Origin: an uncultured bacterium | GTDB lineage: Bacteria > Patescibacteriota > Saccharimonadia > Saccharimonadales > Saccharimonadaceae | Length of the DNA: 64,000 nucleotides | Assembly: GCA_938030735.1 (NCBI GenBank) | Contig: CALHIM010000011.1 | Coordinates: 173,480-237,479 of the forward strand | Reading direction: 5' to 3' | Shown here: in pieces, positions 1 through 64,000 of the stretch | Layout of the letters: each line of letters opens with the position of its first letter | How positions within the stretch are numbered: the stretch's first letter is position 1 | Position numbers and translations under genes: made by a program | Notes under the pieces: model-generated | Told to the model about the DNA's origin: nothing | Databases searched by the model: none | What the model saw: the letters and a program-made list of their open reading frames with translations, nothing else

Positions 1-1
1 T

Positions 2-391
2 AATTCAGTGAGCGCAGTCTTACCAAAAGCTGGAACTTATAATTATAGCCAAATTCAAGCTTATATTTCAAAAAATACAATTGGCGGTGAGGTTATTAAA
101 GAAGACGCTAAAATTAAAATTTTAAATGGTACGAATTATTCGGGATTAGCGGCTCAAGAACAGAAAAAGCTTGAGAAAGAAGGCTTTAATATTCAGGATA
201 TTGATTCTGCACCAAAGCGAGACTATGCTAAAACTAAAATTTATTATGTAAAAGAAGATTCGAAAACCGCAACAATTAAAAAACTTGAATCTAAATATTC
301 AACTAAAGCTGAAAAATTACCATCAGAATTATCAAAAATAGGAGAAGGTTCAGATATAATTATTTTATTAGGTGAAGATAATGGCAATTAA
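2..391 (+). CDS. LytR_C-domain protein, C-terminal fragment (5' end outside window)
   Basis: The frame is open from the window edge. KIKILNGTNYSGLAAQEQKKLEKEGF...TKIYY fits the LytR_C domain pattern as I remember it. Confidence 0.5.
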   Translation, partial: NSVSAVLPKAGTYNYSQIQAYISKNTIGGEVIKEDAKIKILNGTNYSGLAAQEQKKLEKEGFNIQDIDSAPKRDYAKTKIYYVKEDSKTATIKKLESKYSTKAEKLPSELSKIGEGSDIIILLGEDNGN

Positions 392-731
392 TTTGACTAA
401 AAAACAAGTTGAACTATTGAATTTTATAGAAGTTTTTATTGAAGAATCTGGTTATAGCCCAACATATCGCGAAATTGCTCGTGGTATGGGCTATAAATCT
501 GTTGCAACGGTAGCAAAGCATATCGATAATTTGGTTTTAATGGGAAAAATAACTAAATCTGATGGTGGTGAAGCTCGTTCGATTTCTATTAAGAAACAGA
601 TATCGGAACTTTCTGGCGATGAAAAAAATATTCATGATTTTTTAGTTAAGAAGCGAGACTTTTACGCCGAAAATAATCAAATCGAACAAGCTAGAAAAAT
701 TGATGATGCAATTCTGACTTTGTGGTATTAG
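381..731 (+). CDS. LexA-like N-terminal winged-helix DNA-binding protein without S24 peptidase domain
   Basis: ORF 372..731 trimmed to ATG 381, 5 nt after AGGTGA (370-375). LTKKQVELLNFIEVFIEESGYSPTYREIARGMGYKSVATVAKHIDNL is a typical LexA DNA-binding domain. At 116 aa there is no Ser/Lys protease half. Confidence 0.6.
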   Translation: MAINLTKKQVELLNFIEVFIEESGYSPTYREIARGMGYKSVATVAKHIDNLVLMGKITKSDGGEARSISIKKQISELSGDEKNIHDFLVKKRDFYAENNQIEQARKIDDAILTLWY

Positions 732-775
732 AATATTGAAAAAATAAAGTGTTTATGTTTTAATGATAATTAGTA

Positions 776-1717
776 ATGGATATTTTTAAGAGTTTTGAAA
801 AATTTATAACAGGATTTTTAGATTATGACTGGTTCGAACCAATCACAATTATTCTTATTGCAGTTTTTGCGAGTTTTTTATCGCGTAAAATTATTGATTT
901 CGCTTTTAGTGTTCGTAAGAAAACTAAAAAAATAAAGCGCTCCGAAGAACGTTTAAAAAGAAATGAAACAATTTCGAAAATTGCAAAAACTACAATTGAT
1001 ATTGTTATCTGGATGACTGCGGCGATAAACTTTCTTAGCTCAATTGGTGTTAATGTTGCGTCTTTAATGACGGGTGCTGGTTTAATTGGTGTCGTGGTTG
1101 GTCTTGGTGCTCAAACGACAACGCGTGATATTTTAGCAGGATTTTTTATTGTTGGCGAAAATCAATATCGAGTTGGAGATACAATTGAGATTATGGTTGC
1201 TGGAAGGTTAATCTCGGGGAAAGTTGAAAATATTTCTTTACGAATTACTCAGGTTCGTGATGGTGATGGAAAAGTTCATACAATTCGAAATGGCGCAAGC
1301 GAGGCTGTGACAAATCTTTCTTTTAAATATGCTAATGTTAATTTAATGTTTGGTGTATCTTATGATACGGATATCGATGTTTTGGAAAAGGTGATAAATA
1401 ATGTTGGGCTAAAAATGCTTGAAGATCCGGAATTGAAAAAAGATATTATTGAGCCAATTGTATTCGTACGAGTGAATAAATTCTTGGATTCCTCGATGGA
1501 AATTAAGTGTTTAGGAAGGGTAAAAGCTGGAAAACAATGGAATGTTGCCGGAATTTTTCGGCGGGAAATCAAAAAAGCTTTTGATGAAAACGATATTATT
1601 TTGCCTTATCCACAAATGGTCATTCATGATGTAAATCGAATTACTGCTAAAATGAAAAATTCAAAAGCTCGCACTCGCCATCAAAAACATTCATCTATAA
1701 AACAAGTTAAAAAATAA
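776..1717 (+). CDS. small-conductance mechanosensitive channel (MscS family)
   Basis: N-terminal TM helices followed by an MscS beta-domain pattern (TTRDILAGFFIVGENQYRVGDTIEI...GKVENISLRITQVRDGDGKVHTIRNG). Confidence 0.8.
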   Translation: MDIFKSFEKFITGFLDYDWFEPITIILIAVFASFLSRKIIDFAFSVRKKTKKIKRSEERLKRNETISKIAKTTIDIVIWMTAAINFLSSIGVNVASLMTGAGLIGVVVGLGAQTTTRDILAGFFIVGENQYRVGDTIEIMVAGRLISGKVENISLRITQVRDGDGKVHTIRNGASEAVTNLSFKYANVNLMFGVSYDTDIDVLEKVINNVGLKMLEDPELKKDIIEPIVFVRVNKFLDSSMEIKCLGRVKAGKQWNVAGIFRREIKKAFDENDIILPYPQMVIHDVNRITAKMKNSKARTRHQKHSSIKQVKK

Positions 1718-1740
1718 AACCCTTTTTGAAAGGGTTTTTA
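1717..1740. terminator. bidirectional intrinsic terminator
   Basis: Stem AACCCTT (1718-1724) pairs with AAGGGTT (1730-1736). An A-run precedes it and a T-run follows. It lies between convergent genes. Confidence 0.7.
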
Positions 1741-2061
1741 TCTGTAGCGGTTATTTGGACACTTGCCGTATTGCCCATTTTCACAAAATGAGCAATTTTC
1801 TTTTTCACAGGCTGATAAATCATCTGATCTATGTGCGAAAGATTGACTTTTTACGGTTTTAAAGTTTGAGTCAATTCTCTGAAAAATTATACTTTGGGCT
1901 TGAACTTTTTTGCGCGAATAGTTACATTTGGCAAAATACATTTTAAAAATTTTATAAATTGCAGAAGAGTAGCCTTTTTCAGCTTTGATAAGTAAATCTT
2001 CTGGAATGTCTAATTCGGCTATTCGTTTTAGAAATTTGTGCGAAACTCTAATTTTTACCAT
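1738..2061 (-). CDS. hypothetical small protein with C-terminal Cys cluster
   Basis: 107-aa ORF divergent from arcA. The C-terminus reads CEKENCSFCENGQYGKC (CX4CX2CX7C). I recognise no family. Confidence 0.5.
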   Translation of the reverse strand: MVKIRVSHKFLKRIAELDIPEDLLIKAEKGYSSAIYKIFKMYFAKCNYSRKKVQAQSIIFQRIDSNFKTVKSQSFAHRSDDLSACEKENCSFCENGQYGKCPNNRYR

Positions 2062-2199
2062 ATTTTCACCTCCAAAAATGTACTAAGATGCTATTATTAT
2101 ATAATTTTTCTAATAAAAAGTCAATAAAGTTAAATTGTTTGATAAAAGATAATCTTTATGGTAAAATTAAATCATAAACATAAAATAAAGGGAGGGAAT

Positions 2200-3450
2200 A
2201 TGGGTGAAAAACCGATTCAAGTTAATAGTGAAATCGGAAAACTCAAAACCGTAATTTTACATAGACCAGGAAAAGAACTCGAAGGGTTGACTCCGGATTA
2301 TTTGGAACAGCTACTCTTTGATGATATTCCATATTTGGAGGTTGCGCAAGCTGAGCATGATGCTTTTGCGGAAACTCTTCGAAATCATGGAGTTGAAGTT
2401 CTTTATCTTGATCAATTAGCAGCAGAATCACTTTATAATGATGAAATTAAGTGGCGATTTATTTCTGATTTTGTGCGAGCTTCGAAACAAGGTGAACGGC
2501 ATGTAACGCACGCTTTGATGCGTTATTTAGGAGAATTTGAGCCACTCGAGCTTGTTCGAAAAATTATGGCGGGTGTTAAAAAAGATGAGATTAAAACTGA
2601 TGAAGATGAAAAATCTCATTTGAACTATTATTTTAAGAGTGATTATCCATTTTTGCTCGACCCAATGCCAAATCTTTACTTTACTCGTGACCCAGCAGCT
2701 GCAGTTGGAAATGGCTTAACAATTAATAAAATGCGATATCCAGCTCGTCGACGCGAGAGTTTGTTTATGGAATATATTATGCGCTATCACCCACGATTTG
2801 CAGCAAAAACTCCTGGTGGTGAAGTTCCGGTTTGGTTTGATCGCTATAATAAATTCAATATGGAAGGTGGCGATGAACTCGTTCTTTCGAAGAATGTGAT
2901 GGCAATTGGCGTTTCACAACGAACAACTCCTGAAGCAATCGAAAAAGTTGCTTCGAAATTGTTTGAATTTTCAGATTTTAATAAAATTTTAGCAATTCAA
3001 ATTCCAGTTTCACATGCTTTTATGCATCTTGATACTGTTTTCACAATGATTGATTATGATAAATTTACAGTTCACCCAGAAATTTTAGACAAAGATGGTG
3101 AATTGAATATTTACGTTTTGGAAGATTCTGGCATTCCAGGTCAGCCAAAAATTACACATCGCACAAACTTGAAAGAAACTCTAGAGGAAGTTCTTGGTCT
3201 TGACCATGTAACTCTGATTCAATGTGGTGATGGTGATCCAATCGCTGCAGCTCGCGAACAGTGGAACGACGGCTCGAATACTCTAGCAATCGCTCCAGGT
3301 GTAGTTGTAACTTATGATCGAAACTATGTAACCAACAGAGCTTTGCGTGAAGCTGGTGTTGAAGTGATTGAGATTCAGGGAGCTGAGCTTGGTCGCGGAC
3401 GAGGAGGTCCACGATGTATGTCAATGCCAATTTGGAGAGAGGAGATTTAA
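2200..3450 (+). CDS. arcA: arginine deiminase
   Basis: ORF 2158..3450 trimmed to ATG 2200, which follows GGAGGG (2191-2196). End-to-end ADI-like sequence including the catalytic-Cys region GGPRCMSMP. Confidence 0.9.
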
Positions 3451-3452
3451 TA

Positions 3453-4442
3453 ATGGCATTAAATTTGAAAAATCGAAATTTTCTAACACTTTTAGATTTT
3501 GCACCAGAAGAAATTCGCTTAATGCTTGATGTTTCGCATGAGTACAAACGTTTAAAACGAGCTGGAATTGCTCACAAAATTCACGAAGGCAAACAAGTTG
3601 CTTTGCTTTTCGAAAAAACTTCAACCCGAACTCGAACCGCTTTCACTGTGGCGGCTCGAGATTTGGGAATTCACCCGGAATTTTTAGGTAAAGATGATAT
3701 TCAAATGGGTAAAAAGGAATCAATTAAAGATACAGCAATTGTGCTTGGTCGCTCATTTGATGGAATTGAATTTCGCGGTTTCGATCATTCAACTGTTGAA
3801 GAACTTGCAAAATATGCTGGTGTGCCTGTTTGGAATGGTTTGACTGATATGTATCACCCAACTCAAATTTTGGCAGACTTTATGACAATTGAAGAACATC
3901 TTGGATACCTAAAAGGTGCTAAATTAGTGTTTGTTGGTGACGGACGCAATAATATGGCGAACAGCTTGATGATTGGCTCAGCTAAAATGGGCGTTGATTT
4001 TCGAATTGCTGCCCCAAATAATCTTCATCCAGACCCTGCTTTGGTTGAAAAATGCCGTGAAATTGCTCGTGAAACTGGTGCAAAAATTACAATTACAGAC
4101 GACCTATATGGTGCCGCTCACGGCGCAGATTTCATCTATACTGATGTCTGGGTATCAATGGGAGAAGAAGATAAATTCGAAGAACGAATCCATCAATTAC
4201 GTGGCTTCCAAGTAAATACGGCACTTCTTCATGCAACTGGAAATCCAAATGTGAAATTTATGCACTGTTTGCCAGCCTTCCATGATTTAAATACAAAAAT
4301 TGGAAAAGAAATTTTCGAAAAATATGGATTGAAAGAAATGGAAGTTACTGATGAAGTCTTTAACTCAAACGCTTCAATTGTATTCGACGAAGCTGAAAAC
4401 CGCATGCACACAATTAAAGCGGTTATCGCTTTAACTTTGTAA
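3453..4442 (+). CDS. arcB: ornithine carbamoyltransferase (catabolic context)
   Basis: ATG 3453 lies 2 nt after the arcA stop. OTCase motifs are present: STRTR ([12 protein letters not shown]), HPTQ and HCLP. Confidence 0.9.
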
Positions 4443-4457
4443 TTTTAGGAGAAGAAA

Positions 4458-6125
4458 ATGGCTATGAAAAAAGATGCAGATAAAACTGCTTCAAAAAAGG
4501 TTAAAAAGGTTTCGAAAAAGCTAAAAGTGTTTAAATCGCCGTCAGCTTTTAGTGTTTTATTCATTATTATTGCAATAATGGCTGGCTTAACTTGGCTCAT
4601 ACCAAGTGGTCGTTATGAACGATTAGAAGACGGAAAAATTAAATCCAACAGTTACTCGCAAACTGAAAAACGCTTGAAAGTTGTTGAAGAAGTTAAAAAT
4701 CCAAAAACCGAAATTTCAATTTCTGACGCAGAAAGCAAAGGCTATAAAAATGCGGCAAGCAATTTTAAAAAAGCTGAAGAAGAGAAAAAAGAATATTACA
4801 TTAATCTAAAGCAAGGATTTTGGGATATTTTCTTGTCTCCAATTTATGGAATGGCTAAGAAACTTGATGTAATCGTATTCATCCTGATCCTTGGTGGGTT
4901 CTTGGGTGTTGTGATGAAAACCGGCGCACTTGATTCTGCAATTGGTGGTTTACTCAAAAAAATGAAAGGCAAAGAGAAGTGGATTATTCCAGTTTTAATG
5001 ACACTTTTTGCGATTGGCGGAACTACTTATGGTATGCAAGAAGAAGCGGTGGCGTTTTATGCATTAATCGTACCAATTATGATTGCTGCTGGTTATAATT
5101 CAATGACTGCCGTAATGGTAATTGTTCTTGGTGCTGGTTCAGGTGTTTTAGCTTCAACAGTAAATCCATTCTCAACTATTATTGCTGCAAACGCTGCTGG
5201 TGCAGAATTATCGAAAATATTATTGCCTCAGTTTATAATTCTAGTTGCATCTTTAGCTGCTTCGATTATCTTTACGATGCGATATGCTGCTAAAGTTAAA
5301 GCTGGTGAATATGCTGAAGACTCTAAAGGAAAACCAGCAGTTAAAGCAATTGATGCTTCAAAAGTTCCAGAATTTACACTTGAGCGAAAATTTGTAATGG
5401 GAATTTTTGGGCTAACTTTCCTTGTGATGATTATGTCACTTGTTCCTTGGGAAGATTTGCATGTAACATTCTTTAAAGACTGGCACGAATGGCTCGCAAC
5501 TTTGCCTATTGTTGGTGGAATCTTCGGATTTGAGCATGCTGTTCCGTTCGGCTCTTGGTATTTTAACGAAATCTCAGCGCTGTTCTTAATCTCAACAATA
5601 ATGATTAAAATTCTTTATCATGAGGAATTTAAAAAAGATGATGTTTCTGTAACAAACACTTTCCTCGCTGGCTCGGCAGATCTATTGAGTGTTGCTTTAA
5701 TTATTGCGGTTGCTGCAGCAATTGGTGTTTTGATGCAAGCTGGCGGAATTCAAGATACGATTGTCTATTGGGGTGAAGAGCTTCTTCGAAAAGTTCCATC
5801 GCAGATATTTGGTGTTTTAGCTTACATTTTCTATATCCCAATGTCATTTATCATTCCATCATCTTCTGGTTTAGCAGAAGCTACAATGCCAATTATTGCT
5901 CCTGTTGCAGATTTAGCTGGCTCAACCAAAGAAATTGCTGTTGTTGCATTTGCAACTGCATCTGGACTTCTTAATATGATTGCCCCTACAATTGCATCAT
6001 TAATGGCTGGTTTAGCGCTTGCAGGCGTGCCTTATAAAAACTGGGTTAAGAGAACTGCTCCATTGATGACTATCTTAACTTTAATTAGTCTTGTTGTAAT
6101 CGTTGTGATGGGATTCTTAAAATAA
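4458..6125 (+). CDS. YfcC/DcuC-type membrane carrier, putative arginine/ornithine antiporter
   Basis: AGGAGA SD upstream. Polytopic protein with a YfcC-like core (LGGFLGVVMKTGALDSAIG...GGTTYGMQEEAVAFY). Its position directly after arcAB suggests the substrate. Confidence 0.65.
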   Translation: MAMKKDADKTASKKVKKVSKKLKVFKSPSAFSVLFIIIAIMAGLTWLIPSGRYERLEDGKIKSNSYSQTEKRLKVVEEVKNPKTEISISDAESKGYKNAASNFKKAEEEKKEYYINLKQGFWDIFLSPIYGMAKKLDVIVFILILGGFLGVVMKTGALDSAIGGLLKKMKGKEKWIIPVLMTLFAIGGTTYGMQEEAVAFYALIVPIMIAAGYNSMTAVMVIVLGAGSGVLASTVNPFSTIIAANAAGAELSKILLPQFIILVASLAASIIFTMRYAAKVKAGEYAEDSKGKPAVKAIDASKVPEFTLERKFVMGIFGLTFLVMIMSLVPWEDLHVTFFKDWHEWLATLPIVGGIFGFEHAVPFGSWYFNEISALFLISTIMIKILYHEEFKKDDVSVTNTFLAGSADLLSVALIIAVAAAIGVLMQAGGIQDTIVYWGEELLRKVPSQIFGVLAYIFYIPMSFIIPSSSGLAEATMPIIAPVADLAGSTKEIAVVAFATASGLLNMIAPTIASLMAGLALAGVPYKNWVKRTAPLMTILTLISLVVIVVMGFLK

Positions 6126-6126
6126 A

Positions 6127-6555
6127 ATGAAACAGATTTCGAAATATCAAAAGGAATCTTTTCATCGAAAATTAACCTCAATTTTGGTGATTGCTGTACT
6201 GGTAGCTGTAGTTTTTGCAGTAGGTTTTGTTGTGAAGCTTCTCGATTTTACACTACCAGTTGCTCACCGAAATATTTCGAATAATAAAAATCAAAATCAG
6301 TCTTCGAAAAATATAACAATTTCAGGAAACGTAGTTTGTCTTTCATTAAAAAAGGGTAAAACTGATAATTCAAATCCAAATAAATGTAAAGTTGGAGTTG
6401 TTGATTCTAAAGGCCAAAAATATGCTGTTTCTGGTGGAAGTAATTTAAATCTTTACGGAGAAGCTAATTCAAACGGAGTTGAGGTTTCTGGTGAGTTTAT
6501 TCCTGCCGGTGAAGATGAAACTTATGATATTGTTGGCACAATCAAGCGTTCGTAG
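6127..6555 (+). CDS. hypothetical membrane-anchored protein
   Basis: 142-aa ORF with one N-terminal TM helix, then an Asn/Gly-rich, probably beta-type domain. Confidence 0.5.
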   Translation: MKQISKYQKESFHRKLTSILVIAVLVAVVFAVGFVVKLLDFTLPVAHRNISNNKNQNQSSKNITISGNVVCLSLKKGKTDNSNPNKCKVGVVDSKGQKYAVSGGSNLNLYGEANSNGVEVSGEFIPAGEDETYDIVGTIKRS

Positions 6556-6567
6556 TATAATTTAACT

Positions 6568-7155
6568 ATGAAGTTATTGAGTGATCAAGTTGATGAACGC
6601 GAGATTAAAGTAATTTTGCGCGAGTTGGAAAAGACTCGCGCATTTTTTGGAGATGTTGTAGAGTTCGGCTGTTATGTTGGTACAACTAGTGTGTTTTTGG
6701 CAAAAACTCTTGAAAAATGGGGAAGTTCTAAAATGCTTTGGCTTTATGATTCGTTTGAAGGCTTACCAGAAAAATCTGTAAAAGATATTAATTCTTTGGG
6801 CGAAGTTTTTAAAAAAGGTGAGTTGTGTGCTAGCAAAAAGCAATTAATTTCAAATTTGCGTAAATCAAATATCAAAAAAATGCCAAAAATTACAAAAGGT
6901 TGGTTTAATGCACTTTCGAAAACACAAATTCCTGAAAAAATTAGCTTTGCTTTCTTGGATGGAGATTATTATGATTCAATTTTAGATCCGCTTAATTTAA
7001 TCTGGAATAATCTTGAAAGTGGTGCAGTCGTTGTTGTAGATGACTATGGAAATCAAGCCTTACCAGGAGCTTCAAAGGCAGTTAACGAATGGTGTAAAAA
7101 ACACAATATTTCAAAAGAAGTTGAAGCAACTTTGGCGATTTTTCGAAAACCATAA
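6568..7155 (+). CDS. TylF/MycF-like class I SAM-dependent methyltransferase
   Basis: VEFGCYVGTTSVFLA, LWLYDSFEGLPE and FAFLDGDYYDSI...VVVDDY resemble macrocin-O-methyltransferase-family proteins. TATAAT at 6556-6561 lies 6 nt before the ATG. Confidence 0.6.
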   Translation: MKLLSDQVDEREIKVILRELEKTRAFFGDVVEFGCYVGTTSVFLAKTLEKWGSSKMLWLYDSFEGLPEKSVKDINSLGEVFKKGELCASKKQLISNLRKSNIKKMPKITKGWFNALSKTQIPEKISFAFLDGDYYDSILDPLNLIWNNLESGAVVVVDDYGNQALPGASKAVNEWCKKHNISKEVEATLAIFRKP

Positions 7156-7372
7156 AAATAATAAAAAGTATTGCGCTTGTGCATAAAATGATGTATTATA
7201 TAAGTATAAGCGCTAAGGTTATTTTTGGGAGGAACCATAAAAATAGCGTGTTTTCTTGACATTTGTTATTTTTTTTGATAGAATAGTTCATAGGCTCGCG
7301 CAAAAGCGTGTAAAATTTATTAAATAAAGAAATCGGTCGAGCGCGTGAGTTGCATGAATAAAAGGAGAACAC

Positions 7373-7465
7373 ATGCCTATCAAAATCAATTTTCCTCCTT
7401 CAAGGAAGAAAATAATTGCGGTGGATGTGGTGCCTGCTGAATGGCAACGCTACATTGAACAATAA
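7373..7465 (+). CDS. candidate 30-codon small ORF (MPIKINFPPSRKKIIAVDVVPAEWQRYIEQ)
   Basis: AAAGGAG (7361-7367) lies 5 nt upstream of the ATG. A TGaTAGAAT promoter-like box sits at 7276-7284 and an 11-bp terminator stem follows the ORF. It falls below the ORF-track size cut-off. Confidence 0.35.
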   Translation: MPIKINFPPSRKKIIAVDVVPAEWQRYIEQ

Positions 7466-7480
7466 AAAGTGACAAAAAGA

Positions 7481-7510
7481 AAATCTCACTCTTTACCGAG
7501 TGAGATTTTA
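7481..7510. terminator. bidirectional intrinsic terminator
   Basis: Perfect 11-bp stem: AAATCTCACTC (7481-7491) pairs with GAGTGAGATTT (7498-7508). It is flanked by an A-run and a T-run. Confidence 0.8.
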
Positions 7511-7518
7511 TTATGGGA

Positions 7519-8250
7519 TTATTTTTGGTTCTTAATTGCTTCGTCTAAGGCTGATTTTAATTTTGCATCATCGCCCCAAATATCAGAAGATAAATCTTTG
7601 CCGTTAAGCTTGAATGAAGGTGTTCCAGTTACTTTCGCTTTCGAACCAACAGCTTGGTCAAATTTAATTTTCGCCTTCACTTTATCACTCTCAATATCTT
7701 TTTTGAATTGGTCGATATTTAGATTTAATTCTTTAGCGTATTCTGTGAAATATTCCATTCGCTCGCTAGCAGTTGAAACCGTCCATTCATCTTGCTTGTC
7801 GTAAAGTAAATCGTGCATTTCCCAATATTTTCCTTGCAAGCCCGCTGCTTCAGCAACGCTTGCTGCAGCAAGTGCATTTGGGTGGATTGTGACTAATGGA
7901 AAGTTTCGAAATATTATATTAACCTTATCTTTATATTCTTCTGCGATTGATTTAACGCGGCTGGCTGCAGTTTTACATCCTGGGCATTGAAAATCACCAT
8001 ATTCAACTAAAGTTATTTTCGAATTATTTTTATGGTAAATATGTTCAGAAATGTTACCTGAATTTTTACTTGAAGAAATCTCTTTCGAAATATCAACATT
8101 ACTCAAATCAATTTTTTGAAGATTCGAGAGCCATATCATTCCACTCAAAAAAAGAACAACCAAAACTGTAAAAATTATTGCAAATTTGTTATCGGCTATA
8201 AAATCTTTTATTTTTTGAAGATTTTTTGCCTTATTTTTATTAGTAGACAT
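7519..8250 (-). CDS. DsbA-family thiol:disulfide oxidoreductase, membrane anchored
   Basis: N-terminal TM helix, thioredoxin-fold CPGC active site (YGDFQCPGCKTAA), and a strong AAGGAGGAAA SD. Confidence 0.8.
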   Translation of the reverse strand: MSTNKNKAKNLQKIKDFIADNKFAIIFTVLVVLFLSGMIWLSNLQKIDLSNVDISKEISSSKNSGNISEHIYHKNNSKITLVEYGDFQCPGCKTAASRVKSIAEEYKDKVNIIFRNFPLVTIHPNALAAASVAEAAGLQGKYWEMHDLLYDKQDEWTVSTASERMEYFTEYAKELNLNIDQFKKDIESDKVKAKIKFDQAVGSKAKVTGTPSFKLNGKDLSSDIWGDDAKLKSALDEAIKNQK

Positions 8251-8332
8251 TTTCCTCCTTTTTCACTAACTATTACTATTTTAACATAAAAATAAGCTTT
8301 TTCAAAATGAATAAGTGTGATAAAATAAAAAT

Positions 8333-9232
8333 ATGTTAATTATAAGTATAATTTGTTTAATTTTAATGCTTATTGTTTTTTCTTTGAAAGAGAAGGAAAT
8401 TGAATTTTCTGAATTTGAGCTCCAACGCAGAATTAATTCTGGCGACAAACGAGCTGAAAAAATGCTTAACAAAAAGAAATTTGTGCCAGTTTATAATTAT
8501 TTTTTACAATATTTTGGCTGTGCAATCATGATTGTCTCTGTAATTTCACTTTCGAAAGTTTTTGATTTTTGGAAGTCGATAGGTATTTGTTTTGTTGTTT
8601 TCCTAATTTCGAAGGGAATTTTAAAAAGTGGTATTTTGAATCGAATTTCAAACCAGATTAATCGCAAAATTATCCCGATTGCAAATGGAATTTATTTTGC
8701 TCAAAATATAAAAACACAAAATAGGCTTTCGAAGATGGCGAATAAAAAACAACCGTGGTCGTTTTATTCAAAAGAAGAACTTTTAAATTTTTTGGCTAAT
8801 CATAAACGAATTTTAACTGAAAATGAGCAAAAATGGATTGAAAAAATTTTCGAACTTGAAGAAAAAACAATTTTAGAAATTGGGGTTTCGGGTGAAAAAA
8901 TGGCAATAATCCACGATAATGATTTGTTAACACCGTTAGTAATTGATGAACTTTTCAAAACTAAACAAAAGATCTTTCCAGTTATGAATGGGGAAGAAAA
9001 TAAAGTTAAGGGCGTAATTTTTCTGGAAGATATTACTAAAATTGATTCAAGTGATTCGAAAAAAGCTCAAAAAGTAATGCATGAAGAATTTCTATCGATA
9101 AAACCTAATTTAAGTGCCTTAGCAGCTTTCGAAAAAATACTTTCAAAAGGTGAAAATTATGCAATTTTACTTGAAAAAAATGGCGATTTGGCTGGAATCG
9201 TTAATTTGGTAGATTTTATTCGCAAAAAATAG
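8333..9232 (+). CDS. DUF21/CNNM-like membrane protein with CBS pair (HlyC/CorC-type, no CorC_HlyC tail)
   Basis: N-terminal TM region with FSEFELQRRINSGDKRAEKML (DUF21-like), then a CBS-like C-terminal half. TGaTAAAAT ends 6 nt before the ATG. Confidence 0.5.
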   Translation: MLIISIICLILMLIVFSLKEKEIEFSEFELQRRINSGDKRAEKMLNKKKFVPVYNYFLQYFGCAIMIVSVISLSKVFDFWKSIGICFVVFLISKGILKSGILNRISNQINRKIIPIANGIYFAQNIKTQNRLSKMANKKQPWSFYSKEELLNFLANHKRILTENEQKWIEKIFELEEKTILEIGVSGEKMAIIHDNDLLTPLVIDELFKTKQKIFPVMNGEENKVKGVIFLEDITKIDSSDSKKAQKVMHEEFLSIKPNLSALAAFEKILSKGENYAILLEKNGDLAGIVNLVDFIRKK

Positions 9233-9280
9233 GAAAATGTGGTAAAATATAAAGAGTTAAATTCAAGAATTAGGAGAAAT

Positions 9281-11119
9281 ATGCGGATATTAGCGAAAAA
9301 TTCGATTGATAAAATTGGTGAAAAAATTACTGTAAAAGGCTGGGTGAATTCTCGACGGGACCACGGTGGGTTGATTTTTATTGATTTACGTGATCACTCT
9401 GGATTGCTCCAGCTTGTGATTTCGCCAGAATTTGCAGAAAGTTTTGAATTAGCTGAAAAATGCCGTGATGAATTTGTGATTTCGGCAACTGGTGTAATAA
9501 AAGAGCGCGCTGAAAATTTGAAAAATCCAAATATTTCAACCGGTGAAGTTGAGCTTATTGTTGAAAATCTTGAAATTTTAAATCGAAGTGAACCTTTACC
9601 AATTGCAGTTTCAGATAATGGTCAAAAGTCAAATGAAGAATTACGTTTGAAATATCGTTTTTTGGATTTGCGCCGCGAAAAAATGCAAAAAATGTTGCGT
9701 CGCCGAGCGGAATTTTATCGTGAAATTCGAAAATTTATGGAAAATCACGAATTTATTGAAGTTGCTACACCGATTCTTGCAAATTCTAGTCCAGAAGGTG
9801 CACGTGATTTCTTGATTCCGAGCCGTGTTCACCCTGGAAAATTTTATGCTCTACCGCAAGCTCCGCAACAGTTTAAACAGCTTTTAATGGTTGGCGGAGT
9901 TGATAAATACTATCAAATTGCTACTTGTTTTCGTGATGAAGATCCGCGGGCGGATAGGCTTTATGGTGATTTTTATCAGCTTGACCTCGAAAAGGCTTTC
10001 GTTGAAAATGGTGAAGAGATTCGCTCAGAAATGGAAGTTCTCATTAAAGATCTAGTGAAGAATTTTGCTGAAAAAGAGCTTTTGAGTGAAGAAATTCCGC
10101 GAATTCCTTATGAAGTTGCGATAGAAAAATATGGTAGTGACAAGCCTGATCTGCGTTTTGGAATGGAATTGATTGATCTGAATGACGCATTGGCCGAAAC
10201 CGAATTCGGTGTATTTAAAAACACTGAATGTGTAAAAGCAATTTGCGTTAAAAATGGTGCAAGTTTGAGTCGAAAACAGATTGATAATTTCACTGAAATT
10301 GCTAAAAGCGAGGGTGCTGGTGGTTTGGCTTATTTGACTTATATGAGTAAGTATCAAACTCCCGAAGGTGATATCATGCAGTTTAGTGCCTATGAAAATT
10401 CAGAGAATATGATGGAGGGAGGATACATTAAGTCCCCTATTCTTAAATTTTTGAGACCAACTGAGGTTCAGGGAATTATTGAAAAAACTGGTGCACAGCC
10501 TGGTGATGCGATTTTCTTTGGAGCAGATAAACGTGAAGTTGTGAATAAAGTTCTTGGTCGTCTTCGAAATGAATTTGCTGATTTCTTTAATTTGAAAGAT
10601 GAAAATAAAGTGGCTCTCGCTTGGGTTGTAGATTTTCCATTTTATGAATTTGATGAGAAAAATAATAAAGTTGATTTTGGCCATAATCCATTTTCGATGC
10701 CAAAAGGCGGTTTTGAAGCGCTTCGAAATGCTAAATCTGATGCTGAAAAATTGGCAATTAAAGCCGACCAATACGATATGGTGATGAATGGCTATGAAAT
10801 CTGCTCAGGCGCTGTTCGAAACCATAACCCAGAAGTTATGTATGAGGCTTTTGGCTTGCTTGGCTATGATAAAAAATATGTTGAAGCAAAATTTGGTGCA
10901 ATGTTGAATGCGTTTAAATTCGGCGCTCCTCCGCATGCAGGATGTGCATTTGGTTTGGACCGAATTTTTATGATTTTAATGAACGAAGATAATATTCGTG
11001 AAGTGGTGGCATTTCCAAAAAATGGTTCGGGAGTGGATGTAATGATGAGCTCGCCGAGCTTTGTTGACGAAGGTCAGCTAAAGGAGTTAAAAATTGAGCT
11101 CTCTGAAGATGAAGAATAA
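9281..11119 (+). CDS. aspS: aspartate--tRNA ligase (bacterial type with GAD insertion)
   Basis: ORF 9239..11119 trimmed to ATG 9281 after AGGAGA. Class II motifs are present (FRDEDPRADR, GAPPHAGCAFGLDR), as is an OB-fold N-terminus (KGWVNSRRDHGGLIFIDLRD). Confidence 0.9.
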   Translation: MRILAKNSIDKIGEKITVKGWVNSRRDHGGLIFIDLRDHSGLLQLVISPEFAESFELAEKCRDEFVISATGVIKERAENLKNPNISTGEVELIVENLEILNRSEPLPIAVSDNGQKSNEELRLKYRFLDLRREKMQKMLRRRAEFYREIRKFMENHEFIEVATPILANSSPEGARDFLIPSRVHPGKFYALPQAPQQFKQLLMVGGVDKYYQIATCFRDEDPRADRLYGDFYQLDLEKAFVENGEEIRSEMEVLIKDLVKNFAEKELLSEEIPRIPYEVAIEKYGSDKPDLRFGMELIDLNDALAETEFGVFKNTECVKAICVKNGASLSRKQIDNFTEIAKSEGAGGLAYLTYMSKYQTPEGDIMQFSAYENSENMMEGGYIKSPILKFLRPTEVQGIIEKTGAQPGDAIFFGADKREVVNKVLGRLRNEFADFFNLKDENKVALAWVVDFPFYEFDEKNNKVDFGHNPFSMPKGGFEALRNAKSDAEKLAIKADQYDMVMNGYEICSGAVRNHNPEVMYEAFGLLGYDKKYVEAKFGAMLNAFKFGAPPHAGCAFGLDRIFMILMNEDNIREVVAFPKNGSGVDVMMSSPSFVDEGQLKELKIELSEDEE

Positions 11120-11684
11120 ATTGGCAAATTTTCAAAAAAAATTTGGTTTTTTAGTGGTTCTTATAATTGGTGGATTTTTGGTTCTGTTTCAATTTTCGAA
11201 AATTGTTTTTGCCGAAGAAGTGGCAAAAGAAAAGCCAACTGAAATTCAGATTTCGAAAATTAGTAAAAAATGCGACGATTTAAAAAATAATTTGAAAAAA
11301 CTTCGCTCTGAAGATGCTCTAAAAAGGGTCAATCTAGGTAAAAGCTATGAGAAGATTTCAAATGGATTGATGTCGAATTTTAATGCGAGAATTGCTCTAA
11401 ACAAGAAAAACGGTGCTGAATTAATCTTGACTGCTTCTGAATTTGAAGAGAATTTTAAGTATTTTAAAGAGAATTTTCAGATTTATGAACGGGAGCTTTC
11501 GGAATTAGTTTCGCAAGATTGCACTAAGAATCCGCGTGAATTTTACTTAAAACTTGAAAAAACACGTCGTGCTCGCCGAGAAGTAAATTACAACACTAAA
11601 AAATTGAATGAAATTGCTGAAAAATATAGTGTTCAGGTTCATGATTTTGTTGTAAAAAATACATCAGGAGTTTTGAATGAATAA
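11109..11684 (+). CDS. hypothetical secreted/membrane-anchored coiled-coil protein
   Basis: ORF 11094..11684. ATG 11109 gives an N-terminal hydrophobic segment (FGFLVVLIIGGFLVLF). It overlaps the aspS stop. Confidence 0.45.
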   Translation: MKNKLANFQKKFGFLVVLIIGGFLVLFQFSKIVFAEEVAKEKPTEIQISKISKKCDDLKNNLKKLRSEDALKRVNLGKSYEKISNGLMSNFNARIALNKKNGAELILTASEFEENFKYFKENFQIYERELSELVSQDCTKNPREFYLKLEKTRRARREVNYNTKKLNEIAEKYSVQVHDFVVKNTSGVLNE

Positions 11685-12090
11685 TTATTTGAATAAAATT
11701 AAAGCAAAAATTAAAAATCGGCCATTGGAATCGCAAAAAGAAATTAATGGTTCGCGCAATTTGCTAATTTTTCTTGCGGGAAGTTTAGGAATCGCATTAG
11801 TTTTGGTGATTGCGAGCTTAATTCTCTATGCTTCAGATGGAACTATTCAGCTTGATTTGAGCAGGCCAGTTTTGCAAGAGGCGCGTGAGGCTCAGAAAAA
11901 GGCAAAAAAAGAGGAAGAAGAACGCAAAAAAAACGAAAAAGATGAGGAGTTTTTACCGCAAGGTGGACTTTCGAATAAAGACATGGCGGATTTCGAAAGG
12001 CTTTATTCGCAGGCAAGAAAGAGAATTCATACAGATGAGTTTAGCGAAAACTCCTTAAGTGATGAAACTTTAAAAATAACAGACCAATAA
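11677..12090 (+). CDS. hypothetical membrane-anchored protein
   Basis: 137-aa ORF that overlaps the previous gene by 8 nt. It has one TM helix and a charged KKAKKEEEERKK tract. Confidence 0.45.
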   Translation: MNNYLNKIKAKIKNRPLESQKEINGSRNLLIFLAGSLGIALVLVIASLILYASDGTIQLDLSRPVLQEAREAQKKAKKEEEERKKNEKDEEFLPQGGLSNKDMADFERLYSQARKRIHTDEFSENSLSDETLKITDQ

Positions 12091-12099
12091 AGGAGAAAA

Positions 12100-12759
12100 A
12101 TGGCTTTTTTAAATCCGAAAGATTTTATTATTACTCGCAAGCGTAAACTTTATAAATTTGCGCTTTTCAATAATTCTGCAATTTGTTTTGAATTTAATGA
12201 ATGGCAAAAAGAAAATGCTGAAGTCAATAATTTAGAAATTGGTGCAGGAACAGGGCTTTTTAGCGAGGCTTTGGCGGCAAAAAATCCAATGAAGAATTTT
12301 GTGGCGGTTGATGTTAAAGCCGACCGACTAGTTAAAGGAGCTATTCAAGCTGAGCAAGATGGCGTTAAAAATATTCGTTTTTTGCGAGCGCGAGCCGACC
12401 AGCTTCTTGAAGCTTTTGGTGAAAATTCGGTAAAATATCTTTGGGTGACCTTTCCTGACCCTTACCCACGTGAGCGCAATTCGGGCCGCCGCTTAACACA
12501 CCCAACTTTTTTACGAATTTATGCTAAGCTTTTGGCTGAAGATGGTGCGCTCTACTTTAAAACGGATGCTAAGAACCTTTTCGAATGGAGTTTGGAGCAG
12601 CTTGTGACAGAAGGTTGGAAAATTGAACGGCTTAGTTTTGATTTACATGAAAGCAACTTGAACGAAAATTACAAAGTGATGACAACTTATGAGAAACGTT
12701 TTACGGCAGAAGGGCTAAAAATTAACTTCGTAAAGGCCGTACCACCGGAAAATATATGA
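12100..12759 (+). CDS. trmB: tRNA (guanine46-N7)-methyltransferase
   Basis: AAAGGAG SD. SAM motif [27 protein letters not shown] is typical of TrmB. Confidence 0.8.
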
Positions 12760-12784
12760 ATAAATAAATTTTGAAAGAGGTGAA

Positions 12785-15595
12785 ATGGCTGATTTTTTAG
12801 AAATTAAAGGTGCACGTGAACATAATTTAAAAAATGTAGATTTAAAAATTCCGCGTGACAAATTAGTGGTGATAACGGGGCTTTCTGGTAGTGGAAAGTC
12901 AAGTTTAGCATTTGATACAATTTATGCAGAAGGCCAGCGTCGTTATATGGAGAGCCTTAATTCTTATGCGCGACAATTTTTAGGCACAATGGACAAGCCA
13001 GATGTAGATCAAATTACGGGGCTCAGCCCGGCGATTTCAATTGATCAAAAATCTACCAGTCGCAATCCACGCTCGACTGTGGCAACCGTAACGGAAATTT
13101 ATGATTATCTACGTCTTCTTTTTGCACGAATCGGTACACCACATTGTCCAATTTGTGGCCGAGATGTGGTTCGGCGTACACCGCAAAGTATTGTTGATAG
13201 CATCATGAATCTTGAAGAAGGTTCACGGTTGATATTGCTTGCGCCAATCGCAAAAGCTAAAAAAGGTGAATTTGCGCATATCCCTGAAGAATTTTCGAAA
13301 AAAGGTTTTGCCCGCGCGAGGGTAGATGGAGTGATTTATGCTTTAGATGAATTCCCTGAACTTGAAAAAAATATTAAGCATAATATTGAAATTGTAGTTG
13401 ACCGTTTGGTGCTTTCGAAAGAGATGCGAACACGTTTAGCTCAAAGTGTTGAACAAGCGCTTGAAATGACTAGCGGAATTTTAGAGATTTTGAATGATGA
13501 AACTGGCGAGGTGAAGATTTTTTCTCAACGCTATGCTTGTGAGCTTCACCCAGATGAGCATATTCCAGAACTGGAACCGCGATTATTTTCATTCAACGCG
13601 CCACAAGGAGCTTGCGAAACTTGTTCGGGGCTTGGAACACGAATGGAGATTGACCCAGAATTAGTGCTTTCACCAAATTTGACAATTTCTGAAGGTGCGA
13701 TTCGTCCGTATAATCGTGTGATGGAAAAGGGATATCGAATTAAATTGCTTGAGGAAGTTGCAAAACACCATGGATTTTCAACAAAAGTCCCAACCAAGAA
13801 GCTTTCAAAAGAAGCGATTGATATTATTTTGTACGGTACAAAAACAGATGAAAAATATCCGATCGAAATGAATGGCCGTGTTTATAACATGAATTTTGAA
13901 GGCGTAATTCCAAATCTCGAACGCCGTCATCGCGATACGGGTAGTGAATTCCAGCGTAAAGATATCGAAAGATTTATGCGTGTTCGAAAATGTCAAACTT
14001 GTGGTGGAAAGCGCTTGAAGCCGGTTGTTCTTGCTGTGACGGTAGCCGGTTTGAATATTGTAGAAATTTGTGATCTTGCGATTGATGAAGCTGTTGAACT
14101 TTTCAAAAATTTAGAACTAAATGAGCAACAAAAGTTTATTTCAACTCAAATCCTAAAAGAAATTTCTTCGAGATTGGGCTTTATGAATAATGTTGGCTTG
14201 AATTATTTGGAGCTTTCGCGCGCAGCAAATACTTTGAGCGGTGGTGAGGCGCAGCGTATTCGCTTAGCTACGCAGATCGGTTCTGGTCTTCAAGGTGTGC
14301 TTTATGTTTTAGATGAGCCTTCAATTGGTCTTCACCAACGAGATAATGATAAATTGATTGCTACGCTAAAAAACCTTCGTGATCTGCATAACACTGTTTT
14401 AGTAGTGGAACACGATGAGGACACGATTCGAGCAGCAGATTGGCTTGTTGATGTTGGCCCTGGTGCTGGTGTGAATGGCGGAATGATTGTGGCTTCTGGC
14501 ACGCCTGAGGAGGTTTCGAAAAATCCTAAATCTTTAACAGGGCAATTTTTAAGCGGAAAAGATAAAATCCAAACACCAAAAAAGCGCCGAAAAATTCAGA
14601 AAAATGAAAAATTGGTGATTAAAAATGCACGAGAGAATAATCTGAAAAATATTGACGTTGAGATTCCGCTAGGTGTAATGACGGTAGTTTCTGGAGTTTC
14701 GGGCAGTGGAAAATCAACCCTAGTGAATGAAATTTTAAGTAAAGAATTATTAGCGCGCAAGCACCGCGCGCAAGAAGTTCCTGGTGCGCATGATGAAATT
14801 TTAGGTTTGGAAAAACTCGATAAAGCAATTGTAATTGATCAGAGCGCAATTGGTCGCACGCCGCGTTCGAATCCCGCAACTTATACTGGTGTCTTCACAC
14901 AGATTCGTGAGCTTTTTGCTGGCACGCCAGAAGCGAATATCCGTGGTTATAAAGCTGGTCGATTTAGCTTTAATGTTAAAGGTGGGCGCTGTGAAAACTG
15001 TCAAGGCGATGGCGTAATTAAAATTGAAATGCATTTTTTGCCAGATGTTTATGTGGAGTGTGATGTCTGTCATGGCAAGCGATATAATCGTGAAGCCTTG
15101 GAGATACTTTACAAAGGTAAAACAATCTCAGATGTTTTGGAAATGACAATTGATGAAGCAACCGAATTTTTCGAAAATATTCCTGCAATTCATCGAAAAT
15201 TAAAAACGATTCAAGAAGTTGGCTTAGGTTATATTAAACTTGGGCAACCTGCAACAACTTTTTCAGGTGGAGAGGCGCAACGAATTAAGCTCGCAACTGA
15301 GCTTGCTCGTGCTTCAACCGGTAAAACAATGTATATCCTGGATGAGCCTACAACTGGTTTGCATAATGCAGATGTTAAAAGATTGCTTTCAATTTTGAAC
15401 CGTTTAGTTGACGCTGGAAATTCAATGGTAATAATTGAACATAATTTAGATATTGTTAAAAGTGCTGACTGGCTAATTGATATGGGTCCAGAAGGTGGGG
15501 CTGGCGGAGGAACTGTTGTGGCGACTGGAACTCCAGAACAGGTTTCGAAAGTTGAAAAAAGCTGGACGGGAAAATACCTTAAAAATATCCTTTAG
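12785..15595 (+). CDS. uvrA: excinuclease ABC subunit A
   Basis: 936 aa with two ABC modules ([18 protein letters not shown]), LSGGEAQR signatures and CxxC zinc modules. Confidence 0.95.
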
Positions 15596-15673
15596 AATAA
15601 ATTGTTCTAATTTTTTAAAAAATAGTATAATATACAATATAAAGTGCTTAATTTTATATTATGAAAGGAAAAA

Positions 15674-16687
15674 ATGGCGATTTTAGTAACTGGTGGTGCA
15701 GGATTTATCGGTGCCCACACTTCAATTGAACTTCTTGAAAATAATGAAGAAGCTATAATTATTGATAATTTTCTAAATTCGAAACCTAAAGCTTTAGAGC
15801 GAATTCGTAAAATTTCGGGCAAGGATTTTAAGTTTTATGAAGTTGATATTTTAAATAAAGATGAGCTTCGAAAAATTTTTCAAGAAAATAATATTGAGCA
15901 AGTGATACATTTTGCAGGCTTAAAAGCAGTTGGCGAAAGTGTTGAAAAACCACTTGAATATTATAAAAATAATATTCAAGGAACGATTTCTCTTTTGGAA
16001 ATTATGCGAGAGTTTAACGTTTATGATATTGTTTTTTCTTCGAGCGCAACAGTTTATGGCGATAAAAATCCAGTTCCTTATCGAGAAGAAATGCCTTGCG
16101 AAACAGCAACGAATCCTTATGGATACACTAAAGTTGTGATTGAACATATTTTGAAAGATCTAGCGAAGGCTGATGCGCGCTGGTCGATTACAATTTTGCG
16201 ATATTTCAACCCAATTGGTGCGCATGAAAGCGGTTTAATTGGTGAAGATCCACAAGGAATTCCAAACAATTTGATGCCGTATATTTCTCAAGTTGCTATT
16301 GGAAAACGAGAAAAACTTTCAATTTTTGGCGATGATTACGAAACTCCTGATGGCACAGGAGTACGTGACTATATTCATGTCGTAGATTTAGCTAAGGGTC
16401 ATTTGAAAGCATTAGAGAATAACCGCAAGAATGGTGGCGTTAAAATTTATAATCTCGGTTCAGGCTTGGGAATAAGCGTTTTGGAGCTAGTTCGTGCTTT
16501 CGAAAAAGCCTCTGGTAAAAAGATTCCTTTCGAAATAACTCCGCGCCGTGCAGGTGATATTGCATTTTGTTATGCTGATGTTGCTAAGGCTGAAAAAGAA
16601 CTTGGTTGGAAAACTGAAAAAACAATTGAAGAAATGTGCCGAGATTCGTGGAATTGGCAAAGTAAAAATCCGAATGGATTAATCTAA
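15674..16687 (+). CDS. galE: UDP-glucose 4-epimerase
   Basis: Rossmann motif TGGAGFIG, catalytic YGYTK, and GalE-like length and C-terminus. Confidence 0.85.
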   Translation: MAILVTGGAGFIGAHTSIELLENNEEAIIIDNFLNSKPKALERIRKISGKDFKFYEVDILNKDELRKIFQENNIEQVIHFAGLKAVGESVEKPLEYYKNNIQGTISLLEIMREFNVYDIVFSSSATVYGDKNPVPYREEMPCETATNPYGYTKVVIEHILKDLAKADARWSITILRYFNPIGAHESGLIGEDPQGIPNNLMPYISQVAIGKREKLSIFGDDYETPDGTGVRDYIHVVDLAKGHLKALENNRKNGGVKIYNLGSGLGISVLELVRAFEKASGKKIPFEITPRRAGDIAFCYADVAKAEKELGWKTEKTIEEMCRDSWNWQSKNPNGLI

Positions 16688-16777
16688 GAATATTAAAAAA
16701 GTTTGTTTTCGAACAGACTTTTTTATTTTTTTAAAAAAGTACTTGACTTTTTAAGCTACCTTGTATAACATAGAAGT

Positions 16778-17119
16778 ATGAAGGAACAAGAAAGTATTGA
16801 AAAATATGCTTCACAAATTTCAACCCAGATGCGAAAAGGTTTTATGGCGTTTTGCGTGCTAAAAGTTTGTGCAAAAAAGCCAGTTTACACCAGCGACATC
16901 ATTAAGGAATTGCGTGAAGCTAAAATGGTTGTGGTCGAAGGCACAATTTATCCGTTGCTATCAAGACTACAAAAAGATGGATTATTAAGCCATGAATGGC
17001 AAGAAAGTGAGCAAGGTCCGCCTAGAAAATATTACTCAATAACTGAATTTGGCGCTAGTGTTTGTGAAAAGGTTAGCGAAGAAATCAGCAAATTAAATAA
17101 AACAATCAGCAAACTTTAA
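16778..17119 (+). CDS. PadR-family transcriptional regulator
   Basis: 113-aa winged HTH (EGTIYPLLSRLQKDGLL...PRKYYSIT). Confidence 0.8.
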   Translation: MKEQESIEKYASQISTQMRKGFMAFCVLKVCAKKPVYTSDIIKELREAKMVVVEGTIYPLLSRLQKDGLLSHEWQESEQGPPRKYYSITEFGASVCEKVSEEISKLNKTISKL

Positions 17120-17127
17120 GGAGAAAT

Positions 17128-18708
17128 ATGAAAGAAATTACAAGAATTCATTTGGCGAAAATTCCTTACGAAATTGAAATTTATGCCAAAAAGAGGCTTG
17201 AAAAATATCTAAAAGATTTAAAAATCTACTCTGGCGATGAAGATATTTTCGAAGATGTGGAAATTCGAATTACTGAAATTCTAGCAGAACTTGGCGTAAA
17301 AGAAGGCGGAGTAATCACTGAAAAAGAAATTTCAAAAATTGAGGCTCAAATTGGCTCGCCAGAAGTGTTTCAAGATTTGAATTTTGAAAGTGAAAATGAA
17401 GAAATTCGCATTCCGAAAACTTCAAAAAAGCTATTTCGAGACGAACAAAATGGAATGATTTCAGGTGTGGCAGCAGGATTAGCACAATATTTGAGAATTG
17501 ATACGGTTTGGGTTAGATTAGCTTTAGTGGCTATGTTTTTTGTGAGTTTTGGTACAATTGTTCCAATTTATATTTTATCGATTCTTATAATTCCAGCGGC
17601 AAAAAATGCTAATGATATTTTGCGACTTCGTGGTGAAGTTATTACAGCAAGTGCAATTCGAGAAGTTAACGAAGAATATGATTTCGAGAAAAATGCAGCT
17701 CGAAATATGAAAATTGCTCGAATTTTTGGGATAATTTTTGGAATTTTTACAGTTTTTGCTTTTCTTGGTGGAATCCTAGCGATGTTTTTTGGAAACTGGG
17801 CATTAATGCAAATTGGCGAAATGGCTAATTTTGCCAACGCAAAGAGTGCTGCAACTGGTATAGTAATTTCAGCAAATATAATGGGAATTTCTTATTTGAT
17901 TTTTACGGCTTTTATTGCAAAAATGCTGTTTAAATTGAAAGCTTCGAAAATTGATATTATAGCAATTATTGTTTCGGTGGTAGTTGCTTTAGGTGGAATT
18001 TTGGGATCGATTTCTTTTACATCAATTTTACGCGATAAAGCTAATGAAAAGGTTTCGAAAAGTTTAGTCTCTGAACAAATTAAAATTAATTCTGAAAAAA
18101 TGGAAAGTGTTAAAAAACTGAAAGTTGATTCTTCAGTTTCTGTGTTCTATCACATTTCAGATGAGCGAAAAATTGAATTTACGCATATGAATTTTCGAAA
18201 ACATAATTTGAAAGTTGATTTTGAAGGAGAAACTTTGAAATTGAGTTTAAATAATGTTCCGCAAAATCTATATTTTGGTGGATTAGGCTATGAAGAAATT
18301 CATATTTATGGCCCAGAACTAAATGAAATTGATGTAACTTCAAATTCAAATGTAAATTATTTTGCGAAAGATGCCGAGAATATGAAAGTAAAAATGAATG
18401 GCGGTTCAGTTTATTTTGAAAATTCAGCCAAAATTACAAATTTAGAGATTTCGAAAGGTGAATATGGCGTGTTTTCAGGAAAACACATTGATGTTTTGAA
18501 CTTAACATTAAATTCAAATAGCGGAAGTGTTGAGCTAAATAATATTGAAAATGCAAATGTTAAAACTAAAAATTGTAGTTTTAATAGTCCAAAAGTTACT
18601 CGTTTGAAAGCTCGTGCAAAAAATGTAAAAGTGAATGATTATGATTTTAACGAGAACACTAAAGGCCAATGCTTTTATCTTGAAAGTTTAGATAGGGATG
18701 AATTTTAA
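17128..18708 (+). CDS. PspC-domain membrane sensor-like protein with N-terminal DUF1700/HAAS-like helices and C-terminal beta-rich domain
   Basis: PspC motif MISGVAAGLAQYLRIDTVWVRLALV, several TM helices, and a repetitive C-terminal domain reminiscent of DUF4097. AGGAGA SD 8 nt after the padR stop. Confidence 0.6.
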   Translation: MKEITRIHLAKIPYEIEIYAKKRLEKYLKDLKIYSGDEDIFEDVEIRITEILAELGVKEGGVITEKEISKIEAQIGSPEVFQDLNFESENEEIRIPKTSKKLFRDEQNGMISGVAAGLAQYLRIDTVWVRLALVAMFFVSFGTIVPIYILSILIIPAAKNANDILRLRGEVITASAIREVNEEYDFEKNAARNMKIARIFGIIFGIFTVFAFLGGILAMFFGNWALMQIGEMANFANAKSAATGIVISANIMGISYLIFTAFIAKMLFKLKASKIDIIAIIVSVVVALGGILGSISFTSILRDKANEKVSKSLVSEQIKINSEKMESVKKLKVDSSVSVFYHISDERKIEFTHMNFRKHNLKVDFEGETLKLSLNNVPQNLYFGGLGYEEIHIYGPELNEIDVTSNSNVNYFAKDAENMKVKMNGGSVYFENSAKITNLEISKGEYGVFSGKHIDVLNLTLNSNSGSVELNNIENANVKTKNCSFNSPKVTRLKARAKNVKVNDYDFNENTKGQCFYLESLDRDEF

Positions 18709-18721
18709 TTAAAGGAGGAAT

Positions 18722-19408
18722 ATGATTGAAGTTCGAAATATTTCAAAAATTTATGGCAAAAAGAAGAATCGTTTTCAAGCATTAAAAGATGTAAGTTTCA
18801 AGATTGAAAATGGTTCAAGCGTGGCGATTATTGGGAAATCGGGAAGTGGAAAATCAACACTGATTCATGCAATGAGTGGTCTAGACGCTCCAGAAAAAGG
18901 CGAAGTTTTAATGGATGGAGTAAATATTTTATCAATGAATCAAAAGAAGATTGATAAATTTCGTTCGAAAAAAATGGGATTTATTTTTCAAAGCTTTTTT
19001 GTGCAGGGAAATGAAACTTGTTTCGAAAATGTGAGTTTGCCACTTGAAATTGCTGAAGAGCCAATTTTTCGAAGGAAAGAAATTGTAGAAGACGCCCTAA
19101 AAGCGGTTGGTTTGAAAGATAAAATTAAAACACCAGCTCGTGACCTTTCGGGTGGGCAAAAACAGCGCCTTGCGATTGCGCGAGCAATTGTAAACTCGCC
19201 AGAAATAATTTTTGCAGATGAACCAACGGGAAATTTGGACTCTGCAACTAGTGAAAAAATTGAAAAATTACTTTTTGAATATAATAAAAAGTCTGGTGCA
19301 ACGCTATTTATTATTACTCATGATGAAGAATTGGCAGAAAAATGTGATATTCGGATTCGAATAAAAGATGGTGAAATAGAGCATATTGAAGGAGTTAAAA
19401 ATGCGTAG
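18722..19408 (+). CDS. ABC transporter ATP-binding protein (MacB/LolD-like)
   Basis: Walker A GKSGSGKST, signature LSGGQKQR, Walker B IIFADEPT. Confidence 0.9.
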   Translation: MIEVRNISKIYGKKKNRFQALKDVSFKIENGSSVAIIGKSGSGKSTLIHAMSGLDAPEKGEVLMDGVNILSMNQKKIDKFRSKKMGFIFQSFFVQGNETCFENVSLPLEIAEEPIFRRKEIVEDALKAVGLKDKIKTPARDLSGGQKQRLAIARAIVNSPEIIFADEPTGNLDSATSEKIEKLLFEYNKKSGATLFIITHDEELAEKCDIRIRIKDGEIEHIEGVKNA

Positions 19409-20705
19409 AGTTGATATTATTAAGCGAGCTGGAAAAAATATTCGTTTAGCAAAAGGGCGAACAATTTTGACAAGTTTGGCAATTGCGGTTGGTGCGACAA
19501 CTGTTGCACTCGCAATTGCAGCCGGAAAAGGTGGTAATGCTTATGTTGAAAGTTTAGCTAATAAATTAGGTGATCAAAATGCTTTAACTATCTCACGATT
19601 AATTAAGAATAAAAAAGACCCTTATGCGCCGAATAAGGTTGAATCAACTCGTGAAGATGCTGCCAAGAAAAAAGCTGAAATTGACGCTGAGAGCCACTCA
19701 TTTAAGAAAGAAGATTTAGATAAAATTTTAAAAATTAAAGGTGTTCGAAATGTCTCTCCGGCAGTTCCTGTAAAAATCGAGACTGTCCAGTCTGAAAATG
19801 GTATAAGATATGACGGATATGTTGCCACTAAAAATGATGAACAAGATATGGGGATTTCAGCTGGAAAACTAAGCAAAAATAATCAAATTGATAATGGAAA
19901 AGTTATCGCACCAAAAGCTTATGTTGAACCTTTTGGGGGTAAAAATCCTGCTGATATTGTGGGTAAAAAAGTAGTTTTCGAAATGAAAGATGCGGAAGGT
20001 AAAACTTTCAAAAAGACTTTTGAAATTCAAGCAGTTGATGCTGGAAAAACGGATACTAACTTTAACTATCACGGAAATTTCTGGATGAATAATAGTGATG
20101 GTTTGGAAATTGCGAAAAAGCAAAATTCTGGTGAAATGCGGTTTTATAGTGCGAGCGTAACAACCGACGGCACACGAAAAGTTGATGAAATTAAAAAGGA
20201 AATTACAGCATTAAACGGCGGTGAATTTTACCAAGTTTCCACTTTTGCAGATGATAAAGCAACGGTTCAAACAGCAATTAATGTTATGGCGGCGGGTCTT
20301 GCTGGATTTGGATTTTTGACACTTCTTGCTTCAGCTTTTGGAATTATTAACACGCAATATATTTCAGTTTTAGAGCGAACTTCACAAATTGGTTTAATGA
20401 AATCGCTCGGAATGCGAAAGAGTGATGTTTCGAAACTTTTTAGATACGAAGCAGCGCTGATTGGCTTGTTTGGTGGAATCATTGGAATTGTTGTAGCGTA
20501 TGGAATTACTTTCTTAAACCCTGTAATCAGTAGTGTCTTAAAACTGCAAAAAACTTCTGGCGTGGATACGAATTTACTTCAACCAGATTTATTCGCTTGG
20601 ATTTTATTGGTAGTTGGTTTGATGTTACTTTCGGTGATTTCTGGATTTTTACCAGCACGAAAGGCAGCAAAGATGAACCCAATTGAGGCTCTTCGAACTG
20701 AATAA
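19401..20705 (+). CDS. FtsX/MacB-type ABC permease with large extracytoplasmic domain
   Basis: ORF 19386..20705 trimmed to ATG 19401 after GGAG. TM1, a loop of about 250 aa, and a C-terminal FtsX domain (LMKSLGMRKSDVSKLF...PARKAAKMNPIEALR). Confidence 0.85.
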   Translation: MRRVDIIKRAGKNIRLAKGRTILTSLAIAVGATTVALAIAAGKGGNAYVESLANKLGDQNALTISRLIKNKKDPYAPNKVESTREDAAKKKAEIDAESHSFKKEDLDKILKIKGVRNVSPAVPVKIETVQSENGIRYDGYVATKNDEQDMGISAGKLSKNNQIDNGKVIAPKAYVEPFGGKNPADIVGKKVVFEMKDAEGKTFKKTFEIQAVDAGKTDTNFNYHGNFWMNNSDGLEIAKKQNSGEMRFYSASVTTDGTRKVDEIKKEITALNGGEFYQVSTFADDKATVQTAINVMAAGLAGFGFLTLLASAFGIINTQYISVLERTSQIGLMKSLGMRKSDVSKLFRYEAALIGLFGGIIGIVVAYGITFLNPVISSVLKLQKTSGVDTNLLQPDLFAWILLVVGLMLLSVISGFLPARKAAKMNPIEALRTE

Positions 20706-20714
20706 AGTTAATGA

Positions 20715-20746
20715 AATCGGCTCATTAAAAAAGTGAGCCGATTTTT
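20715..20746 (+). terminator. intrinsic terminator
   Basis: 10-bp stem: AATCGGCTCA pairs with TGAGCCGATT, followed by a T-run. Confidence 0.8.
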
Positions 20747-20768
20747 CTGAAAAAATAGAAAAAAAGTC

Positions 20769-20797
20769 TTGAAATTATTAAAAAACTCGTGTATAAT
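20769..20797 (+). promoter_or_regulatory. sigma70-like promoter of tRNA-Asn
   Basis: TTGAAA (20769-20774), 17-nt spacer, TATAAT (20792-20797), ending 11 nt before the tRNA 5' end. Confidence 0.6.
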
Positions 20798-20808
20798 AAG
20801 ATTATTAT

Positions 20809-20883
20809 TCCGGCATAGCTCAGTGGTAGAGCGGTTGGCTGTTAACCAATAGGTCGCTGGTTCGAGCCCAGCTGCCGGAGCCA
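20809..20883 (+). tRNA. tRNA-Asn (GTT)
   Basis: Cloverleaf folded by hand. Acceptor TCCGGCA/TGCCGGA, anticodon loop CTGTTAA, T-loop GGTTCGAGCCC, CCA encoded. Confidence 0.9.
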
Positions 20884-21054
20884 AATTTGAGTTTTACGAC
20901 AATTTGATAATGTGAGAAAAGGTTCTAACAGATTAAGATAGAGCCTTTTTTCTTTTTTATTTAACTCTATATTGCAAAAAATTTCCAATTGATATATTAT
21001 AATAGAAAAATATGACTAGTCTGATAAAAACCGAAGAACTAGATAGGGTATATT

Positions 21055-22653
21055 ATGAACTTAATATTTATAAGACATGGTGAGGCGATGGATAATACGC
21101 GTGAAATTTTATCAAGCCAAGAAATACAATGTTCGATATTGACTGAAAATGGTAGAAAGCAAGTTATTGAATCGGTAAAATTACTACCTAAAATAGATAA
21201 AATATACGCCTCACCGTTAATTAGAACTCTACAAACAGCGAAAGAAGTTGCAGATAATCGAAACCTTAATGTTGAAATAGATAACCGTATTAGAGAGATA
21301 AATTGGGGTAAATTTAACGGAAAAGAAAATTCTGCGGAACTAGATGAGGTTAGGGAGAAGCAAGTTGCTGGAGATTTTTTTATTAGATTTGGCCAGTATG
21401 GCGACAATAAATATAGCATTGAAAGCAGATTATGCGATTTCTTAACTGATGTTAAAAAGAATAATTTCAAAAATAGCACTGTATTAATAGTTTCTCATGG
21501 AACGATTATATCTTTTATGAAGCGGATTTTAGGGCTAAAATCTTCTCATGCGAAAAAAGGTAAATTCGAAGTTTTTAACGATGTTGATTTTCGATTTTTA
21601 GACAAGCATAAGAATTTATTGAGTGATATATCAAATTTTGAAGTTAGTAAAAGGCTCAAAGAAACACACAGAATTAAGAATAACGAAATTAGGTATAAAT
21701 ATGCAAATATTGCTAAAGACTATAACAATATAGAATTTAATAATGAAACACTTAAGTATTTAATTTTAGGGTTGAATGATAAACTCAGCAAGGTTGAAAA
21801 TATTTTAAAGCCTATCAATAAAAGTAAAAAAGAGATTATTTTAGTTTGTGTATTTAATAATTTTTCAGAATTTTTTGAAAAATGGATAAGGCATTACGTT
21901 AATTTAGGTGTTAAGAATTTCGTATTGGTAAATAATAATTCTAATGATGATTCAATAAAAAAGATAAATGAAATTACGAAAAATATTAAAGATATTAAAC
22001 TGGATTTATACAATATTGAAGCTCCCTATAATTGTTTTAGAGCTTGTAGTTGGAGACAGCAGATTTTAGATATTTATGGAATTAACAGATGGTATCTGAA
22101 TATTGATTCTGATGAATTATTCCATGTTGATAAAAAGATTGAAGAATACATTGACTCTATAAATAAGGATGGTCATAAATCTGTTAAAGCTATTATGATA
22201 GATGTATATTCTAAAAAGCCTATTTTTGAAAATAAAAATATAAGAGATATGGAATTTGTCGATTCGAACACTTATAAAACAGAGATAAATCCTTTTTACG
22301 GTTTAAGGATTTATGGCGGCCCTAGAGAGAGGATTTTTGGTTTAAAATCTAGCTTACAAAAGATTCCACTATTATATTACACTGGAAATGAATTAATCGT
22401 GAACGATCATTTCTTATTTCCGAAAGAGTTAAATTTTGTAAATATATCATCGGCGATATTTCATTATAAATTCTTACCAAATTCACTATCGTTATATAAA
22501 AATATGGCGAAAAGCGGGGTGTGTTGGCAAGATTCTAAAGAGTATAAAAAATATCTATCTGCTTACGAAGATGACGCTAAATTATCTATGTTTTCGAAAG
22601 ATTCATCTATTAAAATTGAAGATTTTCGACTATCAGATATAATACTCGAGTAG
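21055..22653 (+). CDS. fusion protein: histidine phosphatase (PGM-family) N-domain + GT2-like/GT92-like glycosyltransferase C-domain
   Basis: N-domain has the RHG motif (IFIRHGEAMDN) and a second His (LIVSHGTI). C-domain has LVCVFNNFSEFFEKWIRHYVNLGVKNFVLVNNNSNDDS and NIDSDELF (DxDE). The gene is visibly AT-rich. Confidence 0.55.
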   Translation: MNLIFIRHGEAMDNTREILSSQEIQCSILTENGRKQVIESVKLLPKIDKIYASPLIRTLQTAKEVADNRNLNVEIDNRIREINWGKFNGKENSAELDEVREKQVAGDFFIRFGQYGDNKYSIESRLCDFLTDVKKNNFKNSTVLIVSHGTIISFMKRILGLKSSHAKKGKFEVFNDVDFRFLDKHKNLLSDISNFEVSKRLKETHRIKNNEIRYKYANIAKDYNNIEFNNETLKYLILGLNDKLSKVENILKPINKSKKEIILVCVFNNFSEFFEKWIRHYVNLGVKNFVLVNNNSNDDSIKKINEITKNIKDIKLDLYNIEAPYNCFRACSWRQQILDIYGINRWYLNIDSDELFHVDKKIEEYIDSINKDGHKSVKAIMIDVYSKKPIFENKNIRDMEFVDSNTYKTEINPFYGLRIYGGPRERIFGLKSSLQKIPLLYYTGNELIVNDHFLFPKELNFVNISSAIFHYKFLPNSLSLYKNMAKSGVCWQDSKEYKKYLSAYEDDAKLSMFSKDSSIKIEDFRLSDIILE

Positions 22654-22786
22654 TTGTTGGTTAGTAACATTTCTATCAAGGGGAGCCAAGAAAATCTCCC
22701 GAAATCTCGGGGGTTTTTCTTTTTCTTAAAATTTTAAGACTTTTCTAAGTAAAATATGTTAAAATTAAAATAGAAAAGAGGTAAAA

Positions 22787-24112
22787 ATGAAATTTGATAA
22801 AATTATAATTGGATTTGGAAAAGCTGGAAAGACTTTGGCAGTTCTGGCTGCTAATAAAGGTGAAAAAGTTGCATTAATTGAAAAGTCGCCGAAAATGTAT
22901 GGCGGAACCTGCATTAATATTGCTTGTATTCCAACCAAAATTCTAGCGGTTGCGGCGAGCGAAAATTTAACTTTCGAAGAAGCGATTGAACGAAAATTTG
23001 ATGTTGTGCAGCGGCTAAATTCAAAAAATTATCATATGCTTGCGGATAACGAGTCGATTACAGTTTTTGATGGCTTTGGTTCATTTTTAGATGAAAACAC
23101 AATTTTAGTTGAATCGAATGGTGAAAAACTTGAGCTTTCGGCCGATAAGATTATTATTAATACTGGTGCAGAAAGTTTTATTCCTAAAATTTCAGGAATT
23201 GAAGAAGGTCTAAAGGACTCAAAAATCTTAACCAGTACAGAGCTTCTTGAAAATCAAGAGTCGATTGACAGTCTAGCAATTATTGGGGGTGGATTTATCG
23301 GCCTAGAGTTTTCTTCAACTCTTGCGAAGTTGGGCACAAAAGTAACAATTTTTGAACGAGGTGATAAAATTTTAGCTGATGAAGATGATTCGATGAGAAA
23401 AGCAATTTTTGACTTTTTAGCCTCTCAAGGTGTTAATTTTGAGTTTAATGCAAATATTGAAGCTTTCGAAAATGTTGAAAATGGAATTTTAGTCCAAAAT
23501 AATGGCGAGAAATTGGCTTTTGATAAGGTGCTAATTTCAACCGGGCGAAAACCGGCAACTGCAAAATTAAACCTTGAACGAGCAGGAATTAAAACACTTG
23601 AAAATGGTGGAATTTGGACTGACGAAAATCTTCAAACTTCAAATTCAAAAGTTTGGGCGGTTGGCGATGTGAGAGGAAAAGAGCAATTTACTTATGCTTC
23701 TTTAGATGATTTTCGAATTTTGCGCTCACAGTTTTATGGTGACGGAAAATATTCTCTAAAAAATCGTGTTAATTTGCCGAATTCGATTTTTTTGCAGGTT
23801 CCATTTTCGAAAGTTGGATTAACTGAAAAACAAGCTTTGGAGGAAGGTTTTGAGATTAAGGTAAAGGAAATTCCGGCGGCAGCAGTGCCAAAACTCCAGC
23901 TTGAATTTAAAACAACGGGTCTTTTGCGAGCGATTGTAGATTTGAAAACTAATAAGATTTTAGGCGCAGCTTTGTTTTGCTATAATTCGCCAGAAGTTAT
24001 AAATATTATAAAAACGGTGATTGACGCTGGTCTTGATTATACTGTTCTACGAGACCAGATTTTCACCCACCCAACCGTGGCTGAAAGTTTGAACGATTTG
24101 TTTAATCTTTAA
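22787..24112 (+). CDS. rclA: RclA/YkgC-like FAD-dependent pyridine nucleotide-disulfide oxidoreductase
   Basis: 441 aa. IIGFGKAGKTLA, redox CxxxxC (GGTCINIACIPTK), and the C-terminus RDQIFTHPTVAESLNDLF closely match E. coli RclA as I recall it. Confidence 0.65.
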   Translation: MKFDKIIIGFGKAGKTLAVLAANKGEKVALIEKSPKMYGGTCINIACIPTKILAVAASENLTFEEAIERKFDVVQRLNSKNYHMLADNESITVFDGFGSFLDENTILVESNGEKLELSADKIIINTGAESFIPKISGIEEGLKDSKILTSTELLENQESIDSLAIIGGGFIGLEFSSTLAKLGTKVTIFERGDKILADEDDSMRKAIFDFLASQGVNFEFNANIEAFENVENGILVQNNGEKLAFDKVLISTGRKPATAKLNLERAGIKTLENGGIWTDENLQTSNSKVWAVGDVRGKEQFTYASLDDFRILRSQFYGDGKYSLKNRVNLPNSIFLQVPFSKVGLTEKQALEEGFEIKVKEIPAAAVPKLQLEFKTTGLLRAIVDLKTNKILGAALFCYNSPEVINIIKTVIDAGLDYTVLRDQIFTHPTVAESLNDLFNL

Positions 24113-24178
24113 GTTTGATTTATTTTTGAAAATTTGATATAATTTAAGCAAAAGCATAATAATTTTTAAAGGTGGGAA

Positions 24179-26077
24179 ATGAAACCGACGATTCTATCGA
24201 TTGGAAATGCGACAAAAGATAACTTTTTAGACATTCAAAATCAAAAAATTTATAAAGATGAGCTCAATGATTTTCATTATGATCTAACTTTTGATGATTC
24301 AACTTTAAATTATCGAAAACAAGCTGGTGTTTATGGTGGAACAATTTTGAGTGAAAAAATCTTTACAGCAGCGCATTTTAAGGCTTTTTCAAGTGCGAAT
24401 CCAAACGGTACTTCTCATTTCGAATATGATGAAATTAACAGCAATCTGATTGATCGATTTATAGTTTCACATAAAGGCAAGAGTTTTATTTTAACTAGCA
24501 ATCCTCGTAGCACAAAATGGGTTTCGCCAGCTTTTCCACCAGATTTAATTTATATTGCGGATGCTAATTTTTCGCAAAATTATTTAGCTGATTTTAAAAA
24601 ATATCTTCGTGAAAATCCAAAGATCGAGCTTGTTTTTAATATTGCTGATTTGATCCCTGAGCTTGCACATGAGTTTTTTATTCGAGCGAATTTAGTTTTT
24701 GTAGATTTTCGAAAACAAAATTTAAGCAATTTGATTGATTATTCAAGTTATGAAAATGCGATAGATTCACTAATTAAAACTGGTGTGCGAGGTGTTGTTA
24801 TTTTTGATGGTTCGAAAATAATTGCTGGAAATAAAGAAAAAATTGCCAGTATTGAAACTAACTTCGAATTAAATTCGTTTTATCAGAATAATATTTTTCA
24901 GGCGGCTTTCGTTGCTGAAAATTTTTCGAATTCTTCAAAATTAGAAGAAAATTTGCAAGTTGCAGTTACAATTGCTAATAAATCTGATTTTAATGATATT
25001 TTGAAGCCTTTTTATGCGCATCAAATTTTAAATCGCAAAAATTATGAGTTACCTGTTGATGTTTTGAGTAGTACGCCAGATATTGAAACGCGATTACATA
25101 AAACTGCTGCTAAATTGGTTGCGCGACCAAAAGGAATATTTGCTGCGGATGAGTCTGGCGGGAATATTCATAAAAAATTCGAAACGATTGGGCTTGAAGA
25201 TACTTTTGAAAATCGTAGGGCTTATCGTGAGATGTTTTTTAAAACACCAGATATTGAGAATTATTTAAGTGGAATTATTCTTTTTGAAGAGACGACTGAA
25301 CAAAATACTTCTGAAGGTATTAATTTTGTTGAGTATTTAAAAAATCGTGGAATTTTGGTTGGTGTGAAACTTGACGGTGGTTTGCGGCCTTTAACTGGAT
25401 TTGAAGGTGAGACGATTTCGATAGGGCTTGATTCTTTGATTGAAAAACTCCAAAAATATTCAAAAGTAGGAATTGATTTTGCAAAATGGCGAGTTGCTTT
25501 TGAAATTGATGAAGAAAAAGGAACGCCGAGCGAAGCCGCGATCGCTTCGAATTTACGAGTTTTGGCACAATATGCTAAAGCCTGCCAGAATTATGGAATT
25601 GTACCAATCGTTGAGCCAGAGGTAGTTTATTCTGGAAAACACACTATTAAACAATGCCGAGAAGTTACGGAGAAGATTCTTAAAAAGCTCTTTGAGGAAC
25701 TAAAGATATTTAAAGTTGATCTTAAAGGGACAATCTTGAAAACAAATATGGTTCTTGCTGGCTCTGAAAATGAAATTCAATCTTCTTCAAGAGAAGTTGC
25801 ACGAGAAACCGTTTCTGTTTTTAAGAAAATAGTTCCAAAAGAATTAGCAGGGATCGTATTCCTTTCTGGTGGGCAAACTGCAACTCAGGCAACCGATAAC
25901 CTTCAAGAAATAACCAATCTCGGACCTTTTGACTGGGGATTGACCTATAGTTTTGCACGAGCTTTGCAGCTTCCGGCGCTTCAAGCTTGGACTGGAAAAC
26001 CAGAAAATGTTCAGCAAGCTCAGTTGCTTTTCTTGGAGCGAGTCGCGGCAAATTCGCACGCTTTGTATAAGAATTAA
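24179..26077 (+). CDS. fusion: degenerate PfkB/ribokinase-like N-domain + class I fructose-bisphosphate aldolase
   Basis: The C-terminal ~330 aa carry class I FBA motifs (GIFAADESGGNI, IVPIVEPEV, ILKTNMV Schiff-base Lys region). The N-terminal ~300 aa are laid out like a PfkB sugar kinase (ILSIGNATKD, GVYGG) but have no GAGD/DTxGAGD motif. Confidence 0.7.
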   Translation: MKPTILSIGNATKDNFLDIQNQKIYKDELNDFHYDLTFDDSTLNYRKQAGVYGGTILSEKIFTAAHFKAFSSANPNGTSHFEYDEINSNLIDRFIVSHKGKSFILTSNPRSTKWVSPAFPPDLIYIADANFSQNYLADFKKYLRENPKIELVFNIADLIPELAHEFFIRANLVFVDFRKQNLSNLIDYSSYENAIDSLIKTGVRGVVIFDGSKIIAGNKEKIASIETNFELNSFYQNNIFQAAFVAENFSNSSKLEENLQVAVTIANKSDFNDILKPFYAHQILNRKNYELPVDVLSSTPDIETRLHKTAAKLVARPKGIFAADESGGNIHKKFETIGLEDTFENRRAYREMFFKTPDIENYLSGIILFEETTEQNTSEGINFVEYLKNRGILVGVKLDGGLRPLTGFEGETISIGLDSLIEKLQKYSKVGIDFAKWRVAFEIDEEKGTPSEAAIASNLRVLAQYAKACQNYGIVPIVEPEVVYSGKHTIKQCREVTEKILKKLFEELKIFKVDLKGTILKTNMVLAGSENEIQSSSREVARETVSVFKKIVPKELAGIVFLSGGQTATQATDNLQEITNLGPFDWGLTYSFARALQLPALQAWTGKPENVQQAQLLFLERVAANSHALYKN

Positions 26078-26091
26078 CGAACGAAAATATT

Positions 26092-26128
26092 AAAAACGCT
26101 CAAAATTTTAGTTATTGAGCGTTTTTGT
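26092..26128. terminator. bidirectional intrinsic terminator
   Basis: Stem AACGCTCAA (26095-26103) pairs with TTGAGCGTT (26115-26123), with an A-run and a T-run on either side. It lies between convergent genes. Confidence 0.8.
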
Positions 26129-26137
26129 TTTAATGAT

Positions 26138-27010
26138 TTACTTCTTTTTTACGTAAATAGCATAAATTGCAATTGCAATTCCGCCAACTGGGTAAAATAG
26201 TTTAGCCGAATCCCAATTATTTGTAATAAAACTGTAAGTTAAATAAATTGCTGTTATTGAAAGCATTATTATTGCCGCAAAAAATCCTATTTTTGAGTCT
26301 TTCTCTTCATCTTTATTTTCGATTTCATAAAAGTTATTAATTTTCGAAAAAATAGAATTTCCATAAGTTGATGCTGAGATTCCAATTCCTAATAGGGCCA
26401 TAAATATAGTATTAGCTAAATTAATGCCAAGATCAGAAAAATGATAAATTATTTGATGAGTTGCTATAGCTGTAAAAATTGTTGATGCCAGTGCCATAGT
26501 GCTGCTATTTTTGATATTTTTAGCTTGTCTAATTTCATTTTTTGAAAAAATTTTGTCAATTTTTATAGTATAATCAAGTAGGTTTTCAGTTTCTGAATTA
26601 TCGAAATTTTTAGCTAAAATTAGTAGGGGAACTGATATTGCTAAGGATAGCATTAAGCTAACCCCTGCTAAAACATTAAAGCTTGCTGTTGATCCTGAAA
26701 AGTATGCTGCTATTGCAAGGCCGGCAAAAAGAATAAACATACCAAGCGCACGAATTAGTGCAATTTTTTGATATGATTTTTCATATTCTTTTTTGTTAAA
26801 ATTTGCTTTTCTGGTTGAAATTTCGCCGGTTAGTTCATCTAGACTAATTTCAAAGAGTTCACTTAAAGCAATAAGTTTTTCAAGCTCGGGCGAAGACTTT
26901 CCACTCTCCCAGGCTGAAACTGATTGTCGCGAAACGCCAATTTTATCAGCAAGTTGCTCTTGTGAGATATTTTTCTCGGCTCGTAATTTTTGTAAATTCT
27001 GATTAAACAT
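26138..27010 (-). CDS. XRE-family HTH protein with C-terminal multi-TM domain
   Basis: ORF 26138..27025; ATG 27010 follows AAGGA. HTH LRAEKNISQEQLADKIGVSRQSVSAWESGKS, then about 6 hydrophobic helices. Confidence 0.75.
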   Translation of the reverse strand: MFNQNLQKLRAEKNISQEQLADKIGVSRQSVSAWESGKSSPELEKLIALSELFEISLDELTGEISTRKANFNKKEYEKSYQKIALIRALGMFILFAGLAIAAYFSGSTASFNVLAGVSLMLSLAISVPLLILAKNFDNSETENLLDYTIKIDKIFSKNEIRQAKNIKNSSTMALASTIFTAIATHQIIYHFSDLGINLANTIFMALLGIGISASTYGNSIFSKINNFYEIENKDEEKDSKIGFFAAIIMLSITAIYLTYSFITNNWDSAKLFYPVGGIAIAIYAIYVKKK

Positions 27011-27276
27011 TTTTTGTCCTTTCATATTAATTATTATACATCAATTATATAAAAAATGCTCATTTGCGACTACCAAGTTTTCTTGAAAATTGCTAATTTT
27101 GTTGCCAATATTTTTAACAAAACAGATTTAATTTATGTTAAATTTGCTTGATTTCGCTAATAAAATATAATGAATTTATTAAATTTATTTTTTTGAAAAA
27201 TATTTAAAGCCACCAAAATTAGGTGGCTTAAGTCGTATGGTGCTATTCTTTTTTGAATTTTCGCAGGGTCTAAAAA

Positions 27277-27345
27277 CTATATCTTGCCCTGTTGACATGT
27301 GATATAGATAGGATCCATGTCTTTTCTTTTTTCAGTTTTTTCCAT
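27277..27345 (-). CDS. candidate 22-codon small ORF (MEKTEKRKDMDPIYITCQQGKI) in a self-contained transcription unit
   Basis: On the minus strand: TGtTATAAT (27420-27428), a leader of about 70 nt, AGGTG 6 nt before the ATG, and a terminator hairpin AAGCCACC/GGTGGCTT (27207-27229). Confidence 0.3.
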   Translation of the reverse strand: MEKTEKRKDMDPIYITCQQGKI

Positions 27346-27488
27346 CTTCTGCACCTACTTTCTAAAGGTTGAGGTTAATTTTTAAGATAGATTTTATCTT
27401 AAATGTAGCCTATAATTTAATTATAACACATTATTAAAGAGGAATAAATAGTTTTTATAAAAAACATAAAATGATATAATAATAAAAG

Positions 27489-29048
27489 ATGAACAAACAA
27501 CTTTCGAAAAAGCTAAAAGAACTGCCAAATTCTGCTGGTGTTTATTTTCATAAAAATTCGAAAGATGAGATCATTTATGTTGGAAAAGCGGCAAATTTAA
27601 AAAATCGTGTGCGGCAATATTTTCAAAATTCACGCAGGAGAGATCCGAAAACTGAAGCTTTAGTGGCAGAAATTGTAATGACTGACTGGATTGAGGTTGA
27701 GACTGAAATTGATGCGCTATTTTTGGAGAGTGAGATGATTAAGCGCTACAAGCCACAATACAACATACTTTTGCGGGATGATAAATCACCAACTTACGTG
27801 CGAATTGGTTTTCGCGACAAAATTCCGCATGTCAGTTTCACTAAAAATCCGCTTGATGATTTGGCAGAATATTTTGGTCCATTTTATAATTCTAATGTAG
27901 TAAAGAAATCTGTGCGGCTGCTTCGAAAAGTATTTCCGTATTATTTAAGTGAAAAAATGCCAGCTAAAAATAGTTTAGATTTTCAGATTGGCTTAACTCC
28001 TGGGTTGGAAAATTTTGAACCACATTCGGCCGAATATCAGCAAAAAATGACAGAATATAAACTTAATTTACGTAAGCTCTCGCGATATCTAAAAGGTGAA
28101 CGAAAAATGCTCCAGCTTGAAATTGAGAAAGAAATGCTTGATTTTGCGAATGAACAGAATTTTGAAATGGCTGCAAAAAAACGTAACCAACTGCGAGATT
28201 TGAGTGAGCTTGGCAAGCAAGTTATTTTTTCAAATGAGGAATTTTTGGATATTTCGAAAGATCACGCATTAGCGAAATTGGCAGAAATTCTATCGCTTGA
28301 AACTCCGCCGCGGCGAATTGAGGCTTATGATATTTCGCACACCGGTGGAGAAAATAATGTAGCATCGATGGTGGTTTTTACAAATGGGCTTAGTGACAAG
28401 CGAGAGTATCGAAAATTTAAAATGACAACTGGCGGAAATGATGATTTTCTTCATATGAAAGAAGTTTTAATACGGAGATTTTCGAAGCGAAACGAAAAAT
28501 GGGGGCGGCCCGATTTGGTTTTGATTGATGGTGGAAAAGGTCAATTGAGTGCAGTGCGAGAAGTTTTGCCGAGCGATATTTTAGCAATTGGAATCGCTAA
28601 GCGTGATGAGGAGATTATTTTTGATACGCAAAACCCAAATCTTAAAACTAGTTGGTTAGATAAAAACTTCGAAAAAAATGATAGAGATTTTTCGGTTCAG
28701 CTAGAGGGCGATTTTTTGATACTAAATTTGCACCTTTTACAAAGCCATTCACACGGCCACGCTCGTAACTTGTTGGGTGAAAGTAACTCGGAATTTAGTG
28801 ATTTAACCAAGCTTTTCCAGCGGATTCGTGATGAAGCTCACCGATTTGCGATCAATTATCATTCTAATTTGCGAGCTAAAAAGCAAACGCAGAATGCACT
28901 GGAGAAAATTGATGGTGTAGGAACAAAAACACGGGCAAAATTATTGCGAGAATTTGGTTCGCTAAAGAAAATTCGCGAAGCTCCCGTGCAAGAGCTTTCG
29001 AAAATTGTTGGTGAAAAATTAGCTCAAAAAATTAAGCAAAATTTGTAA
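27489..29048 (+). CDS. uvrC: excinuclease ABC subunit C (short form)
   Basis: GIY-YIG N-terminus (GVYFHKNSKDEIIYVGKAANLKNR), central UVR-like region, C-terminal endonuclease and HhH (IDGVGTKTRAKLL). 519 aa. Confidence 0.85.
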   Translation: MNKQLSKKLKELPNSAGVYFHKNSKDEIIYVGKAANLKNRVRQYFQNSRRRDPKTEALVAEIVMTDWIEVETEIDALFLESEMIKRYKPQYNILLRDDKSPTYVRIGFRDKIPHVSFTKNPLDDLAEYFGPFYNSNVVKKSVRLLRKVFPYYLSEKMPAKNSLDFQIGLTPGLENFEPHSAEYQQKMTEYKLNLRKLSRYLKGERKMLQLEIEKEMLDFANEQNFEMAAKKRNQLRDLSELGKQVIFSNEEFLDISKDHALAKLAEILSLETPPRRIEAYDISHTGGENNVASMVVFTNGLSDKREYRKFKMTTGGNDDFLHMKEVLIRRFSKRNEKWGRPDLVLIDGGKGQLSAVREVLPSDILAIGIAKRDEEIIFDTQNPNLKTSWLDKNFEKNDRDFSVQLEGDFLILNLHLLQSHSHGHARNLLGESNSEFSDLTKLFQRIRDEAHRFAINYHSNLRAKKQTQNALEKIDGVGTKTRAKLLREFGSLKKIREAPVQELSKIVGEKLAQKIKQNL

Positions 29049-29084
29049 TTTTCTTGAAATTTTGGTAAAATATACATAAGTATT

Positions 29085-29768
29085 ATGGTGGGTAAAGGCA
29101 GAATTAAAAAGCGTCTTAAACAGATACAATCGCTTAAAAATTGGCATTTGTTCATTTTACTTGTACTTGTTATTTTTGTAAATTTAACAGCTCTACGTTT
29201 AAATAATGTGGGAATGATTCGTAGAAGAGAAGCTGTTGAAACGGCTGATAAATCTGGCGATGTTGAAGCTACTAGAAGAGCAACAATTGAATTGGCTAAT
29301 TACGTTTATGCTCATATGAATAGTGGTGGAATTTTTTATAGTGATGAAACTCACTGGTTCAAAATAAATCGAGAGGTGAAAATTGTATGGGCAAATATTT
29401 ATGAAAGTGATACGAGAAAAGCCGAACAGGTTGCTCGTGAAACTGAAAGTAATAATCCGAATGGAAATATTTTTAAAAAGGCTGAAGAAGCTTGCCGGCC
29501 AAGGTTTCGGGGTGGATATTCTTTAGCGTATCAGCAGTGTATTTTAGATGAGCAAAATAAATATCCTGCAAGTAGCCAGGGTCAAGTTAAGGCTGAATAC
29601 CCAAATATTTCAGAATATACTTATAGTTTTGTTGCGCCAATTTGGTCATCAGATTTGGCCGGATGGACAACTTTAGTAGCAATAATTTTAATTTTTATGA
29701 TTGTAATAAAAATGATAACAACTATAATTCTTAAGCTTATTTTGAAAAAATATACACCAAAAGTGTAA
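29085..29768 (+). CDS. hypothetical protein with N- and C-terminal TM helices
   Basis: 227-aa ORF with no recognised domain. Confidence 0.45.
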   Translation: MVGKGRIKKRLKQIQSLKNWHLFILLVLVIFVNLTALRLNNVGMIRRREAVETADKSGDVEATRRATIELANYVYAHMNSGGIFYSDETHWFKINREVKIVWANIYESDTRKAEQVARETESNNPNGNIFKKAEEACRPRFRGGYSLAYQQCILDEQNKYPASSQGQVKAEYPNISEYTYSFVAPIWSSDLAGWTTLVAIILIFMIVIKMITTIILKLILKKYTPKV

Positions 29769-29837
29769 AAAGGCTTGACACTACTTTAAAACTGATATAC
29801 AATGAAAATATATAACAGTAGTAATGAAAGGATAGAA

Positions 29838-30044
29838 ATGGCTTATAGTCAAACAAATTCAAAAGGAATTACATATTATTTGCACAAAAGTGAAGTAACT
29901 TTGCGTGGCGGAAAACCACAAACAATTTACTTCTTTGCTAAAAAAGAAAAGAATGATAAGGGTGAGCCTTGCGACCTTCCAGAAGACCGAATTGTAAAAG
30001 AAAATCCACGAAACGGATTCTTAACAGTTTCTCGTAAGAAATAA
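29838..30044 (+). CDS. small conserved-looking hypothetical protein (68 aa)
   Basis: ORF 29802..30044 trimmed. TTGACA (29775-29780), 17-nt spacer, TACAAT (29798-29803) puts ATG 29802 inside the promoter. ATG 29838 follows AAAGGA. Confidence 0.5.
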   Translation: MAYSQTNSKGITYYLHKSEVTLRGGKPQTIYFFAKKEKNDKGEPCDLPEDRIVKENPRNGFLTVSRKK

Positions 30045-30166
30045 TAAATTAATTGTTTTTTCAAATTTTAAAATTGCTTTTCATTAAAAAATGTGAGGAG
30101 CAATTTTATTTTTTGGAGAATAAAAGAGATAGCCGCAGTTAAACTGCGGCTATAATACACCTTGAG

Positions 30167-30535
30167 CTATGTTAGATACTCCATATCTACGCTTGAAAAC
30201 TCAAGCGTAGCTGTCGTCTGCTTTAGGTCCTCCTTTAGACCTAAAGAAATTTTACGGACGGCTTGTTTCCAGGCCTCCGCGTCTTTGCAGAACTCACTGT
30301 TAAGTGATCCCGTAAAAATAATAACGGGTTCGCCTCCTTCTGGGCATCCCCATTCATGTCTGTATAAGGCATGACCGAGGCTACTTATTCCGCTAATGTA
30401 AATGCCAGTAGAATTAGCCACTGCTGCAGCTTTCTCTAACCATAGCTCATTAATGGAAGTGATGTCAACTTCGCTACCGTTATCGGTATAGCCCTCATTA
30501 ACACCTAAAACGAGCTTAAAAGAGATTGTATCCAT
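30167..30535 (-). CDS. hypothetical protein (122 aa), compositionally atypical
   Basis: ORF 30167..30544 trimmed to ATG 30535 after AAGGTGA. A terminator hairpin ATAGCCGCAGT/ACTGCGGCTAT lies at about 30128-30155. GC looks higher than in neighbouring genes. I recognise no family. Confidence 0.55.
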   Translation of the reverse strand: MDTISFKLVLGVNEGYTDNGSEVDITSINELWLEKAAAVANSTGIYISGISSLGHALYRHEWGCPEGGEPVIIFTGSLNSEFCKDAEAWKQAVRKISLGLKEDLKQTTATLEFSSVDMEYLT

Positions 30536-30816
30536 TTTATTCACCTTAACTCACCTATAAATGGAAAATAAATGAGCCCTTCTTTTTATTTTTTTGCGGT
30601 ATTCTTTATTTCCGCAAATAAGTTTCTATAATATTAAAAACCTCTTTGCGAAAATAAAGAACAAAAATGGAACAATGAGGAGACTGTATATTTCATAGCT
30701 CTTTTTAAACTTTACTTCTTGATTATTCACCAAGATAATATTATTATAGCATAATAATGATAATAAGTCAATACTATACTAAAAACATTTAAATAAAAAA
30801 CGCCTTATGGCGATTT

Positions 30817-30892
30817 TGGTAGGGGATGCTGGGTTCGAACCAGCGACCAATCGTGTATGAGACGACTGCTCTAACCGCTGAGCTAATCCCCC
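30817..30892 (-). tRNA. tRNA with CAT anticodon, probably tRNA-Ile2 (lysidine type); elongator Met not excluded
   Basis: Cloverleaf folded by hand, CCA encoded. The variable/T-arm TTGGTCGCTGGTTC resembles E. coli tRNA-Ile2 as I remember it. A terminator CGCC/GGCG plus T-run lies downstream. Confidence 0.8.
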
Positions 30893-30932
30893 GACTATTT
30901 AATTATATCAGAAAATATGATAAAATTAAATA

Positions 30933-31373
30933 GTGAAATTAAATTTAAACGATTTAAAAACCAAAACTCGCCGTGCGAAATATTATTTTTCGAACGATAT
31001 TTTAACTTTGAGTAATATTATTATGGCCAGTGTGATTTTTATTTCGATAATTTGGGTTTGGGGAAATATTGCGGCGATGGAGAAAAATTATTCAATTCAA
31101 AAAAAGCTTGAACTCAAACAGCGCCAAGCTTTAATTGATGAAATTAGCTATAAAACACTTGAATATGAACAAAAATATCTGAAAAGTTCTGAATATCAAG
31201 AGCTTGCCGTACGTGAAAAACTTGGTCTTGCAATGCCGGGCGAGCATGTTTTGATTCTTTCGAAATACCCAGAAGAACAAAAGAAAGAACAAACTAAAAC
31301 GCCAAGACCTTCAAATTTTACGCAATGGATTAATTTTATTTTTGGTGGAAATGCTCAAAAAGCAACAAAATAG
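30933..31373 (+). CDS. FtsB/DivIC-like septum formation initiator
   Basis: One TM helix, a coiled coil, and the C-terminal motif VREKLGLAMPGEHVLIL. The only upstream in-frame start is GTG 30933, 6 nt after TGaTAAAAT. The start is uncertain. Confidence 0.55.
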   Translation: MKLNLNDLKTKTRRAKYYFSNDILTLSNIIMASVIFISIIWVWGNIAAMEKNYSIQKKLELKQRQALIDEISYKTLEYEQKYLKSSEYQELAVREKLGLAMPGEHVLILSKYPEEQKKEQTKTPRPSNFTQWINFIFGGNAQKATK

Positions 31374-31425
31374 CTAAAAACTCTTGACTTTTAAATATCT
31401 GCGTGATAAAATATAAAGCAGATAT

Positions 31426-31503
31426 CGCGGGATGGAGCAGTCTGGTCAGCTCGCTTGGCTCATAACCAAGAGGTCGTAGGTTCAAATCCTACTCCCGCAA
31501 CCA
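31426..31503 (+). tRNA. initiator tRNA-fMet (CAT)
   Basis: C1:A72 mismatch (CGCGGGA / TCCCGCA), anticodon loop CTCATAA with G-C pairs closing the stem, CCA encoded. Promoter TTGACT (31384-31389), 17-nt spacer, TAAAAT. Confidence 0.85.
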
Positions 31504-31606
31504 AGAAATTATTTCAAAAAAATAACTTTTCAAAAATGGAAGGTTATTTTTATTTATAAAAAATAAAAATCGTTACAAAATTTGCAACGATTTTCTATAT
31601 AATTTC

Positions 31607-31683
31607 TGGTAGTAGCGGCAGGGATTGAACCTGCGACCTTAGGCTTATGAGTCCTACGCTCTAACCAACTGAGCTACGCTACC
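31607..31683 (-). tRNA. elongator tRNA-Met (CAT)
   Basis: GGTAGCGTAGCTCAGTTGGTTAGAGC... is close to E. coli elongator Met as I remember it. Anticodon loop CTCATAA, CCA encoded. Minus-strand promoter TTGAAA, 17-nt spacer, TAAAAT. Confidence 0.8.
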
Positions 31684-31758
31684 ATAATGTTTATATTTTA
31701 GCACATTGAAAAACTTTTTTCAAGAGAAAAGCTCGCTAATTTTGCGAGCTTTATATTC

Positions 31759-31881
31759 TTAGATTAAATCTTCGAACTCGTCAAATTCATTGAATCGTGA
31801 AATTCTTGCATCAATGAAGTTTCGAAGTTCTTTTTTAGTTCGGTGCCTATCCCATGAGGACATTCGTTCGTGTTGTGCCAT
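31759..31881 (-). CDS. candidate 40-aa small protein (MAQHERMSSWDRHRTKKELRNFIDARISRFNEFDEFEDLI)
   Basis: AAGGA lies 7 nt upstream of the ATG. A minus-oriented terminator AAGCTCGC/GCGAGCTT (31729-31751) follows. This is more convincing than the opposite-strand track ORF 31790..32005. Confidence 0.4.
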   Translation of the reverse strand: MAQHERMSSWDRHRTKKELRNFIDARISRFNEFDEFEDLI

Positions 31882-32024
31882 TTATTTTCCTTTTTTGTTT
31901 TTAAATAATATTACGTTATTTATAATAACATATAAAAATATAAAAGTCAAGACTTTTTTCGAAAAAAACTTAAACATTTTTCTTGATTTTCGCTTGTGCT
32001 TATAATATAATTTAAATTAAGCTT

Positions 32025-32753
32025 ATGGAAATTTGGATGATTTTAATAGTGGTAATTTTAGCAGCAATGGTGCATGCTAGTTTTCATTTGAGTATTAGCG
32101 TTCTAACACTTTTGAGTGGGCATACTTTAAGCAAGAAGAAGTCGCATTTACAATTAACAAAGTTATCTATGTCTTTAGTTTTTGGGTCAGTTTTTGCAAC
32201 TATTCTTATTTTTTCAACCTTTGCATATTTTGCTGGAATATTTTATAATATTGCATTTTCGAAAGTAGCTTGGGCGGTTTTGGCTGGTATTTTAGTTGCT
32301 GCTGGGATCTCAACTTGGATTTTTTATTATCGAAGAGGCAAAAACATACAAAATAGTACGGAACTTTGGATTCCTCGTTCAATGGCGAAGTTTCTTAACG
32401 AGCGAGCAAGCAAAACTGTTCATTCGGCTGAAGCTTTTTCGCTAGGAATTGTGAGTGTTTTGAGTGAAATATTGTTTTATTTTGCATCTTTAGCAATTTC
32501 AGCAATTTTAGCCTCACGTGTTTCGCCGGCCCATCAATTTGCTATTTTAGTAATTTATGTTTTAATTTCTAATTTACCAATTTTTAGTATTGCTTGCATG
32601 ATTTCTGGTGGGCATCCAATTTCAGAAATTCAAGCTTGGCGAAACAAGAATAAGCGTTTTATGCAATTTTCAGCAGGTTTGGGAATGATAATTTTAGCGT
32701 TTATAACTGGTGTTGTAATTTTTACACCAGAGTTTTTAGGAGTCTCGTTATGA
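32025..32753 (+). CDS. integral membrane protein (about 6 TM), unknown family
   Basis: 242-aa hydrophobic ORF. Its stop overlaps the next start (ATGA). Confidence 0.55.
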   Translation: MEIWMILIVVILAAMVHASFHLSISVLTLLSGHTLSKKKSHLQLTKLSMSLVFGSVFATILIFSTFAYFAGIFYNIAFSKVAWAVLAGILVAAGISTWIFYYRRGKNIQNSTELWIPRSMAKFLNERASKTVHSAEAFSLGIVSVLSEILFYFASLAISAILASRVSPAHQFAILVIYVLISNLPIFSIACMISGGHPISEIQAWRNKNKRFMQFSAGLGMIILAFITGVVIFTPEFLGVSL

Positions 32754-33019
32754 GAATGGTTGTAAAATCTGATGGAGAAGTTGAGAAATTTGATTATAAA
32801 AAATTGCAAAAATCCTTGAGAGAAACTTTTTTAATTGTTAGATCTCCAGAGGGGCAAAGCAATGAATTTGTTCGAAAAACTCTTATCGAATTTGCGGATT
32901 GGCAAAAAAACAAACCGGAAATTACGAGTGGCGATATCCGAAGGCAAACGGGAGCAATTTTACAGAAAATCCATCCAGAGGCAGCGTATATTTATAAAAA
33001 TTTCAAGAGCATAATTTAA
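32750..33019 (+). CDS. stand-alone ATP-cone domain protein
   Basis: 89 aa. VVKSDGEVEKFDYKKLQKSL...ITSGDIRRQTGAILQKIHPEAAYIY fits the ATP-cone pattern of NrdR and ribonucleotide reductases. Confidence 0.65.
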   Translation: MRMVVKSDGEVEKFDYKKLQKSLRETFLIVRSPEGQSNEFVRKTLIEFADWQKNKPEITSGDIRRQTGAILQKIHPEAAYIYKNFKSII

Positions 33020-33029
33020 GGAGTAAAAA

Positions 33030-34403
33030 ATGGCTAAAAGAAAATTTGATTTTGATTTAATTGTTCTTGGAAGCGGAGCAGGTGGTTCAGCGGCGGCAAA
33101 TATTGTGGCAAAAGCCGGGTTAAATGTTGCGATTGTTGAAAATGATCTTTTTGGCGGTGAGTCGCCAAATTATAGTGATATTCCGCGAGCAGCAATTTCG
33201 AAGGTTAAAAAAGCTTTTTTTGAGGCAAAAAAGGCTGAAAAAATGGGTTTACGCTCGGCAAATTTAACTTATAATTTTCCGATAATTTCTGCTTGGAAAA
33301 AAAATGTGATTGAACGAACCGGCGCTCACGATAATCAAAAGTTTTTCGAAAGTGTGGGGATTAAAACTTTTCGTGGTGAAGCTAGATTTTTAACTCCGAA
33401 TGAGATTTCGATTAACCAAAAGCATTATTCGGCAAAGAATTTCTTGATTGCAACTGGTTCGAGAATCTCAATTCCAGATATTAAAAGTATTGAAAATGTG
33501 CGATATTATACGCCGAAAACAATTTTCAATATTGCTCGTCCGCCTAAGAGTATTTTTATTGTTGGTGGTGGAGCTGAGGCAGTTGAAATTGCTCAAATTT
33601 TGGCTATTTTTGGTACGAAAGTTTACATCAGTGAAGTTTCAGCACGACTTTTGCCAAAAGAAGATGAAGAAGTTGGAATTACTCTTGAAAATATTTTAGT
33701 TGAAGAGAATCATGTTTATGTTTTACCGCAAACTCGAGTGGTGGCGGTGCAAAAAGACGGCTTGATGAAGCGAGTGATTTTTCAGCGAGGTGGAACCGAG
33801 AAATTTGTGCGAGTTGATGAAATTCTGGTTGTAGGTGAAAGAATGCCGAATACGGATATCGGCCTAGAAAATGCTCATATTGATTTTTCGAAAGATGGAA
33901 TTGTTGTAAATGAATTTTCGCAAACTTCTATGAAGCATATTTTTGCGGTTGGTGGCGTGGTCAATCCACAAGCTCAAACGGCAGAGATCTTACTTGAAAG
34001 CCGAACGGTTGCTCACAATATTTTACATTCACGCTCAAAAATTGAGGTTAAATTTCCGCTTTCGCCTCGTACAATTTCAACTTGGCCAGAAATCGCCACG
34101 GTTGGTTTAACTGAAGACGATTGCTTGAAGAGAGATTTAAAATATAAAACTGCAATTGCACCACTTAATTTAATCGCAAAAAGCAATGTTGAGAATTTCA
34201 GTAGTGGATTTGCTAAAATTATTTGCGATAGGAAGGGGAAGGTTATTGGCGGAAGTATTGTATCGCCAGATGCAACAAACTTGATTTCGCAGATTTCTTT
34301 GGCAATTCGAAATGAAATGACAGCACACGATTTAGCTGAAATTCCACAACCATTTTTAAGCTGGAGCGAGATTATTCGTGTGGCAGCCCATAAAATTAAA
34401 TAA
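33030..34403 (+). CDS. dihydrolipoyl-dehydrogenase-like flavoprotein lacking the redox-active disulfide
   Basis: FAD motif VLGSGAGGSAAA. The position of GGTCxNxGCIPSK reads GGESPNYSDIPRA, with no Cys. The C-terminal HPT..E region reads IPQPFLSWSE. AAGGAG SD. Confidence 0.7.
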   Translation: MAKRKFDFDLIVLGSGAGGSAAANIVAKAGLNVAIVENDLFGGESPNYSDIPRAAISKVKKAFFEAKKAEKMGLRSANLTYNFPIISAWKKNVIERTGAHDNQKFFESVGIKTFRGEARFLTPNEISINQKHYSAKNFLIATGSRISIPDIKSIENVRYYTPKTIFNIARPPKSIFIVGGGAEAVEIAQILAIFGTKVYISEVSARLLPKEDEEVGITLENILVEENHVYVLPQTRVVAVQKDGLMKRVIFQRGGTEKFVRVDEILVVGERMPNTDIGLENAHIDFSKDGIVVNEFSQTSMKHIFAVGGVVNPQAQTAEILLESRTVAHNILHSRSKIEVKFPLSPRTISTWPEIATVGLTEDDCLKRDLKYKTAIAPLNLIAKSNVENFSSGFAKIICDRKGKVIGGSIVSPDATNLISQISLAIRNEMTAHDLAEIPQPFLSWSEIIRVAAHKIK

Positions 34404-34513
34404 AACTAAACGCTCAAAAGTTAAAATGGGCGTTTTTATTTTTCGAAATTTGAATTTTCAAGTAAAAAATGGTAAAATTAATATAGATTTATAGATAAAA
34501 ATTAAGGAGAATT

Positions 34514-35221
34514 ATGGCTGGTCATAATAAATGGTCAAAAATTAAACGACAGAAAGGTGTAAATGATGCAAAACGGGGTGCAATTTTTACACGAATTGGA
34601 AATCAAATTGCAATTGCAGCTCGTGGTGGCGCCGATCCAGACATGAACCCAAGTTTGGCGCTGGCAATTGAAAAAGCTCGTGCTGTAAATATGCCAAATG
34701 CGAATATTGAGCGCGCAATTGCTCGCGCGGCAGATAAAAACTCGGCAATACTTGAGGAAATTACTTACGAAGGTTATGGTCCAAACGGAATTGGTTTGAT
34801 TATTGAAACCGCAACAGACAATCGTAACCGAACTTTTCCGGAAGTTAAAACTGCTCTAGTAAAAAATGGTGGCAGAATTGCTGACGCGGGGAGTGTGATG
34901 TTTCAATTTACTCGCAAAGGTGTAATTTTGGTTGAAGCAACGGGTGAAGACGCACTACTTGAAATTCTTGATGCTGGTGCAGAAGATGCGGTTGAAGAAG
35001 ACGGCGAAATCGTGGTCTATACCGACCAAAAAGATTTAATGAAAGTTCGAAAAGAACTAATTGAAAAAGGTTTAACCGTAAAAGAGGCCGAACTTCAATA
35101 CGTGCCAAATATGGAAGTTGAAATCACCGACGACGAAACTCGTGCGAAAGTTGAAAAATTGATGGACGCACTTGATGATGTTGATGATGTTGTGAACGTT
35201 CACACGAACGCCAAGCTGTAA
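34514..35221 (+). CDS. yebC: YebC/PmpR-family protein
   Basis: MAGHNKWSKIKRQKG N-terminus, typical length, AAGGAGA SD. Confidence 0.9.
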   Translation: MAGHNKWSKIKRQKGVNDAKRGAIFTRIGNQIAIAARGGADPDMNPSLALAIEKARAVNMPNANIERAIARAADKNSAILEEITYEGYGPNGIGLIIETATDNRNRTFPEVKTALVKNGGRIADAGSVMFQFTRKGVILVEATGEDALLEILDAGAEDAVEEDGEIVVYTDQKDLMKVRKELIEKGLTVKEAELQYVPNMEVEITDDETRAKVEKLMDALDDVDDVVNVHTNAKL

Positions 35222-35261
35222 TTTATAAGGGTGATGAGCCCTTATTTTTATAGGAGTAATT

Positions 35262-35960
35262 ATGTTTAATTTAATTTTTAATAAAAGCTTTTCAGAAGAA
35301 ACACAAGAAAAAATAAGGTCAGATTTTATTGAAGCTAAAGAATATTTTTCGAAGTATTATGATTTTTCGAAAAAAGAAATTGATATTTATTTTTCAGACA
35401 TATCTAGGATGAAAAAAGAAGATATTTCTGAAATATTAAAAATTGAAAAAGTTTCAGGTCTTTCAATGTCTGGATATGGAGCTCTAATATTTGAGTTTTT
35501 TGATACTGGATATTCAAAAAATATATTTTTAAAATTAATTTTTCATGAGCTTAACCATGAATTTAGATGTCAAACTTTACCAACACCTAACAATATCTGG
35601 GGTGATACTATTCTTGAAGGCTTAGCTCTGAATTTTGAAAAACAAGCAGCTAATGAATTAGGGTATGAATTAAAATTTTTGACCGATTATTACGACAAAC
35701 CTGATGAAGACAAACTAAAATGGGGATTGAAGAGAATTATTGAAATCGCAAAAAATAAGGAGAAGATAAATCACTACGATTGGTATTTTAATCACTTTGG
35801 AGATGATTCAAGTTTGCCTACGAATTTTGTCTATAGAGTCGGAGAATTTTTAATTTCAAAATATTGTGAAAAATACAGAATTAGACCAAGCGATGCGCTT
35901 AAAATTACAAATGAAGAATTTGAAGATTTTGCGAAAAAGGAGATTTTATGCGAAAAATAA
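35262..35960 (+). CDS. hypothetical HEXXH protein (putative Zn-metallopeptidase-like, DUF2268-like)
   Basis: 232 aa with FHELNHEF. AT-rich. Confidence 0.45.
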   Translation: MFNLIFNKSFSEETQEKIRSDFIEAKEYFSKYYDFSKKEIDIYFSDISRMKKEDISEILKIEKVSGLSMSGYGALIFEFFDTGYSKNIFLKLIFHELNHEFRCQTLPTPNNIWGDTILEGLALNFEKQAANELGYELKFLTDYYDKPDEDKLKWGLKRIIEIAKNKEKINHYDWYFNHFGDDSSLPTNFVYRVGEFLISKYCEKYRIRPSDALKITNEEFEDFAKKEILCEK

Positions 35961-36571
35961 TTCTTGGTAGTCTAAAAAATGATTCAGAGAGAACTAAGCA
36001 AATTCGAAAAGCTTATCGAAAAGCACGCGCAAAAATTATTCGGGAGTTTGATTTATCTAACTTTGATTATGATGTTGTTTTTGCGAGCTGGAGTGATTCT
36101 GGCGAATATGGTTTTTGGTGGTATATTGATTTTGGCTATATCCGTTTAAATATTGGTGTTGACAAGATTTTATTTCAAGATGCTCTATATGAGGGGATTT
36201 GTGAAGGTTTTTCTCATAATTTTGTAGCAGATTCGACGGATTTTAATAATGGATTCTCGAAAAAAATAATTCGGAATGCTTATACTGCGGATTTTTTGGG
36301 TTGGAAATACGAAGAAAAATATTCATTAGATAATCTTTCTGAAGATAACTTACTAAAAATAAAAGACGCCTTAAATGGTAAAGTAGACGAAGATTGGTTA
36401 TGGAGTAGATATAATGGATGGCATTTTTATGGGTTTTCAAAGAAATATTTTGAAAGCTTGGGGATTTCACGGAAAGATATTTTAAAGCTTAAAGAGAATG
36501 AATTTAATATGGAATTAATTTCTAAAATTGAAAAATTACTTGAAGATTATAGAAAATCTAAATTCGAATGA
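35948..36571 (+). CDS. paralogue of the preceding gene with degenerate metal site
   Basis: Collinear similarity to 35262..35960 (EKIRSDF...IDIYFS vs KQIRKAY...YDVVFAS; HELNHEF vs CEGFSHNF). Overlaps the upstream gene by 13 nt. AAGGAG SD. Confidence 0.45.
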   Translation: MRKIILGSLKNDSERTKQIRKAYRKARAKIIREFDLSNFDYDVVFASWSDSGEYGFWWYIDFGYIRLNIGVDKILFQDALYEGICEGFSHNFVADSTDFNNGFSKKIIRNAYTADFLGWKYEEKYSLDNLSEDNLLKIKDALNGKVDEDWLWSRYNGWHFYGFSKKYFESLGISRKDILKLKENEFNMELISKIEKLLEDYRKSKFE

Positions 36572-36626
36572 AATTTCTGAACAAGAAATTTTTGACGAAA
36601 TCCAGAAAATATAGTATAATTTTAAG

Positions 36627-37355
36627 ATGAATAACCTTGAATTTCTTGTAAAAAACTATCAAACACCACCTGAAGCTATTACTTTAGTTAAAAATTCTCG
36701 CATTTTATTGCTTGCGGGGATTTCTGGCGCAGGAAAAGATACAACCAAAAAATATCTTTTGAAAAACCCAGAATATCGTGATATTGTCAGCCACACAACG
36801 CGCACTCCTCGTGAAAATAATGGTAAAATTGAACAAAATGGAGTTGACTATAATTTTATTTCGATTGAAAAGGCTGAAGAAATGCTTAAGAAACGTGAGT
36901 TTATTGAGGCGAAATTTGTTCACGGAAAGATTTATGGTACAAGTGTTACAGAGATTGAAAAAGCGAACCAAAACAGGCAGATTTCTGTAACGGATATTGA
37001 TATTCAAGGAATTGCAGAATATAAAAAAATGAGCGAGCGCGTTGTTGCAGTTTTTATTTTGCCACCAGATTTCGAAACTTGGCGAGCACGTTTTGCAAAC
37101 CGATATTCAAGTGCGGAAGAATTCGAAAAAGATTTTGAAAAACGTTTGCCAGAAGCGATTTCTTCGCTAGAACAGGCGCTCGAAGTGCCGTATTTTCACT
37201 TTATTTTGAATGATGGCTTTCGAAATACAGCGCGAATTATCAACCAAATTATGCATCAAGATGTTGAATTTAATTATAAGGATATTGAAGTGCGTGTGCG
37301 AGCGAGAAAACTTTTGGAAGATATTAAAGCTAAATTCTTAGAATTACAGAAGTAG
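36627..37355 (+). CDS. guanylate kinase-family protein
   Basis: P-loop GISGAGKDT. SHTTRTPRE...GVDYNFIS and EAKFVHGKIYGTS are Gmk-like. It carries extra N- and C-terminal extensions. TATAAT ends 6 nt before the ATG. Confidence 0.65.
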   Translation: MNNLEFLVKNYQTPPEAITLVKNSRILLLAGISGAGKDTTKKYLLKNPEYRDIVSHTTRTPRENNGKIEQNGVDYNFISIEKAEEMLKKREFIEAKFVHGKIYGTSVTEIEKANQNRQISVTDIDIQGIAEYKKMSERVVAVFILPPDFETWRARFANRYSSAEEFEKDFEKRLPEAISSLEQALEVPYFHFILNDGFRNTARIINQIMHQDVEFNYKDIEVRVRARKLLEDIKAKFLELQK

Positions 37356-37517
37356 GCTAAAAGAAAAACCCGCATTTCGCGGGCATAGAAGAGTTATGGT
37401 CTGTAAAATATCACTTTATCTGTTTTTAAGCATATTAAATTCTATAAATGTATGTAAAAATAAAAAGTCAAATATTTTTTAAAACTTTTCCGAAAATATG
37501 ATACTAAAAATACAGAA

Positions 37518-37544
37518 TTAGCACTCTATTGACCTAAGTGCTAA
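37518..37544 (+). promoter_or_regulatory. CIRCE operator overlapping the hrcA promoter
   Basis: TTAGCACTC-TATTGACCT-AAGTGCTAA. The -35 TTGACC lies in the spacer. TGaTAAACT -10 at 37549-37557. Confidence 0.85.
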
Positions 37545-37563
37545 TTTATGATAAACTTGAAAT

Positions 37564-38307
37564 ATGAATATTACACCACGACAAACGCAAATTTTGGTAG
37601 CGATTATTGAGCAATATGCCGAAGTTGCCAGCCCGGTTGGTAGTGTTACTTTGGCGAAGCTTTTTAATGTTTCAAGTGCAACAATTCGTTCTGAAATGGC
37701 AAAACTTGAAGATATTGGTTTGATTACGCAACCACACACTTCTGCCGGGCGAATTCCAACCGATAAGGGTTATCGTTTCTATGTAAACCGTTTAACTGCT
37801 CAAAGCGAGGGTGAAGATGAACAAATTTTACTAAATGCTAATAATTCGAAAGATAGCTTGCGGGGATTTCGGGCGATTTCTTCGCGAGTTTCAGCCCAGA
37901 ATGACCGCGCCGATCATGCAATTCGTTCAGCGGTAGATTCTTTAGTTGAACTTACCGGTAATCTTGGTCTTGCTACAATTGGTGATCAACTTTACATTAA
38001 TGGAATTTATAATCTTTTTTCTCAGCCTGAATTTGAAAGTGGTGAAGCGGTCCAGTCTGTTGCGCAGCTTCTTGATAATCTTGAGCCATGGCTTCGTGAA
38101 GTTACTCCAAATGAGCCACTCAATGTTTATATTGGCAGCGAGAATCCAATTGGCAAAAGTTCGGGTGCGAGTTTAATTATTTCAAAATTCGAAAGCCCAT
38201 TTTCGGAAAATTCCTATATTGGTGTACTTGGACCAACTCGCCAAAATTACGGAAAAGTGGTGCGATTAGTTCAAAAGACAGGTGAATTTTTGGAAGAGAT
38301 ATTATAA
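37564..38307 (+). CDS. hrcA: heat-inducible repressor HrcA (short, 247 aa)
   Basis: N-terminal wHTH TPRQTQILVAIIEQYAEVASPVGS...TQPHTSAGRIPTDKGYRFYV. It precedes grpE and sits behind a CIRCE element. Confidence 0.85.
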   Translation: MNITPRQTQILVAIIEQYAEVASPVGSVTLAKLFNVSSATIRSEMAKLEDIGLITQPHTSAGRIPTDKGYRFYVNRLTAQSEGEDEQILLNANNSKDSLRGFRAISSRVSAQNDRADHAIRSAVDSLVELTGNLGLATIGDQLYINGIYNLFSQPEFESGEAVQSVAQLLDNLEPWLREVTPNEPLNVYIGSENPIGKSSGASLIISKFESPFSENSYIGVLGPTRQNYGKVVRLVQKTGEFLEEIL

Positions 38308-38322
38308 CTTAAGGAGGAAAAG

Positions 38323-38850
38323 ATGGAAGAAAATAATGTATTAAAAAATCAAGAAGTTTCGAAAGATGAGAAAAAAGGCGGATTTTTCAAAAAAGATTCA
38401 AAGTGTGAAAAACTTCAAGCGGAGAATTCAGAATTAAAAAATGATTTGCAGCGCACGCGTGCTGATTTCGAAAATTATCGCAAAAATGTTGAGAGCCGAA
38501 TTTCGAATGCGCAAAATTTGGGTGAGAAAAAGGCAATTTTGGCATTGATTCCGATGATTGATGATATTGAGCGCGCAATTTCACATTTACCGGCAGAATT
38601 GGCGGAAAATTCTTGGGCGCAAAATGTGGTTAAAATGAGTAAGAATCTTGAAAAAAACCTTTCAAAGCTTGGAGTTGAAAAAATTAATTCTTCAAACGGC
38701 ACTATTTTTAATCCAGAACTTCATGAAGCGATTCAGTTTGATGAAGAATCTGAAGGAGAAGAAGAGATTATTGCTGAAGAACTTCGAGCTGGTTATACTT
38801 TAAAGGGCGAAGTTTTGCGAGCAGCAATGGTAAAAGTTGGGCGAAAGTAG
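38323..38850 (+). CDS. grpE: nucleotide exchange factor GrpE
   Basis: AAGGAGGA SD. RTRADFENYRKN and the C-terminal beta domain are typical. Confidence 0.9.
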   Translation: MEENNVLKNQEVSKDEKKGGFFKKDSKCEKLQAENSELKNDLQRTRADFENYRKNVESRISNAQNLGEKKAILALIPMIDDIERAISHLPAELAENSWAQNVVKMSKNLEKNLSKLGVEKINSSNGTIFNPELHEAIQFDEESEGEEEIIAEELRAGYTLKGEVLRAAMVKVGRK

Positions 38851-38894
38851 TTTTATTTGTTGACATATTCTTGGCAATATGATATTATTATAAG

Positions 38895-39030
38895 CGTTGA
38901 TCCGTTTCACCTTATTCTAGAAGGTTGGGACTCGCGGATTAGCCTTCTACTAAAATTATTTTTTAAAAATTAGAGTCCGTACCTTTTTATTATTCATAGT
39001 ATACCGCCTAATGTTGGCGGTTTTTAATTT
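38895..39030 (+). ncRNA. candidate structured small RNA or cis-leader (unknown family)
   Basis: TTGACA (38860-38865), 17-nt spacer, TATTAT (38883-38888) with TG extension. There is no ATG-initiated ORF. A 9-bp hairpin spans 38918-38949, and both halves of its loop can pair with flanking segments. Terminator ACCGCC/GGCGGT plus T5 at 39003-39026. Confidence 0.35.
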
Positions 39031-39072
39031 TAAAACTTTAAAATTAAGCATAAATATGATAAAATATAACGT

Positions 39073-41436
39073 ATGAATAGTGGGCAAAATCTTGAAAATA
39101 TTAAAAAGTTTATTCGTGCGGCGAATTATTTAACGGTTTCGCAAATTTTTTTGCAAGATAATTTTTTGTTAAATCGTTCTCTGGAATTTAATGATATCAA
39201 ACCCCGACTTCTTGGGCATTGGGGGAGTTGCCCGGGTGTAAATCATGTTTATGCACATCTTTTAAATATTCAAAAACAGCTAGAATTTGCAAAAAGTGGG
39301 CTCAAAGCTGCTTTTATGCTTGGCCCTGGACATGCTTTTCCAGCGCTTCAAGCGAATCTTTTTCTTGAAGAAACTCTTTCAAAGATCGATAAAAATGCAG
39401 TTCGAAGTTCGCAAGGTATTGCTTATATTTCGAAAAACTTTTCTTGGCCGGGCGGTTTTCCGTCGCACGCAAGCCCTTTCACCCCAGGCGTAATTCTTGA
39501 AGGCGGTGAGCTTGGTTATTCGCTCTCGACTGCTTTTGGGGCAGTTTTAGACAATCCAAATCTTGTAATGACTACTTTAATTGGTGATGGCGAGGCTGAG
39601 ACTGGCCCAATTGCTGCAGCTTGGCATTTAAATAAATTAATAAATCCAGTTGAAAATGGAGTAGTTTTGCCTATTTTGCATTTGAATGGTTATAAAATTT
39701 CTGGTCCGACAATTTTTGGATCGATGAGTGATTTTGAGTTGATTCAATTTTTTCATGGAGCGGGCTGGGAGCCAAGAATTGTTGATGAATATTCTGCTGA
39801 AGATTTCGATTTCGAACTTTCAAAAGTTTTTTCGAACGCTTTTCGAGATATTTCACGAATAAAATTTGGTCGGAATAACGGTTTTGTTCGGCTACCGATG
39901 ATTATTATGCGAAGTAAAAAGGGAAGCTCTGGTGTTGTTGAAAATAATGGTGAAAAAATTGAAGGAAATTCGCTCGCTCATCAAGTTCCGCTTTTAAATG
40001 CCAAGAGCGATGAAAAAGAGCTCAAAAAACTTAAAGATTGGTTAGAATCTTATAAATTTGAAGAGCTTTTTGATTTTGAAAAAGGTGAATTTAAACCTTG
40101 GCTTGATGATTTTTTACCAGAAAAATCAAGTAGGATTGGGCGGAATCGTTTTGTGGACGCGAATTTGAATTTTACAGAATTGAAATTGCCAGAAATTCAT
40201 GAAAGAGTGGGTGAAAAATCACTCGCAATGAATGCAATTGGTGATTTTTTGAAAGAAATTTTCGAAAAAAATCCAGAGAACTTCCGCTTTTTTAGCCCTG
40301 ATGAAACTTATTCAAATAAATTAGATGCTATTTTTAAGGCAACTTCACGTTCTTGGCAGCGAGAAATTAAACCGTGGGAAAAAAAAGATTTATCGAAAAA
40401 TGGCCGCGTGACGGAAATCTTGAGTGAGCATTCTTTACAGGGGCTTTTGCAGGGCTATATTTTAACGGGGCGACATGGAGTTTTAACTTCTTATGAAGCC
40501 TTTGCACCGATTATTTCTTCGATGATGGATCAATATGCAAAATTTCTAGCGCAATCACAAGAAGTGGAGTGGCGAGGTGATCTAGCAAGTTTAAACTATA
40601 TTTTAACTTCAACTGGTTGGCGGCAAGACCACAATGGATTTTCGCACCAAAATCCGAGTTTTATTGATGAAGTTTTACGCCGCGAAAACGGAATTGGGCA
40701 GATTTTTTTGCCAGCAGATGATAATTCGGCAGTTGTGGCGATTTCGAAAATGCTAAAATACCGAAACAATATTAACGTTTTGGTTGCGGGAAAAACGCCT
40801 GAACCAAGATATTTTTCTCTTGAAATTGCACAAAAACAGCTTGAAAATGGCGGAATATTTGTTTTTGATTCTTGGAAAAATCAAGAAATTGCAGATTGGA
40901 ATTTAATCCCAGAAGATGATGAGCCAGATTTAATTTTGGCGGCAAGTGGTGATTATGTTTTTAAAGAAACGGTTGCGGCGCTTCGAGTTTTGCTTCATGA
41001 TGTACCGCAAGTTAAAATTCGCTTGGTTTATGCTCAAGCACTTTGCGGAAAGGGAATTGGAACTTTTGAAAATACACTTTCGAAAAGCAATTTCGTGAAG
41101 ATTTTTACCAAAGATAAGCCAGTTGTATTTGCTTTTCATGGATACGCTAAAACTCTGAAATCAATTTTATTTGATTATGAAAATCCGTCGAGAATTAAAA
41201 TTAACGGATATGAAGAAAAAGGTTCAACAACTACGCCCTTTGATATGTTGGCGAGAAATCGAGTTTCGCGATATGATATTGCAATGAGGGCCCTAAATTC
41301 GGTTGATAAAGGTGACGAAGATTTTGAAAAACTTGCAAGAGAATATCAAAAACGCCAAGATGATGCTTTGCGTTTTGCACTAGAAAACTCAGTGGATGCG
41401 CCAGAGATTGAGAATTGGGTATATTTGAAGTTTTAA
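39073..41436 (+). CDS. xfp: xylulose-5-phosphate/fructose-6-phosphate phosphoketolase
   Basis: 787 aa. LLGHWGSCPG and the ThDP motif IGDGEAETGP are present, with an end-to-end phosphoketolase layout. Confidence 0.9.
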   Translation: MNSGQNLENIKKFIRAANYLTVSQIFLQDNFLLNRSLEFNDIKPRLLGHWGSCPGVNHVYAHLLNIQKQLEFAKSGLKAAFMLGPGHAFPALQANLFLEETLSKIDKNAVRSSQGIAYISKNFSWPGGFPSHASPFTPGVILEGGELGYSLSTAFGAVLDNPNLVMTTLIGDGEAETGPIAAAWHLNKLINPVENGVVLPILHLNGYKISGPTIFGSMSDFELIQFFHGAGWEPRIVDEYSAEDFDFELSKVFSNAFRDISRIKFGRNNGFVRLPMIIMRSKKGSSGVVENNGEKIEGNSLAHQVPLLNAKSDEKELKKLKDWLESYKFEELFDFEKGEFKPWLDDFLPEKSSRIGRNRFVDANLNFTELKLPEIHERVGEKSLAMNAIGDFLKEIFEKNPENFRFFSPDETYSNKLDAIFKATSRSWQREIKPWEKKDLSKNGRVTEILSEHSLQGLLQGYILTGRHGVLTSYEAFAPIISSMMDQYAKFLAQSQEVEWRGDLASLNYILTSTGWRQDHNGFSHQNPSFIDEVLRRENGIGQIFLPADDNSAVVAISKMLKYRNNINVLVAGKTPEPRYFSLEIAQKQLENGGIFVFDSWKNQEIADWNLIPEDDEPDLILAASGDYVFKETVAALRVLLHDVPQVKIRLVYAQALCGKGIGTFENTLSKSNFVKIFTKDKPVVFAFHGYAKTLKSILFDYENPSRIKINGYEEKGSTTTPFDMLARNRVSRYDIAMRALNSVDKGDEDFEKLAREYQKRQDDALRFALENSVDAPEIENWVYLKF

Positions 41437-41443
41437 TTAAAGT

Positions 41444-41477
41444 AAAAAAATCACACCTCTAATTGGTGTGATTTTTA
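41444..41477. terminator. bidirectional intrinsic terminator
   Basis: Stem AATCACACC (41449-41457) pairs with GGTGTGATT (41465-41473), flanked by an A-run and a T-run. It lies between convergent xfp and the 211-aa gene. Confidence 0.8.
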
Positions 41478-42094
41478 TTGTACATTATTTCTGTCCAGAT
41501 AAAATCTTGACCTAGCAAATTTACATTTTTATCAACAAAAACTCCATCTTCATTAACTAAATTCCCTATAAAATTTGAAGCATCATTTACTAATTTGTAT
41601 TTTTTGCCCTTATTTTTTGGGAATTCAATTAAACATATTTTTGAAATTTCTTTAGCAATTTCCTCTCTGTAAAGAGAGAAATTCTTGCAGTCAAAAGCTG
41701 TTAGTATATAGCCAAGAGTTGAGGGCGCGAATTTTTTACTAGAAAGAAAATTTGTGCTTATATCAACACCCTCAATTGTTTTAACTATTGTTTCTGGGTT
41801 TGAATTTTTTATATCTCTAAAAATTTGATAAAAATTTTTATGCTTTGAAAGTCCTTGCAGATCATCCATATCAATCCAATGCGAAAAATTGTTGAGGTTT
41901 TTCGAAAGAAGTTTAGCTATTTTTTCAGAATTTTCGCTACATATTTCTATTTTCGAAAGTTCACTGTTTAATTTTGGCAAAATTTCCCATTTATAATCTT
42001 CGTCGTATTTTTTTATATCTCCAGAATTTCTACGAGAATAATAATCTTCTTTATTTTGTTCGAAAAATTTTTTCAATGCAACTTTATTTATCAT
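41459..42094 (-). CDS. hypothetical 211-aa protein, operon partner of the DUF262/DUF1524 gene
   Basis: The ATG lies 9 nt after the upstream stop, with GAGGA in the gap. AT-rich. I recognise no catalytic motif. Confidence 0.55.
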   Translation of the reverse strand: MINKVALKKFFEQNKEDYYSRRNSGDIKKYDEDYKWEILPKLNSELSKIEICSENSEKIAKLLSKNLNNFSHWIDMDDLQGLSKHKNFYQIFRDIKNSNPETIVKTIEGVDISTNFLSSKKFAPSTLGYILTAFDCKNFSLYREEIAKEISKICLIEFPKNKGKKYKLVNDASNFIGNLVNEDGVFVDKNVNLLGQDFIWTEIMYNKNHTN

Positions 42095-42103
42095 ATAGTC
42101 CTC

Positions 42104-43840
42104 TTATTTTAACAGATTCTCACTTTTAAGTTTTGCAATAAAATTATCAATAATCCGTGATTTTCTTTCAATAATTTCATTTTCATCAAATTTGTCAAGA
42201 TTTGTAAGCTCAATAATTTCTGTAATTTTACTTGGTTCTTTTGAGCTTCCTCGCCGTTTTTTACCGAGGTAAAAGTCTTTTTTGACATCAAATTCAAAAT
42301 CTGAAGCTTTAATATTTATTGAGCTTTCCAGAATAATCTTATTTCCAATAGATTCGATTAGATTTTTGTCGGAAATTCCGTTAATTTCGGCACGTTTTTT
42401 CGCAAAAATATGTTCGATTTGAAGTGGTTCTTTCAGGCTCAAGAGTTGCTGATTTTCATTCGAAAAAGCAAACCAAACGAGAAATGATTTTGTAATTCCT
42501 TTCATGTTACTAAATTCGAAGTTATCGAAAGCCGTGCGGAGAGAACTTTCATCAAAAAGATGATTCTCGAAAGATGGAACGAGGCTATTGCGGTTAACTA
42601 TTTCGCTCATTTCTTTAAAGATTGGAGTTCGGAGTTGGTTTACGCCAGGATTTATTAAGCTATAGCCTAAAATAAAGTTTGTTATTTTTGAAAGAAAATG
42701 ACTGAACGCATCTAAATCGATCTCATCGTCTGAATCTCGATTCTGTAAAAACCAAACCGACACAATATTTTCCCACATTGTATTTGGGGAATAGCGCAAA
42801 ACAAAAAGTTTTCGAATCACTTCATTGCTAAAAGATTCATCTTGAGAATAAACTTTTTGCCAGAAAATTGCCAAGTCACTTAAATCATCAAGAGCTGATT
42901 CATCTTTAAAATAAGGAAAATCTTGATTCTCGCCACGGAAGAAACTGCGTAGAGACTCGGTTGTGCTTCTAGTTATGCCATTTTTTGCCCGTAAGAAATA
43001 CATATATTTTGTGAAAAGTTCATCCATTGGCGTGCCTTGTTGTGGCTTGAAAATTTCTTCGGTAATTTCTTCAAGCTTCTTCCATTCTTTAATAAAATCA
43101 TTCTTTTGATTTTTGTCAAAATAAAGTTTGTAGAATTTCGATTTAAAGATATCTGCATCAGCCAAGGGTAGTCCGCGGTCGTTTAGCGTGGAGAAGATTT
43201 GTAAGGCATTATCTTGGTTGACAGCTTCAATAGATAATATCATGCAATATTCTAAAATTCGTGCCGGAACGTAAAATATTGAAGAAAAATACTTTTCGCT
43301 AGCATCTTTAATTTTTTCAAGAAAGAAACGGAAATTTTGTGCGTATTGGCTGCGAAATTCTTTTGGAACTTTACCGGATTTTAATATTTCCAAAAATTCT
43401 TCTTTATCGTTATCTGTTGCAACTTCAGAAATTAATTTAAGATTGTTTTTATCTACACGTCCAAATTCATCTGTTTTCCACAAACATGATTCTATCTTTT
43501 TTCTAATTAATTGAGACTCATCATCTTTTAAAAATTCGAATCTATCATAAAACGCTCGAAGTAAAAGCATTAAGGTTGTTAGGCGCTGCTGGCCATCAAT
43601 AATCTCGAACTTGCCATTCTCTGGGAAATAAACTATCGATCCAAGAAAATATTCGTCATTTTCATCAAAAGCTGTGTAGTTTTCATTTGGAATTGTAAAA
43701 GAGAAAAGATCGTCCCATAAAGTTTGACATTGATCTTCAGTCCAAGCGTAAGGACGCTGGTATTCTGGTATTAAGAAATCGTGTTTTCTATTAGACAAGA
43801 GCTGATGAATATTTTGTTGAGTCATTTTTGGCTGAGCCAT
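42104..43840 (-). CDS. GmrSD-type DUF262/DUF1524 nuclease (type IV restriction-like)
   Basis: ORF 42104..43924 trimmed to ATG 43840 (MAQPKM) after AAGGA. DUF262 motifs FLIPEYQRPYAW and IIDGQQRLTT. C-terminal His-Me/HNH-like IEHIFAKK...IGNKIILESSIN. Confidence 0.75.
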   Translation of the reverse strand: MAQPKMTQQNIHQLLSNRKHDFLIPEYQRPYAWTEDQCQTLWDDLFSFTIPNENYTAFDENDEYFLGSIVYFPENGKFEIIDGQQRLTTLMLLLRAFYDRFEFLKDDESQLIRKKIESCLWKTDEFGRVDKNNLKLISEVATDNDKEEFLEILKSGKVPKEFRSQYAQNFRFFLEKIKDASEKYFSSIFYVPARILEYCMILSIEAVNQDNALQIFSTLNDRGLPLADADIFKSKFYKLYFDKNQKNDFIKEWKKLEEITEEIFKPQQGTPMDELFTKYMYFLRAKNGITRSTTESLRSFFRGENQDFPYFKDESALDDLSDLAIFWQKVYSQDESFSNEVIRKLFVLRYSPNTMWENIVSVWFLQNRDSDDEIDLDAFSHFLSKITNFILGYSLINPGVNQLRTPIFKEMSEIVNRNSLVPSFENHLFDESSLRTAFDNFEFSNMKGITKSFLVWFAFSNENQQLLSLKEPLQIEHIFAKKRAEINGISDKNLIESIGNKIILESSINIKASDFEFDVKKDFYLGKKRRGSSKEPSKITEIIELTNLDKFDENEIIERKSRIIDNFIAKLKSENLLK

Positions 43841-43917
43841 AATATCCTTTCGGTTATGTTTATATTTTAATTTTATCACGACAGAGCAAAAAAACAATAG
43901 TTGTAAATAATACATCA

Positions 43918-43955
43918 TTAGCACTCTTGACTTGTGAGTGCTAAAAGCGTATAAT
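43918..43955 (+). promoter_or_regulatory. perfect CIRCE operator fused to the dnaK promoter
   Basis: TTAGCACTC-TTGACTTGT-GAGTGCTAA (43918-43944). The -35 TTGACT (43927-43932) lies in the CIRCE spacer, then a 17-nt spacer, then TATAAT (43950-43955). Confidence 0.9.
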
Positions 43956-44109
43956 CAAAATATAAGCGTGAAACGAATTGCGAGGCGCGCTTTATAGAAT
44001 AGTTAATAACTTTCGAGAAGCTTTCTGAAAAATCCGAATAGGCTAAGAAATTCGAAATTGACTAAGAAAGCTATCGAACAGATAAATTTAATAAAGAAAG
44101 AAGGAGAAA

Positions 44110-46008
44110 ATGGGAAAAATTATTGGAATTGACCTTGGTACAACTAACAGTGCTTTTGCGTATATGGTTGCAGGAAAACCTGAGGTTATCACAAATGCAG
44201 AAGGAAATCGAACTACTCCATCAGTTGTAGCAATCAATAAAAAAGGTGATCGCTTGGTTGGGCAGGTAGCGCAACGTCAACGCGTAACAAATCCAAAAAA
44301 TACAATTTACGGAGTAAAGCGTTTGATTGGCCGAAAATATTCTGATGATGAGATTCAAAAAGATCTTGGAATCATGCCTTACGAGATTGTGAAAAAGGGT
44401 AGCGGTGTTGCTGTAAAAATGGGTGACAAAGAATATACACCAGAAGAAGTTTCAGCGATGATTCTTTCGAAAATTAAAGTTGATGCTGAGGCTTTCTTGG
44501 GCGAAAAAGTTACCGAAGCTGTGATTACAGTTCCAGCTTACTTTGATGATAGCCAGCGCCAAGCAACTAAAGATGCTGGTAAAATTGCTGGTCTTGAAGT
44601 AAAACGAATTATTAACGAGCCAACTGCAGCCGCACTTGCTTATGGCTTGGATGGTAAAAAAGATGAAAAAATTGCTGTTTTCGACCTTGGTGGTGGAACA
44701 TTCGACGTTTCGATTCTTGATATTGCGGACGGCGTTTTCGAAGTTCTTTCAACAAACGGTGATACACACCTTGGTGGTGAAGACTTCGATAACCGAATTG
44801 TGAACCATTTCTTGGATGAATTTAAGAAAGAAGAGGGAATTGATCTTAAAAATGACTCTGCTGCAATGCAACGCTTGAAGGATGAAGCTGAAAAAGCCAA
44901 AAAAGAGCTTTCTTCAACAACATCTTACGAAGTAAACTTACCGTTCTTAACAGCTGATGAAGATGGTCCAAAACACTTTGAATACACTCTAACTCGAGCA
45001 AAACTTGAAGAATTAGTTGCTGATTTGATTGATCGACTAGCCGACCCTGTTGAAAAAGCTCTAAAAGATGCAGATCTAAAAGCTAGCGATATCTCTGAAG
45101 TTGTGATGGTTGGTGGTATGACCCGAATGCCAGCTGTGGTTGAAAAAGTTGAAAAAATCTTTAGCAAAAAACCAACTCAAGGTGTTAACCCAGATGAAGT
45201 TGTGGCCGTTGGTGCTGCAATTCAGGGTGGCGTTTTGGCCGGAGATGTTAAAGATGTGCTACTTCTTGATGTTACACCTTTGACACTTGGAATTGAAACT
45301 GCTGGTGGCGTTCGAACTCCGATGATTGATCGAAACACAACTGTACCAACTTCGAAATCACAAGTTTTCTCAACTTATGCTGATAATCAGCCGCAAGTAG
45401 AAATCCACGTGCTTCAAGGTGAGCGCGAAATGGCTGCCGACAATAAATCTCTTGGAATGTTTGTACTTTCAGGAATTGCACCAGCGCCACGAGGAGTTCC
45501 ACAAATTGAAGTTACTTTCAATATTGATGCGAACGGAATTTTGACAGTTACTGCTAAAGATAAGGGAACTGGTAAAGAGAATAATATCACAATTCAAAAC
45601 TCAGGAAATATGAGTAAAGAAGATATTGAAAAAGCTCAAAAGGAAGCTGAACTTCACGCTGATGAAGATAAAAAGAAGCGCGAATTAATCGATGCTAAAA
45701 ATCAGCTAGAGAATGCTATTTATCAAGCAGAAAAAATGCCAAGCGAATTCAAAGATAAGATTTCGAAAGAAGATGAAGAAGCAATTTCGAAAGCTGTTGA
45801 AGAGGCTAAAAAACATCAAAATGCCGATAGTAAAGATGAGCTTGAGAAAGCTGCTAAAGATCTTCAAGATGCAATTATGCCAATTGGCGCAAAATTGTAT
45901 CAAGCTCAAAGCGCAGATAATGCGGGTGAAGCTGGTGAAAAAGCTAAAACTTCTCACAAAAAAGATAATGACGAGCCGGTTGAAGGCGAAGTTATTGACA
46001 AGAAATAA
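44110..46008 (+). CDS. dnaK: molecular chaperone DnaK
   Basis: [18 protein letters not shown] and [14 protein letters not shown] are present. GAAGGAGA SD. Confidence 0.97.
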
Positions 46009-46143
46009 TTCGAAAATCCACCTTTCGAAAGGTAAAAATGCTCAGTTTGAACTGGGCATTTTTGCGTATTGATTTTTTTAATTTTATCTAGTATAATTAA
46101 TTTGTGCTCACCCGATGCTCGCACTTTTAGAAAGAGGTATTCT

Positions 46144-46497
46144 ATGGTTAAAAAGATGTTTATTGCTGGGGTGGTTATTTTATCACTTTTTGGTTTCTCT
46201 TCTGTTGCCAAAGCTGATACTCGTGATGTTACTTTTCACCTAGATAATAGCTTGGCTGGTAGTACATTCTTTCACCAGAATGTTATAGTTTCGAATCTTT
46301 TTGATGCAGTTCCTTCTTATAATGGCCCACAGCAATGGAGGGATTTTTCAACAAGAAGATTAAGGGTTAATAGGGGAACTACGGTTCAGGTTTCAGGAGT
46401 TTTTTACTATAGAACGATATTTGGTAAAGTAAATATGGGCAGATTTACTCGAAATGTTTATGTTCCGCACGATGCGGTTGCGGTTACTGTTAAATAG
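46144..46497 (+). CDS. small secreted hypothetical protein
   Basis: ORF 46069..46497 trimmed to ATG 46144 after AGAGG. Signal peptide MVKKMFIAGVVILSLFGFSSVAKA. Confidence 0.5.
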   Translation: MVKKMFIAGVVILSLFGFSSVAKADTRDVTFHLDNSLAGSTFFHQNVIVSNLFDAVPSYNGPQQWRDFSTRRLRVNRGTTVQVSGVFYYRTIFGKVNMGRFTRNVYVPHDAVAVTVK

Positions 46498-46535
46498 CTT
46501 TTATAAGGTTGAGCTATTTAATTGAGGATATTTAT

Positions 46536-46703
46536 ATGAAGTTTATTGATAAAAATGACAAAAAACTTATTACTATTATTTTAACAGTAATCATCTTTGG
46601 ATGGTTAGCTTATTTAACTTTTGAAATTAATCGGATTGACAATAATTTAAACGGCTATATTGAGAGTGTAATTAAAGAAAATTCTAAGAAAAAATCGGAA
46701 TAA
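46536..46703 (+). CDS. small single-TM hypothetical protein (55 aa)
   Basis: ORF 46509..46703 trimmed to ATG 46536 after GAGGA. One TM helix. Confidence 0.4.
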   Translation: MKFIDKNDKKLITIILTVIIFGWLAYLTFEINRIDNNLNGYIESVIKENSKKKSE

Positions 46704-46824
46704 TTTTTGATGAAAAGCTGGTTTGGTGATATAATATAGGATATGGAAAATTTTAATCCAAATAATCAAAATGAAAACAAAGAAACTGGCTATAAGCTCG
46801 GCTAAAAAATATAGAAAATAATAA

Positions 46825-46862
46825 TTAGCACTCTTGCTCTTTAAGTGCTAATTTGCTATAAT
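46825..46862 (+). promoter_or_regulatory. CIRCE operator fused to the dnaJ promoter
   Basis: TTAGCACTC-TTGCTCTTT-AAGTGCTAA (46825-46851). -35 TTGCTC in the spacer, 17-nt spacer, TGcTATAAT (-10 at 46857-46862). ATG lies 7 nt downstream. Confidence 0.85.
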
Positions 46863-46869
46863 ATATTAT

Positions 46870-47970
46870 ATGAGCAAAACAGATTATTATGATATTTTAG
46901 GTGTAAAAAAAGACGCCAGCGCTGATGAAATTAAAAAGGCTTTTCGAAAAAAAGCAGTCGAGCTTCATCCAGATAAAGGAGGGGATGAAAAGGCTTTTAA
47001 AGAGGTGAATGAAGCCTATGAGGTTTTAAAAGATAAAGAAAAGCGCCAGCGATACGACCAGTTTGGCCATGCGGGAGTTGGCGGAAACTCTGGTGGATTT
47101 TCTGGCGGAAATCCTTTTGAAGGTTTTAGTGGATTTTCGGGCCAGAATGTTAATTTTGATTTTGGCGGTGGATTCGGTGATATTTTTGAAGGAATTTTTG
47201 GCGGCGGATTTTCGAATGGCCGCGGTTCAAAAAATAAAAAAGGCCGCGATGTTGAAGTAAATCTAACTTTGAATTTTAAAGAGGCGGTTTTTGGGACTGA
47301 AACTGAGATTTCATTAAATCTAGACGATGAGTGCGAGTATTGTGATGGCTCTGGTGCAGAGCCTGGTTACGGAATGCAAAAATGTCCAGATTGTAATGGA
47401 AGTGGTCAGCAAACTCGCGCCACTCAAACTCTTTTTGGCCCAATTCAACAAACTGTAACTTGCCCGACTTGTGATGGTCGCGGTGAGATTCCAAAGCAAA
47501 ATTGTTCAGTTTGCCGTGGTGCTGGAATCTTGCGTAAAAAGCAAACAGTAAAACTTAAAATTCCAGCAGGAATTGATGATGGCGCAACAATTCGGCTTTC
47601 TGGCCGTGGTGAAGCAATTAAAGGTGGTGAAAAAGGTGATTTATATGTAAACATCTATGTTAAAGCTGATAAAAAATTTACGCGTGAAGGTGATTTAATT
47701 TTGAGCGAAGAGAGAATTTCAATGATCGATGCTGCGCTTGGTGCTGAAATTGAAGTTGAAACAATTGACGGAAAGCTGACGATGAAGATTCCAGCTGGAA
47801 CACAAAGCCATACTGATTTTAAGCTTTCAGGTCACGGCGTGCCTCACCTTCGAACTGAAAGAAGAGGTGCTCAAATTGTGACAATTATTGTCGAAACTCC
47901 TACAAAGCTTTCGAAAAAACAAAAAGAGCTTTTGATAGAATTTAAGAAATCTAAAAAATCATTATTTTAA
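46870..47970 (+). CDS. dnaJ: molecular chaperone DnaJ
   Basis: J domain with HPD, a G/F-rich linker, four CxxCxGxG repeats and a C-terminal substrate-binding domain. Confidence 0.95.
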
Positions 47971-48086
47971 ATAGTTGGCCGAGTTATTTAATAGCTCGGC
48001 TATTTTATGAGACAATATGTTAGCGCAGTTGTTCTATTTTTATAAAATAGTTTGAGCATCCTTAGAGCTTATGCTATAATATTGCT

Positions 48087-48551
48087 ATGACAACAATTAT
48101 TTTTATTGTAATTCTTTCGATTTTTTTAACACTCTCTCGGCGTAAAACGGGCTATTTCAATCTTATTATTCTCGCGGGAATTGTTTTGAATAGATATTGG
48201 AATAAAGATATTACTAATTTTTTGACAACTTCAAATTTGGTAATTCCAGAATCAACTTTGAGTGGAATTGTTGGCTTATTTCTAATTTTAGCACCAGCTT
48301 TGGTAATTTTAGCAAAAAATCCAAAACAAGAAAAATGGCTTTTTGGTATATTTTCTTCGATATTTTCAGCGATTTTTACATATTTAGTGTCACTTTCGTA
48401 TTTCGAAAAAGTTTTTTTACCAGATTTACTTTCGAAAAGTATTTCGCAGCCGCTTGAAAAATGGGCTAGTTGGATTATTTTGGTGGGAGTTATTTTTTCT
48501 ATTCTAAGTATAACCTCATTTAAATTTAAGAAAATTGAGAAAAACCCTTGA
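48087..48551 (+). CDS. hypothetical membrane protein (about 4 TM)
   Basis: 154-aa hydrophobic ORF. TGcTATAAT ends 6 nt before the ATG. Confidence 0.5.
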   Translation: MTTIIFIVILSIFLTLSRRKTGYFNLIILAGIVLNRYWNKDITNFLTTSNLVIPESTLSGIVGLFLILAPALVILAKNPKQEKWLFGIFSSIFSAIFTYLVSLSYFEKVFLPDLLSKSISQPLEKWASWIILVGVIFSILSITSFKFKKIEKNP

Positions 48552-48596
48552 CTTTTAAAAATAATTGATATATACTTTAATATGTATTCAGCGAGT

Positions 48597-48673
48597 GGGT
48601 CTGTAGCTCAGCTGGTTAGAGCACCTGCCTTTTAAGCAGGGTGTCATGGGTTCAAGCCCCATCAGACCCTCCA
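48597..48673 (+). tRNA. tRNA-Lys (TTT)
   Basis: Cloverleaf folded by hand. Anticodon loop CTTTTAA, T-loop GGTTCAAGCCCC, CCA encoded. TTGACT promoter at 48548. Confidence 0.9.
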
Positions 48674-48736
48674 ATATATTAGAAAATTCACCAAAAGGTG
48701 TTTTTTTTATTGTTAAAATATGATAAAATTATATAT

Positions 48737-49108
48737 GTGAAGAAGCAGTTGATAGAATTTATAAATCGGTGGTTTTTAAATAGTTTTTTATTATGGATTT
48801 TAATTTCTATTTTTGGAAATGTTAGCAACCATAGTGCGGGAACTTTCTTTCTTGCTGGTTTAATTTTTTCAATTGTAAATAGCACACTTAAAACTATTCT
48901 TACAATTTTATCACTTCCAATGATCATTTTGACTTTTGGTTTTTTTACACTGATAGTTAATGGTATGATTGTTTGGATTTCGATACTTTTAGCACCAAAT
49001 ATTTCGATGGGATTTTGGAATTCTGTAATTGTAGGAGCGGCTATGAGCTTGCTGAATTATAGTTTGAGCCAATTTTTAAGAATTGAAGATGAAAAGGAGA
49101 TTTTATAG
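48737..49108 (+). CDS. Phage_holin_4_2/DUF360-like membrane protein
   Basis: LSLPMIILTFGFFTLIVNGMIVWI fits that family as I remember it. The track start 48698 lies in the tRNA-Lys T-run. GTG 48737 lies 7 nt after TGaTAAAAT. The start is uncertain. Confidence 0.5.
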   Translation: MKKQLIEFINRWFLNSFLLWILISIFGNVSNHSAGTFFLAGLIFSIVNSTLKTILTILSLPMIILTFGFFTLIVNGMIVWISILLAPNISMGFWNSVIVGAAMSLLNYSLSQFLRIEDEKEIL

Positions 49109-49335
49109 TGAATATTGATATTATTTTACAGTTTTCGACTGTTATTTCTGGCGTTTTAATGATGATTTTAGTGCTTTTACAGCAACGAGGCGCAACTTTA
49201 GGAGCAGGATTTGGGGCTTCTGGCGAGCTTTATACTGAGCGACGCGGTGTTGAAAAGAGTATTTTTCGGGCAACAGTTTTCTTTGCATTTGTTTTTGTTG
49301 CATCAATTCTTACAACTTTGCTTTTGCCTAAATAA
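49108..49335 (+). CDS. secG: preprotein translocase subunit SecG
   Basis: 75 aa. LLQQRGATLGAGFGASG motif, GTG start after AAGGAG. Confidence 0.8.
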   Translation: MNIDIILQFSTVISGVLMMILVLLQQRGATLGAGFGASGELYTERRGVEKSIFRATVFFAFVFVASILTTLLLPK

Positions 49336-49347
49336 AAAGGAGTTTTA

Positions 49348-51186
49348 ATGGACTTTAAAAATAGCCCTAAAAAGGTTAGACGAGTTTCTGCTATTTCTCA
49401 AAAAAATAGAGATCAGGTTTCAAAAAATAAAACAATTCAAACTTTTAATAATAAGGCTACTTTAGCTGAAAGAGCAGATTTAGTTGAAAAGGCTATCGCT
49501 TCTCACACGAAAAAAATGTTTTTTGGTCGTTTTGAGAATTTGTCGAATGTTCGAAAAATAGTTATTTCTTGGATCTGTGTTGTGTCTATTTTGATTTTTT
49601 CTGTTGGTGTTTTTCGTGGGTTAAGCGCAGAAAACTATAGTGAGAATATTTTTTATAGAGGAGGAACTTATTCAGAAGGAATTTTGGGCGAAGTTAAAAC
49701 CTTGAATCCGCTATTTACCTCGACTGATACTGAAAAATCTTTCGAACAAATTGCTTTTTCTCGTCTTTATGGTATTGATGAAACGGGAAATCTGAAGGGT
49801 GATTTAGCTGAAAGTGTTTCAACATCTGATAACTATAAAAACTTTAAAATTAAAATGCGGAATAATGCAGTTTGGTCTGATGGTCAAAAAATAACAGCCA
49901 ATGATGTGATTTTCACTATAAAACTATTGAGAGAACAATCAATTAATCCTTCTGGTTTTAAAGCCTGGAAAAATGTTGAGATTTCGAAAAATAGTGATTA
50001 TGAGTTTAGTGTTAAAGTGCCGTCAAATTCTTCTTCTATATTGTATAGTTTTAATTTTTCAATATTGCCAGAGCATATTTTAAAAGATATTCAAACAGAG
50101 AAGATCCGCGAAAGTGCTTTTTCGAAGAACCCGATAACTTCTGGTGCATTTAATTTTAAATCTGTTCAGAATGATGGTGATAAAACTACTATTTCATTAG
50201 TTAAAAACAAGCGATATTATAAGGGTGAGGCTTATATTGATAACTTTGATATTATTGCCTTTAAAGATGAAACTAAGCTTAAAAATGCTTTGATCTCTGG
50301 TGAGATTGTTGCATCGCCAAGTCTTAAAATTAGTGAATTTTCAGAATCTGAGCGGGACAAATTAAAATCTCGAGAAACTAATGTTAATCGTGGAATTTAT
50401 GCTTTTTTGAATAATTCTGATTCAGTTTTGAAAGATTTAAAGGTTCGAAAAGCTATTCAAACTGGGGTTGATATTTCGAAAGTTCGAAAAGAAATGGAAT
50501 TTATTGATAAACTTGATTTTCCAACTTTGAATCAGTTTTTAAATACTAAAGATTTAAGCGTTCCTAAATATGATTTCAACCAAGCGCAAAAAATATTAGA
50601 TGAAGCTGGCTGGAAGAAAAATTCGAATGGTATTTTAGAAAAAGATGGTAAGACAGCTATTTTAAATATTGCAACAACTAGTGTTTATAACTATAAGAAA
50701 GCTGCTGAAGAAATTGAGAGTCAGCTTAAAAAACTTGGATTTGATGTAAAATTAACAGTAATTGATAAAGATGATAAAACCGGAGCTTTCGTTCAATCAA
50801 TACTCCAGCCAAGAAACTATAGTATTTTAGTTTATGAGATTGATCTTGGCGCTGATCCTGATATCTACGCTTTTTGGCATTCTTCACAATCTAGCCAAAA
50901 GGGATTGAACTTTTCAAATTATAATGATGTGGTTGCCGATGATCTTTTGCTAAATTCAAGAACCGCTCAAAGCTCGAATGAGAAAAAGTTACAAATAACT
51001 AAATTTACTCAACGTTGGTTAGCTAATTCGGTCGCCATTGGCCTTGGCCAGACTAAAACGAGTTATGTTTTTCGAAAATCAGTTCAGGCATATTCAGCAA
51101 ATAATACTTTTGTAACAGAAGTTAACAGATACGCAGATGTAATATATTGGTCTGCTTCAAAATCAACTCTTTACAAGACACCGTAG
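49348..51186 (+). CDS. ABC transporter substrate-binding protein, family 5 (peptide/nickel type), membrane anchored
   Basis: 612 aa with an N-terminal TM helix. SBP_bac_5-like core (GTYSEGILGEVKTLNPLF...WSDGQKITANDVIFT). There is no adjacent permease or ATPase. Confidence 0.7.
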   Translation: MDFKNSPKKVRRVSAISQKNRDQVSKNKTIQTFNNKATLAERADLVEKAIASHTKKMFFGRFENLSNVRKIVISWICVVSILIFSVGVFRGLSAENYSENIFYRGGTYSEGILGEVKTLNPLFTSTDTEKSFEQIAFSRLYGIDETGNLKGDLAESVSTSDNYKNFKIKMRNNAVWSDGQKITANDVIFTIKLLREQSINPSGFKAWKNVEISKNSDYEFSVKVPSNSSSILYSFNFSILPEHILKDIQTEKIRESAFSKNPITSGAFNFKSVQNDGDKTTISLVKNKRYYKGEAYIDNFDIIAFKDETKLKNALISGEIVASPSLKISEFSESERDKLKSRETNVNRGIYAFLNNSDSVLKDLKVRKAIQTGVDISKVRKEMEFIDKLDFPTLNQFLNTKDLSVPKYDFNQAQKILDEAGWKKNSNGILEKDGKTAILNIATTSVYNYKKAAEEIESQLKKLGFDVKLTVIDKDDKTGAFVQSILQPRNYSILVYEIDLGADPDIYAFWHSSQSSQKGLNFSNYNDVVADDLLLNSRTAQSSNEKKLQITKFTQRWLANSVAIGLGQTKTSYVFRKSVQAYSANNTFVTEVNRYADVIYWSASKSTLYKTP

Positions 51187-51211
51187 TTTTGGTATAATTA
51201 AAATGGTTTTT

Positions 51212-51298
51212 GCGCGCGTGGCGGAATTGGTAGACGCGCTAGCTTGAGGGGCTAGTGAGCTTCGGCTCGTGGAAGTTCAAGTCTTCTCGTGCGCACCA
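51212..51298 (+). tRNA. tRNA-Leu (GAG)
   Basis: Type II tRNA with a long variable arm. Anticodon stem-loop CTAGC-TTGAGGG-GCTAG. CCA encoded. TGgTATAAT promoter upstream and terminator CGCGC/GCGCG plus T7 downstream. Confidence 0.9.
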
Positions 51299-51430
51299 TA
51301 CCGGACTTTTTGAAAAATCTCGCGCATTAGCGCGTTTTTTTATTACTAAGCGAAGCTCGGAGTAAAGGCGAAAATAATCTATACTGCTTTAGTATATTTT
51401 ATGATATTATATAAAGTGAGAGGAAAAATA

Positions 51431-51961
51431 ATGATTAGAAACGAAGATTTTACAATAAATTATTTAGACAAAATTATTTTTGCGTCCGAGAGACATACTA
51501 TTGATGAATGGCTAGGTGCATTTAAAAAACTTTCGGAAATTATGAACGAGCTTAATCTTGATACCGATCTTTATATGCATAGTATGGGTGTAGAAAGCTT
51601 AAAAATTAATTTTATAAAGAATGAATCTCTAATTATCAATGAAGTAACGCGTTTAAATTTTTGCGCAAAAAGAGTTCTTGATTTGTCTATTAAAATTGTT
51701 CAAATATCTTCCAGAAATGAATTCAAATACGATGATGTTTCGGGGTTGATAAGGGAGGCATGGTGGGAGTTAATTTCACTCTTTGACTATTCTTCAGATT
51801 TATATTTAAATATTTACTCACTTTGTTTGTTTAACAATCTTGCTTTAGTCTTGGAGAAATCCGTGAAAATAGTTGCCAATAAACTTTCGGGTAGTCCGTC
51901 AATAGCTCCATATGATAATATGGAGGAAGTTGAGATTATTTCAAAAAATCAAGATTTTTAG
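51431..51961 (+). CDS. hypothetical protein (176 aa), AT-rich orphan
   Basis: ORF 51401..51961 trimmed to ATG 51431 after GAGAGG. No recognised domain. Confidence 0.45.
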   Translation: MIRNEDFTINYLDKIIFASERHTIDEWLGAFKKLSEIMNELNLDTDLYMHSMGVESLKINFIKNESLIINEVTRLNFCAKRVLDLSIKIVQISSRNEFKYDDVSGLIREAWWELISLFDYSSDLYLNIYSLCLFNNLALVLEKSVKIVANKLSGSPSIAPYDNMEEVEIISKNQDF

Positions 51962-52044
51962 CATCAGTTTGATATTTAAGCGGTTTTTTTCCGATTTTTT
52001 ATTTTGTAAAAATTGCACCATATTTTTGGTGCAATCTTATTAAA

Positions 52045-53340
52045 TCATTTGATATTTTTTCGAATCCAGCTATCAAGTGAGCCAGCACTCATCGCTAGAA
52101 TTAATCTGTTTTTTGCTTTTAAACTTAAAATCTTCTCTATTAATTCTTTTGGATTATCTGAAAAATCTAAAATTGTTGTTTTTTCTGATATTTTTCTTGA
52201 AAGGAATTCTGGCGAAAGTATTTCAAAATCTGGATTTTCACGGCTTAAATATGTTGGCAGCCAAATAACTTCATTGGCATTTTCAAAGATTTCTGGCGTA
52301 TATTCATCTTGAACTTCAATTTGTCGAATGTTTTGATGCGGTTGATAAATTAACGATACTCCAGAAAATCCTTGCTTTTCAGCTATTTCTTTTGCCATTT
52401 GAAGCGTTGATTGAATTTCCTTTGGGTGATGACCATAATCAGAATAAACGTTGTTTGTTATTTTTTCGAAACGGCGATTTGTACCAGGGAAATTATTTAG
52501 TGCTAAAATTGCTTTTTCATAAAAATCTTTTGGAGCTTTAATATTTTGGGTTTCAACTAAATAATCAATAGTTTCAAGAACTAGACTGGCATTTTTTCGA
52601 TTATGAATGCCAGGAAGATTAATATTTTCTTCTGGTTGAGATAAAATTACCTTGTTCTTTAGATTTTCGAAAATTTCTGGATGTTGATCTTTCCAAGAAA
52701 TAATAAAATCGCTTTGCGATCCAAATTCTGCAAAAGCTTCAAAATAATCTTTCTCAGTTTTATAAATATCAGTGTGATCGTGGTCGATTGAAGTGATTAA
52801 ACTAACTGATGGCGTGAAATTCAAGAAGTTTCGGTCAAATTCATCAGCTTCATAGACAAAATATTCACTTTCTGGGTCGAAGAAACCGCTCGCACCAAAG
52901 GAAATTGTTGTACCGATCGACCAACTTATTGGAATTCCCAATTGCTGAAAAGCCCAAATCGCCATTCCTGTGGTTGTAGTTTTACCGTGAGTACCGGAAA
53001 TTGCTATAAGTTTGAGTTTTTTTGAATTGATGATTTCATTCAAAAGTTCGTCACGTTTGCTAATTTTTATTCCTAATTTCTTTGCCATTAAAAGTTCGGG
53101 ATGATTTTTAGGTAGGGCTGCAGTATAAACAAACCAATTGATGCTGTTTTCGATGAATTTTTGCTTTAAAAAATGTCCATCTTGTTTGCCGATTTCAATT
53201 TCGATATCTTTTTTTGAAAGCTCCTCAATCATTAAACTTGAATTTTGGTCGCTACCAAAAACACCATAGCCAGCACTGTGGGCGATACTTGCAAGAGCGC
53301 CAATTCCAACGCCACCAATTCCAGAAAAATAAATATTCAT
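52045..53340 (-). CDS. murC: UDP-N-acetylmuramate--L-alanine ligase (Mur ligase family)
   Basis: N-terminus IYFSGIGGVGIGALA...GSD and P-loop GTHGKTTT. 431 aa. I cannot exclude Mpl. Confidence 0.7.
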   Translation of the reverse strand: MNIYFSGIGGVGIGALASIAHSAGYGVFGSDQNSSLMIEELSKKDIEIEIGKQDGHFLKQKFIENSINWFVYTAALPKNHPELLMAKKLGIKISKRDELLNEIINSKKLKLIAISGTHGKTTTTGMAIWAFQQLGIPISWSIGTTISFGASGFFDPESEYFVYEADEFDRNFLNFTPSVSLITSIDHDHTDIYKTEKDYFEAFAEFGSQSDFIISWKDQHPEIFENLKNKVILSQPEENINLPGIHNRKNASLVLETIDYLVETQNIKAPKDFYEKAILALNNFPGTNRRFEKITNNVYSDYGHHPKEIQSTLQMAKEIAEKQGFSGVSLIYQPHQNIRQIEVQDEYTPEIFENANEVIWLPTYLSRENPDFEILSPEFLSRKISEKTTILDFSDNPKELIEKILSLKAKNRLILAMSAGSLDSWIRKNIK

Positions 53341-53425
53341 TCTTTAATTTTATCACTTATTAATTTAAAAATAAAGCTTTTAAACCTTTTTAAGGCTATT
53401 AAAATATGATAAAATATAAATACTT

Positions 53426-54682
53426 ATGCTTAAAAAAATATTAAAACCTTTTTTAAAAATTCGAAATTATTGGCAATATATTTCTTTTGATGAAATGGCT
53501 GTTTTGTATGTTTCGAAAAATATGCGAGTTTTCGCAACAAAATTAGCAAGTACTTTTAGTCTAATTTATATCTATAAGTTCACGCATTCAATCTGGATTG
53601 TTCCTATTTGTATTTTAATTTATTACATTGCAAAATTTGTAGGCTCGATAGTTGCTCTTTTCTATATTTCAAAAAATGGCCCAAAGCACGGAATGCTACT
53701 TGCAAATATTCTGTTTATTCCAGCTTTAGTTTTAATGGCTTCAATGGGAATTTTTGGTAGGGAAATGGGTTTGATTGTAGCCCTTATTAGTGCAGTTTTT
53801 AAAGGAATATCGACTTCGGTTGAAAATATCTCGTATAATGTTGATTTTTCGAAAGCTAAAACTGCTAAAAAAGTTGGAAAACAGCTTGGAATTTCCTATA
53901 TTTTGGAGCATATTTCGAGTAGTATAACTCCTGCGGTTGGTGGATTTCTTGCGATATTTTTTGGAGTTGAGAAGCTTTTTGTGGTGTCTTCGGTGATTTT
54001 AGTTTTGACAACAATTCCACTTTTAACAACAAAAGAGCGAGTGAAGCCTGTTCGAAAAATAAGTTTTCGAGGTTTTCCATGGCGAAATTATAAACATCTT
54101 TTGGTTATTTGTTATAGTTGTGGAATGGCTTGGAATTCTTTATATATTTGGAGCTTTTTTGCGCCGGTCTTTTTACTAAAAGGTATTAATGCTTATGGTT
54201 CAGCTGGAGTTTTGTCTTCGATTTCTTCGATTGCAGCTTTGGTTTCAGCTTTTGTTTATGGTAAAGTGATTGATAAAAATAAAGAGCGAGGACTTTTAAA
54301 AATCGGGGCTGTTTTTATGGGGTTAGTTTTTTCGCTTAGGATTTTTATTTCGTCGAATCCGCTTTTACTTGGAATTTTAGAAATTATTGCTGCAATGGCG
54401 ATGAATGGCTTTAATATGGCGAATTTCAAAGGTTTGTATGGTGAAGCTGATGAATCCGGAATGCGCATGCAATATTTGTTTTTGTATGAAATTGGAATGA
54501 ATACTGTTTCGGTTATTACTATTTCTTTATTTGTGATTTTATTTTTTGCGCTTCAAGGAATGGACCCATCAGGTGAATTATCAATGAGGATTATGCTTTT
54601 GATCTCGAGTTTGTCAATTTTGCCAATGGTTTTTACAAACTATCGGATTTATCGAAATAAAAAACGCCAATTCCAAGAATGA
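53426..54682 (+). CDS. MFS-like polytopic membrane transporter
   Basis: 418 aa with about 12 hydrophobic segments. Confidence 0.45.
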   Translation: MLKKILKPFLKIRNYWQYISFDEMAVLYVSKNMRVFATKLASTFSLIYIYKFTHSIWIVPICILIYYIAKFVGSIVALFYISKNGPKHGMLLANILFIPALVLMASMGIFGREMGLIVALISAVFKGISTSVENISYNVDFSKAKTAKKVGKQLGISYILEHISSSITPAVGGFLAIFFGVEKLFVVSSVILVLTTIPLLTTKERVKPVRKISFRGFPWRNYKHLLVICYSCGMAWNSLYIWSFFAPVFLLKGINAYGSAGVLSSISSIAALVSAFVYGKVIDKNKERGLLKIGAVFMGLVFSLRIFISSNPLLLGILEIIAAMAMNGFNMANFKGLYGEADESGMRMQYLFLYEIGMNTVSVITISLFVILFFALQGMDPSGELSMRIMLLISSLSILPMVFTNYRIYRNKKRQFQE

Positions 54683-56124
54683 TGAAACCTAAAGCTCATA
54701 TTCACCGATTTTATCTTAATTTTGTATTTTTTGGTGGAATTATTTTTGGCACTATCTTCTCGGTTTTTTCGAAAAATACAAGTCTTAAATCAATTGTCTG
54801 GCTAATTTTAGCAATAATTTTATTCTTATTCTCTTGGATTTTTGCTCGAAAGTTTTGTTTAATTTTAGCCTTAATCGCTGGAATTTTGCTTTCTTTGTGG
54901 CGAGGATCAGTTTATAATTTCGAAAATTTAAAAATTGCACAAAATATTAAAAAAGATGTAATTGTTCGAGCTGTTGTTCTTGAAGATCCAGATCTTAAGG
55001 AAGATGGAAGCTTAAAAATTCATGCAAAAGTTATAGGAATTTCGAATGAACAATTTAATGGAAAGGCTTTTATTAGCTTAAAAACAAATCAAAAAATTCG
55101 TAGGAGCGATGAGATTTTAGTAAAAGGGAAAATTTCTGAAGGTTTTGGTGATTTTGCGATTTCAATTCATCGAGGAAGACTTATAAAGATTAGCCCAAAG
55201 AGTGATTTAATCCGCGATATGCGAGATTCTTTCGCTGAAGGGGTTCGAAAATTTATTCCTTCACCAGAGGTTGATTTGGGTCTTGGCTATCTGTTAGGTC
55301 AAAAAAATTCTTTGCCGGAGGAGATTTCTAAAGCCTTAACAATCACAGCTTTAACACATATTGTGGTTGCGAGTGGATACAATTTAACTGTTTTAGTGAT
55401 GGCGGCCCAGCGAGTTTTTAATAAAATTTCAAGAAAGATAGCTTTATTTGTGGCGATTTTACTAGTTTTAGGATTTGTTTTTGTGGTTGGATTTACGCCG
55501 TCGATGATTCGTGCAGGGATCGTGGCAATTTTTGGTTTAATTTTATGGTATTTTGGTAGAAAAACCCAAGCGTATTTTCTTCTAACTTTTGTAGCGGCGA
55601 TAACCTTAATATTCGAACCCTCAAACTTACTTAATCTAGGCTGGCAATTATCGTTTGCTTCATTTTTTGGTGTTTTGATTCTTTCGCCACTATTGCAAAA
55701 AATCTTTTTCGAAAAGCCAGAAAAGCTAAATTCTGCTTTAAAATTATTTTTCGAAACTTTTAGTGCTCAAATTGTAACACTTCCGCTGATAATTTTTACT
55801 TTCGGTGCGGTTAGCGTAATATCAATATTTGCAAATATGCTAGTTCTACCATTTGTGCCAAGTGCGATGCTTGCAACTTTTTTAACGGGAATTTTTGCAA
55901 TATTCTCACCAATTGCTCATTTTTTTGGCTTTATAGCAGAATTAATTTTAAAATATTCAATTTTTATAATTGGTGAATTTTCAAAAATCAAAGGAGCGCA
56001 GTTAGAAGTCAGCTTTGGCTTTAGCGAAATGCTAATTTGCTATTTTTGCTTATTTTTGGCAGTTATTTTGATTAATTTTAAGCTTCGAAAGGATCAAATG
56101 CTCAATATTTTGAATGAATCCTGA
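54679..56124 (+). CDS. comEC: ComEC/Rec2-family DNA internalisation channel (short, no beta-lactamase-like domain)
   Basis: DUF4131-like N-terminus plus competence domain (LGLGYLLGQKNSLPEEISKALTITALTHIVVASGYNLTVLV). 481 aa. Confidence 0.75.
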   Translation: MMKPKAHIHRFYLNFVFFGGIIFGTIFSVFSKNTSLKSIVWLILAIILFLFSWIFARKFCLILALIAGILLSLWRGSVYNFENLKIAQNIKKDVIVRAVVLEDPDLKEDGSLKIHAKVIGISNEQFNGKAFISLKTNQKIRRSDEILVKGKISEGFGDFAISIHRGRLIKISPKSDLIRDMRDSFAEGVRKFIPSPEVDLGLGYLLGQKNSLPEEISKALTITALTHIVVASGYNLTVLVMAAQRVFNKISRKIALFVAILLVLGFVFVVGFTPSMIRAGIVAIFGLILWYFGRKTQAYFLLTFVAAITLIFEPSNLLNLGWQLSFASFFGVLILSPLLQKIFFEKPEKLNSALKLFFETFSAQIVTLPLIIFTFGAVSVISIFANMLVLPFVPSAMLATFLTGIFAIFSPIAHFFGFIAELILKYSIFIIGEFSKIKGAQLEVSFGFSEMLICYFCLFLAVILINFKLRKDQMLNILNES

Positions 56125-56146
56125 AACGTGATATAATTATATTATT

Positions 56147-56572
56147 ATGAATTTCGAAAAAGAAATAAATTCGACAGATGAAATGATTGCTTTCGGTGAA
56201 GAGATTGGTAGGCAAATTTCTGAAGGAATAGTTCTGGAACTTGTTGGTGATGTTGGTGCTGGAAAAACTACTTTTACAAAAGGTTTGGCAAAAGGTTTGG
56301 GTATTTCTGAAACGGTTCAAAGCCCGACTTTTACGATATCACGGGTTTATGAAGGCGAGAAACTAACACTTTCGCATTATGATTTTTATAGATTGAATGA
56401 TTATGGAATTATGGAAATGGAGCTTGCTGAAAATTTAAATAATCCGAAAAATGTAACAGTGGTTGAATGGGCTGATGATCTAGCTGAAATTTTACCAAAA
56501 AAGCATTTGAAGCTGGTTTTTGAAAGTTTAAATGAAAATCAAAGAAAAGTTAAAGTGAGAGAAGTGCAATGA
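56147..56572 (+). CDS. tsaE: tRNA t6A37 biosynthesis ATPase TsaE
   Basis: GDVGAGKTT, SPTFT and HYDFYRL motifs. Confidence 0.85.
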   Translation: MNFEKEINSTDEMIAFGEEIGRQISEGIVLELVGDVGAGKTTFTKGLAKGLGISETVQSPTFTISRVYEGEKLTLSHYDFYRLNDYGIMEMELAENLNNPKNVTVVEWADDLAEILPKKHLKLVFESLNENQRKVKVREVQ

Positions 56573-56946
56573 TTTTATTTTTAGATACATCAACAGAGAA
56601 ATGTAAAATTTGGCTTGATAAAAACTTTTTCGAAAAAGAACTGGGCCGAAATATGGCGCGAGATATTCTGGCTTTTTTAGAGGAATGTTTGAATTCTGTT
56701 AGCAAAAAATATGAAGATTTTACTGGAATTGGTTTCTTTGCGGGGCCGGGGAGTTTTACGGGATTAAGAATCGGAGCTTCAGTTGCAAACACTTTAGCTG
56801 ATGGCTTAGAGATTCCAATCGTCGCAGTGAAAAGTGATGAAAATTGGCGAGAAATTGCTTTCGAAAGCTTGAAAAATGGTAAAAATGATAAAATTGCACT
56901 ACCTTTTTATGGTAGAGACGCAAACATAACAAAACCGAGGAAATAA
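56569..56946 (+). CDS. tsaB: TsaB-like protein (short, 125 aa)
   Basis: ILFLDTST... and GPGSFTGLRIG motifs. ATGA overlap with tsaE. Confidence 0.65.
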   Translation: MILFLDTSTEKCKIWLDKNFFEKELGRNMARDILAFLEECLNSVSKKYEDFTGIGFFAGPGSFTGLRIGASVANTLADGLEIPIVAVKSDENWREIAFESLKNGKNDKIALPFYGRDANITKPRK

Positions 56947-58232
56947 TGAAAAATAGAATTTTGATAATTATTGGAAAAATTATTCAGGCGATTTCAAGAT
57001 TGAAAGGCGGCGGTTCGGCGTTGCCTGGGCTTGTTATGGAAAAAATTAATCCGAATTTTATTTCGAACATGCTAAAAGGCTTAAAATATGGTGTTGTAGT
57101 AATTAGCGGTACTAATGGAAAAACTACAACTACAAAGATGGTTGTTGAACTGCTCGAAAGACAAGGTTTAAATGTATTCTCGAATAAAACTGGTTCGAAC
57201 TTTGTTCGTGGTGTGGGTGCGGCAATTCTTTCTGAAGCTAATTGGAGTGGCAAGCTTGAGGCTGATATTGCTGTTTTAGAACTTGATGAAGCTCATGCAA
57301 CTCATTTTGTAAAGTTAATTCAGCCACGATATTCGCTTCTTCTAAATGTGATGCGTGACCAGCTTGATCGATTTGGTGAAATTGACTATACTGCAAAATT
57401 ATTGCATAAGATTGGTGAAAATACTTCTGGATCGGTTGTTTTAAATGCTAACGATAATTTTTTAGGTAAAAAGGAATTTTCGAAAGATTTTTCAAAAGTT
57501 GTTAAGTTTGGATTTAATCAAAAATTGGCAGATTTTTTTCCAAATGATGATGAAATTCATCTAAAAAATTCTGAAAAATCACATCGAAAAATTTCAGCAA
57601 ATGTTTTGCTTGAGGATTTTTCGAATAATATTGCAAAAATTTCTTGGAGTGGAAGAACTGATGAGTTTAAGCTCAAAATTGGTGGGATTCATAATATTTT
57701 AAATTTAACTGCTGCGATCGCTTTGGTTGAAGAAATTCTGAATGCCGAAAAACTTAAAATCAATCGGCAAAAAGTAATTTGCGCGGCAGAGAAAATTCAG
57801 CCAGCTTTTGGTCGAGGTGAGAAAATAAAAATTAATGGTAAAGAAATTGAGATTATATTAGTTAAAAATCCGGCTGGTTTTCGAATAAATTTACGAAATT
57901 TTGAGCCTGATAAATATGATACAATGATTGCGGTTAATGATAATTATGCAGATGGCCGTGATATGAGCTGGCTTTGGGATGTAGATTTTTCAGTCTTGAA
58001 GCACGCTGGCGTTCAAGCAATTTCAGGTAATCGAGCCTATGATATGGCGCTTCGACTTTTTCATGATGATGTTGATTTCGAAGAAGATAGTGTGAATCTT
58101 GATATTGCTGAATCTGTTATTGATTTTATCGAAAAAGGAAAAAAAGATAAGCGGATTTATGCAACTTATACGGCAATGTTGGAGATTCGAAAAGAACTTT
58201 CGAAAATTTCAGAAGTGGAGAAGATTTTATGA
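56946..58232 (+). CDS. murT: lipid II isoglutaminyl synthase subunit MurT
   Basis: Mur-ligase P-loop GTNGKTTT plus a DUF1727-like C-terminus (DGRDMSWLWDVDF). Followed by gatD. Confidence 0.8.
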   Translation: MKNRILIIIGKIIQAISRLKGGGSALPGLVMEKINPNFISNMLKGLKYGVVVISGTNGKTTTTKMVVELLERQGLNVFSNKTGSNFVRGVGAAILSEANWSGKLEADIAVLELDEAHATHFVKLIQPRYSLLLNVMRDQLDRFGEIDYTAKLLHKIGENTSGSVVLNANDNFLGKKEFSKDFSKVVKFGFNQKLADFFPNDDEIHLKNSEKSHRKISANVLLEDFSNNIAKISWSGRTDEFKLKIGGIHNILNLTAAIALVEEILNAEKLKINRQKVICAAEKIQPAFGRGEKIKINGKEIEIILVKNPAGFRINLRNFEPDKYDTMIAVNDNYADGRDMSWLWDVDFSVLKHAGVQAISGNRAYDMALRLFHDDVDFEEDSVNLDIAESVIDFIEKGKKDKRIYATYTAMLEIRKELSKISEVEKIL

Positions 58233-58969
58233 ATTTAAAAATTTTGTGGCTTTATGCTAAAAATATGAATATTTACGGTGATTATGGCAATATTTTAGCA
58301 TTAAAAAAACAGATGGAGCTTCGTGGAATAAAATACGAAATTGTTGAATATAATCCTGGAGATGATTTTCCTGATGATGTTGATATTATTATTGGTGGAG
58401 GTGGTCAGGATTCGGGTCAGAATCAAATTCAAAATGATTTGCTGAAAATTGCACCAAATTTACGAAAGCTTGCTAAAAAAGGTGTGCCAATGCTAATGGT
58501 TTGTGGATTATACCAGCTTTTTGGTGATTCTTTTGAAACTGTAAATGGTAATAAAATCAAAGGGATTTGCTTATTTAAGGGCGTTAAAACGGTTGGTGGT
58601 GAACAGAGAATGATTGGCAATATTGTTGAAGAGTCTGATCAGTTTGGTGAAATTATTGGTTATGAAAACCATAGTGGAAAAACTTATCTTTCGAAAGAGA
58701 ATGAGCCATTGGCACGCGTTAAAAGTGGTGCAGGAAACACGCCTGACGGAAATTTTGAGGGTGCGATTTATAAAAATGTGATCGGAACATATTTGCACGG
58801 CTCGATTTTACCAAAAAATCCAAAAATTTCGTTATTTTTAATTGAACAAGCTTTGAAAAATAAAGATTATGAAATGCCCAAAGTTCTTTATAAAAATATT
58901 CGAAAAGCAAATTTGCTTGATCAAATTACCAGAAATGCACGCGAAATTGCTAAAAAATGTCCGCGATAA
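58229..58969 (+). CDS. gatD: lipid II isoglutaminyl synthase glutaminase subunit GatD
   Basis: NIYGDYGNILAL, nucleophile Cys in MVCGLYQ, His in TYLHGS. ATGA overlap with murT. Confidence 0.8.
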   Translation: MNLKILWLYAKNMNIYGDYGNILALKKQMELRGIKYEIVEYNPGDDFPDDVDIIIGGGGQDSGQNQIQNDLLKIAPNLRKLAKKGVPMLMVCGLYQLFGDSFETVNGNKIKGICLFKGVKTVGGEQRMIGNIVEESDQFGEIIGYENHSGKTYLSKENEPLARVKSGAGNTPDGNFEGAIYKNVIGTYLHGSILPKNPKISLFLIEQALKNKDYEMPKVLYKNIRKANLLDQITRNAREIAKKCPR

Positions 58970-59011
58970 TACTTGATTTTTAGATTATAATTTGGTAAAA
59001 TGGTTTGGTAT

Positions 59012-59086
59012 TGGGATGTCGCCAAGTGGTAAGGCACCAGGTTTTGGTCCTGGCATTCGGGGGTTCGAATCCCTCCATCCCAGCCA
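59012..59086 (+). tRNA. tRNA-Gln (TTG)
   Basis: Cloverleaf folded by hand. Anticodon stem-loop CCAGG-TTTTGGT-CCTGG. CCA encoded. Confidence 0.9.
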
Positions 59087-59276
59087 AGATAAAATGTTTA
59101 TTTTAAACGATTTATCTTGGCTTTTTATTTTTGATAATGTATTGACGCAAATTTATTTTTATAATATATCTTTCCATTTAGATTTTTTAATAAACATTAA
59201 GGAATATATTTTTTAAGATTAAAATAAACTAAAAAACCACTAATCTTTCGAAAAGTGATTTTAAATAATTTCTTTT

Positions 59277-59351
59277 TGGTGATCTTACCGGGAATCGAAC
59301 CCGGATTGCCAGGATGAAAACCTGGTGTCCTAACCGTTAGACGATAAGACC
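59277..59351 (-). tRNA. tRNA-Glu (TTC)
   Basis: Reverse complement reads GGTCTTATCGTCTAACGGTTAGGAC..., with anticodon loop TTTTCAT. CCA encoded. Confidence 0.9.
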
Positions 59352-59463
59352 ATTGAGCTGAGCTTTGGGGTGATAAAGCAACAACTCGTTTTAATTATAA
59401 CAAACTTTAAAAAATAATGCAACCCCTTTTTTAATAAAAATAAAAGTGGTATAATGTATAAGT

Positions 59464-60894
59464 ATGGAAAATAATGTTTACAAACGAACAAAAATTTTGG
59501 CTACGATCGGCCCAGCAAGCGACAGCCCTGAAATGATCGAAAAACTTATCAACGCAGGAATCAACGGAGCTCGATTGAATTTCTCTCATGGCTCATATGA
59601 AGAACATGCTGCAAAAATTAAAGCAGTTCGCGAAATTAGCAAAAAGCTAGGTCGTGAAATTGCAATTTTGCAAGATTTGCAAGGTCCAAAGATTCGTCTT
59701 GGAGATATTGTAGATAATCGTTTTGAAGTTAATGAAGGTGATGAATTGGTTCTTGACTATGCAATTCAGCAGCATGATGGCTCGGCTAATTTGCCAGTTC
59801 AATACAACTTGGCCGAAAAGGTTAAAGTTGGTGAGCCTGTTTATATTTTTGACGGAAAAGTTCGAACAGAAGTTATTGAAGTGCCTTCAAATACTGCAAT
59901 TAAATTGCGAGTTTTGAATAAAGGAACTTTAATGAGCCGAAAAGGCCTAAACTTGCCAGATACAGATTTTGGTGGTGATGTTATTACTGAAAAAGATATG
60001 CGGGATCTTGAATTCGGCGCAACCCAAGACATCGATTATGTAGCGATGAGCTTTGTGCAAACTGCTGAAGATATTGAAAACGTTCGTCAGCTTCTTGTGA
60101 GTCATAATAGCGAAGCACAAGTTATTGCGAAAATTGAAACTAAAAAAGCTGTTTCTGATGAAGAACTTGAAAAAATCGTTCTTGCTGCTGATGGTGTGAT
60201 GATCGCTCGTGGCGACATGGCTTATGAAGTTGCTCCAGAAGTTGTACCAATTATCCAACGAAAAGCTGTTGCTCTTTGTCGAAAACATGGAAAAATTTCA
60301 ATTGTTGCAACTCAAACAATGGGTTCAATGGTTGATAATCCACAACCTTCTCGTGCAGAAGTTTCTGACGTTGCTAACGCTGTAATTCAAGGTGCTGATG
60401 TTGTAATGCTTTCAGATGAGTCTGCAACTGGTAAATACCCAGAAGAAACTGTAAAAGCGATGCGTGATGTTATCATGTATACTCAAGAACACGCAGCAGT
60501 TTCGCCAATTGATGATATTGTTGAGCGCGGTGAAGATGAAGCTTTAAATGCAATTTCTCTTGCTGCAGTTGAGCTTGCAGAGCAAATTAATGCAGATGCT
60601 TTAATTGTTGAAACTAAATCTGGACAAACTGCTGCAACTGCTGCCGCAAACCGCCCAGCACTTCCAATTTATGCTGTAACAAGCTCAAATCGTGTTGCTC
60701 AACAACTTGGTTTGAATTATGCAACCCGAAGCTTCATCCGCCCAGATGGTGAATTTGCTGGTCTTGAACTCGCAAAAGAACTAAAAGCTAATGGAACATT
60801 TGGTAATAAAGATAAAGCAACAGTTGTTATTGTTTCTGGTCGTCAACCTGGATTAGTTGGTGGAACCGATACAATTCGCGTTCGAACAATCTAA
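59464..60894 (+). CDS. pyk: pyruvate kinase
   Basis: KRTKILATIGPAS N-terminus, MIARGDMAYEV, 476 aa. TGgTATAAT ends 8 nt before the ATG. Confidence 0.9.
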   Translation: MENNVYKRTKILATIGPASDSPEMIEKLINAGINGARLNFSHGSYEEHAAKIKAVREISKKLGREIAILQDLQGPKIRLGDIVDNRFEVNEGDELVLDYAIQQHDGSANLPVQYNLAEKVKVGEPVYIFDGKVRTEVIEVPSNTAIKLRVLNKGTLMSRKGLNLPDTDFGGDVITEKDMRDLEFGATQDIDYVAMSFVQTAEDIENVRQLLVSHNSEAQVIAKIETKKAVSDEELEKIVLAADGVMIARGDMAYEVAPEVVPIIQRKAVALCRKHGKISIVATQTMGSMVDNPQPSRAEVSDVANAVIQGADVVMLSDESATGKYPEETVKAMRDVIMYTQEHAAVSPIDDIVERGEDEALNAISLAAVELAEQINADALIVETKSGQTAATAAANRPALPIYAVTSSNRVAQQLGLNYATRSFIRPDGEFAGLELAKELKANGTFGNKDKATVVIVSGRQPGLVGGTDTIRVRTI

Positions 60895-60998
60895 TTTTAT
60901 AAAATAAATAAGATAAGCGTTTCAAGTAGGGAGCGCTTATTTTTATTTATATTAATCAAATAAAATTAGCCAATCTTTCGAGAGGCTAATTTTAGGTT

Positions 60999-61934
60999 TT
61001 ATTGTGTAATTATTGTTCCAAGATTTTTCGAAATTGCATCTTGAGCGTTTTCAAGGCTCGTAATGATTGCTTTTCCACCAGTTTTTGCGAATTTTAGTGA
61101 AGCTTGGATCTTTGGTAGCATTGAACCTGCGCCGAATTGGTCTTCTTTAATATATTTCTCTGCTTCTTCTGGTGAAATTACACTCAAAGCTTGTTGATTT
61201 TCTTTTCCATAATTAATCATTGCGTTATCAACACCGGTTAAAATTAATAGTGTATCGGCGTTAATTTTTTCAGCTAAAAGTTCTGCGGCAAAGTCTTTAT
61301 CGATCACGGCATCAACTCCTTCGAAAGAATTCTTTCCATTTGAAACTATTGGAATTCCACCACCACCGGCCGCTATAACAATTGCACCAGTTTTCATAAA
61401 GTCAATAATCGCATCACTTTCAAGAATATGGATTGGTTTTGGTGAAGGAATAACTCGCCGCCATCCGCGCCCGGAATCTTCTTTAACGACATAACCTTTT
61501 TCGGCTGCAACCTTTTGAGCTTCTTCTTCGGAATAGAATGGACCAATTGGCTTTGTTGGGTTTTTAAAAGCTTGGTCGTCTTTCGAAACTTCAACTTGAG
61601 TAACAATGGTTGTAGCATTTTTCGAAATTCCGTTTTTTGAAAGTTCTTCTTTTAAAGCTTTTTGGATCCAATAACCAATCATTCCTTGAGTCATTCCCAC
61701 GCTAACATGAAGGGGCATTGCAGGGGTTGAAGGTGAATTTCCGGCTTCCTCATGAAGGACTAGATTTCCAACTTGTGGGCCATTACCATGAACAATCACT
61801 AACTCATGACCATCTTTAATGAGAGGAATAAGCTTTTGAACTGTTTCTTTTGCAACTTCTTCTTGAACCTGTGCAGTTAATTCACCATTTTTTTGTAAAG
61901 CATTGCCACCAAGTGCAACAACGATTTTTGACAT
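60999..61934 (-). CDS. arcC: carbamate kinase
   Basis: KIVVALGGNAL N-terminus, 311 aa, amino-acid kinase fold pattern. TGcTATAAT promoter and AAAGGA SD upstream. Confidence 0.9.
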   Translation of the reverse strand: MSKIVVALGGNALQKNGELTAQVQEEVAKETVQKLIPLIKDGHELVIVHGNGPQVGNLVLHEEAGNSPSTPAMPLHVSVGMTQGMIGYWIQKALKEELSKNGISKNATTIVTQVEVSKDDQAFKNPTKPIGPFYSEEEAQKVAAEKGYVVKEDSGRGWRRVIPSPKPIHILESDAIIDFMKTGAIVIAAGGGGIPIVSNGKNSFEGVDAVIDKDFAAELLAEKINADTLLILTGVDNAMINYGKENQQALSVISPEEAEKYIKEDQFGAGSMLPKIQASLKFAKTGGKAIITSLENAQDAISKNLGTIITQ

Positions 61935-62063
61935 TTATTTTTCCTTTTTGTTTTTAATTTAATAATATAGATAAATTATAGCATAAGTTTTTTAGAAAGT
62001 CAATATTATTTCATAATAAAAAAGACACAACTCGTCAAAGTTATGTCTGTAACAATCTTGTAT

Positions 62064-62140
62064 TGGTCGGGGTGAAAGGACTCGAACCTTCGACCTCACG
62101 GTCCCAAACCGCGCGCGCTAGCCAACTGCGCCACACCCCG
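62064..62140 (-). tRNA. tRNA-Pro (TGG)
   Basis: Reverse complement reads CGGGGTGTGGCGCAGTTGGCTAGCGC..., with anticodon loop TTTGGGA. CCA encoded. Confidence 0.9.
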
Positions 62141-62202
62141 AGATTAACTCGAAATATACAACCATTATAACGCATATATTTCGAAAAATCAAGCAAAAAA
62201 AT

Positions 62203-62844
62203 CTATTTTGAATATTTTTTTCGCCATTCTTCAATTTTGGCGTGATGCCCGCTTAACAAAACTTCTGGAACTTTCATTCCGCGGAAATCTGCTGGTCTTG
62301 TAAATTGTGGAAATTCCAGATTATCACCGTCTGAATAACTTTCAATTTCGGCTGATTTTTCGCCACCAAGTACGCCGGGAATTAGGCGTACTATGCTATC
62401 GATTATTGCCATTGCGGGAATTTCGCCACCAGTTAAAATAAATTTACCAATACTTATTTTTTCGTCAACAATTTCGAAAATTCGTGAATCAAACCCTTCA
62501 TATCGTCCGCATAAAATAATTAAATCTTCGCCGGAATTAGCTTTTTCTTGGGCTTTTTCTTGATTCCAGATATTCTCGCTTGGGGTCATTGCGATAATTT
62601 TTGCATTTGGTGAATTATTTTTTGCAAACTCGACTGCTTCGAAAAGAGGCTCTGGTTTTAAGAGCATTCCATCTCCTCCACCATAGGGAATGTCATCAAC
62701 TTGCTTGCGTATTCCAATACCAAAATTACGTAAATTAATAATTTCGAAAGAAACTACATTTTGATTTTGTGCTTTCCACATCATTGCATTATTTAAAACT
62801 GGTTCAAACATTTCAGGGAAGAGAGTGATCACTTGAATTTTCAT
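62203..62844 (-). CDS. trmD: tRNA (guanine37-N1)-methyltransferase
   Basis: MKIQVITLFPEMFEPVLN N-terminus and the C-terminal knot region IPAMAIIDSIVRLIPGVLG. Confidence 0.9.
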   Translation of the reverse strand: MKIQVITLFPEMFEPVLNNAMMWKAQNQNVVSFEIINLRNFGIGIRKQVDDIPYGGGDGMLLKPEPLFEAVEFAKNNSPNAKIIAMTPSENIWNQEKAQEKANSGEDLIILCGRYEGFDSRIFEIVDEKISIGKFILTGGEIPAMAIIDSIVRLIPGVLGGEKSAEIESYSDGDNLEFPQFTRPADFRGMKVPEVLLSGHHAKIEEWRKKYSK

Positions 62845-63048
62845 ATTAATTTATTTTACCATTTTTTAGATTTTTTTGCAAAATGAATAAACTAAAAATC
62901 TAGCCAAGATATTATGGCCAGATTTTTAACAAGTATAAGCTCTCAAACTTTCCTCAGTTTGCTCGCATAGAGCTTTGACTTTTTTGTTTTTCCGCAGTTC
63001 TTTCGAAATCTAAAACTCCACAACAGATTTCGAACTGAACTGTTTATA

Positions 63049-63402
63049 TTATAACGCAATATCGTCTAATTCTGCAAGCTCTTTTCGAGTTTGTTCTGCG
63101 AAAGTATTTGTGTTTTCCACAGGTGCATCTGTTGAATTTTCCACAGCTTCAGTTTTTTCTTCGCTATCGCTAATTTTTAGATTATAATGAGCATTATTTT
63201 TTAGCGCCAGAGCTCGAAGAAGCGCACGAAGGCTTTGCGCAGTTGCTCCACGGCGACCAATAATTCGGCCCAAGTCTTCTTTATTCACAGTCAAAGTTAA
63301 TAAAACACCTTTTTCATCAATTGTGCGCTCAACTTTTACGTCTTCCGGATTTTCAACTAAATTTTTAACGATATATTCAACAAACTGTTGGTCTATTGTC
63401 AT
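63049..63402 (-). CDS. KH-domain RNA-binding protein (YlqC/UPF0109-like) with acidic C-terminal extension
   Basis: LGRIIGRRGATAQSLRALL contains the GxxG KH motif. AAGGAG SD. Confidence 0.75.
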   Translation of the reverse strand: MTIDQQFVEYIVKNLVENPEDVKVERTIDEKGVLLTLTVNKEDLGRIIGRRGATAQSLRALLRALALKNNAHYNLKISDSEEKTEAVENSTDAPVENTNTFAEQTRKELAELDDIAL

Positions 63403-63427
63403 TTTTCAGATACTCCTTTTATTCAGT

Positions 63428-64000
63428 TTATGCTTTAATTGTATCACTTTTCGAACGTTTTTTCAACCATTCGATTATAATAAAAATTATAGTAAAAATT
63501 ATCATTAGTATTGCGTAAAGTTCGAAAGCACGCCCTGAAAGTACACCGATTTCAATCAGTGGTCTAAAGAGAATTGCGGTTACTATAAACGCACTGATTG
63601 ACCAAATAATAAGAAGGATTCTCCAGAAATTAAGTGGTAGGCAGGCGCGGATTACTGAGAGCATTCCGATCGAACCGAGTAAATAATACGAAACTGTCGA
63701 AACTTCTTGAGGGATCCAGCCGTTAAGCGAACCCCAAATTCGTACGAAAATAACCGAGAATACCACCATTAGCGCACTAGGCAAGGCCATTAGGAGTGAT
63801 TTTTTAATAAAATCTTTTTCAACAGGTTGAATATTTTTTTCGAAAGTGAGAACAAAAGGTGGGAAGCCTTCAACAAACTGGTCGATCAATGTAACTTGAA
63901 TTGGGATGAACGGGAAAATCAAGAGAAGATTTTTATCAAATAGTAAAGCGCTTAAAATACAAATAATTGCCAAAATGAACGAATAGATCGTTTTGATCAA
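63428..64000 (-). CDS. P-type cation-transporting ATPase, C-terminal membrane part (5' part outside window)
   Basis: The frame is open to the window edge. IPIQVTLIDQFVEGFPPFVLTFE resembles the TM6 region of P-type ATPases, followed by four more TM helices. Confidence 0.6.
   Translation of the reverse strand: MIKTIYSFILAIICILSALLFDKNLLLIFPFIPIQVTLIDQFVEGFPPFVLTFEKNIQPVEKDFIKKSLLMALPSALMVVFSVIFVRIWGSLNGWIPQEVSTVSYYLLGSIGMLSVIRACLPLNFWRILLIIWSISAFIVTAILFRPLIEIGVLSGRAFELYAILMIIFTIIFIIIEWLKKRSKSDTIKA

Follow-up and report, generated by a model that had tools for sequence, protein, structure and literature searches.

Why does TTCGAA, the BstBI/AsuII site, recur so often in DNA from a common human-oral species complex of Saccharibacteria (TM7; 34% GC)? 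The genome of this lineage is ~0.7-0.8 Mb and holds roughly 2,500 copies; the 64,000 bases analysed here are referred to as the window. A first-pass annotation had offered four explanations (DNA uptake, methylation, binding of a nucleoid protein and context-dependent mutational bias) and had not chosen among them. It is partly supported, and the data narrow the choice among the four.

An excess at the level of DNA

The window contains 198 copies of TTCGAA (3.1 per kb, or one per ~320 bases) against 21.4 expected from its base composition (34.4% GC), a 9.3-fold excess that bears out the earlier estimate of about ten-fold. Earlier hand counts of 18 copies in 1..6310 and 13 in 16000..19080 were right as well; of the five reported in 42061..43560 four lie fully inside, and the fifth, at 42059, straddles the boundary. 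One hundred dinucleotide-preserving shuffles gave 47.6±6.1 copies (maximum 62) and an order-2 Markov model predicts 78. An order-4 model does predict 174 of the 198, but only because pentamers already contain the signal. TTCGAA is the most over-represented hexamer in the window, and TTTCGAAA the most over-represented octamer (86 copies versus 2.3 by base composition, i.e., 37-fold, and 9.3±2.8 by shuffles). Pooling TTCGAA with TTTGAA and TTCAAA gives a 3.7-fold enrichment; the latter two are 2.3-fold over-represented in this lineage versus 1.2-fold in relatives. By comparison, the palindromes AACGTT, ATCGAT and TACGTA have 11, 18 and 3 copies in the window.

Genes hold 184 of the sites, non-coding DNA 12 and tRNAs two. 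The genic sites fall in all three frames (51, 47 and 86), as had been claimed, and occupy 44% of the 416 positions that the proteins permit, with roughly equal occupancy per frame (46, 48 and 41%). Shuffling synonymous codons while keeping each protein and the codon usage of each gene yielded 62.7±6.9 genic copies (maximum 85), and shuffling codon order 43.9±6.2, which upholds the earlier argument that no single codon or dipeptide is the cause. Peptide contexts that permit TTCGAA are themselves ~1.7-fold commoner in the enriched lineage (6-7 potential sites per kb versus 3.4-4.0 elsewhere). The reported intergenic presence was also confirmed: 12 copies lie in neither a gene nor a tRNA, versus 1.8 expected (6.7-fold, P=4e-7). 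The two tRNA copies, placed by ARAGORN and Rfam tRNA coordinates and by sequence context, are ordinary conserved tRNA sequence and lie outside the phenomenon:

30834..30839, minus strand: TTCGAA in the T-arm of a tRNA-Met
59064: TTCGAA in the T-loop of a tRNA-Gln

The excess is a DNA-level one that codon, dipeptide or composition effects do not explain. The shuffles and the intergenic excess refute an artefact of codon usage, of amino-acid or oligonucleotide composition, of a dispersed repeat family or of assembly, to which we give practically no credence; independent assemblies from many samples have an identical density of sites, and nothing is conserved past 8 bp.

Shape, spacing and hairpins

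A logo of the window sites gives the consensus tTTCGAAa; 66% of them have T at -4, and positions further out carry no signal. Sites are evenly distributed (3-10 per 2-kb bin throughout the window), uniform along genes, and show no positional relation to strand or to where genes start and end. Their spacing is under-dispersed (variance/mean 0.48, CV 0.86, P=0.017) because about 50% of a fixed, limited set of slots is occupied.

Are hairpins a general feature of the intergenic sites, as the emphasis of the annotation suggests? The data do not support this. Palindromy extends past 8 bp in 29% of sites versus 27% by chance, so that any association with hairpins is minor. Two examples had been put forward:

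16694..16725, plus strand: terminator-like hairpin 3' of an epimerase gene (fold -12.9 kcal/mol, z = -4.4)
46020..46033: perfect 14-bp palindrome ACCTTTCGAAAGGT (arm length 7), right behind the dnaK stop codon

The terminator loop, originally placed near 16705, stands: TTCGAA (16708-16713) forms the tip of the hairpin, the sole robust one of the examples checked. The dnaK palindrome is present as described but folds no better than shuffled sequence (z = -0.7); a second TTCGAA lies close to it, at 46009.

Distribution among relatives and turnover of sites

Enrichment is limited to one species complex, in which occupancy is 40-46% versus 1.7-6% in 65 other Saccharibacteria loci. Those loci under-represent TTCGAA (230 observed versus 465 expected from an order-2 Markov model), and nine long ones have none where 3-8 are expected. 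The annotation had called the enrichment the opposite of restriction-site avoidance, and this proved apt: avoidance in the 65 loci concerns the identical word, and its sign is reversed in the enriched lineage and its prophage. Other CPR bacteria that are equally AT-rich show 2.9% occupancy. The nearest sampled relative has 41.5% GC versus 34% in the enriched lineage. Within the complex, density and the 40-46% occupancy are the same in three lineages whose nucleotide divergence reaches 16%. Strain-variable DNA carries about one-third the density of core DNA (1.06 versus 3.09 per kb, P=1.6e-5), and a resident prophage is intermediate (24% occupancy), with no shift in peptide contexts. Two sparse segments of the window differ between strains:

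29003..30833: largest TTCGAA-free stretch (1.8 kb), with small ORFs of unknown function beside tRNA-Met genes; its segment 30054-30790 has no alignment in strain L090
51300..51960, plus strand: 660-bp insertion with ORF 51401-51961, missing in strain L001 by blastn blocks and holding no TTCGAA

Individual sites are conserved more than controls. Jaccard indices for TTCGAA, one-off variants and control palindromes are 0.72, 0.59 and 0.53 at 95% identity and 0.40, 0.25 and 0.18 at 84%, though this is not proof of selection because independent 50% occupancy of the same slots would give a similar value, ~0.33. Only a minority of sites (27 of 67) recur in the sister species. Gain and loss are rapid and proceed through synonymous TTT/TTC and TCA/TCG changes; C/T exchange at the central CpG accounts for 14 of the 22 changes that separate the window from L001; on a strain tree it underlies 21 of the 26 losses and 8 of the 13 gains. 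Rates were taken from synonymous changes on this nine-strain tree. Gains in motif context (9/352) run at ~2x the background of 0.0129 per branch-site, and losses (12/424) at 0.78x the background of 0.0363 (CI 0.4-1.3); together they predict 47% occupancy, matching that observed. The density of TTCGAA is a steady state of fast gain and loss at the central CpG, and amounts to a weak bias at each of the ~2,500 sites per genome (odds ~5, S ~1.6). Tips of the tree hold 43-49 sites versus 50 inferred at the root, whereas the changes between the window and L001, polarised by the sister species L002, are balanced (10 gains versus 8 losses).

A possible self-mark and its alternatives

We propose, with a probability of roughly 0.4, that tTTCGAAa is a "highly iterated palindrome" peculiar to this lineage, serving as a DNA mark recognised by a sequence-specific protein. 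The sequence patterns point to a recently evolved "self-mark" akin to HIP1 or to the uptake sequences found in Haemophilus and Neisseria, and uptake- or methylation-linked self-marking appears the best fit among the four earlier candidates. TTCGAA is present wherever proteins tolerate it, at ~44% of the synonymous opportunities, and in non-coding DNA. Its recognition protein would exert a weak genome-wide transmission bias, such that TTCGAA-bearing alleles would be favoured in natural transformation and recombination among cells of the lineage, a molecular drive like that of uptake sequences. The mark would probably be read by methylation through a TTCGAA-specific (orphan) methyltransferase, as proposed for HIP1. 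Avoidance in relatives suggests that TTCGAA-specific restriction-modification enzymes circulate in the clade; in this lineage the recognition module may have been retained or co-opted while restriction itself was lost. The self-mark is supported by the DNA-level nature of the excess, by the under-dispersed counts, by lineage specificity together with this avoidance, by the denser core and intermediate prophage, by conservation above control palindromes with one-off variants between, and by equal frame occupancy with the doubled in-context gain. It is further supported by a ComEC gene, correctly noted in the annotation, and by natural transformation in Saccharibacteria, demonstrated as comEC-dependent in another member of the group (PMC10633639):

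54679..56124, plus strand: ComEC competence channel gene (Pfam Competence and DUF4131 domains), itself holding 8 TTCGAA sites

Counting against the self-mark, losses exceed gains on the nine-strain tree and loss is not clearly suppressed. Searching the window and ~60 kb of further chromosome from the lineage (~125 kb in all, ~1/6 of the genome) revealed no DNA methyltransferase gene and no Vsr gene.

HIP1 (GCGATCGC) and the sporadic alternate HIPs of cyanobacteria (GGCGCC, rCCGGy, GCsGC) are likewise 6-8 bp palindromes with a classical type II restriction-modification word as core, occur at 500-3000 copies per Mb in every coding frame and in non-coding DNA, and are least strict at their outermost positions. 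HIP1 shows the same order of conservation, motif above one-off variants above control palindromes (PMC5861425), and each alternate HIP is likewise limited to one strain or a small clade (PMC4390886). Two further findings on HIP1 favour the self-mark: its methylated form gives up to 100-fold higher transformation in Synechococcus (bioRxiv 10.1101/2024.09.10.611283), and a role for it as an uptake sequence has been put forward (bioRxiv 10.64898/2026.06.24.733823). Unlike the HIPs, TTCGAA belongs to another phylum (Patescibacteria/Saccharibacteria), in a genome of ~0.7-0.8 Mb, is AT-rich with a central CpG rather than GC-rich with GATC or GC, is actively avoided by the nearest relatives, and has no cognate methyltransferase in the ~125 kb.

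The uptake sequences of Pasteurellaceae (USS) and Neisseriaceae (DUS) resemble TTCGAA in density (~1-3 per kb genome-wide, genic in all frames), in a proteome shifted to motif-compatible peptides, in over-represented near-miss variants, in core DNA denser than accessory, and in naturally competent host groups that encode ComEC. They are, however, non-palindromic 9-12-mers with AT-rich flanking tracts, often forming inverted pairs in terminators, and are family-wide, whereas the TTCGAA signal is a bare, shorter palindrome of 8 bp, its flanks carry no information, and it is confined to one complex; these differences weigh against the self-mark. Beauchamp et al. (PNAS, 2017) are said to have described methylation-dependent discrimination of self DNA in transformation by CtsM of Campylobacter jejuni, where the password is a short AT-rich palindrome (RAATTY) that an orphan methyltransferase modifies. 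A methylation password of this type would be the most likely mechanism for TTCGAA. RAATTY is common mainly through the AT-rich genome, unlike the ten-fold excess seen here, which to our knowledge has never been described for it.

In E. coli, the target word of the Dcm methyltransferase is over-represented through biased T:G-to-C:G repair by Vsr. Could the TTCGAA excess be a functionless by-product of such methylation-coupled repair, with no role in uptake? We consider this unlikely. A TTCGAA cytosine methyltransferase paired with a Vsr-like endonuclease for T:G mismatches, or an Elhai-type methyl-directed mismatch-repair ratchet, would turn near-miss sequences into TTCGAA and shield existing sites. 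As with Dcm/Vsr, turnover runs mostly via C/T at the methylatable cytosine; the ~2x T-to-C gain in context is the maximum that T:G-to-C:G repair could give, a prophage replicating in the same cell is likewise enriched, and each alternate HIP co-occurs with its cognate methyltransferase (PMC4390886). C-to-T loss, however, is not strongly suppressed, and the main Vsr-type prediction fails: very-short-patch repair depletes T-containing product words and has modest effects, whereas the deamination products TTTGAA and TTCAAA are raised. Nor can repair acting on two central bases yield the pooled 3.7-fold enrichment or the commoner peptide contexts, an excess that reaches flanking bases and peptide composition. 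Elhai's model is inapplicable as written because Saccharibacteria reportedly lack MutS and MutL (PMC8406219), and the ~125 kb searched holds no Vsr or methyltransferase gene.

Selection on each site for binding a lineage-specific nucleoid-associated or chromosome-organising protein seems improbable, even though the spacing is even, sites are indifferent to gene boundaries and strand, and conservation exceeds that of control palindromes. Slot occupancy fully accounts for the spacing, turnover is fast, no candidate binding protein is known, and neither avoidance in relatives nor acquisition by the prophage is explained. (A chromosome-level binding role was reportedly proposed for HIP1 by Xu et al.) We regard as very improbable a relic of a context-specific mutational process during the fall in GC from ~42% to 34%, with sites now drifting or decaying. 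Enrichment does coincide with that fall, and the strain tree has more losses than gains (26 versus 13), but density has held across three lineages, the L002-polarised changes are balanced, AT-enrichment gives TTCGAA no preference over AACGTT, ATCGAT or TACGTA, and occupancy is 2.9% in equally AT-rich CPR genomes. The plain mutational bias of the annotation is likewise a poor fit to the rise in motif-compatible peptides and to conservation above controls.

A restriction gene in the window also bears on the self-mark:

42104..43924, minus strand: gene for a GmrSD-family type IV (modification-dependent) restriction endonuclease (Pfam GmrSD_N, GmrSD_C)

Such an enzyme would be hard to square with some kinds of cytosine modification, which counts against the self-mark. 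The gene forms one island with an ORF of unknown function (41459-42094); L002 has three small ORFs instead. Despite its absence from this sister species, the island has 7 TTCGAA sites within its 2.5 kb.

Abundance and sequence context of TTCGAA

The window (34.4% GC) contains 198 copies of TTCGAA where base composition predicts 21.4 (9.3-fold), so that the roughly ten-fold excess claimed in the first-pass annotation stands on exact counting; its regional counts were also right, save for one site that straddles a region boundary. Dinucleotide-preserving shuffles (n = 100) gave 47.6 ± 6.1 copies (maximum 62), about four-fold fewer than observed, and an order-2 Markov model predicts 78. The octamer form, TTTCGAAA, occurs 86 times against 2.3 by composition (37-fold) and 9.3 ± 2.8 by shuffles (9-fold). 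The respective densities are 3,100 and 1,340 per Mb. TTCGAA has the highest observed/expected ratio of any hexamer in the window, as does TTTCGAAA among octamers, with words that overlap them (TCGAAA and TTTCGA, for example) next in rank. The window shows no enrichment of other palindromes with this composition (AACGTT, 11 copies; ATCGAT, 18; TACGTA, 3; GAATTC, 27).

What is the unit recognised? When the 198 sites are profiled with both strands symmetrised, T at -4 (and A at +4) is present in 66%, and the flanks out to ±20 bases carry no information outside the octamer. Since TCGA not within TTCGAA is about as frequent as expected, the unit is the 6-8-mer tTTCGAAa and not the 4-bp core. TTCGAA itself has the palindromic type II form and is the BstBI/AsuII site. 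Conservation stops at 8 bp, which rules out a dispersed repeat or MITE as the source, and tRNA T-loops or T-arms supply only two of the 198 sites. An 8-bp palindrome is reached by 49% of sites, of which 29% extend further against a chance expectation of 27%. With palindrome extension at chance, and one convincing terminator among three sites folded (14 sites are not fully inside genes), a hairpin or terminator function was rejected; the earlier link to intergenic hairpins is thus marginal apart from that terminator.

Genes hold 184 sites, distributed over the frames as 51/47/86. Permuting synonymous codons within genes, which keeps proteins and codon usage, gave 62.7 ± 6.9 sites (maximum 85), bearing out the claim that no codon or dipeptide accounts for the excess; permuting codon order gave 43.9 ± 6.2. 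Codon choice is bent by motif context:

Codon shares inside and outside the motif context
Phe TTC: 54% when GAA follows; 6-33% when another codon with initial G follows, 20% over all Phe codons
Ser TCG: 51% with T before and AA after; 11-19% elsewhere
Arg CGA: 76% between TT and A; 20-42% elsewhere

The encoded peptides permit TTCGAA at 416 positions in the window (opportunities), and the word is present at 184 of these (an occupancy of 44%). Occupancy by frame is 46%, 48% and 41%, so the word is indeed used in every reading frame. The claimed intergenic enrichment also held: outside genes and tRNAs (5.8 kb, 25.6% GC) there are 12 sites against 1.8 expected (6.7-fold, P = 4e-7). The pressure on TTCGAA is therefore at the DNA level, neither coding nor compositional. 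The position of sites within genes is uniform (KS P = 0.92) and their density does not differ between the two gene orientations, and a gene-level role was discarded on these grounds. Their spread is more even than random (per-2-kb variance/mean 0.48; gap CV 0.86, P = 0.017); such spacing is exactly what is predicted when a fixed set of slots is about half occupied.

Lineages, strain-variable DNA and phage

A DnaK protein scan over one genome per prokaryotic species placed the window in Saccharibacteria (TM7), and exact-protein look-ups recovered its genes from human oral metagenomes and several hundred assemblies, one window protein being indexed in 408 blocks of the collection (ENA contig ERZ27263369:k119_130016 corresponds to the window). 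Among 80 DnaK loci, only a strain (L001) and a sister species (L002) have both the enrichment and the low GC; with the window they form what we call the enriched complex. Enriched genomes include the MAGs CALAKV01 and CAURNE01 and the GenBank MAG whose locus tags begin with Q4A27; CAYXHY01, CAURNU01 and Nanosynbacter TM7-076 are the closest relatives that lack the enrichment.

Relatives of the window at the DnaK locus
L001: 95% DNA identity to the window; TTCGAA 8.9-fold
L002: 97% DnaK identity, 84% DNA identity; TTCGAA 8.2-fold
L003 (next relative): 88% DnaK identity, 41.5% GC; TTCGAA 1 against 4.5 expected

The word is under-represented in 65 other Saccharibacteria loci (1.04 Mb), with 230 copies against 282 by composition and 465 by an order-2 Markov model. 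It is absent from 9 of 52 long Saccharibacteria loci where 3-8 copies are expected, and none is appreciably over expectation. The enrichment extends beyond the window: the next 10 kb and five chromosome regions outside it, from other strains, have 2.7-3.5 copies per kb.

Occupancy and opportunities for TTCGAA
Enriched complex: occupancy 40-46%; 6-7 opportunities per kb
L003: 1.7%; 4.0 per kb
Nine close relatives: 2.7%; 3.4 per kb
Remaining Saccharibacteria: 6%; 3.5 per kb
Five genomes of other CPR bacteria, equally AT-rich: 2.9%; 4.0 per kb

The larger number of opportunities per kb in the enriched complex indicates that amino-acid sequences have shifted too. The bias is young: close relatives are biased in the opposite direction, TTCGAA still being avoided by sister species whose DnaK is about 88% identical, and the resident phage is half-way. 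Comparing a few sister genomes of about 0.7-0.8 Mb should therefore pinpoint the gene responsible.

The enriched lineage has a UDG-family uracil-DNA glycosylase gene (L221 2723-3388), so its low GC does not come simply from lost uracil excision. Other palindromes are in moderate excess in other CPR or Saccharibacteria loci, scored whole: TGATCA (33 against 7.2 expected, L071), GCCGGC (17 against 2.7, L015), GGCGCC (13 against 2.1, L005), TCCGGA (14 against 2.3, L079) and GCTAGC (26 copies, L063). Palindrome biases of either sign, differing lineage by lineage, may be common in these groups.

Strain-variable segments have 1.06 TTCGAA per kb (11 sites in 10.4 kb) against 3.09 in the core (P = 1.6e-5), with equally low GC. 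An exception is the GmrSD island, with 2.8 per kb.

Strain-variable DNA (window coordinates unless a locus is named)
41459-43924 (minus strand): island comprising a restriction gene of the GmrSD family (type IV, modification-dependent; 606 aa) and an unknown ORF of 211 aa; it lies between dnaK and the phosphoketolase gene and separates hrcA-grpE from dnaK-dnaJ; the sister species L002 lacks it and carries three small ORFs at this place
20885-22680: island downstream of tRNA-Asn (20809-20883), with a 532-aa His_Phos_1 protein in the window; in other strains (L090-L097, ~12000-17000) empty or with a 229-aa unknown ORF, and in L097 with the 532-aa His_Phos_1 gene plus a short one and two glycosyltransferases; TTCGAA density low in the inserts
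51300-51960: 660-bp segment after tRNA-Leu (51212-51298), whose ORF (186 aa) has no known function; missing from strain L001; zero TTCGAA
L084 3637-5340: large serine recombinase (Resolvase, Recombinase, Zn_ribbon_recom; GC 40%) directly after mscS in one oral strain; the window has a 107-aa ORF (1738-2061) at this place
L218-L223, ~9950-20168 in each, and L093 1-560: temperate phage-like element

A phage of the lineage was located through its strain-specific insertion. Six strains carry this temperate phage-like element, which is absent from the window, each at a different place in the chromosome (insertion neighbours are cysS, a His_Phos gene, tilS, parA, aspS and uvrA); this suggests near-random, transposition-like integration. 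It encodes a 55-aa membrane protein (found in 798 contigs), RecT, a PDDEXK-FtsK fusion, a HAD_PNKP domain protein, an Amidase_5 or Amidase_2 endolysin and many small ORFs; NCBI labels members of its cluster Caudoviricetes. An IMG/VR scan for phages of the lineage with paired TTTCGAAA gave only chance matches among the matches listed.

TTCGAA in prophage, adjoining chromosome and related phages
Prophage copies: 1.45 per kb; 4.4-fold over composition
Chromosome adjoining the prophage: 3.18 per kb; 9.7-fold
IMG/VR phages, endolysin 80-93% identical: 1.06 per kb; 3.2-fold
IMG/VR phages, endolysin 58-68% identical: 0.42 per kb; 1.3-fold, three of six loci depleted

Prophage occupancy is 24%, with opportunities unshifted at 3.7 per kb. 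Density and occupancy together indicate that the lineage's phage does not avoid TTCGAA and is half-way to the host state.

Site turnover and candidate explanations

The site-sharing test of Xu et al. (PMC5861425) was repeated with the Jaccard index and control palindromes of equal GC. TTCGAA ranked above its one-off variants, and these above the controls, in both comparisons:

Sharing of sites (Jaccard index)
Window and L001: TTCGAA 0.72; one-off variants 0.59; control palindromes 0.53
Window and L002: TTCGAA 0.40; one-off variants 0.25; control palindromes 0.18

Two genomes that each filled half of their common slots independently would already score about 0.33, so this ranking does not prove site-by-site selection. 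Codon-level conservation inside the motif is raised for TCG and CGA and not for TTC and GAA. Differences between strains at the word are mostly synonymous (TTT/TTC before GAA, TCA/TCG before AA), and those between the window and L001, polarised by L002, comprise 10 gains and 8 losses. On a tree of nine strains (15.2 kb; four deep lineages about 5.5% apart), parsimony gave 13 gains, 8 of them out of TTTGAA/TTCAAA, and 26 losses, 21 of them into these words; the tips carry 43-49 sites and the root an inferred 50.

Rates at synonymous third positions on the nine-strain tree (per branch-site)
AT→GC (gain): motif context 9/352 = 0.026; background 0.0129; ratio 2.0
GC→AT (loss): motif context 12/424 = 0.028; background 0.0363; ratio 0.78 (Poisson interval ~0.4-1.3)

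The in-context rates predict an occupancy of 47%, matching observation. A weak fixation bias (odds ratio ~5, S ~1.6), which predicts a 2.0-fold gain and a 0.4-fold loss, fits these values; with 9 synonymous gains and 12 losses the fit is suggestive, and a pure gain-rate effect is also compatible. An earlier rate estimate from two genomes was inconsistent between the Phe and the Ser codons.

These data show a sequence-specific, frame-blind pressure for tTTCGAAa throughout long-resident DNA, confined to one lineage and balanced by CpG decay. On descriptive criteria the word matches the highly iterated palindromes (HIPs) of cyanobacteria, especially the sporadic alternate HIPs (PMC4390886). Like them it is a short palindrome with at least 500-2500 copies per Mb, a top k-mer beyond composition models, present in all coding frames and in non-coding DNA irrespective of codon preference; it shows the motif, one-off, control conservation ranking of Xu et al. 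2018 (subject to the ~0.33 that independent occupancy yields), and it deviates at the outermost octamer positions (Elhai 2015), the outer T/A being kept in 66%. It differs in its host, HIPs being cyanobacterial whereas TTCGAA belongs, by its DnaK locus, to Saccharibacteria of human oral samples, and in base composition, avoidance by relatives and the missing repair machinery that one HIP model invokes. Resemblance to the uptake sequences of Pasteurellaceae and Neisseriaceae (USS/DUS) lies in the Com machinery, in a density of about 1 per kb or more with a richer core (3.1 against 1.06 per kb in variable DNA) and in proteome adaptation (6-7 compatible contexts per kb against 3.4-4.0 in relatives). 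The structure is different, however: USS/DUS have an asymmetric 9-12 bp core with weaker flanks and are often arranged as inverted pairs in terminators, whereas the motif here is a bare 8-bp palindrome. Our literature search found no paper tying Saccharibacteria or Patescibacteria to TTCGAA, uptake sequences or iterated palindromes.

We propose that the pressure comes from a word-recognising protein that biases transmission. The likeliest reader would be a restriction-modification-type recognition module, given the palindromic type II core, the avoidance in relatives and the lineage's phage without avoidance; the avoidance in relatives implies that restriction-modification systems directed at TTCGAA are in circulation in the clade. 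The best-supported reading, with a probability of about 0.4, is that methylation-marked self-DNA would be favoured in transformation. Several points argue for it: comEC-dependent natural transformation has been demonstrated in another Saccharibacterium (PMC10633639), the ComEC gene noted in the first-pass annotation was found in the window (54679-56124), the core is richer than accessory DNA, the proteome is adapted as in uptake-sequence species, and in a cyanobacterium transformation rises by as much as 100-fold when HIP1 is methylated (bioRxiv 10.1101/2024.09.10.611283). The enriched lineage is accordingly taken to be probably naturally competent. A cognate methyltransferase is a defining link of HIPs; here no DNA methyltransferase or Vsr gene was found in 59 of the 61 window ORFs (Pfam or NCBIfam), by catalytic-motif regular expressions in all loci, or in the gene tables of flanking and other chromosomal regions (about 60 kb); the search covered about 125 kb, roughly one sixth of a genome estimated at 0.7-0.8 Mb from a 690-kb contig and a 702-kb relative chromosome. 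A bolder proposition, which we hold only tentatively and think somewhat doubtful, is that TTCGAA would be the first sequence-specific self-DNA signal (an uptake or transformation password) in CPR, palindromic, probably read through methylation, recent, and a young analogue of HIP1 that arose independently.

Could the excess instead be a by-product of repair? We consider this unlikely. Very-short-patch repair of the Dcm/Vsr type depletes the T:G product words, whereas TTTGAA/TTCAAA number 194 against 83 expected (2.3-fold, compared with 1.2-fold in relatives). Such repair is also predicted to suppress C-to-T loss strongly; the observed ratio is 0.78, with an interval (~0.4-1.3, 12 losses) that spans both suppression and none. 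The pool of TTCGAA, TTTGAA and TTCAAA is 3.7-fold enriched and the compatible peptides are raised, so a bias on the two central bases alone cannot suffice; Vsr repair as the sole cause was rejected. Elhai's HIP model requires MutS/MutL (PMC4390886), neither of which a comparative study found in Saccharibacteria (PMC8406219), and this leading model is thus excluded here. That the word is a chromosome-structural binding site seems to us distinctly less probable than a repair origin, and the view that the excess is a mutational relic slightly more improbable still.

Wider bearing and other genes of the window

Hyper-abundant short words are rare, and USS, DUS and HIP1 each revealed a sequence-specific step of uptake, recombination or repair. 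The function of HIP1 has been open for thirty years, and the present case bears on it from a different phylum, with a tiny genome and no MutS/MutL. If TTCGAA is a self-DNA signal, enriched and non-enriched sisters form a natural experiment that should reveal the protein that writes and reads the mark; laboratory transformation of Saccharibacteria is now possible, so the uptake/methylation hypothesis is directly testable. TTTCGAAA added to donor DNA, or methylated in it, could help genetic tools for oral TM7. The word is also a simple k-mer marker for assigning oral-metagenome contigs and phages to the lineage.

Other window genes deserve a brief mention. A cluster of three tRNA-Met genes on alternating strands occupies less than 900 bases (30817-31683), with small no-family ORFs between them; it adjoins 29003-30833, which is the longest part of the window to have no TTCGAA. 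Two unusually long proteins look like fusions: in one (24179-26077) about 300 unmatched residues precede a domain of class I fructose-bisphosphate aldolase (residues 306-628), and in the other (21055-22653) residues 1-165 form a histidine-phosphatase domain, after which about 365 residues are unmatched. The arginine deiminase pathway, a trait described for mammal-associated Saccharibacteria, is represented (2158-6125; 60999-61934) by arginine deiminase, ornithine carbamoyltransferase and a YfcC-type antiporter, with a carbamate-kinase-like amino-acid kinase 55 kb from the other genes. In the gene calls, the reading frames of arcA and OTC share 37 bases.

Follow-up and report, generated by a model that had tools for sequence, protein, structure and literature searches.

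The 64-kb window (the whole stretch of DNA analysed here) contains a pair of minus-strand genes encoding proteins of 578 and 211 aa, which correspond to the two open reading frames reported in the initial annotation of this DNA (Table 1). Translation of the upstream gene is assigned to the ATG at 43840, just preceded by AAAGGA. An alternative GTG start at 43924, which would extend the product to 606 aa, is disfavoured because it lies inside the CIRCE/promoter region of dnaK and because homologues are 578-579 aa long. The TAA stop codon (42104-42106) is followed by nine nucleotides, in which the previously noted GAGGA is present, and then by the ATG of the 211-aa gene at 42094; this 9-nt spacing is retained in loci L001-L004 and L010-L015. 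The proposed flanking signals, a terminator and the divergent CIRCE/dnaK promoter, were both recovered. The terminator hairpin overlaps the TAG stop codon of the 211-aa gene (41459-41461) and lies 10 nt past the xfp stop codon, and was called by a terminator scan on the minus strand only. The CIRCE element (TTAGCACTC-N9-GAGTGCTAA, 43919-43945) is located within the TTGACT-17-TATAAT promoter of dnaK, and a promoter scan upstream of the nuclease gene returned this plus-strand promoter only. As to co-transcription, contigs from possible RNA data derive only from a ~93%-identical relative, and were set aside because the RNA status of these runs is a guess.

Table 1. Features of the two-gene locus and its flanking signals, in window coordinates.
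Feature	Position	Strand	Basis or remark
Gene for a 578-aa Type IV restriction nuclease of the GmrSD family (HEC-06/Orf5-like)	42104..43840	-	Pfam and PADLOC
DUF262/GmrS ParB-like NTPase domain, residues 11-236	43133..43810	-	Pfam envelope; DGQQR at 43583-43597
DUF1524/GmrD His-Me finger nuclease domain, residues 432-564	42149..42547	-	Pfam envelope; core E476-H477...N500...N509 at 42314-42415
9-nt intergenic spacer 'gaggactat', ribosome-binding site for the 211-aa gene	42095..42103	-	Read from sequence
Free-standing all-alpha module of 'McrB-N type', 211 aa; candidate sensor or specificity subunit	41459..42094	-	Homology and AF2
Hairpin terminator common to the convergent xfp and 211-aa genes	41446..41476	.	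12-bp stem, 7-nt loop, flanking A-run/T-run
Region upstream of the GmrSD gene, with SD AAAGGA and without a called consensus promoter	43841..43918	-	Abuts divergent CIRCE/dnaK promoter 43919-43955

The pair had been described as AT-rich and as inserted into a heat-shock gene neighbourhood, and both statements stand in part. The GC content of the 211-aa gene is 0.270, which ranks second among the 59 genes (mean over genes 0.345, sd 0.038). Its GC3, at 0.212, nevertheless lies within about 1 sd of the mean (0.253, sd 0.040), and the nuclease gene is ordinary for the genome (GC 0.327, rank 18 of 59; GC3 0.285, above the mean), so that recent horizontal transfer is unsupported by composition in this 59-gene comparison. 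The genes do lie between xfp and dnaK, but appear to be long resident there, as the pair is found between dnaK and xfp even in relatives whose small protein is as little as 57% identical. The content of this islet varies among close relatives (L016-L018).

The 578-aa protein is a DUF262/DUF1524 enzyme of the GmrSD type, which is full length and retains its catalytic motifs intact. In agreement with the architecture read previously, both Pfam domains were identified above threshold, GmrSD_N with an E-value of 2.5e-39 (135.9 bits, cut-off 33.2, profile positions 1-198 of 199) and GmrSD_C with an E-value of 8.5e-9 (35.9 bits, cut-off 23), and the suggested PADLOC search returned matches over the full length of the protein to Orf5 (2e-40) and HEC-06 (2.8e-37). 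All motifs named earlier are present, including FLIPEYQRPYAW (residues 22-33), DGQQRLTT (82-89), IEHIFAKK (475-482) and GNKIILESSIN (499-509). Within IIDGQQR (residues 80-86), D82-G83-Q84-Q85-R86 are invariant in seven partner nucleases, and H477, N500 and N509 are invariant across the partner nucleases as well. EHIFA (residues 476-480) aligns with EHICP of HEC-06 and DHIYP of BrxU, in which the acidic residue and the histidine are essential (10.1101/2024.01.29.577857; PMC8565348); the nuclease catalytic residues, whose loss had been considered, are in place (E476/H477, N500 and N509). The RLFDS motif is absent from the window protein, which contains QIFST in the equivalent place, and is also missing from HEC-06, EcoCTGmrSD and SspE (Payne et al., 10.1101/2024.01.29.577857), so that it marks the BrxU subtype and not the family. 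The two-domain architecture and length match those of HEC-06, GmrSD and BrxU, with which DGQQR is shared, and the (D/E)H nuclease motif of HEC-06 is found at nearly the same position (E471/H472, against E476/H477 here). HEC-06 has been validated experimentally with DGQQR and the E/H motif, without RLFDS, and is sufficient as a single gene (10.1101/2024.01.29.577857). The gene evolves under purifying selection (dN/dS 0.06-0.22), and two allele classes occur in the clade, which diverge in the region of the DUF262/GmrS domain; residues 200-578 form the conserved part of the protein. Described members of the family act as single genes, serve as the SspABCD effector or occur within BREX/Hma, whereas the window GmrSD has a coupled partner; a translationally coupled McrB-N-type helical partner of GmrSD was not found in the literature searched.

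The 211-aa protein carries KKFFEQNKEDYY, DEDYKWEILPKL and FAPSTLGYILTAF and, in line with the lack of an assignable motif in the initial annotation, is not assigned to any curated family in Pfam, PADLOC or NCBIfam. Its AF2 model, which was built on a 46-sequence alignment (a single sequence gave a pLDDT of only 40), is a confident all-alpha fold of ten helices (pLDDT 95, pTM 0.90). No solved or viral predicted structure resembles this model. All Foldseek matches against the PDB are non-significant (best E 1.3, probability <=0.2), the weak ones including Ogg (SsOgg, 3fhg; TM 0.34), AlkA (2jhn; 0.25) and Qng1/DUF2419 (~0.3). Membership in the EndoIII/HhH-GPD superfamily was rejected on these grounds and because hhalign of the 46-sequence profile against the single E. 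coli EndoIII sequence (validated against 2ABK), a comparison of limited sensitivity, gave a probability of 0.4%. A sub-threshold match to the (HhH)2 region of FANCM (E 0.06) is a lead only. Ten residues are near-invariant (Y18, E32, Y34, K35, W73, Y129, Y166, Q196, D197 and F198), and the gene is under purifying selection (dN/dS 0.04-0.18). The family is acidic, with a median pI of 5.35 and a net charge of -6, which is unusual for a DNA binder and counts against a role as a DNA sensor. Several candidate relationships were discarded: PF28529 corresponds to McrB_lid, PF28530/DUF8426 covers a separate segment of ~115 aa downstream of the module, BapA is an ASCH beta-barrel, and a detached piece of GmrSD is not consistent with the full-length nuclease and an hhalign value of 0.6%. 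Furthermore, relatives were found neither in IMG/VR (pattern scan) nor among INPHARED phages or PLSDB plasmids, and an origin from a phage or plasmid was dismissed, as was a function in anti-defence.

The resemblance to the N-terminal module of McrB/COG1401-type GTPases, which had been suggested in the initial annotation, was borne out by homology searches. Using phmmer, the 211-aa protein matches the N-termini of fused McrB GTPases with E-values of 1e-8 to 1e-17, and the module profile matches them over positions ~10-214 with E-values of 1e-25 to 1e-73. Exhaustive HMMER searches identified 69 relatives among 1.84 billion cluster representatives, some of them N-terminal fusions of the module to McrB-type AAA_5, EVE+AAA_5, MrcB_N+HNH and SRA proteins. 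In a metagenome scan with an alignment tighter than the 46-sequence one, module-McrB GTPase fusions were present in 36 of 49 loci, with McrC (PF10117) downstream in at least 18; McrC also lies downstream in L057 and L063. The N-terminal domains of characterised McrB proteins read DNA (PMC11090510); in the minimal forms P0164/L063 (a protein of 586 aa), L089 and L091 the module directly abuts the GTPase and is therefore the only DNA-reading candidate. Its fold is unlike that of the known McrB readers (ADAM/DUF3578, YTH-like and EVE). This homology identifies the 211-aa protein as a stand-alone version of an all-alpha McrB N-terminal domain that has no curated family. In many McrB GTPases the homologue holds the N-terminal position and McrC follows, whereas here the module is a separate protein and neither an McrB GTPase nor an McrC homologue is encoded in any frame within the 64-kb window.

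Keeping such a system in a very reduced genome had been considered notable, but the module is widespread across Saccharibacteria and not an oddity of this genome: the free-standing set comprises 47 Saccharibacteria-type loci, one per species. The proposed partnership had been staked beforehand on conserved linkage, and a DUF262 gene does recur within 3 kb of the free module in 21 of these loci, in five arrangements (in one of them the two genes are swapped in order at this dnaK-xfp site) and with two GmrSD subtypes. By comparison, a word-indexed homology search recovered only relatives of >=78% identity, which are uninformative on linkage because all share the same synteny. The linkage is, however, not specific to GmrSD. 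About ten loci encode a NucS-like PDC-S11 candidate beside the module, with a NucS-like D...ExK core (PADLOC 8.8e-23; NucS E 0.086), and other tight partners include a PLD-SNF2 helicase (PADLOC PLD_Helicase 6e-193) and a reverse transcriptase. P0091, apparently a distant free-standing copy beside a PLD-SNF2 helicase, was excluded because it is a fused McrB gene split by a frameshift in a T5/T6 homopolymer. Tight junctions occur with four partner types: in addition to the 9 nt of the window pair, they include a TAATG overlap in L005, 6 nt after an HEC-05-type DUF262 gene in L049, an overlap of 14 nt with the preceding PDC-S11 gene (L033) and a gap of 8-9 nt behind PLD-SNF2 (L047). In ~15 species the module occurs without an adjacent nuclease, mostly with a dN/dS of 0.1-0.3, and such purifying selection implies that it can work alone or with a distant partner. 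Within the window, GmrSD is its sole candidate partner. The GmrSD alleles that accompany identical modules are only ~80% identical, and thus there is no sign of allele-specific co-evolution.

This range of partners resembles that of the END nucleases, in which an inactivated EndoIII/Ogg sensor (iEndoIII) is fused to PLD, NucS-like PD-DExK or McrB effectors (PMC12191111). Like the module, iEndoIII is an all-alpha domain of ~200 aa, and its effector set is nearly the same, which supports a modular role in sensing modification. The module differs in that homology to END sensors is not detectable (Foldseek TM <=0.34 to Ogg/AlkA; hhalign 0.4% to EndoIII), in being encoded in trans at this locus, and in having GmrSD as an additional partner. 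By analogy, it may behave like an iEndoIII sensor to which it is not detectably related. The two-gene Brig3-BapA operon likewise combines an enzyme of modified-DNA defence with a small accessory gene, which widens the range of the Brig3 glycosylase (PMC13160076), yet neither this glycosylase nor the glucosyl hydrolase BapA is related to the window proteins.

The current view of Type IV restriction enzymes is that a sensor works together with a nuclease, and new sensors continue to join those already listed (PUA-like domains, winged helices, iEndoIII). We consider it somewhat more probable than its converse (roughly 0.55) that the locus constitutes a two-gene modification-dependent (Type IV) cassette in which the 211-aa protein acts in trans as the sensor or specificity subunit. 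In such a cassette, the ParB-like DUF262 NTPase (DGQQR) would drive or gate the DUF1524 His-Me finger nuclease (E476/H477, N500, N509), which is predicted to cut foreign, probably hypermodified, DNA. The 211-aa protein, presumably translated from the GmrSD message 9 nt downstream, would bind the trigger, be it a modified base, a feature of the DNA or perhaps some factor of the phage, and would associate with the nuclease and set or widen its targets. Physical association, the thing sensed and the effect on nuclease specificity are predictions here. The data do show that the nuclease is a GmrSD-family enzyme and intact, that the small protein is homologous to McrB N-termini and tightly coupled to different nucleases, and that both genes are under purifying selection. 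In Saccharibacteria, the sensor may have been freed from McrB and re-used with two GmrSD subtypes, a NucS-like PD-(D/E)xK nuclease and PLD-SNF2. Besides the acidity of the family, the solo copies and the lack of allele-specific co-evolution, two considerations weigh against the sensor reading: the nuclease need not have a helper, since HEC-06 and BrxU work as single genes, and the module may do something other than read bases, since it coexists with EVE, SRA and MrcB_N in several fusions.

More tentatively, and with a probability that we place well short of even, the 211-aa protein could belong to a family with a new fold, whose members serve as 'plug-in' triggers or sensors and arm at least four effectors of different mechanism in cis or trans, namely the McrBC motor-nuclease, the GmrSD His-Me nuclease, the NucS-like PD-(D/E)xK nuclease and the PLD-SNF2 helicase-nuclease. 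If so, Saccharibacteria with reduced genomes would retain one sensor gene while their nuclease partners swap. To our knowledge, ultra-small episymbiotic bacteria are mostly devoid of CRISPR. The locus suggests a free-standing target-sensing part that different nucleases could share, and the module, as a confidently folded all-alpha domain with neither a solved relative nor a curated family, is the leading domain in a sizeable subfamily of McrB proteins. As a separate Saccharibacteria protein that can be mixed with defined nucleases, it makes three questions testable: what it recognises, whether it acts on GmrSD in trans, and how ultra-small episymbionts economise on phage defence.

A different reading, in which the 211-aa protein is an autonomous unit (single-gene defence or DNA surveillance) that lies beside GmrSD, PDC-S11 or helicase genes by islet clustering and in which the two window genes would function independently, is rather unlikely. 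The solo copies under purifying selection, the variety of partners, the changing content of the dnaK-xfp islet, the shuffling of module and nuclease alleles and the sufficiency of HEC-06-type GmrSD alone (10.1101/2024.01.29.577857) are all in its favour. However, junctions that overlap or span less than 10 nt with four unrelated partner families, together with a 9-nt spacing kept across the clade, exceed what co-location in islands predicts. Furthermore, no catalytic fold was recognised, and in most members of the family the domain is joined covalently to an effector, from which it can be argued that the module needs an effector.

An accessory enzyme that strips or excises hypermodifications and thereby creates or exposes the substrate of the nuclease, as BapA does for Brig3, would account for a function kept in solo modules, and the polar and aromatic positions that are near-invariant could line a pocket for a base or a sugar and provide an acid catalyst. 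The precedent of an accessory gene widening the range of defence (PMC13160076) and the weak fold matches to all-alpha enzymes of base-excision type (Qng1/DUF2419, SsOgg and AlkA; TM 0.25-0.34) point the same way. This enzyme role is nevertheless improbable: those matches are all non-significant, hhalign against E. coli EndoIII gave 0.4%, BapA is an unrelated fold, and no hydrolase or glycosylase family was matched by any of the 46 members. Similarly improbable, finally, is an immunity or antitoxin-like regulator that holds a potentially self-toxic nuclease in check before infection, for instance by covering the cleft in which it binds DNA. The small size of the gene, its position behind a nuclease gene to which it is translationally coupled, and an acidic family resembling DNA-mimic inhibitors would fit such a regulator, but fusion in cis at the N-terminus of McrB motors and to HNH and SRA proteins is not an antitoxin position, the module persists without an adjacent nuclease, and E. 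coli tolerates related GmrSD enzymes on their own (10.1101/2024.01.29.577857; PMC8565348).

What appears to be new at this locus is the pairing of a GmrSD-family gene with a McrB-N-type module gene; the GmrSD family itself is already known. The 578-aa product contains both GmrSD domains (Pfam GmrSD_N, E = 2.5e-39; GmrSD_C, E = 8.5e-9; both exceed the curated cut-offs) and is matched over its full length by the PADLOC GmrSD-like models Orf5 (2e-40) and HEC-06 (2.8e-37). The motif IIDGQQR spans residues 80-86; EHIFA spans 476-480, with GN(500)K and SIN(509) after it. D82-R86, H477, N500 and N509 do not vary when the protein is aligned with six further module-adjacent DUF262 proteins. In published motif definitions, DGQQR is assigned to NTP hydrolysis and DHIYP to the HNH nuclease (PMC8565348). 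HEC-06, a validated single-gene defence protein, combines DGQQR with EHICP (E471/H472 essential) and lacks RLFDS (10.1101/2024.01.29.577857), a configuration (DGQQR, E/H motif, no RLFDS) shared by the window protein. With domains, motifs and configuration all matching, the 578-aa protein is a full-length, intact member of the GmrSD family, most similar to HEC-06. In the literature searched, GmrSD-like enzymes are stand-alone genes, act as SspE alongside SspABCD, or lie within BREX, Hma or Type I RM systems, and none of them has a partner of the 211-aa type.

The window derives from a Candidatus Saccharimonas (Saccharibacteria/TM7) genome. The two genes are co-oriented between xfp and dnaK (see table), and every motif quoted in the initial annotation was found in their ORFs. 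No minus-strand consensus promoter was called upstream of the 578-aa gene in a promoter scan. The GmrSD gene contains, in its 3' part, two promoter-like sites that precede the start of the 211-aa ORF by 40-100 nt and could drive a separate small-gene transcript; the region has no more such sites in total than shuffled sequence. Almost every window gene of at least 100 aa reads on the plus strand, with positive GC skew across the whole 64 kb; the defence pair is among the few minus-strand units. Homologue searches of the 64-kb window identified no second module, no second DUF262 gene and no McrB, McrC, PDC-S11, PLD-SNF2, EVE or SRA homologues.

Features of the defence pair and its flanks (window positions)
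Feature	Position	Strand	Details
xfp	39073-41436	+	flanks defence pair
12-bp hairpin	41446-41476		overlaps stop of 211-aa gene; 10 nt past xfp stop
Module gene, 211 aa	42094..41459	-	ORF, co-oriented with 578-aa gene
Spacer between the two genes			9 nt, 'gaggactat', contains GAGGA
Promoter-like sites in GmrSD gene 3' end	42143-42198	-	TTGACA-16-AATTAT with TG; TTGAAA-17-GATAAT; each 10/12
GmrSD-family gene, 578 aa	43840..42104	-	ORF
CIRCE	43919-43945		with divergent dnaK promoter
dnaK promoter			TTGACT-17-TATAAT, 11/12 matches; upstream of 578-aa gene, divergent
dnaK	44110-46008	+	flanks defence pair, other side

The 211-aa protein has no match in Pfam, PADLOC or NCBIfam, and a word-indexed homology search returned only relatives at least 78% identical. 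An exhaustive HMMER search of 1.84 billion cluster representatives identified 69 relatives, some of them free-standing (209-230 aa, 31-57% identity) and many of them long proteins in which the module is N-terminal or forms a second domain from about residue 216. Fusion partners include McrB-type AAA_5 GTPases (NCBIfam McrB PRK11331 region, E down to 2.6e-46), EVE+AAA_5, MrcB_N+HNH and SRA, and a close-relative profile covers virtually the entire domain in the fusions (E = 1e-25 to 1e-46). In a metagenome sample, the module is fused to a McrB GTPase in 36 of 49 loci, and McrC was detected downstream in at least 18 of these, minimal 573-590-aa forms among them. One locus (L057) encodes an Mrr_N protein, module-McrB and McrC (PF10117, E = 1e-91) in this order; another (L063), adjoining a CRISPR-Cas locus, encodes a 586-aa protein consisting only of module (residues 9-242), GTPase and McrB_lid, with McrC next. 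The likeness to the McrB N-terminal module suggested in the initial annotation is thus correct, given this homology and the fusions in McrC operons. The same gene occurs as a 940+-aa module-McrB fusion in one metagenome contig (L067, ~5159) and as a 249-aa 'stand-alone' ORF in another (L068, ~4103). The two differ by a T6 versus T5 run, which reflects a frameshifted allele or else an artefact of sequencing.

A newer Pfam release (precomputed annotations) places PF28529 and PF28530 on some module fusions. PF28529 was rejected as the module family, as locus tables identify it as McrB_lid. The three proteins labelled PF28530 (DUF8426) share a segment of about 115 aa downstream of the module (P0156, residues 449-555; P0159, 269-380; P0162, 447-559), and modules that share 47-50% identity with those of the three lack the PF28530 label; DUF8426 thus appears to be a segment between module and GTPase in some McrB fusions. 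As none of 46 module-family members has a consistent Pfam match either, the libraries searched contain no curated family for the module.

An AlphaFold2 model of the 211-aa protein, built from a 46-sequence alignment, consists of ten helices and no strands (pLDDT 95.0, pTM 0.90). Foldseek returned no significant PDB neighbour (best E = 1.3, TM ≤0.34) and none in BFVD; the one recurrent theme among weak matches was base-excision-type all-alpha enzymes (several Qng1/DUF2419 entries, archaeal Ogg, AlkA). In a profile search of PDB sequences, the FANCM (HhH)2 region was matched below threshold (E = 0.06), with the module's conserved segment 'LGTPLFGYLLAA' aligned to an HhH hairpin. END nucleases fuse an inactivated EndoIII/Ogg sensor to PLD, NucS-like and McrB effectors (PMC12191111). 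The module resembles this sensor in behaviour, without detectable superfamily membership, since direct comparison of its profile with E. coli EndoIII (sequence validated against 2ABK) gave 0.4% in hhalign. A detached GmrSD domain was likewise ruled out (hhalign, 0.6%). The family is acidic (median pI 5.35), with Y18, E32, Y34, K35, W73, I107, Y129, Y166, Q196, D197 and F198 (window numbering) nearly invariant.

Linkage was typed in a contig collection with one genome per species (49 loci, 47 free-standing copies) by clustering the neighbouring genes, annotating them with Pfam and PADLOC and applying a DUF262 HMM, and junctions between module and partner genes were read directly. The free-standing loci are nearly all from Saccharibacteria, including cultured Nanosynbacter strains. 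The module-DUF262 linkage that the initial annotation proposed to examine recurs: 21 of these 47 loci have a DUF262 gene at a distance of 3 kb or less. The window clade has GmrSD followed by the module after 9 nt in the dnaK-xfp interval (the small gene of L010 is 100% identical), and at 57% identity L005 has a TAATG overlap at this site. In the dnaK-xfp interval of L017 and L018 the module precedes GmrSD, an order also seen in L039 and L048; in L006 and L047 the order is PLD-SNF2 helicase (PADLOC PLD_Helicase, 6e-193), module, GmrSD. A HEC-05-type DUF262 protein precedes the module by 6 nt in Microsaccharimonas (L049), and nine loci have a convergent GmrSD 0.3-2.7 kb away. In about ten loci a 370-aa PDC-S11-like protein (PADLOC, 8.8e-23) precedes the module and overlaps it by 14 nt; within this protein, 'DALGFD...VIETK' lines up with the PD-(D/E)xK core of NucS (E = 0.086). 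PDC-S11-like and PLD-SNF2 genes again lie alongside module-McrB fusions in unrelated metagenomes. A serine recombinase adjoins some PDC-S11-like/module pairs; in L007, L029 and L052 it is large, convergent and directly follows the pair, and a GIY-YIG-like gene also follows the pair in L007 and L052. This layout suggests that a small integrative element carries the pair in Patescibacteria. Module relatives were not found in viral contigs, annotated phages or plasmids. A same-strand 364-aa reverse transcriptase (PADLOC RT, 5e-16) 87 nt upstream of the module in L050 (6808-8675) is a possible fifth partner type. In about 15 loci the module stands alone between a pilin-like and a P-type ATPase gene. 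A 1,204-aa protein without Pfam or PADLOC match is encoded divergently beside the solo module in three Saccharibacteria genomes (L020-L022, ~4100-7712, minus strand) and also occurs in L041.

In characterised McrB proteins the DNA-modification reader lies N-terminally, and Type IV enzymes combine a specificity domain with a nuclease (PMC11090510). The module is the sole domain at this position in minimal McrB fusions, and four mutually unrelated effector families are closely coupled to its free form. Both points are most economically explained if the module is a sensor or specificity module (probability roughly 0.55), which would act in cis on McrB in the fusions and in trans on the GmrSD nuclease in the window. 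The main rival, that the module functions autonomously and adjoins GmrSD through co-location in an island, draws on the existence of solo copies and on HEC-06 working alone; we consider it a clearly weaker candidate than the sensor reading. An accessory-enzyme role for the 211-aa protein seems improbable, and an inhibitor role slightly more so.

Comparison with close relatives gives dN/dS values of 0.04-0.18 (module), 0.06-0.22 (GmrSD) and 0.08-0.10 (xfp); solo module copies mostly show 0.1-0.3. The composition of the pair does not indicate recent transfer. Within the clade (L001, L002, L011-L015 and the window), GmrSD falls into two allele classes of 578 and 579 aa that diverge almost only in residues 1-200 (DUF262 domain; window 43240-43840), with identities of 42-70% per 50-aa bin there versus 84-100% in residues 200-578. 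Interclass dS is 0.64-0.98 versus 0.25-0.40 for flanking genes. L001 and L002 have identical module alleles, yet different GmrSD classes. Since divergence is almost confined to residues 1-200 and identical modules accompany different classes, the GmrSD N-terminal domain is being exchanged, as one would expect of an arms-race target, and the module stays constant; this implies an intragenic recombination breakpoint, with the sensor/NTPase domain exchanged. Relatives whose modules are 84-87% identical differ in the content of the dnaK-xfp islet: L016 (8001-9675) has a module without GmrSD plus a 172-aa gene (C48), L017 (3385-7027) and L018 (3214-4938) have the reversed order, and the L017 GmrSD is an N-terminally truncated 491-aa protein lacking DGQQR.
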